From: Macrostomum lignano
Taxonomy: Eukaryota
Assembly (NCBI GenBank): GCA_002269645.1
Contig: NIVC01000827.1
Span: forward strand, 524,484 to 588,483
DNA length: 64,000 bases
Reading direction: 5' to 3'
Shown here: piece by piece, positions 1 through 64,000 of the stretch
Layout: each line of letters opens with the position of its first letter
Position numbering within the stretch: position 1 is the stretch's first letter
Program-made: the position numbers and the translations under genes
The notes under the pieces: generated by a model
The model's database searches: none
What the model saw: only the letters and a program-made list of their open reading frames with translations
What the model was told of the DNA's origin: nothing

Positions 1-345
1 CCCACTTACAAGACACCTACACCCACTTACAAGACACCCACACCCACTTACAAGACACCTACATCCACTTAGAAGACACCCACACCCACTTACAAGACAC
101 CTACCACCCACCTAAAAGACACCTACACCCACTTACAAGACACCCACACCCACTTACAAGACACCTACACCCACTTACAAGACACCTACACCCACTTACA
201 AGACATCCACACCCACTTACAAGACACCTACCACCCACCTAAAAGACACCTACCACCCACCTAAAAGACACCTACACCCACTTACAAGACACCTACACTA
301 CCTACAAGACACCTACATCCACTTGCACGATACCACCTACACTCC
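1..345. repeat. Minisatellite, ~21-bp unit (CCCACTTACAAGACACCTACA), truncated by the window start
   Basis: Tandem unit read directly. It ends next to a minus-strand GTAAG donor-like site at 349. Confidence 0.95.
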
Positions 346-1333
346 TTACCAGATTTCAAAGGCGATTCAGTACAAATTTCAGAAATTGAATAAACAAGAG
401 AGTCGCAAAATCACTTCTAAGACCGTTTAAATTCAACGAGGTAAAAACGGAATAAATCAGAAGCAAAACATCTCGTTCAACCCTGCTGATAAAGCGATAT
501 CTATATTTAAAAAATATATATATATTTACAAACAGAAATAGACAGACAGAAACCAACATGAGCTATTATTGAATAAAAACTCAGTTACGTTGTGTTTGCA
601 GAAGATGATGCTAACGGACAAACAAACACAGAGGCAAGCAGAGAAAAATGTGAGAAATCAGATTTTTTAGCACAACAACAAATTAACAGCAAAAGCACAC
701 AGCAGGAAAATTAAGATTATAAAAAACATAATACACATAAAAATGAGTATTCTAACAACAGGACAACAGCCCTAGTGTCACTTGCTTGAAAGCGTGTTCA
801 GCAAATTGGTCAATATAAGTAGACAGCAAGAAAGGCGATTGAAAAATAAAGAACCGAGGCAACACTTACGGTATACATACTACTCAGCAGGCAGGCGAGA
901 TTAAGTAGTACAGACTGGACGTTAGTTGACAGATTATTTTTTTCTGCTGGGAAACAAAAAATGAGCTTTTAAATAAACAGAGCTTTGTTAATTTTTCATG
1001 CCAAGAACCACACCAACATCGTCACTCATACACACAGCTCACACAGGGCGTAAAGCGGCCCTCACCACGGTGTAAATCGCACAACCAATCCACTTGGTCA
1101 ATCTGGATGGTAAGAGTCATCAGAGCCTAAAGTGGTTCAACTGCACAATCCCCCGAAGAGGGACACTTAAGCTGAGCTAGTCCACATATACTAAAATTTC
1201 CAACACTTTGGAGAACAAATTTGTTGCATATTCTAGGAACACACATATAATAAATCACAGCTCAGCTGCTGTCACGGTGGAAACAAATTCCCCAAATTTT
1301 CCTAGATTCAATAATATACAATGACCGACCGTG

Positions 1334-4156
1334 TTACTGACTCAGACGCGGATCTTTGGTTGGTGGACGCTTAGGTGTAGGCGACGGCGACGGAGCAAAC
1401 GCAATGAAGCCATCGGAGTGCTTGTACTGCTCGGCATTGTCATAGTTAATCCGATGCAGATGGCCTGAACTGGTTGAATCTGTCCCCATTGACCTCAGAC
1501 TGTTGAGACGGCCGCCCATGGCTTCTAGGATAGCCTGGCCAGCGCATAGATCCCATTTTTTTATCGGACCCGCGTGGAGATAGTTGTCAGCTAATCCCTG
1601 AATGAACAACCAAGTGGGGATTTTAGTAGTATATTAGTATATTTAGATTAATAACCTATGAATATATGAAACACTCTCAAATTTTTAAGACACCCGAATG
1701 GCTCATGTCGATTACAAGACTACAGATACAATGCAAAATTCATTCTAAAAAACCGTCAGCGGATGCTGAGATGCTGAATGACTCACATGAAGTTTATAAA
1801 ATACAAAATGACTTATAGGGAATTGCTATGATTCCAAACGGCTCATGGGGAATCGTTAGGATGCCAAGTGGCTCATGGGGAATCGCTAGGATGCCAAGTG
1901 GCTCATGGGGAATCGCTAGGATGCCAAGTGGCTCATGGGGAATCGCTGGGATGCCAAGTGGCTCATGGGGAATCGCCCTGATACCAAGTGGCTCATGGGG
2001 AATCGCTAGGATGCCAAGTAGCTCATGGGGAATCGCTGGGATGCCAAGTGGCTCATGGGGAATCGCTAAGATGCCAAGTGGCTCATGGGGAATCGCCCTG
2101 ATACCAAGTGGCTCATGGGGAATCGCTAGGATGCCAATTGGCTCATGGGGAATCGCTAGGATGCAATCGCCAAGTGGCTCATGGAGAATCGCTAGGATGC
2201 CAAGTGGCTCATGGGGAATCGCTAGGATTCCAAGTGGCTCATGGGGAATCGCTAGGATGCAATCGCCAAGTGGCTCATGGGGAATCGCTAGGATGCAATC
2301 GCCAAGTGGCTCATGGGGAATCGCTAGGATGCAATCGCCAAGTGGCTCATGGAGAATCGCTAGGATGCAATCGCCAAGTGGCTCATGGGGAATCGCTAGG
2401 ATGCAATCGCCAAGTGGCTCATGGGGAATCGCTAGGATGCAATCGCCAAGTGGCTCACGGGGAATCGCTGTGATACCAGAGTTTCTAAAGAAGTGTTTAG
2501 ACACCAAGACTTATAGAAAACGGCTTGTCACGCGGTGCAAGCCTAAAGTGGTTAAACTGCACAATCCTCCGAAGAGGGACACACACTAGTCTACATATAC
2601 TACATGTAAAATTTCCAAACTTTTTTCTTACCTTACTAAGCAGCAGTAGTTTATAACCCGCCCCGGCAGCCGATAACAAGTCGACGGACTCGTTAGGGAA
2701 CAATTTTCTAGCCGTGCTATTCAATTGAGCGCCCCGATGACTGCGCGAAATCAGCACCCGCCTTCGTCGGTGACTCTTATCGGCGGCGCCTTTGATGTGT
2801 GAGTCCGATTTTAATACGTGCTTATCCAGCACAATAGGTAAATTTAATTGCTCTTTTAGACTGTCGGATACGCGAGAATTGCGCCAAGCCCAATAGGTTT
2901 TATTAGCGAATGGAAAATGCAGCACGCCTAGCAGGGGTGTGCCTCGGTAGGCCACGCACACCTGTTTTAGAGGTATTGTTGCTTGCTTATTACTTCATAA
3001 GTGCGATTTCTAACTAATTAACTAAATCTCTTTCTCCCCCTCTAACTCATTGTCTCTATGCTGCATTTCACTGTCTCTCTGCCTCTATCTCACCGTCTCT
3101 CGGCCTCTATCTCACCGTCTCTCTGCCTCTATCTTGCTCTCTCTCTGCCTCTATCTCACTGTCTCTCTGCTTCTATCTCACTATATCTCTGCCTCTATCT
3201 CACTGTCTGCCTCTATCTCACTGTCTGCCTCTATCTCACTGTCTCTCGGCCTCTATCTCACTGTCTCTCTGCCTCTATCTTACTCTCTCTCTGCCTCTAT
3301 CTCACTGTCTCTGCCTCTATCTCACTGTCTCTCTGCTTCTATCTCGCTATATCTCTGCCTCTATCTCACTGTCTCTGCCTCTATCTCACTGTCTCTCTGC
3401 CTCTATCTCACTGTCTTTCTGCCTCATCGCAACGTCTATCTCTGTCTATCTCACGGCATCTGCGTCTAGCTTTTCCTGACATCCCGGTCTCAATAGCTCC
3501 TATATTTTACTCACGTATAAGCACATATTAGCAGTTAGATTTCAAGCCTCTAAGTCAATAAGTTTATTCGTTTTTTTGGCCATCTATTAATAAGTGTTAA
3601 GCCGGCTTGGTAATTAAAAACGCACCTGAACAGACACGTACTGCAGCAGGTGCTCAGTAAACTCTTGCGTACCATCAAGCGGATCCACCCACACCAGCAC
3701 ATCGTTAGAATTGACAAAGAAGTCGTGTCTCAAAGGCTCCAAATCTGGATTGCGATGACTGGCCAAAGCCAGGGCCCGATAATCCACTGGGGCCGATTGC
3801 GACTCCTCCGACACAACATGTAACCATGGAAACGATTTATGAAATCCGAATACTAATTCGGCATTCGAAGCTAAATCCGCCTTAGTAACTGGGGGCGCCG
3901 AGTCGCTAATCTGAGCACTGGATTTATTAATTTTTGCTGCCGCTCGATGCCGCAAAATCTGTTGGCCAGCTCGTTCGCACAGCTCAATGCTGACTGACAG
4001 CAGCTCCTTGATTGAGACGCCGCGGCCTCTGCCTAGCAGGGGCATCTCGGTGCGCAGCAGGAACAGCAGTGCCGCTGCACTTATCAGGCAGAAGATGCCC
4101 AGCTTGTTTAGCCTGAGACGGCACACCGCCAGCAGTTGGCAACGGGTTTGATATTG
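1334..4156 (-). CDS. IMPAD1: Golgi-type inositol monophosphatase family protein / PAP phosphatase; coding exons ~4156-3626, 2961-2632, 1597-1334; start codon not located
   Basis: N-terminal TM anchor (KLGIFCLISAAALLFLL), TKAD, VVSEE, WVDPLDGTQEFT, SRSH, GAGYK and KKWDLCAG motifs. Phase-0 GT-AG junctions join YVSVQ|VCVAY and LLLSK|GLADNY. Stop is TAA at 1336-1334. Confidence 0.9.
1825..2470. repeat. Minisatellite, 30-bp unit (GGCTCATGGGGAATCGCTAGGATGCCAAGT) with 36-bp variants, in IMPAD1 intron 2
   Basis: Tandem unit read directly. It explains the spurious ORFs 1794-2507, 1828-2589 and 2108-2473. Confidence 0.95.
3050..3450. repeat. CT-rich minisatellite (CTCTATCTCACTGTCTCTGC-like) in IMPAD1 intron 1
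   Basis: Tandem 20-24-bp units visible directly. Confidence 0.9.
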
Positions 4157-4189
4157 CTGCTTTAGGGTAACTTAGAATTGGGGATCTGT

Positions 4190-4615
4190 GGAGGCCCAGC
4201 AACTGAGGACCTGGGAGGCTGGCCCAGCAACTGAGGATCTGGGAGGCTGGCCCAGCAACTGACACTCTGGGAGGCTGGCCCAGCAACTGACGATCTGGGA
4301 GGCTGGCCCAGCAACTGACACTCTGGGAGGCTGGCCCAGCAACTGAGGATTTGGGAGGCTGGCCCAGCAACTGAGGATCTGGGAGGCTGGCCCAGCAACT
4401 GACACTCTGGGAGGCTGGCCCAGCAACTGACGATCTGGGAGGCTGGCCCAGCAACTGACACTCTGGGAGGCTGGCCCAGCAACTGAGGATCTGGGAGGCT
4501 GGCCCAGCAACTGACGATCTGGGAGGCTGGCCCAGCAACTGACACTCTGGGAGGCTGGATCAGAAACTGAAGATCTGGGAGGCTTGCCCAGCAACTGAGG
4601 ATCTGAGAGGCTGGT
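4190..4615. repeat. Minisatellite, 28-bp unit (GGCCCAGCAACTGAGGATCTGGGAGGCT), just upstream of the first conserved IMPAD1 exon
   Basis: Tandem unit read directly. Confidence 0.95.
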
Positions 4616-6027
4616 GATGGCAAGAACAGAATACTAAACCTAATTAAACAACCCCAAGTAAAGTCAGTGAAAGCTAGTTAACATCATAGAAAACCCAAGT
4701 AAATAAAGCAATGCCTGGGATTTTATTTAAGCAACTGTAAAAATTATTTGTTATTAAATAAGATAAGATATGATTGATTATTACAATAACCAACAGAAAA
4801 GTTATATCACAATAAGCTAGACATTCTGTCGCATGATAAAGGTAGATTATTAATAATAATTGAGGTGGTAAAGATTTCAAATAATACTTATACAATAATA
4901 GAGGCTGTCTAAGCCACAGAGTTAGTGGAGTTAGCAATTTTGGTGGAGAAAAAAGGTAGCTAAGTGTTAGAGAAGGAATGTGCATGAGAATACGAATATG
5001 CAGAATTTACACTGGATTTTTTAAGCCATACCGCATACCAAAAAAGACAAAAAGGCTTAGCTAGATTGAGACAAAAATCCATTTAGCAAGCCATCGACGA
5101 TACACACTACTTATCAAGCCAGTAGTATAGTTAGTACTATACATAGTTAAATAAAAAATAATATCAGCGGCCATTAGGAAATGAGCAAAACAAAGGTTTG
5201 TATTTTGCAATATGCCTACTAAAAGTAGGGTGCAGGAGACGTTTTGGAAAAAAATAGTAGGTACTTTTCTATGCATATCAATGGCTTATTTAATAACAAA
5301 ACAATGTCAAACAAAAAATGTACTTCCTAGGAAAAAATAGAAAAAAAACCATTGATTATAGCAACTTGTGCCAGTCGCAGACTGATATAAACTTACAAGC
5401 AAAGTCGTATATTTGTATAAATTTCTGACAGATTAACATTGTAGTGGCAAACTGCTTTGATGCGTAACATACATAATTTTTGTTTGACAACAAATAGAGC
5501 TCCAAAGATGGAACAGATTCTAATAAACATTTCAGTTTTAATGAGTACTAAAGTAGCTGATTACAATTTAAAACACATGGACTTTTAAATCCGAAAACAA
5601 CTGGAATGGATGGAAACAGACAACTATAAAGTAGATAATAGAAAATACAACGTTTGAAATGGAAATTATAGTTTAATTTGATTTTCTATTTACCAGCTAT
5701 TTTTCATTAGTTGAAGGCTTATATTTTGGAAGGTTTTGTATTTTATTATGGGACAAAAAAGTCCCGCTAAGAAAAAAAGTACATTGGAAGATTTGCTACT
5801 TTACGGGATTATCTCATCTAACCAATTTGACTTCATAAAGCAAATATAGGCTTTCAAATACATTTTTCACTTTAAAACATTAGTATCAATGAGCGTAGTT
5901 TACAGTTAGTTAAAAAAGGAAGCAAAACCTACTACTATAATGCTGCATTATCTGTACACGCGAAACAACATCTTGCCACTTCATCAATCTTCTTTGTTCA
6001 CCTATTTATAATTGACCCATGTGAAGT

Positions 6028-6744
6028 TCAAATAACAGACGACAAAGATCTGCCAGGCGGTGTGGGCATCATCAGTTCGTCAGTTGACTTGCCAGCTGAC
6101 ATAGGGAAAGCGTACTCTCTCTGTATCATCAATTCGCGATCTAATTTCACCTGCGGCACCATGAAACAGGCGGTGAAAAAGCAGAAGATCACTGATAGCA
6201 CAGCCAGACCAAAGCTCCAAGATGGCCAGTTGAGCTCAGGGTTTGGTAGCCAATACGGATCCAAGCACTTTGAGCCGAATACGATGATGCCAACGCCTAG
6301 CAGGGTGCCAATAAACAGCATAGCATAGGCCAAGACTTGGCTCAACAGAGCTCGCCTCTCAGGATTATTAACGCACCTGACAACATAGATGACGCACAGG
6401 ATCAGAGCGCCAATATGCAGCATCAGGCCGAACGTGATGCAGAACTGTACAAATCTAAACCAAGGCGGCATCAGGTAGTTTCGAATAGGATAAAATTCTG
6501 GAGCAAACGACCACCAACAGCCGAAATAGGAGCGCATCTCGGGGTCGAGGCGATGCACTAAGCCATCTAGGCAGAATTCCCACAGTCCCAGCCTATCCAT
6601 AGGCGTGTGCACCCTTGGCCAGCTCTGCAGCCAGAAAGGTGTCACAAATGACAATAAAACGCATACGAAACTGAATACTGCACAGAATAGCGCCGCTCTT
6701 GCATAGCCGGACACCAACTGCTGCTTCTCGGAGTTGATCGACAT
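6028..6744 (-). CDS. Invertebrate claudin-like four-TM protein (PMP22/claudin superfamily; resembles the kune-kune/sinuous/pickel group), single exon, 238 aa
   Basis: ATG-to-TGA ORF with four hydrophobic segments, W...GLWEFC...GCWW extracellular-loop signature, EFYPIRNYLMPPW, and WPSWSFGLAV before TM4. Confidence 0.88.
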   Translation of the reverse strand: MSINSEKQQLVSGYARAALFCAVFSFVCVLLSFVTPFWLQSWPRVHTPMDRLGLWEFCLDGLVHRLDPEMRSYFGCWWSFAPEFYPIRNYLMPPWFRFVQFCITFGLMLHIGALILCVIYVVRCVNNPERRALLSQVLAYAMLFIGTLLGVGIIVFGSKCLDPYWLPNPELNWPSWSFGLAVLSVIFCFFTACFMVPQVKLDRELMIQREYAFPMSAGKSTDELMMPTPPGRSLSSVI

Positions 6745-9039
6745 TTCATCAACTGTCTGTTGTTAATTGGATAGTTACAACCTGTGCTTCTGTTTTTATA
6801 GTATCTCTAATTACATGCAATAATGAGGCAATTGTTGTGTTAAATTTTCTTTCAACTATTTATAACCTGAATTGACAAAAGGAAACACGTGATCTGCTAG
6901 AGAGAGACAAGATGTGTTCACAATAATAGAAATTTCTTTTGTAGTTTCTTTTTTGCTAATGTGGCCAAATCTAGCTTATCCCACAGATATTAGAATAACT
7001 AGATATGTCACTCGGAATTAAAATTGTGAAAAAGTAGAGCCTCTACTCTCTTTTCAGCAGTTGTCTGCGCTAATGTAATTTTAATTTGATAGTAGAAGGT
7101 AAAATTCCTTTCCTTCCTCAGGGCTTGCGGCCTCAAGAGCATATGGGGTTAAGAATGAACAAGCATTTGTTAACTCAATGTACACAAATGAACGCAAGAC
7201 GGACAAAACTCAGCCTAGGGGGAGGGGGGGGCCAAGCTAGCTCAGCCAATGAGAGAGCAGTAGAGAGATGTCTGGGCGCCAGCACTAATTCGAAAATTTT
7301 ACATTTTTATAGTTTTCTATAGTCTTAAATCTTAAATTCATTTATTTTTGAACTGGTAAAACTCAGCAGACATGCTTATTTAATTAGCCTGCTTGTAGAA
7401 TAAGGCACATACAAATTTTGCAGCTTTAAAAACTTAAAATTTTGTTTAAAAGTAGATAAATTTTAATTTCACTTTTATAAAGGCAAAAAATGCTTATTTT
7501 GCTACTGAAAAAAAGAGTAGAGAAACGCATTTTTTGCGAGTGACAAATCTAGTTATTCTAGTATATGTGGCTTATCCTAAACTTAAAATTGCATTTTTTA
7601 ATTCCCCTAGGATATATTATTTTCTTGGCATTAAACTCAGATGTTATATACTTAAATATTCATATAGGAAGAATCAAACACCCCTCTACAGTTCAATATA
7701 TCAATTGAAAGTTATAATGTCAAACTTTCATAATGTCAAATATAAGACTAAAACATCAGTTTGTTAAAAAATTCTTGCAAGGCCTTTTCACAAGACCAAA
7801 TTATATCATATTACTAAAAAATAAAAATTATGCTATAATTTCAAAGGTTGCATATGTATGGCATGGTAACTAAACTACTGCATAGGCTTTTTGGGATAGC
7901 TCAAGCATAACTATAACTTTTAAGTCTAACAATTTCCTAGGATGGGGAAACCAATGCTTTTCCTAACTATTAATGGTAGGGTTCCTAAATCCTGGACATT
8001 TTACAATCCTGGGATCTTGGACAAAAATTGACCCAATCCCGGGATCCCAGGCCAATCCCAGGATTGAACAAACAAATTTACGGGAAGCTTTCCATTGTCC
8101 ACAAAACAATTTCTCAACCAATTTGAGCATCATTTGGGTTTCTACTTTCTATTTCTAGCTTGTATGAGAACTGCATTGATAAAATAGTTGAAGTTAGTTG
8201 TTAGTTGTACATACATATTAAACTGCTCTCTAAACTTTGACCATCACATGCACAATAAGCTGAATTAATTGAGAATCAACAACTTCTGTGTCACAAGTTT
8301 AACAAGTTCAAAAGATCTAGTTGGTTATTATTTTTTTGATGAAAAAAGGCTGCAAAACCCCTTTTTCATATATTTTTTGTGAAATTAATGTACCAACCTT
8401 TGACTGTCACACTCGTGGAAATAGCCTATAACTGTTTACTATGCATACTGCACTTTCTATAAAAGGTTTGGATATGTCTTAATTTTGACATTATTGGGTC
8501 AGATGAATGCTTGAATTAAATTTGCAATCTACAATGACTCAGTCAAAACAGGGTAGGAAAGAAACAACTTGGAAGGTGGGTCAGAGATTTATTACCTTAA
8601 CACTAAAGTCTAGACTAGGCACTGCTAGGGCATAGACAGGATACTAGACATACCATAATCACAATTAGTGAATCGATCTATATAAATTGATAATAAGCCA
8701 ATAAACTTATATAGAAAACAAAAGGCAAATCTAATTCTACCCCCATTTAACTCCCCCCTTCTCTGTATGTTTGTCACTTTAGCCAACACCTCCTTTCTTC
8801 CCAGTCTCTTAATGTTTGCCACTTTAAACTTTTCTTACTCTCTCTTCTCAATGGAGTTTTATGGGTTTGCCTCACCACCTAAACTTGTGAGATCTACTGA
8901 TCACCCTCTCCTTTCATTATTTGACTCTGAACAACCAAGTTGGCAACCCCCAAACACCAAAACCAAAAACCTAGTTTTGTGCATAGCTTTATATTGATTA
9001 AAAATGAATCAAGTTGAAATGCTTGCCAGGGGCATTCTT

Positions 9040-9330
9040 GTTGTGCCTGCTTTCAGCTGCTACTGGCAGATTACCAAATAACCATGGCACAGCTTCAAGA
9101 GGCTCTGGGCGTTGGGGCCAACCAGGTGCAGAGCATCCTGCACAAACACCTGCATGTCTAGAAGCTCTGCATCTGATGGGTGCCTCATTTGCTCACATAG
9201 CTGCAGAAGGCACCTTGCATACAGTGGTGCCATCAGATGCTCACTGACTTCAATGGGGGCACTAGTTGTGACATTCTAGACATTGTCACAGCCAATGAGA
9301 CATGGATCTACCAGGATTCTATCTAGATGT
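9040..9330 (+). pseudogene. Degenerate mariner transposase fragment
   Basis: Manual translation of the frame containing 9066: ITMAQLQEALGVGANQVQSILHKHLHV*KLCI*WVPHLLT*LQK...DIVTANETWIY. This matches the mariner HTH, the WVPHEL motif and the IVTGDETW first-aspartate motif, with in-frame stops. Confidence 0.8.
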
Positions 9331-9675
9331 CTCCCATTGGGGGGGCAAAGATTGCTAGTCTTTGATGCTATTAGCATCAATTTGCATAGAAAAACCTAGA
9401 ACTTAACCAATATTTATTTTGCTATTGAAGTTTATTCTGTATAAATTTTTATACTTTATGTTGCTTTTTGTCTTTTGTTTTTGTTAAATTTGAATATCAA
9501 TGCAAATATCAAAGGGAAAATAAATGAATATTATAAGCTAGCTGCCTAGCTATTAGACATAATTCATGACAAAAATGAATATCTAAAAAATAAAGCAAAA
9601 AATCAAAAATTAGTTCCAATATCCTTGTTTTATAAAACCTTATTTGGCAATTCACTATTTATATATATATATATA

Positions 9676-12001
9676 CGAGTGGAACTCCTCTTTTGGAGAA
9701 GAAAGGGGAAGAAATCCCATCACCGGAATACCATTCCCTGAAAAATCCATCAACTAAAATTCCATGTCTTGAACCCTATCTTCAAAATCATCTCCAAATT
9801 CTTTACAAAACCTTTAAAAGACCATAGCTCAAAGACTCTCATGTCTCTCATATATCCTCTCTCCTCTCTTCGCTATTATTGTGACTCTCTTCTCTCTCCT
9901 CTCTCATCTCATCTCTACCCCTACTCCCTTATTTATCTCTTTTCCCTCGTCTTTCGTCTGCACCCTTTCCTGTCTCTGTCTCCTCTCTTCTCTCATATCT
10001 TTCCTCTTCACTTCTGTCTCCTGTCTCCTCTCTTCTCTCTTATCTCTCTTCTCTCATATGTCATCTCTACTCACTTATCTATCGTCTCTTTTAACCCTCT
10101 CTCTCTGTTCTCTTCTCTCTGCTCTCATTTCTTATATCTCATACGCTCTCACACTCTACTTTCTTGTCTCCCATCTTTCTTTCCCCCTTACCACTATCCC
10201 CTCTCTTCTCTTTTCTCTTTTCTATTCCCTCCATTCTCTCTTCTCTCCTCTCCTTTCTCTTTTCATCTTCTCCCTTCTCTTCTCTAATCTCTAATCTTTT
10301 CTCTCCTATGTTCCCACTCATCTCTTCTCATTGCATTTCTTATCTCTTTTCTCCTCTCCTCACTACTTAACTCTCTTAACTCTCTCATCTCTGATCTTTC
10401 ATCTCTCTCCTCTCTCCTCGCTTTCTTCTCCTTTCGCTTCTCTCTCCTCTCTCTCCTCTTATCTCTACTACCTTATTTATATCTTCTCCCTGGTCTTTCG
10501 TCTCTACTCTCTCCTGTCTCCTTTCTCCCTTCTTTTCTCCTCTCTTCTCTCTCCCCTCCTCTCTCATCTCCCATCTCCCATCCTTCATCTCACTCTTTCT
10601 TTCTCCTCTCCTCTCCCCTCTCTTCTATTTCCTCTATACACTCTTATCCTTCATCTATTCTCTCTCCTAGCATCTCTCTTGTCTCTCTCTGCTATCTTAT
10701 ATCTCCTATCTCATCTCCTCTCTCCTTTTCTCTTCTGTCCCCCTCTTCATTCCCGCCTCACTCCCCTCCTCTCTCCAATCTGTCATCTCTCCTCTCTTTT
10801 CTATTGTCTCCTCTCTCTTCTATTTCACTCTTCTATCTACTCTCTTATCTGACTGATGGAAGGTACCGAATTCATTGAACTCCATGAAACAAAAATCTAT
10901 CAAAATTCTCTCCAAAAAACAAATCCTCTCTGTGAAACTGGACTAAATTGAAATTTTCTCTCTAAAAAAACTCAACTCTCAGAATTCATTGGTTAGGGAC
11001 CTTAGGGTTAGGTTTAGAGAGCTGCACAGAGCTGCATGTTGAAAGATGCTGATGCCTGATATTAAAAAATTGAACTAATTAAAGCAATAGATTGCACAAC
11101 CAATTTTTCAGTCAGTGTCATGGTCTTAGTTAAAGTTAACAATATCGTTGCGCAACCTAAATCACCCTTCAATACAGAGCGACTGACCACCCTCCAATAC
11201 ACAGCACAGCGGCAGTTAAAAGTTGAAGTTGAACCCCACAACTTTATCTATTACATCTCCCAAAAATAAGTACAATTTTTGCAGAAAATTAAAAGCATGA
11301 AAACCATTTTCTTAATTCTAAGCTTTCTGTTTCCATATTTAAAGCAAACAACTTATATCCCTGAACTCAGCGTTGCAAGATCTTTCCAGCAATATAAGTC
11401 TTTCCTTTCAAAGTTTAAAACTCGAGGAACAGTTAGCCTTTGAAATTTACCAATTTCCCGACTACTTGCTAGAGATAGAGAAGCTCGCAAGTTTATTCAT
11501 TGAATTTCACTGCCAAACTAATACACAGGGCTGCCTATGGAAAAAAGGCGCCCATAATAAAACCAATTGACTCTTGACACAGTCCTATCTATCTGTTTAC
11601 ACTGTACAACTGCTATGTACACTCAGCCCAAGCTTAACCCCCGTTCTGGGGAAAGCATTAAATTTAACTCAACACGCTGTGGTTTTATTTGCATTGAATG
11701 CAGAACATGCGAACCCACCATCCCTCAACTCAGAGCAGCCTGCGGGCGGAGGCTAGGGTGGCTATTTTTACAAACTGGCTACAGCCCCAGGCAGAGTAGC
11801 CAAAGAAGGTTATTGAGGGTTAAAAAAGCAGTTTTCTGCTTGTTTAGGGATGTTAAAATGTGAAAATTAAAAATTAAAATAGCCTAAAGCCTGCTCTGGA
11901 AAATTTGCAGTTTTCCCATAAGTTTTGATGCTGACTTGGCAGAATTGTAGGAATTCACTTGCAACATACAGACAAACAACACGTGAGTTTTAGTATAAAG
12001 A
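9676..12001 (-). mobile_element. Non-autonomous Helitron-like element H1, copy A (reverse-complement relative of 44331-47514), with ~1.1 kb of CT-only cargo
   Basis: About 1 kb (11000-12000) and the terminal ~150 bp (9676-9830) are reverse-complement matches to 44340-45330 and 47370-47514. 5' end is TC-TTTATACTAAAA plus a (GTCT) microsatellite. 3' end is CTCG|T. Confidence 0.72.
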
Positions 12002-12724
12002 GTAGTTTAGTGTATAGTATAATATATAAATATATGTATAAAAATATCACTAAGTCCAAAGTAATTGCCAAAATTTCTTGTCACCAAAACAATTATTAAT
12101 TAAAGTTTATTACTTTGACTTGACTTCATAGGCAAAGGAAGGTTTCAAAAAATGGGAGGTCAGGTTAAGTGACAAATTTAGGGGGAGGGGGTGCATAGGG
12201 CATCCCCATCAAGTTAGATTTTATATAGAAAATGCACACTATCATGTATCGATTATTTTCATAATCTATCTTGTCAGTAAAGGTCAAATAGGATCCCAAT
12301 TCCAATCTCAAAATCTTGAGATCATAAGGAAAATTGGATTTCTATAGGACCAAGATCCTGATCCTAAAAAACATGAGAATTAGGAACAGGTCTTTTGATT
12401 AAAAAATTATAGAATGAGTGATTACCTGAATGTATTTTGTTTTAACTTGTACTCATTCTATTATTATTTTGTTGGTTACAAAACTTTGTATTGATTTTGT
12501 TAGGGTCTATGTTATACTTTTTGATCTTGACATTTTTGCTCAATTTTGTTTAACTTGATATGGACCTACAAACTACAATAAACTAAAAGACCTTAATCCC
12601 AATTCTTGAATCCCAATCCAATCCCAAAAAAATTATTCTCAATCTTGATCCTGTCCTACTTAAACTAAGATTATAATCCCATTATTTTATAAAAAATTGC
12701 ATGTACTCCTTTTATAAAGCACCA

Positions 12725-12810
12725 TGGGCACTCATTTTGGCACTACAGGCACTCATTTTGGTGCTGCAGCTGCAGGCACTTATTTTGGCATTGCAGACAC
12801 TTATTTTGTA
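12725..12810. repeat. Short degenerate run of the 21-bp GGCACTCATTTT unit, same family as the array at 40935-42478
   Basis: About 4 decayed units, reverse complement of AAAATGAGTGCC. Confidence 0.55.
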
Positions 12811-14611
12811 CTGCAAACACTAGACTAGGCCCTATGTTCCGTTGCCTTATACTTATAGTAAAATGCATTTACGCAAAGACAAAATAACAAAAATAAAAAA
12901 TAATCAAAGTATACATTTTACATTTAAAATGTGGAAGGGCCAGATACCATTAATGCCCTCCCCCCATTTTAAAAAGTGGGAGGCCATGGCCTCACTGTCT
13001 CCCCTATTCCTATATCTATGTTTGACTTGACATAGTATAATAGGTTAAGGTTACTTGCACTGCAGTGAGTAATAGTTAGTCCCAGAGTATCATTGTATCT
13101 GTTTTGTATCTGACATTGGTGCTTAATGAATATGAGGCCTAGGGAGTTTATTTTTAAACATTACTGATAATAACTCATTAGGCCTAGCTTTAGCTACAAA
13201 ACTCAAGACTTAAGCCAAGGGGTACCACTTGTACCAGTCATTTGACTCATTTTGTCAAATGACTTAAGTTAGGAATCAGGATGCAAATTATGTTATTTTA
13301 TTTATAAAAATTGATGCTTTCAGTTTCACATTTTCCTGCCAGGGCTGCCCCGCTACTAACACCATTCCAATAGTTCTTTGCAATGTCAAATGCATGCATA
13401 GGGCCTATCATTTGACGAGTCCTTTTATACTTTTTAAGCTGTCTGAGTGGCTGGTGCATAGCAGTATAAAGCTGAAGCTACTGTACTGTACAGTACAGTA
13501 CACTGAGTCTGAGTACAGTCCGGTCCGACTGACTGGACTTCCTTCAAGTTTAAAAAAACAGAATCAAAACAGTTTGCTAGGTTTTAGCTTTTTTAATAAA
13601 TTTTATTTGTTACAGTGTAATTGTTAATAAAAAATGAAAGATAAATGTGCTTTTACGTATAAAAAGAAAGCAGAAAAAAGTATTTGTTGTATCGCCTAAT
13701 AATGTCAAATGTTTTAAATTGGACTGGCATAAAACGCATTTCTACGAAACCACGCAAGCGCATGAATTAAAAATATGTGAAATGTAAAATACTGCCAGAT
13801 TTCTCTAATCTTTTTTCTGTGCATGATCACTAAAATAAGTAAAAAATGCTGTCAAAATTTAAAAACTTCTGTTTTTAAACTTTGCCTTTTCCGTGTAATC
13901 TAAAATTACCTGGTGTTGGCCATTGGGGACAATGGTAGAGAGTAGAGAGTCGAGACTTGTCAGTGTCGGGCAAATATTATAAAATGCAGAGGCAGAGCCA
14001 ATGCGATGTAATAAACTAATCAAATTGTGACCAACCTTTTGTATTAGATTAATTTGAAATTTAAACTAAATTCTCACTTTCATCTGTACTTTTTAGCAGG
14101 TTAGGCTAGTAGTAGTAGGTCATGTAGGTCGTGTAGGCCTAGCTTTGTGTCTCTGTAAGATTTTGATGAAAATGATAAGCTAGGCTGTGGTTTTTTTAGG
14201 TTTACAATATGAGATCTGGTAGAAAGAAATCTTAAAAAAAGATTGTGTCTTTAGTCCACTGTATTTATTTATAGTAGGGCCTATTGTCAGTTTAATAGGC
14301 CTATAGCATATTACTGGAAAATTCTAGAAGCTTTAATTATTACAAATTTTATTGGGTTCAATGATTACACGTAATGTTACCATATATGAATGCAGTAGGC
14401 CTATTCACTTTTACTATACTACTGCAAATTATTTGTTAAGGCTATAGAATTGACATTAAAATTAATTATGTTCTAGAAATTTCTAAAATAATTTTTTAGC
14501 ATTACACTAAAAAATATTTTTCCTAAAGTTTCTAAAAATATCTAATATATATATACTTTCTAAATATGCATTGCACTATGTCTATACCTTTGTTGCCCCT
14601 AGTAAACATTT

Positions 14612-16219
14612 GGCAATCTTCAAGTTTCGTTCGTTAAATTATTTTTTCAATGATTTCTGAACTATCTTGCTCTGAGATTATTATTTTCGAGTTCTCCAGT
14701 GTACCCAGCCCTTTCCTAGTTGAGAAAGTAGCAGTTTTGTTAATATTATATATCTAATGTACTGTAAAGCTGGAAATATAAGATGCAAACAAGCAAAGCT
14801 AACATGTAACACTGAGTACAAACAGACAGAAATAGTAACACAGTGGGGTACAACAGGGGCAGTAGTAGCAGTCCAGTTCAGTAGCAACAGTTTAGCACAT
14901 AGAACCTAATGCTTAGACATTATAGTAATGTGCGATCCAGTATAGGATGTTCCCAAATGGATTGACAGGGTGCAGATGGCGCCATATGAACTCATCCAGG
15001 TAGGTTTCAAACAGGGCCTGTGATGTACCGTGCATTGCCCTTAGCTTGGCCTTGCAGTGTGCCCAGGTGCCCTCGATTAGGTTCGTATGTACAGTTGGGT
15101 CTAGAGGGTTCACGAAGGCCAATTGGTGGTTCACCACCACATGGTTCTGCAGTTGGCCATAAGCCTGCCAGCCATCGGTAATAATCCGTGTACCAGGAAG
15201 CACATACTGCTGGATGATTGGCAGTAGTGTGGCAGCTGTCCTGTTGGGCACAGCAACTAGGGTTGCCTTCTTGGAACCACGCTCAACCATGCCCAGCACC
15301 CATTGGCCTGGCCGATGTGCACCCTGGTGGTACTTACGATGGAAGAAGTACGACTCGTCCACTTCTAAATCCCGGCCAGCACCACCAAGCTGCATCGGAT
15401 GGTCCAATAAGTATTGGGCACAGACATCCCTGATGAAGTTCTGCCAGTCAACCGTAGACTGGGGACTGACCTGGGCTTGACGTGCGCACTCATGCTGCCT
15501 GGCATCTGTCGCCCACCAGTAGATGAGGTCTAGTAGCTGACATAGCTTGAGGTGACTCCGTTCAAAAAAGGACCCCTTTCGGATAGACACCTGCGCATGG
15601 CAGTTGGTGCAAGCCCAAGCGTAGCCGTCAGTAAAGCGGTCACCTTGATGGAGCTGCAGCCGCAGTTGAGTGGCCGGACAATTGGCACACACTTGCTGGT
15701 TAGCAATTAGATGGTATTTGGCCATCCAATTCATGGTATCCCTTGTTGTTGCCATAATCACAGCCAGTTCCCGCATTGTCAAGGTGATGTCGCACAAAGC
15801 TGCAGCTGGTTGCACTTGTGCTACTGGTACAATAAAAGTGGGTGCCGCTGGTCATCCTGCCATAGTGTATTAGTCTTATAGTGTATTAGCTGCTTGTCTA
15901 TTAACTGCTTATGATACTACTCCATGCCACTCTTAAAGCTGCGTACAGTAGCATCTTTATTCCCCATAGACGTTCTTTGCTAAAATGCCATGTCAGTGAA
16001 AGCCACGTCATCATTACGTTACCCTAATATGGGCCATAGACATTCCTTTGCCTACCAACGGCTTTACGGTACATTAGATATATAATATTAACAAAACTGC
16101 TACTTTCTCAACTAGGAAAGGGCTGGGTACACTGGAGAACTCGAAAATAATAATCTCAGAGCAAGATAGTTCAGAAATCATTGAAAAAATAATTTAATGA
16201 ACGAAACTTGAATATTGCC
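14612..16219 (-). mobile_element. Merlin-superfamily (IS1016/IS1595-related) DNA transposon, 1608 bp
   Basis: 159-bp TIRs (14612-14770 and 16061-16219) starting GGCAAT, with 3 mismatches seen. Perfect 8-bp TSD AAACATTT (14604-14611 and 16220-16227). Internal transposase ORF. Confidence 0.95.
14913..15815 (-). CDS. Merlin/ISXO2-like DDE transposase with N-terminal zinc ribbon; first in-frame ATG at 15776
   Basis: CxxC...WxCxxC ribbon, SIRKGSFF, EVDES, WVLGMVER, LPGTRIITDGWQAY, VNH, HTNLIEGTW and YLDEFIWR motifs. Confidence 0.92.
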   Translation of the reverse strand: MQPAAALCDITLTMRELAVIMATTRDTMNWMAKYHLIANQQVCANCPATQLRLQLHQGDRFTDGYAWACTNCHAQVSIRKGSFFERSHLKLCQLLDLIYWWATDARQHECARQAQVSPQSTVDWQNFIRDVCAQYLLDHPMQLGGAGRDLEVDESYFFHRKYHQGAHRPGQWVLGMVERGSKKATLVAVPNRTAATLLPIIQQYVLPGTRIITDGWQAYGQLQNHVVVNHQLAFVNPLDPTVHTNLIEGTWAHCKAKLRAMHGTSQALFETYLDEFIWRHLHPVNPFGNILYWIAHYYNV

Positions 16220-16423
16220 AAACATTTTTATATGCTTAACTATCTATTTTAACTGAGGCCTATTCTAATATTACAAAACAGGCATACAAGACATAAACAA
16301 GCAGTAAAAGTTATTTATGGAAAAACAATTTAAAAAGCACATTTTCCTTAGAATAAATTCTTTCTTTAGTTTTAAAAATCACTATATTCAAGTACATACA
16401 TGCCTAATACCTGTCTAACCTAT

Positions 16424-18934
16424 TTAAACTGAATGAGTAAAATGCGTCTGCGTTTCAGCATCTATCACCTTTGCCTTGCTGTTTGCCTTGCCCTCCTGCC
16501 TCTTAATCTTGCTGTCTACCTCACCCTCCTGCCTCTTGGTCTTGCTGTCTGCCTTGCCCTCCTGTCTCTTGGTCTTGCTGTCTGCCTCGCCCTCCTGCCT
16601 CTCGGTCTTGCTGTCTATCTCACTTTCGAAGACTGGTTCCAGCTTGCCGTCCTCGCCAACGCATAGCATACCCTCATTCAGCAACTGCACTAAAGTCGTC
16701 ACAACTTGCATGAGGTATTCCTCTTGCATTTGTTGACTCCTAGAACAATGTTCTGAAGTAGCACACTACGTTCTGGTACAGACAACATTGGATAATCCTC
16801 CGGCTTCGCTTTGATAAAAGCAAAGTTGTCTTTCAATCTGTAGCATCCAGTGTAGCCCATAAGACCTCTTGCAATTTTGTTATGCTTTAAAACTGACAGC
16901 ATGTAGAGGGTAATAAGGCACTTGATTAGGCTGAATTTCCGCTCTGAATTGTAGAGTTGCTTCAGTACATCATTCATTGACTCTGACTGATTCTGCGTGA
17001 TGCCTGACGTTTCAGAGTATAGGTCTCCTATAAGCTAGCGGCTAGCAAATCGCCATATAGTAGGCTCTAAAGTGTCGGTGAAGTGGGCCTAGAAGTCCCC
17101 ATGCCAGTTGGGCCGCCTCAGTTCCAGTTGAGTTTCAATTTCTTCCTCTGAAATGCATTTTAGAAGGGCTTTGACATTGGCCTTGATGCAGCTGTCAACA
17201 TTTCTGTTCTTGCTTAGCCATGTTGAGATGTTATTCAGCAGATGATTCCAGCACCCGAGAATTCGCACTTTTGGCAACACTGTAGCCAGTCCGTTGCACA
17301 ATGCAATTTCTCTGTCCAGCACACAGACAGTTGAAACCAACTTCAATGCTGGTAGATATTCACCAGCCACCTCCCAGAAAATTTGGTGAATATTGCTGAT
17401 CTTTTGGCCATGCACTAGGAATATCGGAGCGCAGATCAGCTGGCTCTCAAATATGGCAAGGCAAACAACAAGCGTTGACACCAGTATGCCTTTCACAGAA
17501 AATCCGGTATCATAAGATAGCATTAAACCTTCAGGCTGGTACTCTATGATGCTATTCACAAGATTAAGCAGATCTCGTTGACCAACAACAATGCCTATAC
17601 CTGGCAATGCAGTGAAATGCAGAATAAACTCTGGTATTTTATTGCACAGTGCTGCCACTAATAGGATTTGGTCATGCAGCCAACAATGGGCCGTTTCATA
17701 CTCCCTAGCATTTGAGGCCTGCTTGGGATTGCAAGGCATATAGTCTGGGTTGCCATCCTTCGAGCACCTGGCCATCAGGTGATTGTAAATGGCTGTTGGC
17801 ACCTGATCCTTCATTGCCTTCATTGCGTATAGCACTGACGGCATTGTTCAGACATATGGCTTAGCTCCATCCTCACTAAGTTGCCATGCACGAGAGGCTT
17901 CACCTGTAGCTGACGCATCACCAAAGTATTCCACCAAAGTGTACCTGTATGGGATGTTTACATTGTGAGAAATTATTCAGCGATTATCTGGTAAGCACTG
18001 GCAACCATAGATAATAAATCTATCTATTCTTTATCTGTGCTGGCAACCAAACTGTCTCAGTACAATCAGTTATCAAAAACTGAATAAAAGCAGAAAATAG
18101 CCCAACACAAGTCAACAGCTGCTTACTTTTCATCAATGCTACCATCAGGCCTGATCAAATGGTAGCCATTCCTCCAGAAGTTGACATTCTGCTCCAGCAT
18201 GTCAATAAATTGAAACTTAAATTTTCTAACCAGCTTCACATGTGCTGTCCTAAAAAGAATTTTTGACGCATTAGTTGCATTTGGTTGAGCTTTGTGCTAA
18301 ATTTAGATATGGTGCATTAAATTTATAAAATTGCTCGCTTTAAAATTCTTTAATAGATAGCATTAAAAACCTTGTAAATAGTACAAATTTTTTCCCTTGA
18401 TAAACACACACACCATGCATGTCAATAGATAGTTCCACAAAACTTTACTATTGTACATAGCACAGTTTTATTTAATATTGTACTATGCAAGCTTATATTT
18501 CCCTATTTATTATTTTTATTTTATCTTATATGGCCAAGGAATCAGAGATAAATTATTGTAGACGGCACAATTATTCTAAAATTAAAAGTATTCTTGAGTA
18601 TGGTTTGCATTTGCATTGTAGGGGCAAAATCTATGCCATATGCAAGTAATTCAATCACTGCTTACCTTGGCAGCTTGTCACCACCTGCGCATGTCCATTG
18701 ATATTCATCCACATGCCAGTCCCTCTTCTTATCCATGGATTCTGCCTCGTAAATGTAAACTAATCCACCCTCAATTGGCATTCTCTTAGGCCTATTTAAA
18801 ACCTCCACCTCGCATTCACCCTGCGCTTTTCAGGCAAGAATGTCATGCGCTTGCTGTGCAGAGAGGCCCAGTATTCTAGCCAGTGTTCCACTTGATCTTT
18901 TTGTTGTCTGGGATTCATTTCCATTTTGTTCCAT
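16424..18934 (-). pseudogene. Mutator-like (MULE) transposase pseudogene with two introns; exons 18934-18666, 18249-18127, 17944-~16424
   Basis: Phase-2 GT-AG junctions give ...DWHVDEYQW...LP|R...DE|KYTLVEYFGD...PYV*TMPSVL. Catalytic motifs SYDTGF, DREIA, CWNH and TQNQSESMN. At least four in-frame stops and one frameshift near 16700. Confidence 0.8.
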
Positions 18935-19504
18935 ACTTCTTAAAGCGAAGTGTAAAAATTTAACAGAAAAATAAATAAAATAAAAAACTAGACCATTCAA
19001 ATTGAAAAATCTGAACTACTTGCACAAACTAACAGAGTCTACAGCTGAATTAAATGCAGAAACTAACAATTTTAAGTCGCGATTGTAATGGAAAATAGCT
19101 GGCCTAGATTGCCAGTCAAGACTCAATAGCTAGAAGACCACAAAGACAGCACAAAACCTGACTAATAGTCATGTGCTCGCACCATATTGAATATTTTATT
19201 ACCTCAATTTTCATTAGCATTTAAAGACAAATTTCCTCAGAAATAAATTATAAATATTTCAAAAATACTTTCCGTGTCCAAAACCAGTCTATCCAGTCTA
19301 CTGTAACTTACACAGTGTAGAAGGAACCATATTTGTTTAAACGCGCAAACATTCAAAAAAAATCTAGGCTGGATGCAGGCTGACTCCGACCTGGCTTAAA
19401 ATAAGGGACTCTCCATCTAGAATTGTGGAAGTGTCACTCGTCGAACAAATAGTAAGAAAATAAACGTCAACACAAACATAAAAAGTAAACTTTGTTTAAT
19501 TCTA

Positions 19505-19542
19505 GCCAACGCGTTTCGTCAAACACTAGACGTCGTCAGGGC
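19505..19542 (-). ncRNA. Minimal type I hammerhead ribozyme motif
   Basis: GCC-CUGACGA-C-GUC(UAGUGUUU)GAC-GAA-ACGCGU-U-GGC. Conserved core, stem II, palindromic stem III, GUU triplet, stem I GCC/GGC. Confidence 0.72.
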
Positions 19543-19857
19543 AAATTCACTCAACCTAAGATCATACCACCAATATATTTAAGCAAAAATCACTGTACAA
19601 TCCAGAGGCGGGTCAAATCAGTCCGGTAGAATTTTTCAAGTTACTAGACGTCGTCAGGGCAAATTCACTTAACCTAAGATCATACCACCAATATATTTAA
19701 GCAAAAATCACTGTACAATCCAGAGGCGGGTCAAATCAGTCCGGTAGAATTTTTCAAGTTACAAGAAATTCTACCGGACTGATTTGACCCGCCTCTGGAT
19801 TGTACAGTGATTTTTGCTTAAATATATTGGAGGTATGATCTTAGGTTGAGTGAATTT

Positions 19858-19895
19858 GCCCTGACGACGTCTAGTGTTTGACGAAACGTGTTGGC
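19858..19895 (+). ncRNA. Minimal type I hammerhead ribozyme motif, with a C-to-T change in stem III (ACGTGT)
   Basis: Same architecture as the minus-strand copy: GCC CTGACGA C GTC TAGTGTTT GAC GAA ACGTGT T GGC. Confidence 0.65.
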
Positions 19896-20344
19896 TAGAA
19901 TTAAACAAAGTTTACTTTTTATGTTTGTGTTGACGTTTATTTTCTCCATCTAGAGTAAGTTGCAAAATCAAAAATGCAAAAAATGAAAAATTGGAAGAAA
20001 GAAAGGAGAAGAAAAAAAGAAAGGAGAGAAGAGAGAGAAATGAAAGAGGAGAAAGAAAAAAGAGAAGAAAGGAGAAAAGGGCAAGAAAAGTCATATATAA
20101 AGTGAAAATTAAGTTGCAATTGGGGGAACTAAGTTGTGATGAAGAGGAACTACGTTGCAAATCTAGACAAAACTAAGTTGCACCAGACAGGTAAAATTTT
20201 GAGGTTGGGCATTTATGTTCAAGTAAAATTGTCATAGACAAAAATGTTTACTATGAGTCTTTTTTTTTTAAAATTAACAAAATAACAACAAAATAACACT
20301 TTCATAAAAATAACAGACATTCCTTCTAAATAGAAAATATCCCC

Positions 20345-20560
20345 AAGACAGCAAGCATCTCTCCAAATAGCAAGCATCTCTCCAAATAGCAAGCATCTTG
20401 CAGATAGCAAGCATTACCCCAGATAGCAAGCATTATCCCAGATAGCAAGCATCCCCTAGATAGCAAGCATTCCCCTAGATAGCAAGCATCCCCTAGATAA
20501 CAAGTATCCCTCTAGATAGCAGACATTTTTCAGATAGCAAGCATCCCTAGATAGAAAGAA
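20345..20560. repeat. Degenerate minisatellite, ~19-20-bp unit (GATAGCAAGCATCCCCA-like)
   Basis: Tandem units visible directly. Confidence 0.85.
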
Positions 20561-20569
20561 TCCCATAGA

Positions 20570-22497
20570 CAGTGTTGGGCACTTCCGTTACCGAGTAACT
20601 TGCAAATGGTAACGCGTTACTTTTTTGTAAAGCATTCCTTACACAAGTTACTTTTTTATTTTAGTAACGGAGTAATGGTAAGTTACTCAAATTTTGGAAG
20701 TCCATTACAGTTACTTTGCAACAATCACAATATTTAAATTTAAAACTGAAATGCTTAGCTAGTACGCCGGTTGTCACAATGTTTTTGCATTTTTCATTCC
20801 TAAATCAAAATTAAGTGAATAGTATCATATGGTACTGTGCTTAATTAATGAAGAAATACTTGAAACATGTTTTACTTTGTTAATTTCAGTAAAATATTTT
20901 CGCTTTTCATTTTCGTTACTAAAAATTTTCAAGTTTGATTCAAACAAACAACCAAAGAAAGAAATTCATCTGTAGCCTCCACAAGTCCCTCCACTGGCAC
21001 TGCAGTACACTACACCATTTTATACAGTTCTATTTATTTTACTCTATTGAATTATTGATATTCGCTTTTTATTATTTATAATTTTAATTATTAATTGTGA
21101 GGTGGGGGTGGAGAAGAATTTTTTTGGTTGGCTCTCGGTTTTGAATAATTTGCTGACACCAGTGAGGTGGGGCGGATTCCTTGTTTGAATTGCTGCCGGC
21201 GTTGCTAAAGTACGAATAAAACCGGAAAACTAGTGCAGATAAATCTCAATGAATTTCTTCTCCTTTACTCCGACTGCCGGGTTCTCAAGTCCGAGGGGAG
21301 GATAGTTGTAATCGTAGCGGAGCAGTCATAGAGCGGCACGGTCATTCAGTTGTAGGAACTTCGGAGATTCTGTCTCCATAAACTGATGCATCGATGTGTT
21401 GAACTCATTACTGTCAGTAGGGTAGTTGCTGCCACCACCATAATTTATGTATTACGGAACAAATAGAGTCTCAGAGCTTTCTTTGAGTTAAGACTGATTG
21501 GCTATTTTACGCCCCACGGGCAAATGACTCAAGATAAGCTATGGCAATGTCAACACAGACAAATAGTAGTTATTGATTAACTTGTCGACGTTATTGGTTA
21601 TATTATAGGTGTTGTTAGATTATTTATATTATCAGCTTATTACTTGAGTTATTACTTGCGCACAAGGATTCTTTTAGGCGGTGACGTATAGACAATTGAC
21701 CGAGCAACAAGACAAAACAAACAGCGAGTTATGGGAGGCAGGACGAGATTAACACCAAATGAACAACTTAAACAGGAAGGGAAAACAAAAATTTAAATAA
21801 ATAAAAATTTTAGAAATTTTTTAGAAAATCATTGCGGCAGAACTGCAGTTTATATAAGAAAAATATTAAACTCAATTCAGGGACGGGGGTTGGGACGGAT
21901 AGCTGGGCTACAGGGTGAGCGAACATGTGGGCAGCCAGATAGACAAATTAAACACATAGCATTGGATAGCAAAATGGCATAGATCAACAAACGGAAAAAA
22001 TCGCTTCAATGGCAGGGCAACCCAAAGGGACAACAATGGGAAGCACAAGGGCAACGATGGGAAAGTATAATGCGGCACAACCGTTGAAAAATTAAATAAA
22101 AATTCCGGGAATTGGGCATCAATTTAAATGGAAAATTATTATTATTAACGTTTTAAGTATTAAAGTTTTGTGGCAACCCACTTGCCACAATTGCCATTGC
22201 CCATTGGTCCTTCTACTTGCCTCACATCGTGTCGCCAATTCCTGTCTCTGTCTTAATCGGTTAATTACAATGCCCAATGGCACATTTCGGTAACAAAAAT
22301 GTGAAAAAAATGTGCAATGTGAAGAAAGCAGAAAATTTTGTTAATAACATGGGTAATGGAAGTGAATAATGGACTTTAACTTAAAAGTTACCAAGTTTTT
22401 GTCTAAAGTTACTAGGCTAACTTAAGTTACTTTTTAAAAATTGGTAACTTTAGTTACAGTAATGCAAGTTACTTTTTGAGTAACTTGCCCAACACTG
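20570..22497. mobile_element. Non-autonomous hAT-type element
   Basis: 12-bp TIR CAGTGTTGGGCA, GTAAC/GTTAC subterminal repeats at both ends, and a perfect 8-bp TSD CCCATAGA (20562-20569 and 22498-22505). Confidence 0.88.
21163..22100 (-). mobile_element. Diverged Gypsy LTR fragment nested in the hAT element, related to the LTRs at 54373 and 58339
   Basis: Begins TGAGGTGGGG right after a PBS remnant (CTGACACCA). Shares GGCAAATGACTCAAGATAA and other blocks with both LTRs at 54-59 kb. Right boundary is approximate. Confidence 0.55.
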
Positions 22498-23631
22498 CCC
22501 ATAGATATATGTAGTTATAAGGTTCATTTGAATGCCTAATTTATTTTGAATAAACATAATTATTCCAAAATCCATCTATAAAAAATGAAGTTTTATTTAA
22601 TTATATTTGTCTTTTATGATTTATTGTCTTATACTAAGAACATGATTATTTTCTATATTAGAATTTTTATAAAATATATTAAAAATGTTTTATTTAAATA
22701 TATTAAATACTTATTAAGTCTTTATAGAAACTAGGGTTAGGTAAAATGCCTATTTTAAGTACTAGTGTTATACTGTAATTATAGCTATAGTTATAGGAAA
22801 ATTTGAGGCAGCACTTCTTCAAGCAAAAAAATTAAATTTTGTTAATTTTTAATATGGCTATGGAAAAATTTGGAATATAGAGATTTGACCATCTAAATAT
22901 AACAAATTGTTGCTACAGAGATGTCATGATAAAATTCGCTATAGCTATGTATTGTACAACTAAAGAGGTATAGAGGTGAAATTGTATAATAATACTACTA
23001 AGTACTATAACTAAAAATGTATAATAAATGCATAGTAATGCTCTATATGTTTAGTAGCTCATTCTGAATTCTAGCATGATTACCAGAATTTCTGTTGCTT
23101 TAAGTATTATACATTTGTTTGTGCTTTACCATTGACCACTATATAGTATAGCAAGGATTGGCAAACTAGCCTATTAGACTACAGTCTACTTAAGGTTTGT
23201 GTTTCTTTGAAGTATCATTTTCTCTAATTTCCTATCCCTTTTTTCCTCTCCTCTTCTTTCTCTTCATTTTCTTTCCCTTCTGTTCTCCCTTCTTTCTTTT
23301 CTCATCTCCTTTCTTGGACATTATTCCCTTGTCTCTCATTTCTCTTATCTCTCTTTTCTTCTCTTTTCTATCACCTCTCTTCTCTCCTCTGGCTCGCAGT
23401 TGTACACTATGTTATTTATTTGGCTAGCTTAATGTACAAAAGTTTTCTGACCCATGTTGTATAGTATAGGATATCATATACTATAATATGCTCACTCGTG
23501 TACTCGAAACTAGCTGCTCTGCTCTCACGAATTTTACAATGCTCTAGAAATCTATATAGCACCCTTGAACTATCAAGCTGCCTAGGAAATAAATATAAAT
23601 ATATAACTAAATTATAAATGAATATTGTACA

Positions 23632-24674
23632 TGTGGAACCTCTGGAATCACATTGATGTGTTCCTTATTACCAGACTTTCTCTGTAATCAAGGAACAATC
23701 ACTTCTAGCTCTTAGCTAGGCAACCCAGTAATCAATAAATGTACTGCTTACCTTGATTCAGGTGAGATCTCGTCTGTAGTCTCCTGCGTCAGTAGTTCTC
23801 TCAGTTGATCTGGTAGATCAGGCGCCTTGGTTCTTCAGTTGCTCTGGTCCTGGTTCCTCTTGTACTTCCGATGAAGTTACTTCCAGCCAGTATCTGCAGT
23901 CAGGACCAATCAGAGGCCTTGTATCAAACAATGGGATCCCTGCGCCGATCTGTGGTTTCACTTAAGCCTTCTCCTAGCAGTGCCTCGATACACTCTAGGT
24001 ATTGCTCCGGTAATCTCTAATAGATCCTCTAAGATCTATTTGGGTAGTCCTTTGGGCGACTACAACCAATGGAGTCTCAAATTGACTCAAGAGTCTCAAT
24101 AGACTCAAACACTATCACAATAGTGAGTCGACTCAACAACGGCGCAAATGAGCAAGGCTTACCACAACAACTCGACCGAGTCTCCTTAGGCTTCCTCTTC
24201 AGAGCTTCTCCTCCTTCCGGAGGTCAGTTTCTTGGTTCCGGGTTCGTTTCAGACCACTTGTATTTATAGGCAAATGGACCTCTCTCGAGGTCGTCCATCA
24301 CCTTTTTCGTAAATATCAAAGGTTCACGCTTTGGTTGCTGTCAAGCATGACAGGGAAGAAAATTGCGCAACTAGTCTACTGCAAGCGCGCATGATTAGCT
24401 GGTAGTTTTCTGTTGCATTTGATTGGTTCATCCAGGTGCAAACCGGGTGCAAGCCAGATGATGAATCGCAGGTGGGGTTTGAATTGACAATTGTAGGTCA
24501 TTCATGACTGATTGGTTACAAAAAATAGCCTGACCGACTTTTCGCTTTTCTGATTAGTTCGTTAAAATTTATATGCAATTCAATGCTTATTGCTGCATGC
24601 TATACTACTGAATAATGTGTAATTAGTATGTTAATTTTTATGGATTTTCGAGGGAGGCAGAATACTCTACAACA
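23632..24674 (-). mobile_element. Possible solo LTR
   Basis: About 1-kb GC-elevated non-coding block bounded by TG...CA, with a minus-strand TATA-like CTATAAATA. No clean TSD found. Confidence 0.3.
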
Positions 24675-24800
24675 TCTGGCAAAAAGTCTCCAGATACAGC
24701 TATGTTGCATTTTTATGAAAAAAGTCACACTGGCCACTAAACTAACACTGGTGTCCGAGTGCATTTAAGGCTGTAACCTGCCTTATCCAACACATTTCAG

Positions 24801-26048
24801 GAGGGTCCAACAAAGTCTTCAATCTGCTTTATTTGCACATCAACAGTCGGGCGCTACACATGTCCCAAATGCGGCATAGCCTACTGTTCAGTAGCCTGCT
24901 ACAGACACGAACGACACTCGGCCTGTTCAGAAGCTTTCTATCGCGACTGCTGCTTGGAGTCGCTTCGCGGTGAAACTGTCGGCACCAGCGAGCGTCGGGC
25001 TATGGCCGAAGTTCTTCGACGTCGCCTAGCTCAGGAAGCTGAGGAGAAGCTTATGGTTGATGACGTCATCGAAGACGAGGAGGACGATCTCGCTAGCCGA
25101 CTCGCTGGCGTCGATCTGGACGCCGTCGATATCGACGCCGACGCTCTGTGGCGCCAATTGACGCCTAGCGAACGGCGTCGTTTTGTGCGCAGCCTGGAGA
25201 CCGGCGAGTGCGCCGACTGTCTGCCGGAGGTGACACCCTGGTGGCAGGGCCCGGTGCGCGATGCCGAGAAGGAACCGCCGACGCTCTCTGCTCCCGATGC
25301 CGCACTGGTAGCAAGCCTTCGGCCAGACCCAGCTAGTACTACTAGAAGGTTGCCTCCGCCTAGTCCGCTGATGCCTCTAGTGTTGTTAGAGGCTCTGCTA
25401 ACCTATGCGTACTCTATGAGGCTCTCCAACTGCGACTTGACCGACTGTCCCGATCAGCTGATCACCTGCTGCCAGCTGCTGTGGCCCTGCGCTCCCGGCT
25501 CTAAATCCTCCGCACACGCATCCACCCCAACCTCCTCCGCCCACGCACCCACCCCAACCTCCTCCGCCCACGCACCCACCCCAACCTCCTCCGCCCACGC
25601 ACCCACCCCAACCTCCTCCGCCCACGCACTCACCCCAAACTCCGCACCAGCCGCTATCGCTCAATGCCCTTCAAACGCTCCTTTGCCAAATTTGGATCTT
25701 ACTGTTGCCAGATTCCTGCATCGTCTCCAGTCGAATCCTAGCCAGTTGTGCTATTCGAATTCCCTGTTCTTGGCCTGCCTGCACGATGCCATCCGCCTGC
25801 TGGGTCAAGATCGATCGCTTCGGTATCCGGAGCGCGCTCTGGCAGATTTGCACTCAGCTCTACAGGTGTTAGCTAATAAAACTCGATACGCTAGGTTGGC
25901 TACTAAGCGCCTGGAGTATCTCTGCGCTTGGCTACTAGCTGAAGAATCTAGCAGATATCAGCAATGCTGTCAGCTTGTGCCGTTGCTAGAGTTGGCTGTG
26001 TGCCAGTACGCTACTGAATTGATGTCGGAGAAAAATACCATTGACTAG
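24801..26048 (+). CDS. ZNHIT2: Zinc finger HIT domain-containing protein 2; single long exon, 5'-partial (no ATG upstream of the HIT finger)
   Basis: The frame extends upstream of the listed ORF to a TTTCAG acceptor at 24800: EGPTKSSICFIC...RYTCPKCGIAYCSVACYRHERHSACSEAFYRD (zf-HIT). Then LWRQLTPSERRRF, PWW, PPPSPL...YAY and RLEYLCAW. Stop is TAG. Confidence 0.88.
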   Translation, partial: EGPTKSSICFICTSTVGRYTCPKCGIAYCSVACYRHERHSACSEAFYRDCCLESLRGETVGTSERRAMAEVLRRRLAQEAEEKLMVDDVIEDEEDDLASRLAGVDLDAVDIDADALWRQLTPSERRRFVRSLETGECADCLPEVTPWWQGPVRDAEKEPPTLSAPDAALVASLRPDPASTTRRLPPPSPLMPLVLLEALLTYAYSMRLSNCDLTDCPDQLITCCQLLWPCAPGSKSSAHASTPTSSAHAPTPTSSAHAPTPTSSAHAPTPTSSAHALTPNSAPAAIAQCPSNAPLPNLDLTVARFLHRLQSNPSQLCYSNSLFLACLHDAIRLLGQDRSLRYPERALADLHSALQVLANKTRYARLATKRLEYLCAWLLAEESSRYQQCCQLVPLLELAVCQYATELMSEKNTID

Positions 26049-26204
26049 GTGTTTGACTTCAGCTTTGGCTATTTAATGAAATACAGTCATATTCAGCGTG
26101 TTGCGATTTTGTACTGGCTACTATTTTTTTCAATTTGGAATTAGTTAGTGTAGTTTTTTATTTGTCTTTTATTTTTCCTTGTATGTCCTCCTACCATATT
26201 TACA

Positions 26205-26820
26205 GATCCTTTGGGTAAGTTTTAAACCTTCATAGATCCTTAAGGTAGCTTTTAGACCCTACCAGATCCTTAAAGTACGTTCTAGACCCTACCGGATCCT
26301 TAAAGTACGTTTTAGATCCTACTGGATCCTTAAAGTACGTTTTAGACCTACCGGATCCTTAAAGTACGTTTTAGACCCTACCGGATCCTTAAAGTACGTT
26401 TAGACCTACCGGATCCCTAAAGTACGTTTTAGACCCTACCGGATCCTTAAGTACGTTCTAGATCCTACCGGATCCTTAAAGTACGTTTTAGACCTACCGG
26501 ATCCTTAAAGTACGTTTTAGACCTACCGGATCCTTAAAGTAGCTTTTAGACCCTATCGGATCCTTAAAGTAGCTTTTAGACCCTACCGGGTCCTTAAAGT
26601 ACATTTTAGACCCTCTCAGATGCATAAAGTAACTTTTAAACGCTTCCATATCATTAAACTAGGTTTTAAATCCTCCCAGATCCTTAAAGTAGGTTTTTAA
26701 CCCTTCCACATCCTTCAAGCAGGTTTTAAGCCCTCCCAGATCCGTAGGGGGATATTTTAAGCCCTCCCAGCTCCCTAGTGTAGGTTTTAAACCGTCTCCA
26801 GATCCCTAGGGCAGGTTTTA
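26205..26820. repeat. Minisatellite, 29-30-bp unit (GACCCTACCGGATCCTTAAAGTACGTTTTA), between ZNHIT2 and ZIP11
   Basis: Tandem unit read directly; it decays towards 26820. Confidence 0.92.
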
Positions 26821-26934
26821 AACCCTCCAAATTCGTCAGATATAGATAGATTCCCAATCATCCCTATAGCTTGGTCCTCAACCCTCATGATCATAGATTC
26901 AGTTTAATCAATAAATCAATCAACAACGTCATAA

Positions 26935-29292
26935 ATGGCCAATTGAAAACTCCCTCTGCTGCGATTTGTCACGCCGCTAGCGCAGACGGCGCTGGGCACC
27001 CTGTTGACCTGGGGCCTGACAGCCCTGGGCGCCGGGTTGGTGTTCCTAGTCCCAGCCGGTTATTCTCACGCTCGCCTATTGAATGCTAGTTTAGGTTTCG
27101 CAGCCGGCGTGATGACGGCCGCATCGTTTTGGTCTCTGCTGGACCCGGCCATAGACATGGCTAGAGGTAGCGGCTCTTACGGTGCCAAAGGCGAATTCGC
27201 CTGGCTACCAGTTGCTATTGGATTCGGGGTTGGCGCCGCTTTTGCTGTCGGAGCCGATCGACTGTTGACGGCGTTAGGCGTTGCTGGGGGAGATGGAGAC
27301 GATCTGGTTAAGGAGCTGACTGGCTCTGCTAGTGGCAAGCCTCGGTCGGCTTCTAACAATCTGCTGTTAGATAGCGCCGCTGACTGTAACAGCGTTGGTG
27401 TACAACTGCCCGAGCTGCTCACTGTCAATGCCGCTGCCGCACTTCGAAGACGCGGAGGCGGCGGCGCTAGCAGCGGCCGGGATGGTGGATCAGTCGAATT
27501 TGCCGAAGATTGGAATGCCGAGGATGAAAGGTGCGGCGCCTTCGCATTTGGAGAGAAATGTTGGGGTGTGGGTTTTTCTAATCCTAACCGTGTGGGTTTT
27601 TTTAATCCTGTGGGTGTGGGTTTTTTCTAATCCTGTGGGTGTGGGTTTTTTCTAATCCTGTGGGTGTGGGATGTTTCTAATCTTGAGGGTGTGGGATTTT
27701 TCTAATCTTGAGGGTGTCGGATTTTTCAAATCTTAAGGGTGTGGGTTTTTTCTAATCCTGTGGGTGTGGGATTTTTCTAATCTTGAGGGTGTGGGTTTTT
27801 TCTAATCCTGTGGGTGTGGGATTTTTCTAATCTTGAGGGTGTGGGGTTTTTCTAATCCTGTGGGTGTGGGGTTTTTCTAAACCTGAGGGTGTGGGATGTT
27901 TCTAATCTTGAGGGTGTGGGGTTTTTCTAAACCTGAGGGTGTGGGATGTTTCTAATCTTGAGGGTGTGGGTTTTTTCTAATCCTGTGGGTGTGGGATTTT
28001 TCTAATCTTGAGGGTGTGGGGTTTTTCTAATCCTGTGGGTGTGGGGTTTTTCTAATCCTAACCGTGTGGGTTTTTTCTAATCCTGTGGGTGTGGGATTTT
28101 TCTAATCCTGAGGGTGTGGGATTTTTCTAGTCCTGAGGGTGTGGAATTTTTTCTGGTTCTGAGGGTGTGGAATTTTTTCTAGTCCTGAGGGTGTGGGATT
28201 TTTCTAGTCCTGAGGGTGTGGGTTTTTCTGGTCCTAAGGGGGTGGAATTTTTCTGGTCCTGAGGGTGTGGGTTTTTCTGGTCCTGAGGGTGTGGGTTTTT
28301 CTGGTCCTGAGGGTGTGGAATTTTTCTGGTCCTGAGGGTGTGGGATTTTTCTGGTCCTGAGGGTGTGGGATTTTTCTGGTCCTGAGGGTGTGGGATTTTT
28401 CTGGTCCTGGGGTGTGGAATTTTTCTGGTCCTGAGGGTGTGGAATTTTTCTGGTCCTGAGGGTGTGGGATTTTTCTGGTCCTGAGGGTGTGGGATTTTTC
28501 TGGTCCTGAGGGTGTGGGATTTTTCTGGTCCTGAGGGTGTGGGATTTTTCTGGTCCTGGGGGTGTGGAATTTTTCTGGTCCTGAGGGTGTGGGATTTTTC
28601 TGGTCCTGGGGGTGTGGAATTTTTCTGGTCCTGAGGGTGTGTGATATTTTAGTGTGCTGATTGATTAATTTTAAAATAAATGAATACGAGCTCTCAATCA
28701 AATGGTATTAGTGTTTTGAGGGAAAAACAGTCAAGTCCTAACACCAACCCTATATCCTCTAACTGGCCTTTGCAGTCGGGCCAAGCAGTTTAGACACGGT
28801 GGCGGCCCCAGCTGGAGGCGGGTGCTGCTATTGGTGCTGGCAATCACTGTACACAACATACCGGAAGGCCTGGCAGTCGGTGTAAGCTTCGGAGCCATTG
28901 GCGCTGTCAGCAACAACAGTAGCAGCAGCCAGGAGGACAATAAAGGTCATTTTGAAGCGGCCCGAAACCTGGCCATCGGAATTGGGATCCAGAATTTCCC
29001 GGAAGGCCTGGCAGTGTCGCTGCCGCTGCACGCGTCAGGAATGAGCCCGTTGAAAAGCTTCTGGTGGGGCCAGCTATCTGGCATGGTGGAGCCGATAGCT
29101 GGCCTGCTCGGCTGTCTGTTAGTTTCCATAGCAACGCCTCTGCTACCCTACGCATTGGCATTCGCAGCCGGAGCCATGATCTACGTTGTATTCGATGCGA
29201 TTGTGCCAGAATCAACCGATTCTAAGTTGACTTCGGCTGGGTGCATTGTGGGATTCATTGTGATGATGGTGCTGGATGTTGGGCTGTCTTGA
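26935..29292 (+). CDS. SLC39A11: ZIP11 (gufA-type) zinc/metal transporter; exons ~26935/26956-27530 and 28776-29292; 5' end ambiguous
   Basis: QTALGTLLTWGLTALGA, SLGFAAGVMTAASFWSLL, SWRRVLLLVLAITVHNIPEGLAVGVSFG, GIGIQNFPEGLAVSLPL, GQLSGMVEP, FAAGAMIYVV and MMVLDVGL. Phase-2 GT-AG intron 27531-28775. Confidence 0.92.
27560..28645. repeat. G/T-rich minisatellite, ~25-27-bp unit (TCCTGAGGGTGTGGGATTTTTCTAA/GG), filling the ZIP11 intron
   Basis: Tandem units read directly, with two subtypes (…CTAA then …CTGG). Confidence 0.95.
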
Positions 29293-29711
29293 TAAAACAA
29301 TCAAAATCTGAGAGACTCCATAAAAGTCAAAGAGCTTTGGACGCAGTCTGTCCCGTTGAAAACGATACCGTGACAAAAACAGCTATAGAGTCATTGCAAA
29401 CTGCTCACTAGTGACTAGCGACTGGGATGAACGTAGTTGCAGAACCATAAGAGTCGCTAAACAGTCGTTTGTGTTATCGCTTAACTTTCTACTAACTCAA
29501 GTAGACTAAATAGAGTTTTATTAATGCGAAATGCGATTCTAATTCATCAAGTGACGCAGATGCAGTCCCTTAGAGTCGCAGACAATAAAACGCCTCAAAT
29601 TGATTCTTAAGCGACTTTTTGTCGACTTGTACACCGTGACATATCGTCGTTTTTGAGTCGTCTATGCGATAGTTAATACACGGTAAAGTTATCCCAGACG
29701 GCACCAAATGA

Positions 29712-30200
29712 CGGCCCCTGATTCTTCAGGACCTTTTTTGGCCCCTGATTCTTCAGGACCTTTTTTGGCCCCTGATTCTTCAGGACCTTTTTTGGCCCCT
29801 GATTTTTCAGGACCTTTTTTGGCCCCTGATTCTTCAAGACCTTTTTTGGCCCCTGATTCTTCAGGACCTTTTTTGGCCCCTGATTCTTCAGGACCTTTTT
29901 TGGCCCCTGATTCTTCAGGACCTTTTTTGGCCCCTGATTTTTCAGGACCTTTTTTGGCCCCTGATTCTTCAGGACCTTTTTTGGCCCCTGATTCTTCAGG
30001 ACCTTTTTTGGCCCCTGATTCTTCAGGACCTTTTGGCCCCTGATTCTTCAGGACCTTTTTTGGCCCCTGATTCTTCAGGACCTTTTTTGGCCCCTGATTT
30101 TTCAGGACCTTTTTGGCCCCTGATTCTTCAGGACCTTTTTGGCCCCTGATTCTTCAGGACCTTTTGGCCCCTGATTCTTCAGGACCCGCTGCCCACCCAT
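29712..30200. repeat. Minisatellite, 27-bp unit (GGCCCCTGATTCTTCAGGACCTTTTTT), between the convergent ZIP11 and Amt genes
   Basis: Tandem unit read directly. It explains ORF 29708-30043. Confidence 0.95.
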
Positions 30201-30888
30201 TGTTCAGGATCCGCTGCCCCCTGCTATTTATTTTATAATATCAGCATCCCTCATCAACTCGATTTTCCGCCGCGAGAATGAATCTGTATGCTCAGTGACA
30301 TTGAAGTGGAAGTGGCTCTCTAAGTCGAATTGAAGTGGTTCGAATGTGACGTCAATGTCTCGCTACGTTATTTTGGTTTTGTTAGTGATTCCATATTTTA
30401 AGTCTGATATTATTGCTTAATTTTTGTTTGTCTTAAAAATATATAAATAAACACAATGGCTACTGCTAGATCTAGTATATCTAGTGGTACGACATGAGTT
30501 GGTGCCTTTTCAATAGTAGATGAATAAAACACAAGCCATAGTAAAATTATGCGCTAATTAAATTGCTTCAATCGCTGCGAAAGTTTTTATTTGTTTTTTT
30601 TGTTGATACGACAGACATTTGAAAGCTTTTTTAAGGGGAAGATATAAATAGTGCGTAAATACTAACAACTTCTACAAGTTTTGTGGTTGGCAGAAAGCGT
30701 TAGTTATAAAAAAAGTTCAGAGATTTTAACGAGATTCTGTATGCAAAATTTAAAATAAAGTGCGAAGTAGTAAACGGTTTGTTAAAGTACGTCATTTGTT
30801 ACGTAGTTCATGGTCATAAAAAAACTTGTGTAGGGGTTAATAACGTTGACGTGTCTATGCTTTTCATGATGAAATATAAATCAATTTC

Positions 30889-33800
30889 TCAGATTAAATC
30901 AGCGCCCTGATTGGCATAACCGTTCTGTCCAATATGGGAGCTCGGGTCAATTGTTTTGCCATTTACTGTGTCTGGTTGCCAGGCTGGCTTGGAGCTGCAG
31001 TGGCTTCGGCTGATCACCAACTCGGGTCGTACGATTTCAGAGAAGCCTATCTCTGGTATCGCGTTGTCTGTGTGACATTGCGAACAGCGAGTTATCATGA
31101 CATTCCATTGTGAAAATGGAGTGTACAATTAGTACAGTAATGCATACAAATTACCATATAGTGATCTAGGGTGTACTACGATGCCTTACAGTGAGCCTTC
31201 AAAGGATGTACATGTACATTTACAATCTTAGTGACTGTACATGTACATGTACATTTTAATCCTAAAAAGTGACTGCACTTTGTATGGGTGCACAATTGTG
31301 GAATCTTAATTAGAGTGATTCTATTGGTTGCACATTGTAGAATCGCGGATTGACTATGGGTGTACATGTACATGCACATGTACATTGTACAATCCCAAGT
31401 TGACTGTGCTCATTGTAAAATTCTGGAGTGAGTGTACAGTGTATGGTGCACTGCACGCACAGCAGGCAACTCACTTTCCTTCCAGCCGTGTCCGTAAGCA
31501 GACAGCGGGTAGGCCATTTCGCCGTGTTTTGGATAGTCCATGCCTTGAAAAGTCGGGGCAATTTAACGTCATGTACATAGTACATTTGCACGTATTACTT
31601 TTATACGTATTTTATTGTCACGTACATGTACCCCAAGCCCTTAAAGCTGCCGCTCTATAAAACTATAAATTCTCTATTCTTCCTTGACAATATAATAAAC
31701 GGCTATACGGTAGAGCTTAACGGCACTGATTCTACATGTACATGTACCTCCTCACCCACCCCACTCCCTCCGAACGCAAACCCTCAACGATCCCTTACCC
31801 TCAACCCCCACCCACCCCACTCCCTCCGACCGCAAACCCTCAACGATCCCTTACCCTCAACCCCCACCCACCCCACTCCCTCCGACCGCAAACCCTCAAC
31901 GATCCCTTACCCTCAACCCCCACCCACCCCACTCCCTCCGACCGCAAACCCTCAACGATCCCTTACCCTCAACCCCCACCCACCCCACTCCCTCCGAACG
32001 CAAACCCTCAACGATCCCTTACCCTCAACCCCCACCCACCCCACTCCCTCCGACCGCAAACCCTCAACGATCCCTTACCCTCAACCCCACCCACCCCACT
32101 CCCTCCGACCGCAAACCCTCAACGATCCCTTACCCTCAACCCCCACCCACCCCACTCCCTCCGACCGCAAACCCTCAACGATCCCTTACCCTCAACCCCC
32201 ACCCACCCCACTCCCTCCGACCGCAAACCCTCAACGATCCCTTACCCTCAACCCCACCCACCCCACTCCCTCCGACCGCAAACCCTCAACGATCCCTTAC
32301 CCTCAACCCCACCCACCCCACTCCCTCCGACCGCAAACCCTCAACGATCCCCTACCCTCAACCCCCACCCACCCCACTCCCTCCGACCGCAAACCCTCAA
32401 CGATCCCTTACCCTCAACCCCCATCTACCCCACTCCCTCCAGCCGCAAACCCTCAACGATCCCCTACCCTCAACCCCCACCCACCCCACTCCCTCCGACC
32501 GCAAACCCTCAACGATCCCTTACCCTCAACCCCACCCACCCCACTCCCTCCGACCGCAAACCCTCAACGATCCCCTACCCTCAACCCCCACCCACCCCAC
32601 TCCCTCCGACCGCAAACCCTCAACGATCCCTTACCCTCAACCCCCATCTACCCCACTCCCTCCAGCCGCAAACTCTCAACTCTCTGACTCTCAACCCCAC
32701 CCACCCACCATGTACTCCCTCAGCCGCAAACCCTTAACTCTCTGACCCTCAACCCCACCCACCCCACTCCCTTCAATCACAAACCTCCAATTAAAATATC
32801 TATTAGCCCCAACCCCACTTTCTCAAACCGCACACTTCCACCCATGTCCTCAAGCAACCCCATTCACCTTTAATCTCCAACTCTGGCGGCACTCGCAGCA
32901 CCTTCAGCAATCGAAGGGCGCCAAAAATGATTAGCGAAGCGACGCCAGACCAGGCGGTGATTGACAGGGCGCCAACCAGCTGCATGGCCAGGTCCAGGCC
33001 GCTCTGCGTGTTCCAGTAAAACAGGATGCCCCGGTCGCGACGAAGGAAAGCGACACCGATGACGCCCCAGATGCCTCCGCCGTAGTGCACCGCGATGGCT
33101 TCGACCTTAGCAGTTAGTGCATATATTTTATTGAATAATGCTTTGAACTGTTGGTTTATTGGGTGGTTTCTTTCCGGTACGTTGGGTATTTTAGTTCTGG
33201 TTTATTGGGTAGTTTAGTTCTGGTTTATTGGGTAGTTTAGTTCTGGTTTATTGGGTAGTTTATTTCTAATTTACTGGGTTGTTTATTTCTGATTTATTGG
33301 GTTGTTTAGTTCTGGTTGATTGGGTAGTTTATTTCTAATTTATTGGGTTGTTTATTTCTGGTTTATGCTCAGAAAAAACAGCATAATTTCCATACCGGAT
33401 CGTCAATCCGCATCGCCAGCACCAGTTCCGACCAGGCCATGTAGGATCCTGCCGCAAAAAATCCCATAACGCAGGCGCCCCAGGGGTAAAGTACATTGCA
33501 ACCGGCGCAGATGGCCACCATACCGGCCAGACCGCCTGTAGTGCATTTTGTACTTTTATTGATAGAAAAAAACGTAAAAAACTGATTTACATGCATTCCT
33601 ACTCTTAGTAGCTAAACAAATTAGCACAGTTTATATTTATCTTGATCGCTGTAACTACAAGTTAAGCAGATTTGGTTGTGGTTAGTTACACAGAAAGGCT
33701 GATTGCGTCACGTGACCCTCTAAGACAGCCGAGTGGTTAATTATTCATTCTTAGTTGCGTTACCCCATTGAGGAATTTTAATTTGATGAGCTGCAAACCT

Positions 33801-36800
33801 AAGGGGTGTCAATATTTGGTGTCTCTTGATGGGTACCACTGTCTCTCGGTGGGCGCCCCTGTCTCTTGGTGGGTACCCCTGTCTCTCGGTGGGCGCCCCT
33901 GTCTCTTGGTGGGCGCCCCTGTCTCTTTGGTGGGCACCGCTGTCTTTTGATAGGCGCCCCTATCTCTTGGTGGGCGCCCCTGTCTCTTGGTGGGCGCCCC
34001 TGTCTTTTGGTGGGCGCCCCTGTCTCTTAGCCTGGTGGATGCCACGCCCTATAGGTGGCAAATTTCGAGCTCACGGCATTCATGGTTGTCTCTTTCATTT
34101 ATAGTTTTTAGAAAGAGCGCAATTATTGCGGGTGGATGAGCGATTTGGTTTAACTCTGAGCAAGCCACAAAATTACCTGAGCTCAATTTCACCGTATTTT
34201 TAGTGTCTCGTGCGCAAAATCGATTGCGCACAAGCAAGATTTTCATTTTTAGTTTATAAGACTATTTACCACTACTTTTTGACTACTAACAGTAGCTTAG
34301 AAAATTGTTTAATACTTTTAATTAAAACGCACCGTTAATTGTTCTTAGCAGCGACCAGTGGGGCCTGAGTAGGCGAGTCAGCAGCAGGGTGGTGAAGGCT
34401 CCCGTGCTGCCGCTCAGCACGGTGTTCACCATAGCGTTGGCCACGACTGCCCCATCATTAGCCTGTTGAATGTGCAACTGGCTGCCGCCGTTGAATGCCA
34501 AGAAGCCGAAGAACAGCACGAATCCGCCTAGGGAGACGAGCGGCACCGAATGTCCGGGAATGGCTCGGGATTCGCCCGTCTCAGGGTCGAACCGGTTAAT
34601 CCGCGGGCCCAGCAAGGCTGCAGCGACGAGGGCCGCCGTGCCGCCGGTGATGTGCACGACGCCGCTACCGGCGAAGTCCTACAAGGCATTTGGGTCTTTT
34701 AAACACTAAACCATGTCTTTGTAAAGTTTTAACAATACATATCGGTAGATGTTAAAATATCCGGAATCGCATGCGTAAGCGAAATGGACAACAAGTCTTC
34801 TTTGTCTGTGCGAATTTTGTGTCGAACTGATGAGCTTTCCTGACACCCGATCTCCTCTGACACCCACCCCGTCTCCCCTAACATCCACCCCATCTCCCCT
34901 GACACCCAAGCCATCTCCCCTGACACCCAAGCCATCTCCCCTGACACCCAAGCCATCTCCCCTGACACCCAAGCCATCTCCCCTGACACCCACCTTATCT
35001 CCCCTGACACCCACCCCATCTCCCCTGACATCCACCCCATCTCCCTTGACATCCACCCCATCTCCCCTGACACCCACCCCATCTCCTCTGACACCCACCC
35101 CATCTCCTCTGACACCCACCCCATCTTCCCTGACACCCACCCCATCTTCCCTGACACCCACCTTATCTCCCCTAACATCCACCCCATCTCCGCTGACACC
35201 CACCCCATCTCCCCTGACACCCACCCCATCTCCCCTGACACCCCATCTTCCCCGACCGCCTATCTGATCGTAGTGATCGATACGAGCTAGTATGATCGTA
35301 GAAGTACTATATAAAGCTGACCTCTCGTATTACACGTTTTTACCTTATAGTGCGACACAAGAGTCCCGTTCTGCGCCGTGAGGCCCACAGCCAGCCAACC
35401 GATCGGATTCCAGGCCCAGTGGGACACGATGGGATAAACAAAACCTGTGCATTTGGAGGTTGAACGCATTAAAAAAATAGCAGAATTCAGGCCATTTAAA
35501 CTATTCACTGAAAGCCTAAATCTGTTCTGGTATCTGATATCCCTCAGAAATCTGTCCTGGTATCTGATATCCCTCTGAAATCTGTTCTGGTATCTGATAT
35601 CCCTCTGAAATCAGTTCTGGTATCTGATATCCCTCTGAAATCTGTTCTGGTATCTGATATCCCTCTGAAATCAGTTCTGGTATCTGATATATCCCTCTGA
35701 TATCAGTTCTGGTATCTGATATATCCCTCTGAAATCTGTTCTGGTATCTGATATCCCTCTGAAATCAGTTCTGGTATCTGATATATCCCTCTGAAATCAG
35801 TTCTGGTATCTGATATCCCTCTGAAATCAGTTCTGGTATCTGATATATCCCTCTGAAATCTGTCCTGGTATCTGATATCCCTCTGAAATCAGTTCTGGTA
35901 TCTGATATCCCTCTGAAATCTGTCCTGGTATCTGATATCCCTCTGATATCTGTTCTGGTATCTGATATATCCCTCTGATATCTGTTCTGGTATCTGATAT
36001 CCCTCTGAAATCTGTTCTGGTATCTGATATCCCTCTGATATCAGTTCTGGTATCTGATATCCCTCTGAAATCAGTTCTGGTATCTGATATCCCTCTGAAA
36101 TCTGTCCTGGTATCTGATATCCCTCTGAAATCAGTTCTGGTATCTGATATCCCTCTGAAATCTGTCCTGGTATCTGATATCCCTCTGAAATCAGTTCTGG
36201 TATCTGATATATCCCTCTGAAATCTGTCCTGGTATCTGATATCCCTCTGAAATCAGTTCTGGTATCTGATATCCCTCTGATATCTGTTCTGGTATCTGAT
36301 ATCCCTCTGAAATCTGTTCTGGTATCTGATACCCCTCTGATATCTGTTCTGGTATCTGATATATCCCTCTGAAATCTGTCCTGGTATCTGATATCTCTCT
36401 GATATCTGTTCTGGTATCTGATATCCCTCTGATATCTGTTCTGGTATCTGATATCCCTCTGAAATCAGTTCTGGTATCTGATATCCCTCTGAAATCTGTC
36501 CTGGTATCTGATATCCCTCTGAAATCAGTTCTGGTATCTGATATCCCTCAGAAATCTGTCCTGGTATCTGATATCCCTCTGAAATCTGTTCTGGTATCTG
36601 ATATCCCTCTGAAATCAGTTCTGGTATCTGATATCCCTCTGAAATCTGTTCTGGTATCTGATATCCCTCTGAAATCAGTTCTGGTATCTGATATATCCCT
36701 CTGATATCAGTTCTGGTATCTGATATATCCCTCTGAAATCTGTTCTGGTATCTGATATCCCTCTGAAATCAGTTCTGGTATCTGATATATCCCTCTGAAA

Positions 36801-39800
36801 TCAGTTCTGGTATCTGATATCCCTCTGAAATCAGTTCTGGTATCTGATATATCCCTCTGAAATCTGTCCTGGTATCTGATATCCCTCTGAAATCAGTTCT
36901 GGTATCTGATATCCCTCTGAAATCTGTCCTGGTATCTGATATCCCTCTGATATCTGTTCTGGTATCTGATATATCCCTCTGATATCTGTTCTGGTATCTG
37001 ATATCCCTCTGAAATCTGTTCTGGTATCTGATATCCCTCTGATATCAGTTCTGGTATCTGATATCCCTCTGAAATCAGTTCTGGTATCTGATATCCCTCT
37101 GAAATCTGTACTGGTATCTGATATCCCTCTGAAATCAGTTCTGGTATCTGATATCCCTCTGAAATCTGTCCTGGTATCTGATATCCCTCTGAAATCAGTT
37201 CTGGTATCTGATATATCCCTCTGAAATCTGTCCTGGTATCTGATATCCCTCTGAAATCAGTTCTGGTATCTGATATATCCCTCTGAAATCTGTCCTGGTA
37301 TCTGATATCTCTCTGATATCTGTTCTGGTATCTGATATCCCTCTGATATCTGTTCTGGTATCTGATATCCCTCTGAAATCAGTTCTGGTATCTGATATCC
37401 CTCTGAAATCTGTCCTGGTATCTGATATCCCTCTGAAATCAGTTCTGGTATCTGATATCCCTCTGAAATCTGTCCTGGTATCTGATATCCCTCTGATATC
37501 TGTTCTGGTATCTGATATATCCCTCTGATATCTGTTCTGGTATCTGATATCCCTCTGAAATCTGTTCTGGTATCTGATATCCCTCTGATATCAGTTCTGG
37601 TATCTGATATCCCTCTGAAATCAGTTCTGGTATCTGATATCCCTCTGAAATCTGTCCTGGTATCTGATATCCCTCTGAAATCAGTTCTGGTATCTGATAT
37701 CCCTCTGAAATCTGTCCTGGTATCTGATATCCCTCTGATATCTGTTCTGGTATCTGATATATCCCTCTGATATCTGTTCTGGTATCTGATATCCCTCTGA
37801 AATCTGTTCTGGTATCTGATATCCCTCTGAAATCTGTTCTGGTATCTGATATCCCTCTGATATCAGTCCTGGTATCTGATATCCCTCTGAAATCAGTTCT
37901 GGTATCTGATATCCCTCTGAAATCTGTTCTGGTATCTGATATCCCTCTGATATCAGTTCTGGTATCTGATATCCCTCTGAAATCAGTTCTGGTATCTGAT
38001 ATCCCTCTGAAATCTGTCCTGGTATCTGATATCCCTCTGAAATCAGTTCTGGTATCTGATATCCCTCTGAAATCTGTCCTGGTATCTGATATCCCTCTGA
38101 AATCAGTTCTGGTATCTGATATATCCCTCTGAAATCTGTCCTGGTATCTGATATCCCTCTGAAATCAGTTCTGGTATCTGATATCCCTCTGAAATCTGTC
38201 CTGGTATCTGATATCCCTCTGATATCTGTTCTGGTATCTGATATCCCTCTGATATCTGTTCTGGTATCTGATATCCCTCTGATATCTGTCCTGGTATCTG
38301 ATATCCCTCTGAAATCTGTTCTGGTATCTGATATCCCTCTGAAATCTGTCCTGGTATCTGATATCCCTCTGAAATCTGTTCTGGCACTCTCCCTGATATT
38401 AGTTGTTCATACACGAATGCATAATTGTGCTATGGAAAGGCCGAGACAGTATTCTCCAATTATTATTTTGATTGCATGCAAATTTTCTAATTTATAATAA
38501 TTGGAACGGATCGAGCGGCTCCAGTCGAACTAAAGCATTTTTATGTGACCAAAATATGCGCATAGCAAATTGTTTGCAATTTCTCCGCAGAGGCTTTTTC
38601 AGTCTACGAAAACAAACCCGAACAACTGTTTCCAAGGTCAGAGCAAGGACTATTTAATTTTCGGATTGTGGGGGGGGGGCTCTGCTTCTATTGTGCTGGT
38701 ACTTATTTTTCCTGAGTAAACAGATGAGATGAGGGCTTTGTAGATTTCGCAAACGCACCGATGAGATGAGCAAACTGTCGGTTTCTCTTGGGGGTGTGGT
38801 CAGCATGCGCAAAACAGAACTCAGAGAAATTGGCATTTGTGTGTCTGGCATCTGTGCGACTGTGCTCTTAAGAAAATTGGTGTCTTTCACTGAAACACTG
38901 CCACACGAGTCTTTTGCTGTTGAGTTTATCTCTGTTTGCCTTTGAGTTGAGTACATTTTCAATTTCTCAACAACCTGATTTACCTATAATCTCGGAAGCT
39001 AATTCCCCACTAATCTCGGAAACTGATTCCCCACTAATCTCAGAACCTGATTCCCCACTAAACTCAAAATCTCATTCCCCATCACTACTCTCAGAACCTG
39101 ATTCCCCAAACAATGGCAGAACCTGATTCCCCCAACAATGGCAGAACCTCATTCCCCCCAACAATGGCAGAACCTGATTCCCCAAACAATGGCAGAACCT
39201 CATTCCCCCCAACAATGGCAGAACCTGATTCCCCCAACAATGGCAGAACCTGATTCCCCCAACAATGGCAGAACCTGATTCCCCAAAGAATAGCAGAACC
39301 TGATTCCCCAAAGAATAGCAGAACCTGATTCCCCCAACAATGGCAGAACCTGATTCCCCAAACAATGGCAGAACCTGATTCCCCCAAACAATGGCAGAAC
39401 CTGATTCCCCAAACAATGGCAGAACCTGATTCCCCCCAAACAATGGCAGAACCTGATTCCCCCAAACAATGGCAGAACCTGATTCCCCCCCAAACAATGG
39501 CAGAACCTGATTCCCCAAACAATGGCAGAACCTGATTCCCCCAAACAATGGCAGAACCTGATTCCCCCAAACAATGGCAGAACCTGATTCCCCCAACAAC
39601 ATTGTGCACCTTCCTCACTCACCAGTGAGGAGGAACGAGTAGACAACATAAGCGATGAAGTCGCAGCGCTCGGCCAGCGCCCCGGACACAATAGTGGCCG
39701 AAGTGGCGGCGAACACGAACTGAAAGAACCATAGAGGCAGTTTACTGTCGGACAGCTGAGCCATTGCCCAGAAGCTGTTTCCGCAAAAAGCGTTGCCAGG

Positions 39801-40076
39801 CTCGCCAAAGGCCAACGCCCAACCGAATATGTAATAAGCAATGCAGCCAATGAACGAGTCCAGGATATTCTTAATCAATATGTTGGTGGTGTGCTTCGAT
39901 CTCACTGCTCCAGCTTCAAGGAAAGCGAAGCCGCACTGCATAAAATAGATCACTATAGCCATTGTGCATAGAAAGAATGCATCAACCGAAGCGTTGGTGG
40001 CAGCTACGGACGTTTTTAGACCGTCAAGCTCCTGAGTGATGTTCAGTAATGCTGCGAGTTCGCCAGGTGTTGCCAT
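30889..40076 (-). CDS. amt: Ammonium transporter (Amt family), 7 exons: 40076-39623, 35444-35344, 34678-34333, 33535-33396, 33105-32868, 31543-31475, 31067-30889; 508 aa
   Basis: FMQCGFAFLEAGAVRSK, FQFVFAATSATIVSGALAER, GFVYPIVSHWAW, DFAGSGVVHITGG, FLAFNGGS, INGGLAGMVAICAG, IDDPVEAIAVH and GMDYPKHGEMAYP. All six junctions are GT-AG and phase-compatible; total 1527 nt. Confidence 0.95.
31750..32780. repeat. C-rich minisatellite, 55-56-bp unit, in Amt intron 5
   Basis: Tandem unit CACCCACCCCACTCCCTCCGACCGCAAACCCTCAACGATCCCTTACCCTCAACCCC read directly. Confidence 0.95.
33150..33365. repeat. Minisatellite, ~23-bp unit (GTTTAGTTCTGGTTTATTGGGTA), in Amt intron 4
   Basis: Tandem units visible directly. 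Confidence 0.88.
33830..34030. repeat. Minisatellite, ~20-bp unit (GGGCGCCCCTGTCTCTTGGT), in Amt intron 3
   Basis: Tandem units visible directly. Confidence 0.9.
34850..35250. repeat. Minisatellite, 21-bp unit (CCCCTGACACCCACCCCATCT), in Amt intron 2
   Basis: Tandem units visible directly. Confidence 0.93.
35510..38390. repeat. Satellite, 30/32-bp unit (CTCTGAAATCTGTTCTGGTATCTGATATCC), ~2.9 kb, in Amt intron 1
   Basis: Highly homogeneous tandem array read directly. Confidence 0.97.
38985..39600. repeat. Minisatellite, 26-28-bp unit (CCCCAAACAATGGCAGAACCTGATTC), at the donor end of Amt intron 1
   Basis: Tandem units read directly. Confidence 0.93.
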
Positions 40077-40797
40077 GATATTTTTCCAGGATTTGATCAA
40101 ACGTGATTGATTGATGCCGCAAGCAAGCAGTATGCAGTTCGTACTGCATGCGTTTATAGCTGCATGGACTTGGCCGTGTGACGACAAATTTTTCAGGGCG
40201 CTTTGCCATTGGCTGTTGCATAAATTTTAGCTTTATGCTTAGACATTCAAATGTGCATTGTATTGAGCAGTGTCAACACAGCTTTCTTTAGCTAGCTAGA
40301 TAAATATTATATAAGACCCAAGTCAATGTTTGGGGTGCCTCGACTACTATTTGCTCACTTTAATTACATTTATATAATACAGCGCAAGGCATTCACTTTG
40401 TGTGAATGGGCAAAGGCTTTCTCAGAGAGTCGCCACTGCACTGCACAGAGCTGGCTGGAGTAACAGTAGAAGTATAGAGTGTACAATCTTCAAACCGGTT
40501 CAGTGCTTTGAGTAACGTGTTTTGTAACGACTTGCGCTAGCGCCCGAGCCTGGAAGCTGCCAGCATGGTTGGCATATGGATTGAGTTAAACAACAAAACA
40601 AAATTTAAATAATGATGATGGAGCCCCTAAGGCTATCGTCTATGTATGCACAGATAGCGTTTCTGTATGCTCTTCATTAAAAAATGCATGGCCACTTGAA
40701 AGATGAGTTTATACGATTTCATGCATGGTTTGAAAAACTGACCCTAAAGAGAAAGAAAAAATGCGTGCCGTTGAAAGAATGTAACGGTGTAGGTATA

Positions 40798-42596
40798 CAG
40801 GGGCGTCGCCAACGGGGGGGACAGGGGGGGGGCATGTCCCCCCCCCAGTAAAAGATCTGGGGGGACCTGCCAATGCTTTGTCCCCCCACCTTGTGACTCG
40901 TTATGGAAATCAATAATTTTGCTGCAGAGCGACAAAACATAGTGCCTGTGGCGTTAAAATGAGTGCCTACGGCGCTAAAATGAATGCCTGTGGCGTTAAA
41001 ATGAGTGCCTACGGCGCTAAAATGAGTGCCTGTGGCGTTAAAATGAGTGCCTACGGCGCTAAAATGAATGCCTGTGGCGTTAAAATGAGTGCCTACGGCG
41101 CTAAAATGAGTGCCTGTGGCGTTAAAATGAGTGCCTACGGCGCTAAAATGAGTGCCTGCGGCGCTAAAATGAGTGCCTGCGGCGCTAAAATGAGTGCCTG
41201 CGGAGCTAAAATGAGTGCCTGCGGAGCTAAAATGAGTGCCTGCGGCGCTAAAATGAGTGCCTGCGGCGTTAAAATGAGTGCCTGCGGCGCTAAAATGAGT
41301 GCCTGCGGCGTTAAAATGAGGGCCTGTGGCGCTAAAATGAGTGCCTGTGGCGCTAAAATGAGTGCCTGGGGAGCTAAAATGAGTGCCTGGGGAGCTAAAA
41401 TGAGTGCCTGCGGCGCTAAAATGAGTGCCTGCGGCGTTAAAATGAGTGCCTGTGGCGCTAAAATGAGTGCCTGTGGCGCTAAAATGAGTGCCTGTGGCGT
41501 TAAAATGAGTGCCTACGGCGCTAAAATGAGTGCCTGTGGCGCTAAAATGAGTGCCTGTGGCGCTAAAATGAGTGCCTGCGGCGCTAAAATGAGTGCCTGC
41601 GGCGTTAAAATGAGTGCCTGCGGCGCTAAAATGAGTGCCTGCGGCGCTAAAATGAGTGCCTGCGGCGTTAAAATGAGTGCCTACGGCGCTAAAATGAGGG
41701 CCTGTGGCGCTAAAATGAGTGCCTGTGGCGCTAAAATGAGTGCCTGGGGAGCTAAAATGAGTGCCTGCGGCGCTAAAATGAGTGCCTGCGGCGTTAAAAT
41801 GAGTGCCTGCGGCGCTAAAATGAGTGCCTGCGGCGCTAAAATGAGTGCCTGTGGCGCTAAAATGAGTGCCTGGGGAGCTAAAATGAGTGCCTGCGGCGCT
41901 AAAATGAGTGCCTGCGGCGCTAAAATGAGTGCCTGTGGCGCTAAAATGAGTGCCTGGGGAGCTAAAATGAGTGCCTGCGGCGCTAAAATGAGTGCCTGGG
42001 GAGCTAAAATGAGTGCCTGTGGCGCTAAAATGAGTGCCTGCGGAGCTAAAATGAGGGCCTGTGGCGCTAAAATGAGTGCCTGCGGCGTTAAAAAGGGTGT
42101 CTGCGGCGCTAAAATGAGTGCCTGCGGCGTTAAAATGAGTGCCTGCGGCGTTAAAATGAGTGCCTGCGGCGCTAAAATGAGTGCCTGCGATGCTAAAATG
42201 AGTGCCTGCGGCGCTAAAATGAGTGCCTGCGGCGTTAAAATGAGTGCCTGCGGCGCTAAAATGAGTGCCTGCGGCGTTAAAATGAGTGCCTGCGGCGCTA
42301 AAATGAGTGCCTGCGATGCTAAAATGAGTGCCTGCGATGCTAAAATGAGTGCCTGCGATGCTAAAATGAGTGCCTGCGGCGCTAAAATGAGTGCCTGCGG
42401 CGCTAAAATGAGTGCCTGCGATGCTAAAATGAGTGCCTGCGGCGCTAAAATGAGTGCCTGCGGCGCTAAAATGAGCGCTGACAACACCGATTCTGAAAAT
42501 ATTGTACATGTAATAAGAATTTAGTCATGTACAATTGTACGTGTATAATTATTGGCTTTGTCCCCCCACCATAAAATCCATGGCGACGCGCCCCTG
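40798..42596. mobile_element. Non-autonomous hAT-like element whose body is a 21-bp tandem array (AAAATGAGTGCCTGCGGCGCT, ~40935-42478)
   Basis: Termini CAGGGGCGTCGCCA and TGGCGACGCGCCCCTG. Flanks TAGGTATA and CAGGTATA (8-bp TSD with 1 mismatch). The subterminal TTTGTCCCCCCACC motif occurs on both sides. Confidence 0.8.
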
Positions 42597-42812
42597 CAGG
42601 TATACACCAAGGACGACTTAAGTAGAAGGACGGGAAACCTCGTTTCTTGGAAAATTTTTAAAGGCAGGTTTTTTCCGAAAAAAATACACTACGGAGATAG
42701 GAAGTTTTCATTTTTTCAGCACAAAAATTGTTATTGCTTTTGATAGGGACGCAGATCCAGTGTTCATCTTTTGATATGTTGTGCCTTTCTCATTGCTTTA
42801 TCGATTTTAATT

Positions 42813-43107
42813 AAGCTTTTCATTCAGAAAATTAGGATTCTATGTTTATTTTTTATTTTACGTACATTCACTGTGCCTAAAAATCATAAAAAATAAATGG
42901 CAAAGCTCCAATCATTGGTTTTATGAATTCATTTTATCATCCCTGCTACACATATTGCTAGACATTCAGCTAACAATGATAAAAATAGACTCATAAAAGC
43001 AAAGTAGCTGAGCTGTGCCATTTTATTAGTTTTTAGGCACAAGACACGTGCAAATGTACGTAGAATAAAAATTAACATAGAATCCTATTTTTCTGAACGA
43101 AAAGCTT
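42813..43107. mobile_element. Fold-back MITE with ~100-bp imperfect TIRs
   Basis: 42813-~42905 and ~43009-43107 are reverse complements (AAGCTTTTCATTCAGAAAATTAGGATTCTATG...). Confidence 0.7.
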
Positions 43108-43129
43108 TATGAAAACCTTATACAGTACA

Positions 43130-43583
43130 GTACAGACTCGGCCGACGGGCAGGTTGGCACGATGGTCGGTAGGTCACGGCGGCGGCTGCAGTCACGGACG
43201 ATCATTCCAGACAAAACACGTAAGAAGAGAGTTTAAAATAAAGGGGGAGATCAAGAGACAGGGATCAGGTATAGGAAAGAAAGAGGGAGGATAAAATCAA
43301 GACGTGTCGGCTCGAGAGCGGGAGTGTGATGAGTCGGGGGCATGCCGGGGTCTTTTGTGCTCTAGGACCCAAAATGGGCTCTTATTTATAGCCCAGATAT
43401 CACGCGTCACGCGATCACGAGAGCGTGATGCGTGATATTGAAGGCCGTGACTTGTCCTTGACCTCCGTTACCAAGCAACCCCCATGACGTCACCCCGTCG
43501 TTAGCCGCGCTGTGATTGGACGAGAAATCGGGGTGGGCGCGGCGGAGAAGAATTTATGATACAATGATAGGGATTACGTAACA
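43130..43583 (-). mobile_element. LTR-like promoter block (possible solo LTR)
   Basis: Minus strand begins TGTTACG and has CCAAT (~43515) and TATAAATA (~43385) boxes in promoter order. No TSD found. Confidence 0.35.
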
Positions 43584-43819
43584 GTCAGGAAAGAGCTTAG
43601 AGAGATAGGGTGTCATAAAACTGTCTCACTTGGCACAAGATTTTAAACAAAAACGATCGGTGAGGTTGGTGCGCAGGGATTGAGTTGGGCGACAAGCATG
43701 AGTCATCGCGAACTTATCAAACAAGAGTGGTGCAATGATGTACGACGAGTGACACCCATGTGCCCGCTCAACTCGTGGTCATGTTAAGACCAGCAACAGC
43801 TCTTATCCATTTACTGGTT

Positions 43820-43930
43820 TTCGAGTACTATGATTGGAATTTTGCTTGCCGAAGTTTGCTTGCGGAACTTTGTTTGCAGGAAATTTGCTTGCAGAAATTT
43901 TGCTTGCCGAACTTTTCTTGCGGAATTTTG
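43820..43930. repeat. Degenerate ~19-bp repeats (TTGCTTGCCGAA), inverted relative to the array at 51760-52045
   Basis: Units are reverse complements of those at 51.8 kb, and the outer flanks are also similar. Confidence 0.65.
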
Positions 43931-44083
43931 ATGTCTGCTTCCTAGAAATTCGCAATCACAATTGCAAGATTTCAACTTACCGAATTATTTTCTTGTCTGC
44001 TTGCTTGTTTTGATTGCTTGTGAAGTTGCAGTCTGTCAATCCTCTCCTTTCCTTCCTCCTTCCTAATACTAAAACCGACGCGA

Positions 44084-44114
<31 letters not shown>

Positions 44115-44183
44115 ATGTAGCAATCTTCTCCCCTTCTCCCCTTCTCCCCTTCTCCCTCTCCCCTAATACTAAAACCGACGCGA

Positions 44184-44214
<31 letters not shown>

Positions 44215-44330
44215 ATGTAGCAAGTGAACTCCTACAATTCTGCCAAGTCAGCGTTGAAACTTATATGGGAAAACTGCAAATTTTCCGGAGCAGGCTTTAG
44301 GCTATTTTAATTTTTTATTTTCCAATTTTA

Positions 44331-44357
44331 TCTCCCCTAATACTAAAACCGACGCGA

Positions 44358-44388
<31 letters not shown>

Positions 44389-47300
44389 ATGTAGCAAGTG
44401 AACTCCTACAATTCTGCCAAGTCAGCGTTGAAACTTATATGGGAAAACTGCAAATTTTCCGGAGCAGGCTTTAGGCTATTTTAATTTTTTATTTTCCAAT
44501 TTTAACATCCCTAAAAAAGCAGAAAACTGCTTTTTTAACCCCCAATAACCTTCTTTGGCCACTCTGCCTGGGGCTGCAGCCAGTTTGTAAAAATAGCCAC
44601 CCCAACCTCCGCCCGCGGGCCGCTGTGTATTGAGGGGTGGTGGGTGCAAGTGGAAATAAAACCCCCCGCGTGTTGGGGGGGGGTTCAGTTAAATTTAATG
44701 CTTCCCCCAGAACGGTGGGTTGGGCTTGGGCTGAGTGTACATAGCAGTTGTACAGTGTAAACAGATAGATAGGAATCAGGACTGTGTCGAGATTCAATTG
44801 GTTTTATTATTGGCGCCTTTTTTTCTCCATAGGCAGCCCTGTGTATTAGCTTAGCAGTGAAATTCAATGAATTGCGAGCTTCTCTAGCAAGCAGTCGGGA
44901 AATCGGTAAATTTCAAACGCTAACTGTTCCTCGAGTTTTAAACTTTGAGAGGAGAAACTTATATTGCTGGAAAGATCTTGCAACGCAGAGTTCGAGGATA
45001 TAAGTTGTTTGCTTTATATATGAAAACTAAAAGCTTTTCATTGGGAAAACTATTCCCATACTTTTAACTTTTTGCAAAAATTGTAATCAGTTTTGCGAGA
45101 CGTAATAGATAAAGTTGGGGTGAGGGTTCAACTTCTCACTGCTGCTGTGTATTGGAGGGTTGATTTAGATTGACTGACTGACTGTGAAATCAGTTGCGCA
45201 ATGAATTGATTCAATTAGTTCAATATTTTTATCAGTGCCTTTTAACACAAACCTGTGCGTAGTTCTAACCCTAACCCTAACCCTAACCAATGAATCCGGA
45301 GAGTTGAGTTGTTTGACGGAAAAAATTCGATTGAGTCCAGTTTAGCGGAGACGATTTCAATGTTTTAATTTTGACGAAGAGGATTTCTGTTTCGTGGAGA
45401 GGATTTCGATGGTGTTCAGTTTCGTGGAGAGGATTTCGATGGTGTTCAGTTTCGTGGAGAGGATTTCGATGGTGTTCAGTTTCGTGGAAAGGATTTCGAT
45501 GATGTTCAGTTTCACGGAGAGGATTTCGATGATGTTCAGCTTCACGGAGAGGATTTCGATGATGTTCAGCTTCATGGAGAGGATTTCTGTTTCGCGGAGA
45601 TAATTTATGATTGATTTCTGTTTTATGGAGACGATTTTGATGGATTTAAGTTTCAAGGAGAGGATTTCGAAGGAGTCCAGTTTCACGGAGAGGATTTCGA
45701 TGGTTTTCAGTTGCACGGACAGGATTTCTGCTTCGCGGAGAGGATCTTGATGGATTTGGCATCTTCAATCAGTCAGAGAAGAGAGTAAAGACAAGAATGA
45801 AAAGAGTAGAGAGATGAGTGGGTAGAAAAGAGAGTAGAAATGAGTGGAGAGATTAGACATGACAGATCGGAGAGAAGAGGGGAGTAAGGCGGGAACGAAG
45901 GAGAGAGAAGAGAAGAGGAGAGAGGAGATGAGAGGGGAGATATGAGATAGCAAAGAGGAGACAGGAGAGATAAGAGGAGAGAGAAGAGAGGAGGGATAAG
46001 AGCGTACAGAGGAAATAGAAGAGGAGAGAGTAGAGGAGAAAGAAAAAGAGTACAGATGAGAGATGAGAGAGGAGAGGAGAGAGGAGAAAGTAGAGACGAA
46101 AGACGAGGGAGAAGAGATAGATAAAGGGAGTAGAGATGAGAAGAGAGAGAGGAGAGAGAAGAGAGAGGAGAAGGGAGAGAGAAGAAAGATCAGAAAAAAT
46201 GTGGTGAGAGTTATGAGAAATAAGCAGTAAGGAGAAAGAAGAGGGTAAAGATAAGAGTGCAGAGAGGAGAGATGAGAGATGCGATGAGAAAAGAGAGTGA
46301 GAAAATAGGAGAGAAGAGATTAGAGATTAGAGAAGGTAAAAATGAGAGGAGAGAAGAGAGAATAGAAAGGATAGAAAAGAGAGAAGAGAGAAGATAAGAG
46401 ATGGTAGAAAGGAAGGAAGAAAGATTGGAGATAAGAAAGGAAAGGGCGAGAGCATATAGGAGATATGAAAAATAGGAGCAGAGAGGAGAGAGAAAAAGAA
46501 GAGATAGAGGTTAGAGAAGAAAGATAAGAGAGTAAAGACATGAGAGAGTAAATGAGAGATGAGAGAGGAGAGAAGAAGGGAGAGATAAGAAAGAAGAGAG
46601 GAGACAGGAGACAGAAGTGAAGAGGAGAGATACATGTATGAGAGGAGAGACAAGAGACAGGAGAGGGTACAGACGAAAGACGAGGGAGAAGAGGTAAATA
46701 AGGGAGTAGAGATGAGATGAGAGAGAGGAGAGAGAAGCGAGAGGAGAGAGGAGAGAGGAGAGAGGAGAGAGGAGAGAAATGGAAGATCAGAGATGAGAGA
46801 GTTAAGAGAGGAAAGTAGTGAGGAGAGGAGAGATGAGAGATGCGATGAGAAGAGATGCGTGAGAACATAAGAGAGAAGAGATTAGAGATTAGAGAAGAGA
46901 GGGGAGAAGATGAAAGGAAAAAGGAGAGGAGAAAAGAGAGAAGAGACAGGGGATAGTGGAAAGGAGGAAAGAAAGATAGGAGACAAGAAAGTAGAGTGTG
47001 AGAGCGTATATGATATATGAGAAATGAGAGCAGAGGGGAGAGAGAGGGTAAAGAGAGATGATAGATAAGTGAGTAGAGATGACATATGAGAGAGGAGAGA
47101 AGAGGGAGAGATAAGAGTGAAGAGAGGAGACAGAAGACAGAAGTGAAGAGGAGAGATATGAGAGAAGAGAGGAGACAAGAGACAGGAGAGGGTACAGACG
47201 AAAGACGAGGGAGAAGAGATACATAAGGGAGTAGAGATGAGAGGAGAGAGAGGAGAGACTAGATATAAGATAGCAAAGAAGAGAGAGCAGAGATGAGAGA

Positions 47301-47514
47301 CTAGAGATGGAAAGCAGATTAGAGAGAAGAGATAAGAGACTACACTGTAGAGATGAGAGGGAAAAGAGGAGAGCAAAAAGGCTTTACAGAGGATTTGGAG
47401 ATGATTTGGAAGATGGGATTCAAGTCATGGAGTTTCAGCTGATGGATTTCAGGGAATGGAATTCCGGTGATGGGAGTTCTTCCCCTTTCTCCTCCGGAGG
47501 AGGAGTTCCACTCG
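44331..47514 (+). mobile_element. Non-autonomous Helitron-like element H1, copy B, with (CTAACC)4, a 30-bp minisatellite (~45370-45760) and ~1.5 kb of GA-only cargo
   Basis: 5' TC...TAATACTAAAA plus (GTCT)n. 3' perfect palindrome CTCCTCCGGAGGAG (47489-47502), 8 nt before terminal CTCG|T. Second copy inverted at 9676-12001. Confidence 0.72.
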
Positions 47515-48139
47515 TATATACTAAAAATGAAAATCTTGCTTGTTTGTTTGTTTGTACGCAATCGATTAGAGAAAAAATGGCTGGACCGATTTTCTTCGAA
47601 CTTGCACTGTTCGATCAGAAATTTTCCCGTGACGGTACATGCATCTTGGCTAAGAAATTGCTCCATGTTAAAGTGATTAAATATTCGAAAAACATGCTTT
47701 TTTGCAAAGGTCAAGCAAACTTTTCGACTTGAAATGCATTGTAAGAATGCTAGAGAAAAAACTGACTGGTTGAATTCTGATTCTGAAATAGATTGCATCA
47801 TAACTGAATTGTAACTCCGACTTGAATTGAAAATGCAGTGTGGAAGCGTAGCACCAGACTTGATTTAAATTGCGTAACCATGCATATTGTTAACTGATAC
47901 TGACTGACTGAGAAACTGATTATGTCATAACTGCCTCGTGTGATTTACTCTATGCTTGGATTTTAAAGTGTTGAATTATATAAGTGCAAAATTTGATGTT
48001 ATCAAAACGACGAGAGCTAGCCTAGAGGTGAACAAACTGAACTGCTAAAGCAGCGACGATGGTTCGAATTTTCATAGAGTATAATTTTTTTTAATTAAAG
48101 CTTTTCAACGTCAGGAAAACTAAAAGACTTTTTAAAAAG

Positions 48140-50140
48140 AAGCGTCATGTAAAAATCATAGAAGCGTCATGTAAAAAATCGTAGAAGCGTCATATAAAAA
48201 TAATAGAAGCGCCATTTAAAAAATCATAGAAGCGTCATGTAAAAAATCATAAGAAGCGTCATGTAAACAATCATAGAAGCGTCATATAAAAATCATAGAA
48301 GCGTCATATAAAATATCATAGAAGCGTCATGTAAACAATCATAGAAGCGTCATGTAAACAATCATAGAAGCGTCATGTAAACAATCATAGAAGCGTCATG
48401 TAAACAATCATAGAAGCGTCATTTAAAAAATCATAGAAGCGTCATGTAAACAATCATAGAAGCGTCATGTAAAAAATCGTAGAAGCGTCATATTAAAATC
48501 ATAGAAGCGTCATTTAAAAAGTCATAGAAGCGTCATGTAAACAATCATAGAAACGTCATGTAAAAAATCGTAGAAACGTCATATAAAAATCATAGAAGCG
48601 TCATTTAAAAAATCATAGAAGCGTCATTTAAAAAATCATAGAAGCGTCAATATGTAAACAATCATAGAAGCGTCATGTAAAAAATCGTAGAAGCGTCATA
48701 TAAAAATAATAGAAGCGCCATTTAAAAAATCATAGAAGCGTCATGTAAAAAATCATAAGAAGCGTCATGTAAACAATCATAGAAGCGTCATATAAAAATC
48801 ATAGAAGCGTCATATAAAATATCATAGAAGCGTCATGTAAACAATCATAGAAGCGTCATGTAAACAATCATAGAAGCGTCATGTAAACAATCATAGAAGC
48901 GTCATGTAAACAATCATAGAAGCGTCATTTAAAAAATCATAGAAGCGTCATGTAAACAATCATAGAAGCGTCATGTAAAAAATCGTAGAAGCGTCATATT
49001 AAAATCATATAAGCGTCATTTAAAAAGTCATAGAAGCGTCATGTAAACAATCATAGAAACGTCATGTAAAAAATCGTAGAAACGTCATATAAAAATCATA
49101 GAAGCGTCATTTAAAAAATCATAGAAGCGTCATTTAAAAAATCATAGAAGCGTCAATATGTAAACAATCATAGAAGCGTCATGCAAAAAATCGTAGAAGC
49201 GTCATATAAAAATAATAGAAGCGCCATTTAAAAAATCATAGAAGCGTCATGTAAAAAATCATAAGAAGCGTCATGTAAACAATCATAGAAGCGTCATGTA
49301 AACAATCATAGAAGCGTCATGTAAAAAATCATAGAAGCGTCATTTAAAAATCATAGAAGCGTAATTTAAAAAATCATAGAAGCGTCATGTAAACAATCAT
49401 AGAAGCGTCATGTAAAAAATCGTAGAAGCGTCATATAAAAATCATAGAAGCGTTATTTAAAAAAATCATAGAAGCGTCATATTAAAATCATAGAAGCGTC
49501 ATTTAAAAAGTCCTAGAAGCGTCATATAAAAATCATAGAAGCGTCATATAAAATATCATAGAAGCGTCATGTAAAAATCATAGAAGCGTCATGTATACAA
49601 TCATAGAAGCGTCATATTAAAATCACAGAAGCGTCATTTAAAAAGTCATAGAAGCGTCATGTAAACAATCATAGAAGCGTCATGTAAAAATCATAGAAGC
49701 GTCATGTAAAAAATTATAGAAGCGTCATGTAAACAATCATAGAAGCGTCATGTAAACAATCATAGAAGCGTCATGTAAAAAATCGTAGAAGCGTTATTTA
49801 AAAAAATCATAGAAGCGTCATGTAAAAAATCATAGAAGCGTCATGTAAACAATCATAGAAACGTCATGTAAACAATCATAGAAGCGTCATGTAAACAATC
49901 ATAGAAGCGTCATGTAAACAATCATAGAAGCGTCATGTAAAAAATCGTAGAAGCGTCATGTAAACAATCATAGAAGCGTCATAAAAAAACCATAGAAGCG
50001 TCATGTAAACAATCATAGAAACGTCATGTAAACAATCATAGAAGCGTCATGTAAACAATCATAGAAGCGTCATGTAAACAATCATAGAAGCGTCATATAA
50101 AAATCATAGAAGCGTCATGTAAAAATCATAGAAGCCTCAT
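48140..50140. repeat. Satellite, 22-23-bp unit (AATCATAGAAGCGTCATGTAAAC), inside H2
   Basis: Tandem array read directly. Confidence 0.97.
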
Positions 50141-51041
50141 TTAAAAGCTAATGAGTGCCATTTAAAAAATTAAGAAGCATCATGGTAGAATAAAAGAAGC
50201 GTCATATCAGACATGAAAGGTGTCATGTAAAAATTAAATGCAGCTATAATGCTGTGCTGGAGAGAATTACTGAGACGTCAAGGCTCTCAGAGAATAACTG
50301 AGATTACGGGGGGGGGGTTTCTGAGATGTCAAAGCAAAAGTCAGAAGCTACTTCAAAGTTCATGTACTTTACTCAATTTTTTTATTGCATTCTTCGTTGG
50401 CTCGCCACAGGGGGGCGCTGATAGAAGAAGAGTCATGTAAAAAAATAAAAGTAGCACTATGTATACATAAAAGAAAAGTCATGTCGGAGTTAAAAGATTC
50501 ATCTGGGAATTGCTACGATGTCAAAGCTTGGTGGAAATCGTTATAGTGCTGTGATTCTTAAAGAGGGAATCACTAAAATGTCAAGGCTTAGGGGAGAAGA
50601 ATTGCTGAGATTTCAAGGCTTTAGGTTGGGTTAAAGTTAGGTTTAGGTCAGGTGTGGGTTGAGGGTTATATTTTATCGGGTTTCAAGGTTAACAGGGGAT
50701 TTTTTAGATTTCAAGGTTTATGGGGGCCATCGCTGACATGTCAAGGCTTACGGGGGGAATAGCTGAGATGTCAAGGCTCACGGGGGTATAAATGAGATTT
50801 CAAGGCTAAAGTCAGAAGCTACATGTAGTTTATTGAAAACTTTTTATTACATTATTTGATGCCTCCTCAGGGGAGGGATCGCTGATAAAAAAAGCGTAAT
50901 GTAAAAAATAAAAGAAGCTTCATGTCGAAGTTAAGAGATTCATTTGGGAATCCCTACGATGTCGAGGCTTGCAGGGAATCGCTATAATGCTGTAGTAGTG
51001 CTATTATGACTCTTAGAGAGAATTACTGGAATTTCAATGCT

Positions 51042-51115
51042 TTAGGGTTAGGTTAGGGTTAGGGTTAGGGTTAGGGTTAGGGTTAGGGTTAGGGTTAGGC
51101 TAGGGTTAGGGTTAG
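51042..51115 (+). repeat. Interstitial telomeric repeat (TTAGGG)~12
   Basis: Read directly. Confidence 0.95.
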
Positions 51116-51759
51116 AAGGTTGACAGATATTTTTAGATTTCCAAGGCTTATTGGGGGCATTGCTGAGATGTCAAGGGGGGAAGTTGATATGTTAAAGCTT
51201 GTGGGGGGGGGAATTACTGACATGTCAAGGCTTACAAGGTTTGACAGGAGATTTTTTTAAGATTTCAAGGATACATGTAGCTTATTAAAAAAACGTGTAT
51301 TGCATTTCCTTGGCTCCCCAACGGGGGGCGTAGATTGCTAGTTATTACTACTACAGATGCTTTGCAAGTGGATTCTTATCAGCGTCGACGTAAACTGACT
51401 TGACACTAAGCTTTCAAACTAGGCTATATAGAGTTTCATTCTAATTAGTTAGAAATGATGTCATTGCAGGTGTACATAATGTACGTTCATTTCCAAAAAA
51501 TCTATTCTGTACGTTTTGGTGCCTAAATCATTCGATATGTGCATTGTTCGAAATTGTGTCCTGCAATTTTTGTTGAAACTGTATTTCCAGTAAAAAACTA
51601 AATTATTCCATTTCTGCATTAGGGCTTTTCAAATCCGCCATATCCTCATACAAAATCATAACACTATAGGCGACTTCCACGAATCTTAGAAAATAAAAAT
51701 ATAAATACAAGAGCTCAAAAATAGGTTCTTAGAGGTTCCACAAGAAAACTGTGGCAAGC

Positions 51760-52045
51760 AAAATTTCTGCAAGCAAAGTTCGGCAAGCAAGCTCGGCAAG
51801 AAAAGTTCAACAGGCAAAATTCCGCAAGCAAAGTTCGGCAAGCAAAACTCCACCAGCAAAGCTCAGCAAGCAAAGTTCGGCAAGCAAAATTCGGCAAGCA
51901 AAGTTCGGCAAGCAAAGTTCGGCAAGCAGACTTCGGCAAGCAAATTTCCGCAAGCAAAAGTCCCGCAAGCAAACTTCGGCAAGAAAACTTCTCGCAAGCA
52001 AACTTCGGCAAGCAAACTTCTCGCAAGCAAATTTCATAGACCCGA
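51760..52045. repeat. Tandem ~19-bp repeats (GCAAGCAAAGTTCG)
   Basis: Read directly. They explain ORFs 51715-52086. Confidence 0.88.
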
Positions 52046-52092
52046 TTGCTCATGTTCAAATTCTCCGAATGCCCCGTAATGGCTAGGTAATA

Positions 52093-52381
52093 GGTAATGG
52101 CTTGAGTTCCGGCACCGGAACCCGTTTTCTAACAGCTAGGGATCCGGCAGTGCCGTATAGAAGCGTATAAAGACTGCTAAGAACATATCTAAGAAGTCTG
52201 GATATTAGAAGCAACTCGTCCCGAATCTTATCATATTGTCTTAAATTTTAATCTAGAACAAAATCTCAATATCAGCCCCATCTAGAAAGAAAAATATAAT
52301 GTTCCATCTATATTATAATGGCACTGCCGGATCCGTAGCCGTTAGAAAATGGGTTCCGGTGCCGGAACTCTAGCCATTGCC
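52093..52381. mobile_element. MITE with ~65-bp TIRs starting GG(T/C)AATGGCT
   Basis: Reverse-complement arms containing GAGTTCCGGCACCGGAACCC. No TSD recognised. Confidence 0.7.
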
Positions 52382-52956
52382 GTCTAAAATACAACAAAAT
52401 TTAAAGGACTTAAAGTTTTAATTTAAAAACAGTTACTATACTCAAATTTTTTAGATTAAGCAAGCAGTTTAACATTGCTTTTGCACAAAATTTGAAAAAA
52501 ATATTTATTTGCTGTTAGTAATTCGTTTGAAATACTCTGGAATTTTTAGTTTATTGAATCGAAACAATTTTTTCCTGGTCGCGTTAAGTGAACTAAAAAC
52601 TGTTATTATTATGGTGGCTACTATTACTACAAATAAAATAAACGACGGTAACAGCGCGGTCGACTAGATCAGCGTAAAGTAATTTCTAAAAAACTTTATA
52701 AAATATTTTTGTCACGTTAGTGCAGGTAAGTGTTATCTTTTTTGGTTTATTTAATGTGAAAATGCAATAAATAACTTTAAACAAGTCTGTCAATGTCTTA
52801 AGCTGTAGCCTGTAGGGCCTATATATTCTATGCAAAAGTTATTTGGCTTTGTAGTGTATGTGCCTAGATTCTACACACATGGAGACTATGCCAAAATTTA
52901 ACTCTATGCCAATTTGTATACCAATCTGAATCTGAATCAGCCAATATGGTAATAGT

Positions 52957-53615
52957 TATGCAAGTGCTTATCCCCACAGTCCCATGCCGATAATTCCAAT
53001 TTTATTCACACAGATCCGTGTTGATAATTTCCAGCTTATCCCCATGCCATGGCAGCTTATTGGAATAGAGAACCTTGAAATGAATCTATTCAAAACCATA
53101 TATTTGTTTTCACTGTTTTACAAATCTTCCAAGTAAACTATTGAATACTGAATTCGGCAAGCAAACTTTGCTTGCCAAAATATCAAGTACTTTGTTAAAA
53201 CTTTTTCGTCATTAAAAGGGTTAGGCCTAGGCCTTATTTTAAATATATTTGCTTATCTGTTGTTGGCTTTGCTTAGAGTAGAATGACTAAACAGACCCTA
53301 AGATTGAGGCAAAAGAGACTTGCAATTGGCAAAATTCAAAATTCTAAAACTCAATAATAATAATGTCAATGAGTAATAATACTAATAATAATTACAATAT
53401 CAATTTAACATCCACATAAAAATAAACACAAACAATTGCACAATCTTAGCTGTGGGGATAAGCTAAAAATTATTGACATGGCCTATAGACTTGAATGGTG
53501 GCAGCTATTTCAATAAGCTGCCATGGGGATAAGCTGGAAATTATTGAAACGGATCCATGTGGATAAAATTGGAATTATTGACATAAGACCATGGTATAGT
53601 GATAAGCACTTCCAA
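52957..53615. mobile_element. Degenerate fold-back element with GCTTATCCCCA sub-repeats in inverted arms
   Basis: ~52957-53075 and ~53447-53615 are imperfect reverse complements. Confidence 0.55.
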
Positions 53616-55699
53616 TAGTTAGGCCTATATGGGATCTATTTAGCCTAGATTTTGGGCTTAGACAAGACATTATTTTTTTTAAAAATCAATTATAGAATCA
53701 TAATCACGCTCACAAATAAATAAAGACAACACAGACAAACTATTTTAATTTTAGTATAGATAGGCCTCTATGCTATAATAGCCTAGGCCTAGTATTTACC
53801 TTACAGGGGTAGATTTAGGGGGGGGGGTAGTAGGTTTCCCCAAAATAGCTTAACAGAACATATTGTGCTCCCCAAAAACCTAAGTTTGTACCCCTTAAAC
53901 TAGATTTTTTGCTCCCAAACACCTTGGCTTATTTGTGCCCTTAAGCTTGACTTTTCACCCAACATGCATTTTTTGTATCTCTAAGCTTGATTTTTTCCAC
54001 TCTCTATGTAAATTTTGCACCCCTAGCTTGGTGCACTTTATACTCATGTTGGCCCCCAAACTTGGACCATTCTCCCCAAAATGAAAATCTTTAAAGAATT
54101 ACTCTTTTATTTGGCTCTAAAATATCCATGTTTAGGAAATAAAGATGCTAAATAAATCTTTGAAATAAACTTTTTAATAAATGAATTTTTTTTGTAATCA
54201 GTATTTTCTAAGAAAGCAATAGTAGTACTTATATGTATTTTTACTTATTGTCTTTAACCTTGCAATTGCTCTTAGTAGATAAAAAGATCAAATAAAATAC
54301 CTATATTTTTTCATTGTTTTTCTCTTTTTTCTTTATAATGCTATTTTTAATACACCTTTTTAATCTACATAATAAGGTGGGGGTAGAGAAAAAAGCACTT
54401 TAGGGCAGTGGTTGACTGATTTTCAAAAAAAATTAACCTTTTAATTGCTGCCATCCTTAACTTGGCACTCGTAAAGCTGGAAATTTTCATGGAATTGTTC
54501 GGGTAGATTTTCTCTATAGACATTCTATCTGCCAGGTCCTCAATTCTAAGGGAAGGGTAGTCATAATCACAGTTGAGCAGTCTTTAGCAGGCACAGTCAT
54601 TTAGATAGTAGATACCAAGGTCTTAACACAATAAAATTTTAATTTTTGCCAATTTGCTTAACTGATTACTTTTAGTAAAGTAGCTTTGCCACTGTAATTT
54701 TGTATTATGAAACATAGAGATCTCAAAGCTTGTTTGGAATTGAGATAAATTTGCCCCATAGGCAAATGACTCAAGATAAACTAATAGGGCTTTGATTATT
54801 TAATTTAAATGAATAATGAGTTAGGGTTTATTAGTTATTAAAGTAAGCCAACCAATATTATTATTATGACAAACAAGCAAGATTTCTCCAGCTGTGCCAA
54901 GGTGCTAAATAAACTAATGGTAATTAAGTAATGGAGCAAAAAGTAGAAAAGGAGTAGCAAATGAGCAATCAAAAGGAAACAAGAGGACAAGAGGATGCAT
55001 TTAATGCAGCCAGTCTGGCCATAAGTATTGACAACAAAATTAGTGATGTATAGGACAAACAGTGAGGTGGGGAATAGGGCAACCAGCAGGGCAACAGGCA
55101 GAGTGGGAGGCTATGAGATAGGTCAATATAGGTACCAATGCAAAAAAGTAAGTAAAACAAAATAAAACATTGAACGGGTCAATAGTGAGGACAGACACAA
55201 GAACAAGGAGACCAATGGAATAGACAGACCAAGGATAGGCAATGACAACAGATTTGGCAAAGCCCCCCCCCCCCTGATGGCGGCATACATGCGCAACTGC
55301 TGGCCGATCTGGCCACTGTAAATTATGGTGGACCAGGGGTAAGTCGCAAAAATGCCATCCCAAAGAATACGGACGTGGTACTAATTAGATGCTGAGGCAT
55401 TTAGGCCTAATAAGACAGTCATAATTACTTCTACTGTTTACCCAAAACCATTGCCTTTTGCAAGCACTTCTAGATAGCACAAGCTTGGCTCAAACAGCTG
55501 ACTGCCTTGCAGGTCAGGCTGAGCTGCAGCTGGCTGTTTTGAAGCGGGCTGATTGGCAGGGTCAGCTTTGTTGTCATCACTCAACTCATAGAGCAGTATT
55601 GGCCACTCAGTCTAGTGCAGTGGCTCCTGTAGTCAGTTTGCCATCATCTGCGGCACCTTGATAATGTTTCGATATACCAACATCTTAGCTAGGCATCCT

Positions 55700-56445
55700 A
55701 ATTGGGCTATTACAAACTTGATCCAGTATGCCACTTTGCCAACTTTCCTCATAACCTTGTATATACTCTTGTATAGCCAGTAGAATTTGGGCAGCTTGCC
55801 CAATTCGAGCTTTGGGTTGGCCAGGCAGACTAGGTCTCTGGGCTGCAGTTCCGCAGGCTTTGGTTGGTTTTCATAGTACTGTTCTTGGTGCTAGATCTCA
55901 GCTTGCAGTCACTATTATACAATTTGCTCAGTCTTTGCCAGTCTGTGCTGATGTTTGGCAATTTACTCCAGGAGATTAGCCAATATATCTAGGTAGCCTC
56001 CATAGACAACATAATGCAGCAAGAATCCAGTAGTATGGTTGACAACTGATCTTAGTGCAGTCAGAGCAGCTGGCAGCATCTTGTCCCATTGCTGATAATC
56101 TTCAAGGAGAAAAGGGAGCACCTTCTTGATGTTTTTGTTGTACAACTCGACTTGTCTATTAGCCTAGGGTTAATATAGCAGTGTTATAGTCTGTCAAATG
56201 CCGTATACTTTGCAAAAATGTTGGAACTTATGCCTTGTGAACTGTTTTCCTTGATTGGAATGGATCCATGCAAGGATTCCACTGATCGGAAACACTTGTT
56301 TCTGCATTAGAGTTATTATTGTCTTGGCACCCTGATTTTTCATGGCAAAGGCAAAGGGATACTTCGATATTGTGTCAACATAGGTCAGGATATACTTGTT
56401 GCCTCAGTCTATTGGATCTCAAGTTGGGCCCAGGATATCAATTGT
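55700..56445 (-). pseudogene. Gypsy integrase remnant
   Basis: Manual translation: IDILGP...GNKYILTYVDTISKYPFAF...WIHSNQGKQF...Y*P*ANRQVELYNKNIKK...WDKMLP...HTTGF...KVGKVAY. These are decayed D,D(35)E and GPY-type motifs with stops. Confidence 0.85.
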
Positions 56446-58317
56446 GCATTGCCCATAGATTTCTAGAACTTCTAGAACTTCTAGAACTATTTCTAGATTT
56501 ATAGATCTCTAGAACTAGAACTAGATAGCATTAGGAAATTCATTGAACTCATGGCCATGAAGGGGTATAGAGGCAATCATCATAACCAATGGAGCTCCCT
56601 TATTGAGATCTGTGGCCATGAAGTACTTGCTCATGGCTATGATATACTCGCTCTCGGCTATGATGTACTCACTCTTGGCCGTGACTTTTGGCTTCTGTGT
56701 GTCAGACTGTGCCTAAGTTTTTCATCAGAAGCCGATATTTTTTAAGAAGGGCTGGAAGTGATAGATTAATGTGCATTTAACCTTAATCTTTGAAAATTAA
56801 AGAAACTAGATGTAAAAATCTATCTATTCTTAAATGTAAACTTAGTTGCACAAGAAAGTAAAAGTAAAAAATTATTGAGTCATTCAAATCGACTTGCTAA
56901 AAGTCAGTTTTGCATGAAGCAAGCTGAATTATAATTTATTTGGGTTAGAGTACTAAAAAACATACCAGAAAAGGAGATTAAGCCTTCAAAGCATACTTCA
57001 CTAATCAAGCATACACAGCATTACATTGATAAGATCATCAATATGATAAATTGGGATTAAACATTCAATTAAACATGAACAAAATGACATATTTGGAGTT
57101 TAAAGAGTTTAAAAAACCTGCTCAATGGTTTAATTCAATTCCATTGACTTCTTCAAGATGGTGAACTTACTCTTCCACATATTCACAAACAATGACATAA
57201 GATTGTGAATTTTGTCTTGCTCAGCCAATGAGCAAAAGTGGAGCAAAGGATGACTCTCTACTTAATTCATATAGCTCCTCTTGCTGGGCAGCATGGGATG
57301 CGCGCTGCCTGGCCCATTCATTTGTAGGTCTTCAATGACTTGTCGAATTGAGCGCCCAATAGTGCAATTTATAAACTGAAGCAATTGTTTATGTTTGGTA
57401 TACATGTTAAGCATTGTCAAGCAGCCAGCACCAGATTGTGCAATATGTCTAAGTGAAGAATCTAGCTTGTTATCATTAGAATTAATAGACTCATCCTCAC
57501 TTTTTGTCAGAATGATGGTTGTATAGTTGTTGCCATAGTCCTCAATATGTTCATTGTCAACACTGGCATCAGCAGTTTTGATAGCTGTGCCAATACCAAC
57601 ATCAACACTTTTGACATCTGTGCCAACACCGGCATCTACAGCTATGACAGCTATGCCGACACCAACATCAACACTTTTGACATCTGTGTCAACCCTGGCA
57701 TTTACAGCTTTGATGGCTGTGCCAACACCGACATCAACACTTTCGATGGCTGTGCCAACACCAGCATGAACTGTTTCAATGGCTGTGCTGACACTGGCAT
57801 CAACAATCTGCATTGCTTATCCACGATGATGGTAGCCTCTTTGTCATTGTCAGGTTGGATTGTGACACTGTTGTTGCTAGAGCTATCATTGCTGCTGCTA
57901 CTGCTGCTGTCACTGATGTCATTGCTATGATGAATGAATGTTAGATTTCTTTAGATTATTAGACTTTTTACATAAACTATCTTCATAAACCACATAAACT
58001 ATCTTTATAAACAAGGACAGTGAGAAGAATGGGCAGATAATTAGTAATTTAGTAACTTCTTGTGCAGCCCTGCAACCTTAGTACTTTTATGCCTACACTG
58101 ATAGCCTGTTTTAGACTGTTTCTAAAACATTATATGACAAATATGACCATGAAAAGGTTGGACTTAACCTGCACAGATCATCTTGTCATAGGTTGGTCTT
58201 GTAGTTGAATTGTTGGGGCCTGCAGCATTGGCTGTTGTGTCTGCAGCCATTGAGTTAATAGACAAAGCCATCATATAAATTCTAAATGACTTGTCAAATA
58301 GGTTTTGGCATCTTGTA

Positions 58318-58337
58318 ATCCCACTTAGCTGACACCA
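58318..58337 (-). other. Primer-binding site complementary to the tRNA-Leu 3' end (2-nt insertion)
   Basis: Minus strand TGGTGTCAGCTAAGTGGGAT versus the common Gypsy PBS TGGTGTCAGAAGTGGGAT, 1 nt after the LTR-terminal CA. Confidence 0.75.
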
Positions 58338-60578
58338 ATGAGGTGGGGGCAGAGAAAAGAAAACTTTTGGAGCAGTGGTTGACCAATTCTTGTAAAAATT
58401 CCACCTTCAAATTGCCGCCATCCGTAACTTAGCACTTGTAAAGCTAGAAAGTTTCATTGACTTGTTTGGGTTAATTTTCTCCATAGATATTCCATCTGCT
58501 GGGTCCTCAATTCCAGGGGGAAGGTAGTCATAATCGCAGTCAAGCAGTCTTTAGCAGGTATAGTCATTTAGATGGTAGACACCAAGGTCTTGACATTGTA
58601 AATTTCAATGTTTGCCAATTTGCTTAACTGATTACTTTCAGTAAAGTAGTGCTGACACTACTATAATTTTGGATTAAGATTAAGAAATGTTGAGATCTCC
58701 GAGCTGAGCTCATTCAGAGTTGAGATTTGGTTATTATATGTCCCACAGGCAAATGACTCAAGATAAATGAACAGGGCTTTAATTATTTAATGTGAATAAA
58801 TAATGAGTTAGGGTTTATTAATTTTTTAAGTAAGCTAACTGATATTATTATTAGGACAAACAAGCAAGATTGCTCTGGCTGTGCCAAGGGGCTGAATATA
58901 CTATTGGAAATTAAACAAATGGTTGTGCACTCTCAGTGAGGAAAATAAGAAATAAATAAATAAACTAGTAGTAATTAAGTAATGAAGCAAAAAGTAAAAA
59001 AGGAGAAGAAAACAAGCAATCAAAAGGAAACAAGGGGATAAGAGGATGCATGAAATGTGGCCAGTCTAGCCATATTAGTATTGACAACAAAATCACCAAT
59101 GCGTGGGACAAATGGTTGAGTGAGGAATGGGGCAACTAGCAGGGCAACAGGCGGAATAGGAGCCCACGGGATGGGTCAACACAAGTACCAATGCAGAAAA
59201 GCAAGTAAAACAAAATAAAACATTGGATAGGTCAACAGTGGAGACAGACATAGGAACAGGGGTAGGACCAGGGAGACCAATGGAAGGGACAGACCAAGGG
59301 TGGGCAATGATGTCAGATTTTGTCATTGAAGAGGGAGGTGTGGGGGGGCTTTGTGGAAAAATGTCTTTGGACAATTAAACAGTTCCAAACCTCTTATGGT
59401 AGCCTGCACTACCACAATAACATAATAGAGTAGAATTTATAGTAGTGTTACTTTTTATCATTTTTGTACCAAATTAGCAAGAGGCTAAATAATATTTTTA
59501 TTTGAATACATTAAATATATTTATTTTACTATGAAAAATAAATTGTTAAATTATTTTTGTTATTAATGCATGGAGAAAAACAATTACATATAGGAGTGAT
59601 TTTATCTCAAATGAAATCAACTTATTTCATAAGTTAAATCTTAAGCAGTTTAAAACAATAAACCTTGAAACCTTAAAACAATAAGCTTAAAGTTAAAGTG
59701 AATTAGTCATTTCCAAAGTTTTTGAAAATAATTCAGATATTTATCAAGAGGGGGAATTAAAAGTTATTAAAAAAATCCAGAGTTATGCTATGATATTCTA
59801 ATCCCAGTAGTAGCCAAATTGGGAGAAGTACATGTACTAGTACATATAAATGCATCCTCCCTGATTTATACTGGCTATGCAAATTATTTTTTGACTAAAA
59901 TGTGCCTTATATATAAAAGAAACCTTAAAGAGCAAAAATTTATACAATTTCTAGTAAATGGCCAGAGTAACTATAATTTATCTTATTAAAGCTAAATGCC
60001 TTATCATCCAATTAGTACTATATATATATATTCTTTTGGGCAGGCATTTTTGCAGCTTATTTTCTATCACAATTTACAGTAGCCAGATCAGCCAAGTAGC
60101 CAGCAATTGCGCATATATATAATAGTAGTAAAGACTACTCAGGCCAGAATACTACTAAAATACATTAGAACAATACTAGAATATATCAGAACAATACCAT
60201 AATGCATCAGAATGCTACCAAAGCATTACTAGAAATGAGTTATAATCAATCTATATAAATTAAATTAAACTATATATTATAATTTGCCTATTTCATATTA
60301 TCAACTTCAATTTTAATGTATTAAATTTTGATAGATAATAAATTTTGATCTCAGATGTTCAAAATGATGGTATACAACTTTTAACTAAATTGATCTGCTT
60401 CAACCAACTTTTTAGCAAAGTTTGAAAAGTTGACTAACACCAACTGGCAGTGTGAATCTAGAACCATAATTCTGAATAATGCTTTAAAGAAACAAAAATA
60501 ATACTTTTAAAGGGTGTCATTTTTTGTAACCTATAGCTGACCTGCAATGCCCCAATTGCAGGTGCACACGCATCAGCA

Positions 60579-63539
<2,961 letters not shown>

Positions 63540-63649
63540 TTGGTAGCAAATTTAATGCGAGATTCTGGTCTAGATAAAGTCTTACAGTACATCTTGTACT
63601 CTTTCCTTTCTGTTTAACATTTGAAATTCGGTATTTTCTTTAACTTTTG

Positions 63650-64000
63650 CCTCAGGGTGAGATTCTTTGCTATCACAGTCTCAGGGTGAGATTCTCTGGT
63701 ATCATAGTCTCAGGGTGAGATTCTCTGTTATCACAGTCTCAGGGTGAGATTCTCAGTTATCAGTCTCAGAGTGGGATTCTCTGTTATCACAGTCTCAGGG
63801 TGAGATTCTCTGCTATCACAGTCTCAGAGTGGGATTCTCTGTTATCACAGTCTCAGGGTGAGATTCTCTTTTACTAGGCTCAGGGTGCGATTCTCTTTTA
63901 CCAGTCTCAGGGTGAGATTCTCTTTTACTAGGCTCAGGGTGCGATTCTCTTTTACCAGTCTCAGGGTGAGATTCTCTTTTACCAGTCTCAGGATGAGATA
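63650..64000. repeat. Minisatellite, ~29-bp unit (CACAGTCTCAGGGTGAGATTCTCTGTTAT), probably in SCAPER intron 3
   Basis: Read directly; truncated by the window end. Confidence 0.92.

What the first reader, a model, noticed from the sequence alone, without database searches (positions are those of the whole stretch)
1334..29292. Candidate operons resolved by spliced-leader trans-splicing, with the SL supplying the start AUG
Seen: two same-strand pairs with short gaps, claudin then IMPAD1 (~1.9 kb) and ZNHIT2 then ZIP11 (~0.9 kb). IMPAD1, ZNHIT2 and ZIP11 all lack a usable ATG where homologs start, and each has a phase-0 AG acceptor near that point. Established: platyhelminth spliced leaders end in AUG that can initiate translation, and trans-splicing animals use operons. 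Inference: these genes may be ATG-less in the genome and completed only by the SL.
Basis: inference. Interest (0 to 1): 0.72.

Follow-up and report, generated by a model that had tools for sequence, protein, structure and literature searches.

The report
Flatworm genes started by spliced leader

Summary
The window is exactly the last 64 kb of M. lignano contig NIVC01000827.1 (assembly Mlig_3_7). This species has one 35-nt spliced leader (SL) ending in ATG. About 30% of its genes are trans-spliced and about 15% are counted as operonic.

The gene identities, same-strand pairs, gaps and lack of a usable in-frame ATG are all confirmed. GenBank annotates IMPAD1, ZNHIT2 and ZIP11 as 5'-partial proteins with no initial Met.

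- **ZNHIT2:**
- **ZIP11:** the junction is probably 26958|26959, not 26986. Sixteen homologues place their Met exactly on codon 26956-26958.
- **IMPAD1:** the junction is probably 4130|4129 (-), not 4159/4156.

Near-identical gene copies differ almost only in the 1-3 bases just upstream of these junctions. The variant bases spell the SL's 3' end (..CATG). Mlig_3_7 was polished with RNA-seq, so I read these differences as traces of SL-bearing reads. They indirectly mark the splice sites and explain why two acceptors read TG in the window.

Operon status is inference. ZNHIT2→ZIP11 meets the published criterion (repeat-adjusted gap ≤301 nt). Claudin→IMPAD1 is undecided.

This is known biology and of low novelty.

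The parts
6028..6744 (-). Claudin_2/PMP22-family gene. Single exon, 238 aa, with its own genomic ATG at 6744. It is the upstream gene of pair 1.
   Evidence: Pfam Claudin_2, E 2.4e-16. GenBank gene call L004:7383-8099 equals window 6744-6028.
4193..4614 (.). 28-nt tandem repeat (15 copies) in the spacer between the claudin-like gene and IMPAD1.
   Evidence: TRF.
4130..4135 (-). Inferred IMPAD1 trans-splice acceptor. It reads CTGCTG in the window; CTGCAG in one paralogous Mlig_3_7 copy (L005) and implied by the UniProt model from the ML2 assembly. CTGCAG fits the published motif [T/C]TNCAG.
   Evidence: Copy L005 has CTGCAG. UniProt A0A1I8HWG3 starts LQAVCRL, which is CTG CAG GCG. The difference at 4131 is shown.
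3626..4129 (-). IMPAD1 exon 1 as inferred. SL-AUG followed by GCG GTG TGC gives M-AVCRLRLNKLGIFCLISAAALLFLL, the type II membrane anchor.
   Evidence: GenBank PAA76378 starts VCRL at 4126. The exon model is 100% identical to P0005. Five residues precede the L-R-L-N motif, as in the homologues.
2632..2961 (-). IMPAD1 exon 2.
1334..1597 (-). IMPAD1 exon 3, including the stop codon.
4157..4161 (-). They are phase 0 but unsupported.
   Evidence: Neither the GenBank nor the UniProt model reaches them. They are a poor match to [T/C]TNCAG.
24794..24800 (+). ZNHIT2 trans-splice acceptor ATTTCAG|. It is intact in the window. Two paralogous copies have it overwritten to TTTATG and TTCATG.
24801..26048 (+). 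ZNHIT2-like single-exon CDS. SL-AUG followed by GAG GGT gives M-EGPTKSSICFIC, with zf-HIT at residues 7-35.
   Evidence: GenBank PAA76380 starts EGPTKSS exactly at 24801 and is flagged partial. Pfam. PDB zf-HIT matches.
26220..26828 (.). 30/60-nt tandem repeats filling most of the ZNHIT2-ZIP11 spacer.
   Evidence: TRF.
26910..26915 (+). The only canonical AATAAA between the ZNHIT2 stop codon and ZIP11, 43 nt upstream (hexamer end 26915) of the inferred ZIP11 junction. It may be the ZNHIT2 poly(A) signal.
   Evidence: The function is inference only.
26952..26958 (+). Inferred ZIP11 trans-splice acceptor and Met-codon position. It reads CCCTCTG in the window and CCCTATG in two paralogous copies. 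The original sequence is inferred to be CCCTCAG.
   Evidence: Sixteen homologues align their Met to 26956-26958.
26959..27529 (+). ZIP11 exon 1 as inferred. SL-AUG followed by CTG CGA TTT gives M-LRFVTPLAQTALGTLLTWG.
   Evidence: UniProt A0A1I8IJD8 starts LRFV at 26959. GenBank PAA76381 starts TPLAQ at 26971. The exon model is 100% identical to P0031.
28775..29292 (+). ZIP11 exon 2, including the stop codon. The intron 27530-28774 is filled by a 25-nt tandem repeat of 43.6 copies.
26984..26985 (+). It is phase 0, but it lies inside the conserved N-terminus and downstream of both annotated CDS starts.

Best explanation
The window is Macrostomum lignano nuclear DNA. ZNHIT2, ZIP11 and IMPAD1 are spliced-leader (SL) trans-spliced genes whose first coding exon begins directly at the trans-splice acceptor in phase 0. 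The AUG that ends the 35-nt SL (…TTGCAUG) therefore becomes the initiator codon.

The predicted N-termini are:
- M-EGPTK… for ZNHIT2, junction 24800|24801
- M-LRFVTPLAQ… for ZIP11, junction 26958|26959
- M-AVCRLRLNK… for IMPAD1, junction 4130|4129 on the minus strand

At the last two junctions the assembly reads TG instead of AG. The most likely reason is that Mlig_3_7 was polished with RNA-seq reads. Reads that begin with the last few SL bases would have overwritten positions -2 to -4 of the outron with the SL sequence (…C-A-T-G).

ZNHIT2→ZIP11 is plausibly a two-gene operon: ZNHIT2 is trans-spliced as the first gene and ZIP11 is released from the same precursor. For claudin→IMPAD1, co-transcription is possible but undecided.

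What is shown and what is inferred:
- Shown: species and contig identity, absence of an ATG, 5'-partial annotations, the homologue Met position, and the pattern of differences between paralogous copies.
- Inferred: that the differences are polishing traces, that the true bases are AG, and polycistronic transcription.
For: 1. **Identity.** The window is 100% identical to NIVC01000827.1:524484-588483.
2. **The SL.** M. lignano has a single SL, CGGTCTCTTACTGCGAAGACTCAATTTATTGCATG. About 30% of genes are trans-spliced, and the acceptor motif is [T/C]TNCAG. The Macrostomum SL's final ATG is regarded as a start codon. Cheng et al. 2006 showed that the flatworm SL AUG serves as an initiator (cited).
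3. **No in-frame ATG** lies between the upstream stop and the conserved N-terminus of any of the three genes. Any internal ATG would delete the zf-HIT domain, the first ZIP helix or the IMPAD1 membrane anchor.
4. **Database models lack Met.** All GenBank copies are flagged 'partial': ZNHIT2 starts EGPTKSS, PTKSS or TKSS; ZIP11 starts TPLAQ; IMPAD1 starts VCRL. The independent ML2/UniProt models start LRFV (ZIP11) and LQAVCRL (IMPAD1). No model has an upstream exon.
5. **Differences at the ZNHIT2 junction.** Over 837 bp around it, the only differences from two paralogous copies are at 24797-24799. TTTCAG becomes TTTATG in one copy and TTCATG in the other, which are the last 3 or 4 SL bases.
6. 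**Differences at the other two junctions.** At ZIP11 one of only two differences in 731 bp is at 26956: CTG versus ATG in two copies. At IMPAD1 position 4131 differs: CTGCTG versus CTGCAG. The changed positions are nested (-2; then -2 and -3; then -2, -3 and -4), and every changed base equals the SL base.
7. **Polishing method.** The assembly paper states that Pilon polishing used RNA-seq mapped by STAR. For the later transcriptome mapping it used --alignEndsType EndToEnd with up to 1000 multimappers.
8. **ZIP11 N-terminus.** Sixteen ZIP11 homologues share M-[IL]-x4-P-x2-Q-x2-LGT..TWG. The window aligns residue for residue, with Met on 26956-26958.
9. **IMPAD1 and ZNHIT2 N-termini.** M-AVCR-LRLN has the same 4-6 residue lead as IMPAD1 homologues. 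The first Cys of the zf-HIT domain lies at residue 9-11 in the PDB constructs of Hit1 and ZNHIT3 and at residue 10 here.
10. **Operon rule.** The published rule requires a repeat-adjusted gap below 1 kb and a trans-spliced downstream gene. ZNHIT2 stop 26048 to junction 26958 is 910 nt, of which 609 nt is tandem repeat, leaving at most 301 nt.
Against: - No RNA read, cDNA or raw DNA read could be examined. SL addition at these sites is inferred from annotation and from assembly differences.
- No ZIP11 copy retains CAG. The simplest reading of that site alone is a real genomic ATG in two copies and an A→C change in the window copy.
- The GenBank CDS starts are not exactly at the inferred junctions: +1 codon for IMPAD1, +4 for ZIP11 and +2 or +3 for two ZNHIT2 copies.
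- The one IMPAD1 copy that has CAG (L005) also has 1-bp deletions. The one at 4127 would put the SL AUG out of frame in that copy if real.
- ZNHIT2 and ZIP11 carry different transcriptional-unit prefixes (Mlig029957 versus Mlig011004), so the published RNA-seq assembly did not join them.
- The claudin→IMPAD1 gap is 1.48 kb after subtracting tandem repeats, including a 3'UTR of unknown length.
Confidence: 0.75

Rival explanations
1. ZIP11 has an ordinary genomic ATG at 26956-26958, as two paralogous copies read. The window copy is then a start-loss allele in a hidden polyploid, either silent or initiating at the near-cognate CUG. No SL-donated AUG is needed for ZIP11.
For: Copies L001 and L003 read CCCTATG|CTG and the window reads CCCTCTG|CTG, a single-base difference. 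No copy shows CAG. There is no AG at that point in any available copy. M. lignano carries 3-4 near-identical copies of this region.
Against: - The GenBank model on the copy that reads ATG is still 5'-partial and starts 15 nt downstream of that ATG.
- The independent ML2 model of the same allele starts exactly at the codon after the Met position and has no M.
- The same CAG-to-ATG pattern at ZNHIT2 needs 2-3 adjacent changes and cannot be an ordinary allele.
- The bases just before the site (CTCCCT) are pyrimidine-rich, as expected ahead of a 3' splice site.
Confidence: 0.15
2. The CAG/ATG/CTG differences between copies are real alleles, not polishing artefacts. Some homeologous copies would then have converted the trans-splice acceptor into a genomic start codon at the very same three bases.
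For: The differences are present in the deposited assembly. Converting CAG to ATG at a phase-0 acceptor would preserve the protein exactly, so it could be tolerated.
Against: - It requires 2 and 3 adjacent substitutions, in two different forms, within 837 bp that are otherwise identical.
- The changed bases always equal the SL's bases and are nested from the junction outward.
- The assembly is documented to have been polished with RNA-seq.
- The annotated CDSs on the 'ATG' copies still lack the Met.
Confidence: 0.08
3. The reader's acceptors (26986 for ZIP11, 4159/4156 for IMPAD1) are the sites actually used.
For: In the window they are the only phase-0 AGs upstream of the conserved cores. They could serve as minor alternative acceptors.
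Against: - Both database models of ZIP11 start upstream of 26986, and that site would remove nine residues that align with 16 homologues.
- Neither IMPAD1 model reaches 4156 or 4159, although the frame is open there.
- Both are poor matches to [T/C]TNCAG.
- They would give IMPAD1 a 15-residue lead instead of the usual 4-6.
Confidence: 0.07
4. The genes have conventional upstream cis-spliced 5' exons carrying an ATG that both annotations missed.
For: Gene models in this assembly are incomplete. For example, a PIG-L ORF beyond the window is not among the called genes.
Against: - Three genes, several copies each, in two independent annotations all lack such an exon.
- An upstream exon would have to end in …CATG at ZNHIT2 and …ATG at ZIP11 to explain the bases written over those acceptors.
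- This species trans-splices about 30% of its genes, enriched for conserved genes.
Confidence: 0.03
5. The same-strand pairs are independently transcribed neighbours, each trans-spliced from its own outron, and not operons.
For: - ZNHIT2 itself is trans-spliced with no upstream same-strand gene for about 18 kb.
- About 60% of trans-spliced M. lignano genes are not in operons.
- The locus tags put ZNHIT2 and ZIP11 in different transcriptional units.
- The claudin→IMPAD1 spacer is 1.48 kb after repeat subtraction.
Against: - The repeat-adjusted ZNHIT2→ZIP11 gap is at most 301 nt. The published analysis says transcriptional units tend to break in repeat-rich operon spacers.
- The only AATAAA after ZNHIT2 lies 43 nt before the ZIP11 junction.
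- The IMPAD1 tags Mlig004071g4 and g8 imply several genes per transcriptional-unit cluster.
Confidence: 0.4

Closest known systems
Flatworm SL 3'-terminal AUG used as initiator methionine (Cheng, Cohen, Ndegwa & Davis 2006, J Biol Chem 281:733, as cited in PMC9851317 and PMC12582326); called 'slORFs' in slORFfinder
   Same: The SL ends in AUG, the acceptor is in phase 0 with the ORF, there is no genomic ATG, and conserved N-termini are restored only when the SL's Met is added.
   Different: [quoted passage not shown] Here the species is the free-living M. lignano and no cDNA was examined.
M. lignano SL trans-splicing and operons (Wudarski et al. 2017, PMC5730564; Ustyantsev & Berezikov 2021, PMC8629364)
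   Same: Same organism, same assembly and same contig. These genes are part of that genome-wide annotation. The ZNHIT2 acceptor, and IMPAD1's as read in another copy (CTGCAG), fit [T/C]TNCAG; ZIP11's inferred one only partly. Repeat-filled operon spacers are as described there.
   Different: Those papers do not discuss SL-donated start codons gene by gene. They also do not mention that RNA-seq polishing may have altered acceptor dinucleotides.
C. elegans-type operons resolved by trans-splicing
   Same: Same-strand genes with a short spacer, where the downstream gene receives an SL next to the upstream gene's poly(A) signal.
   Different: M. lignano has no specialised SL2. The spacers are inflated by tandem repeats. 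Trans-splicing of first or monocistronic genes is common, so it is not diagnostic of an operon.

Membership tests
SL trans-spliced mRNA with SL-donated start codon (flatworm type) | The organism has an SL RNA whose exon ends in AUG. | tested here: met
   The window is M. lignano. The published SL ends …TTGCATG. There is no SL gene in the window itself.
SL trans-spliced mRNA with SL-donated start codon (flatworm type) | No in-frame genomic ATG lies between the upstream stop codon and the conserved N-terminus. | tested here: met
   for all three genes in the window copy. Two paralogous copies read ATG at the ZIP11 and ZNHIT2 junctions; I interpret these as artefacts.
SL trans-spliced mRNA with SL-donated start codon (flatworm type) | A 3' splice acceptor (AG) lies immediately before the first codon, in phase 0. 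| tested here: inconclusive
   Met for ZNHIT2 (TTTCAG|GAG). For IMPAD1 the AG is present in copy L005 and implied by the ML2 model, but the window reads TG. For ZIP11 no copy shows AG at 26957-26958.
SL trans-spliced mRNA with SL-donated start codon (flatworm type) | SL sequence is found on the mature mRNA at that junction. | not testable with these tools
   There is no access to reads or cDNAs. The evidence is indirect: 5'-partial CDS models and SL 3'-end bases written over the acceptors in paralogous copies.
SL trans-spliced mRNA with SL-donated start codon (flatworm type) | Translation starts at the SL AUG. | not testable with these tools
   Inferred only, from agreement of N-terminal length and sequence with homologues.
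M. lignano operon (operational definition of PMC8629364) | Adjacent genes on the same strand with no opposite-strand gene between them. | tested here: met
   Gene calls; open frames.
M. lignano operon (operational definition of PMC8629364) | The downstream gene is SL trans-spliced. | tested here: inconclusive
   Inferred as described above for ZIP11 and IMPAD1. There are no reads.
M. lignano operon (operational definition of PMC8629364) | The repeat-adjusted distance between transcripts is below 1 kb. | tested here: inconclusive
   ZNHIT2→ZIP11 is met: at most 301 nt. Claudin→IMPAD1 is 1.48 kb from the stop codon. It passes only if the claudin 3'UTR is about 0.5 kb or longer, for example with the AATAAA at 4727. 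With the AATAAA at 5747 it fails.
M. lignano operon (operational definition of PMC8629364) | A polycistronic precursor is observed. | not testable with these tools
   ZNHIT2 (Mlig029957) and ZIP11 (Mlig011004) have different transcriptional-unit prefixes. The IMPAD1 tags g4 and g8 hint at multi-gene units.

The most novel reading that the evidence does not exclude
The CAG/ATG/CTG differences at the junctions are real alleles rather than polishing artefacts. Homeologous copies in this neopolyploid would then be caught switching between an SL-donated start codon and a genomic start codon at the same three bases: the trans-splice acceptor CAG becomes ATG. That would be a direct snapshot of how SL-dependent genes gain or lose independence from trans-splicing.
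Probability: 0.08. Interest if true: 0.65.

Novelty: already known. Interest (0 to 1): 0.22.

Why it matters
For biology, little is new. SL-donated start codons and repeat-inflated operons are published for flatworms and for this very genome.

The practical value is twofold.

1. It shows how to read '5'-partial, no Met' gene models in M. lignano. The true N-termini are probably M-EGPTK (ZNHIT2), M-LRFVTPL (ZIP11) and M-AVCRL (IMPAD1).
2. It suggests that the reference assembly Mlig_3_7 carries SL-derived bases written over trans-splice acceptors by RNA-seq polishing. If this is general, it would destroy AG acceptors and create spurious genomic ATGs.

Tried and rejected
- **SL in the window.** I searched for the 35-nt SL with up to 3 mismatches and found none. 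Rfam at gathering threshold also found nothing. The SL RNA gene is therefore elsewhere, as expected.
- **ML2 contigs.** I tried to fetch the independent ML2 contigs that encode the UniProt models, to read the true acceptor bases. They are not on record.
- **Claudin locus tag.** I tried to get the GenBank locus tag of the claudin-like gene to see whether it shares IMPAD1's transcriptional-unit prefix. The cluster look-up returned no name, and the locus tags appear in no searchable paper.
- **Third claudin copy.** I fetched a third copy to see whether the SL-like 10-mer upstream of the gene is an overwrite. All three copies are identical, so this is unresolved.
- **Retrogene idea for the claudin-like gene.** I considered that the intronless gene is a retrogene carrying a relic SL. 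There is no poly(A) tract after either AATAAA, so I rejected this as unsupported.
- **ZNHIT2 homologues.** I looked for them to align the N-terminus. Only M. lignano copies passed the threshold. I used Pfam and PDB zf-HIT matches instead.
- **Bacterial-type scans.** The promoter and terminator scans were not used because they do not apply to this eukaryote.

Full report
**1. What the window is**

The ZNHIT2-like ORF is 98% identical to three GenBank proteins of Macrostomum lignano. The 2% is a single 9-residue gap. BLAST of the fetched contigs shows the window is 100% identical to NIVC01000827.1 of assembly Mlig_3_7 (GCA_002269645.1), positions 524484-588483, which is the last 64 kb of that contig. 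M. lignano is a hidden polyploid, and two to three further copies of this region at 98-99% identity lie on other contigs (L001, L003, L005, L006, L009). These copies turned out to be the most informative evidence.

**2. Background from the literature**

- M. lignano has one 35-nt spliced leader (SL), CGGTCTCTTACTGCGAAGACTCAATTTATTGCATG.
- About 30% of its genes are trans-spliced and about 15% are assigned to operons.
- The motif at trans-splice acceptors is [T/C]TNCAG.
- Operon spacers are inflated by repeats. The operational operon rule is therefore a repeat-adjusted gap below 1 kb with a trans-spliced downstream gene (PMC8629364).
- All flatworm SLs end in AUG. Cheng et al. 2006 showed that this AUG initiates translation of a subset of schistosome mRNAs (cited).
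- For Macrostomum the final ATG is explicitly called a translation start codon (PMC10468722).
- The SL itself is not in the window.

**3. Checking the observation**

Pfam confirms Claudin_2, Inositol_P, zf-HIT and Zip domains. My exon models are 100% identical to the GenBank proteins for IMPAD1 and ZIP11.

| Gene | Strand | Exons or CDS |
|---|---|---|
| IMPAD1 | - | 4129-3626, 2961-2632, 1597-1334 |
| ZIP11 | + | 26959-27529, 28775-29292 |
| ZNHIT2 | + | 24801-26048 |
| Claudin-like | - | 6744-6028, with its own ATG |

In the window none of the three other genes has an in-frame ATG between the nearest upstream stop and the conserved N-terminus.

| Gene | Upstream in-frame stop | First in-frame ATG |
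|---|---|---|
| ZNHIT2 | 24774 | 25002 |
| ZIP11 | 26944 | 27112 |
| IMPAD1 | 4174 | 4045 |

Using those internal ATGs would delete the zf-HIT domain (residues 7-35), the first ZIP helix or the IMPAD1 membrane anchor. However, a phase-0 AG is expected about every 48 nt, so their presence is weak evidence.

**4. Database models**

Every GenBank copy is flagged 'partial' and lacks an initial Met.

| Gene | GenBank starts | ML2/UniProt start |
|---|---|---|
| ZNHIT2 | EGPTKSS (exactly 24801 on this contig), PTKSS, TKSS | none retrieved |
| ZIP11 | TPLAQ (26971) | LRFVTPLAQ (26959) |
| IMPAD1 | VCRL (4126) | LQAVCRL |

**5. Where homologues start**

Sixteen ZIP11 proteins from molluscs, insects, chordates and others all begin M-[IL]-x4-P-x2-Q-x2-LGT(L/F)(L/F)TWG. 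The window reads (L)-L-R-F-V-T-P-L-A-Q-T-A-L-G-T-L-L-T-W-G. It aligns residue for residue, with the homologues' Met on codon 26956-26958.

IMPAD1 homologues have 4-6 residues before the [IV]-[RK]-[IL]-N motif that precedes the membrane anchor. M-AVCR-LRLN (junction at 4129) fits this.

zf-HIT proteins with solved structures carry the finger at the extreme N-terminus, which is consistent with M-EGPTKSSIC.

**6. The paralogue comparison**

Positions are counted back from the junction, so -1 is the last base before the exon. The SL's last four bases are C(-4) A(-3) T(-2) G(-1).

- **ZNHIT2.** Over 837 bp around the 5' end, the only differences between the window and two other copies are at 24797-24799. 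The window and L002 read TTTCAG|GAG, L003 reads TTTATG|GAG and L001 reads TTCATG|GAG.
- **ZIP11.** Over 731 bp there are two differences. One is at 26956: the window reads CCCTCTG|CTG, while L001 and L003 read CCCTATG|CTG.
- **IMPAD1.** The window and three other loci (L004, which is the window's own contig, plus L006 and L009) read CTGCTG|GCG. L005 reads CTGCAG|GC-G, and the ML2 protein (LQ) implies CTG CAG.

In every case the variable positions are -2, -3 or -4 from a phase-0 junction. They are nested (-2; then -2 and -3; then -2, -3 and -4), and the variant base equals the SL base.

The assembly paper states that Mlig_3_7 was polished with Pilon using Illumina DNA and RNA-seq mapped by STAR. 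For the later transcriptome assembly, RNA-seq was mapped with --alignEndsType EndToEnd and up to 1000 multimappers. The paper does not say which STAR settings were used for polishing. If reads were mapped end to end there too, a read that begins with the last few SL bases would carry those bases onto the outron. RNA multimappers count at all copies whereas DNA reads are shared among them, which would explain the copy-to-copy variation.

I therefore read these differences as traces of SL-bearing reads left in the assembly. That is indirect but specific evidence that RNA with …CATG is joined to GAGGGT (24801), CTGCGA (26959) and GCGGTG (4129). It also explains why two of the three true acceptors read TG in the window and could not be found by a sequence-only reader.

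With AG restored, IMPAD1's CTGCAG and ZNHIT2's TTTCAG match [T/C]TNCAG exactly. ZIP11's CCCTCAG is a pyrimidine-rich CAG site.

The fortuitous similarity of CTGCAG|G to the SL end TTGCATG|G also explains why the ML2 model extends two codons (LQ) upstream of the junction.

**7. Weak points**

- I could not see any read.
- No ZIP11 copy retains CAG. A real genomic ATG in two copies, with a start-loss or CUG-initiating allele in the window, remains possible (about 0.15). Against it:
  - the GenBank model on an 'ATG' copy is still partial and starts 15 nt downstream of that ATG;
  - the ML2 model of that allele starts exactly one codon after the Met position and has no M.
- The GenBank CDS starts scatter 0-4 codons downstream of the junctions. 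I attribute this to end-to-end mapping losing coverage at junctions, but that is inference.
- L005 carries 1-bp deletions near the IMPAD1 junction that look like unpolished PacBio errors. This fits its retaining CAG, but I cannot prove it.

**8. Operons**

*ZNHIT2→ZIP11.* The distance from stop codon to junction is 910 nt, of which 609 nt is tandem repeat (26220-26828). That leaves at most 301 nt including the 3'UTR. The only canonical AATAAA (26910) ends 43 nt before the junction. By the published rule this pair counts as an operon. However, the GenBank tags (Mlig029957 and Mlig011004) show that the RNA-seq transcriptional units were not joined. The authors say this often happens in repeat-rich spacers.

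*Claudin→IMPAD1.* The distance is 1.9 kb. Subtracting the 422-nt repeat gives 1.48 kb including the claudin 3'UTR. With the AATAAA at 4727 the adjusted gap is about 150 nt. With the one at 5747 it is about 1.17 kb. The IMPAD1 tags Mlig004071g4 and g8 hint at multi-gene units.

ZNHIT2 has no same-strand neighbour for about 18 kb upstream. Relative to one paralogue, the window has a 4.9-kb insertion that ends 138 nt before the ZNHIT2 acceptor. ZNHIT2 is therefore trans-spliced as a first or solitary gene.

Polycistronic transcription is thus plausible for pair 2, open for pair 1 and shown for neither.

**9. Verdict**

The central inference, that the SL supplies the AUG, is well supported. Two of the three proposed sites are probably wrong by about 30 nt. 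The operon claim is unproven.

The biology is already published for flatworms and for this genome, so novelty is low. The by-product worth passing on is the likely RNA-polishing artefact at trans-splice acceptors in Mlig_3_7.

Noticed in passing
window 6814-6823 (-): TTATTGCATG is an exact match to the last 10 bases of the SL. It lies 70 nt upstream of the claudin-like gene's ATG, on the gene's strand, and is followed by TAATTAG. It is identical in all three copies. One such 10-mer match per window is not rare by chance (0.34 expected). Its position and the sharp 10-nt boundary (STAR's default mismatch cap, from my own knowledge) suggest a longer SL overwrite and a trans-splice site at 6813. 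A TATAAATA box about 35 nt further upstream argues instead for an ordinary promoter.
   Followed up: partly
L004:14767-16301 (beyond window position 1, same strand as IMPAD1): An ORF with a PIG-L domain (E 1.7e-15) lies between IMPAD1 and GWT1/PIG-W and is not among the called genes. A further open frame runs across the GWT1 ATG. The same-strand cluster is therefore claudin-like → IMPAD1 → PIG-L → PIG-W, with two consecutive GPI-anchor biosynthesis steps adjacent.
   Followed up: partly
window 25506-25643 (+): A 27-nt coding tandem repeat (5.1 copies) lies in ZNHIT2. The GenBank protein of this same contig (PAA76380, 406 aa) lacks one 9-residue unit relative to the genomic ORF (415 aa). The deposited CDS therefore does not translate colinearly from the contig.
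   Followed up: partly
window 19769-24662, plus 19455-19634 / 19766-19945: About 4.9 kb is present in the window and in copy L003 but absent from copy L001, ending 138 nt upstream of the ZNHIT2 acceptor. Its left edge coincides with a 180-nt inverted repeat (99% complementary) and a 118-nt tandem duplication. It could be a transposon, a rearrangement or an assembly artefact.
   Followed up: partly
window 14916-15851 (-) and 17092-17847 (-): There are transposase-like ORFs: an IS1595/ISXO2-like DDE domain (E 3.9e-22) and a weak MULE match (E 0.0075, below the Pfam cut-off).
   Followed up: partly
window 1-324, 1818-2440, 3039-3454, 4193-4614, 26220-26828, 27564-28650, 29713-30186: Tandem repeats of 21-30 nt fill nearly every intron and spacer of these genes: both IMPAD1 introns, the ZIP11 intron and both intergenic gaps.
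   Followed up: no
L005:1248-1448 (copy of window 4060-4260, -): This copy has two 1-bp deletions in homopolymer runs next to the IMPAD1 junction and keeps CAG at the acceptor. It looks like a poorly polished contig end. If the deletions are real, the one at 4127 would put the SL AUG out of frame in this copy.
   Followed up: partly
window 60537-61934 (+) and about 40074-40076 (-): A SCAPER_N-domain gene (E 1.6e-27) has a TTGCAG| acceptor-like site 17 nt upstream of its ATG at 60579. The ammonium-transporter gene starts at …ATATCATG|GCA (ATG at 40076-40074), so the four bases ending at its ATG also equal the SL's end.
   Followed up: no
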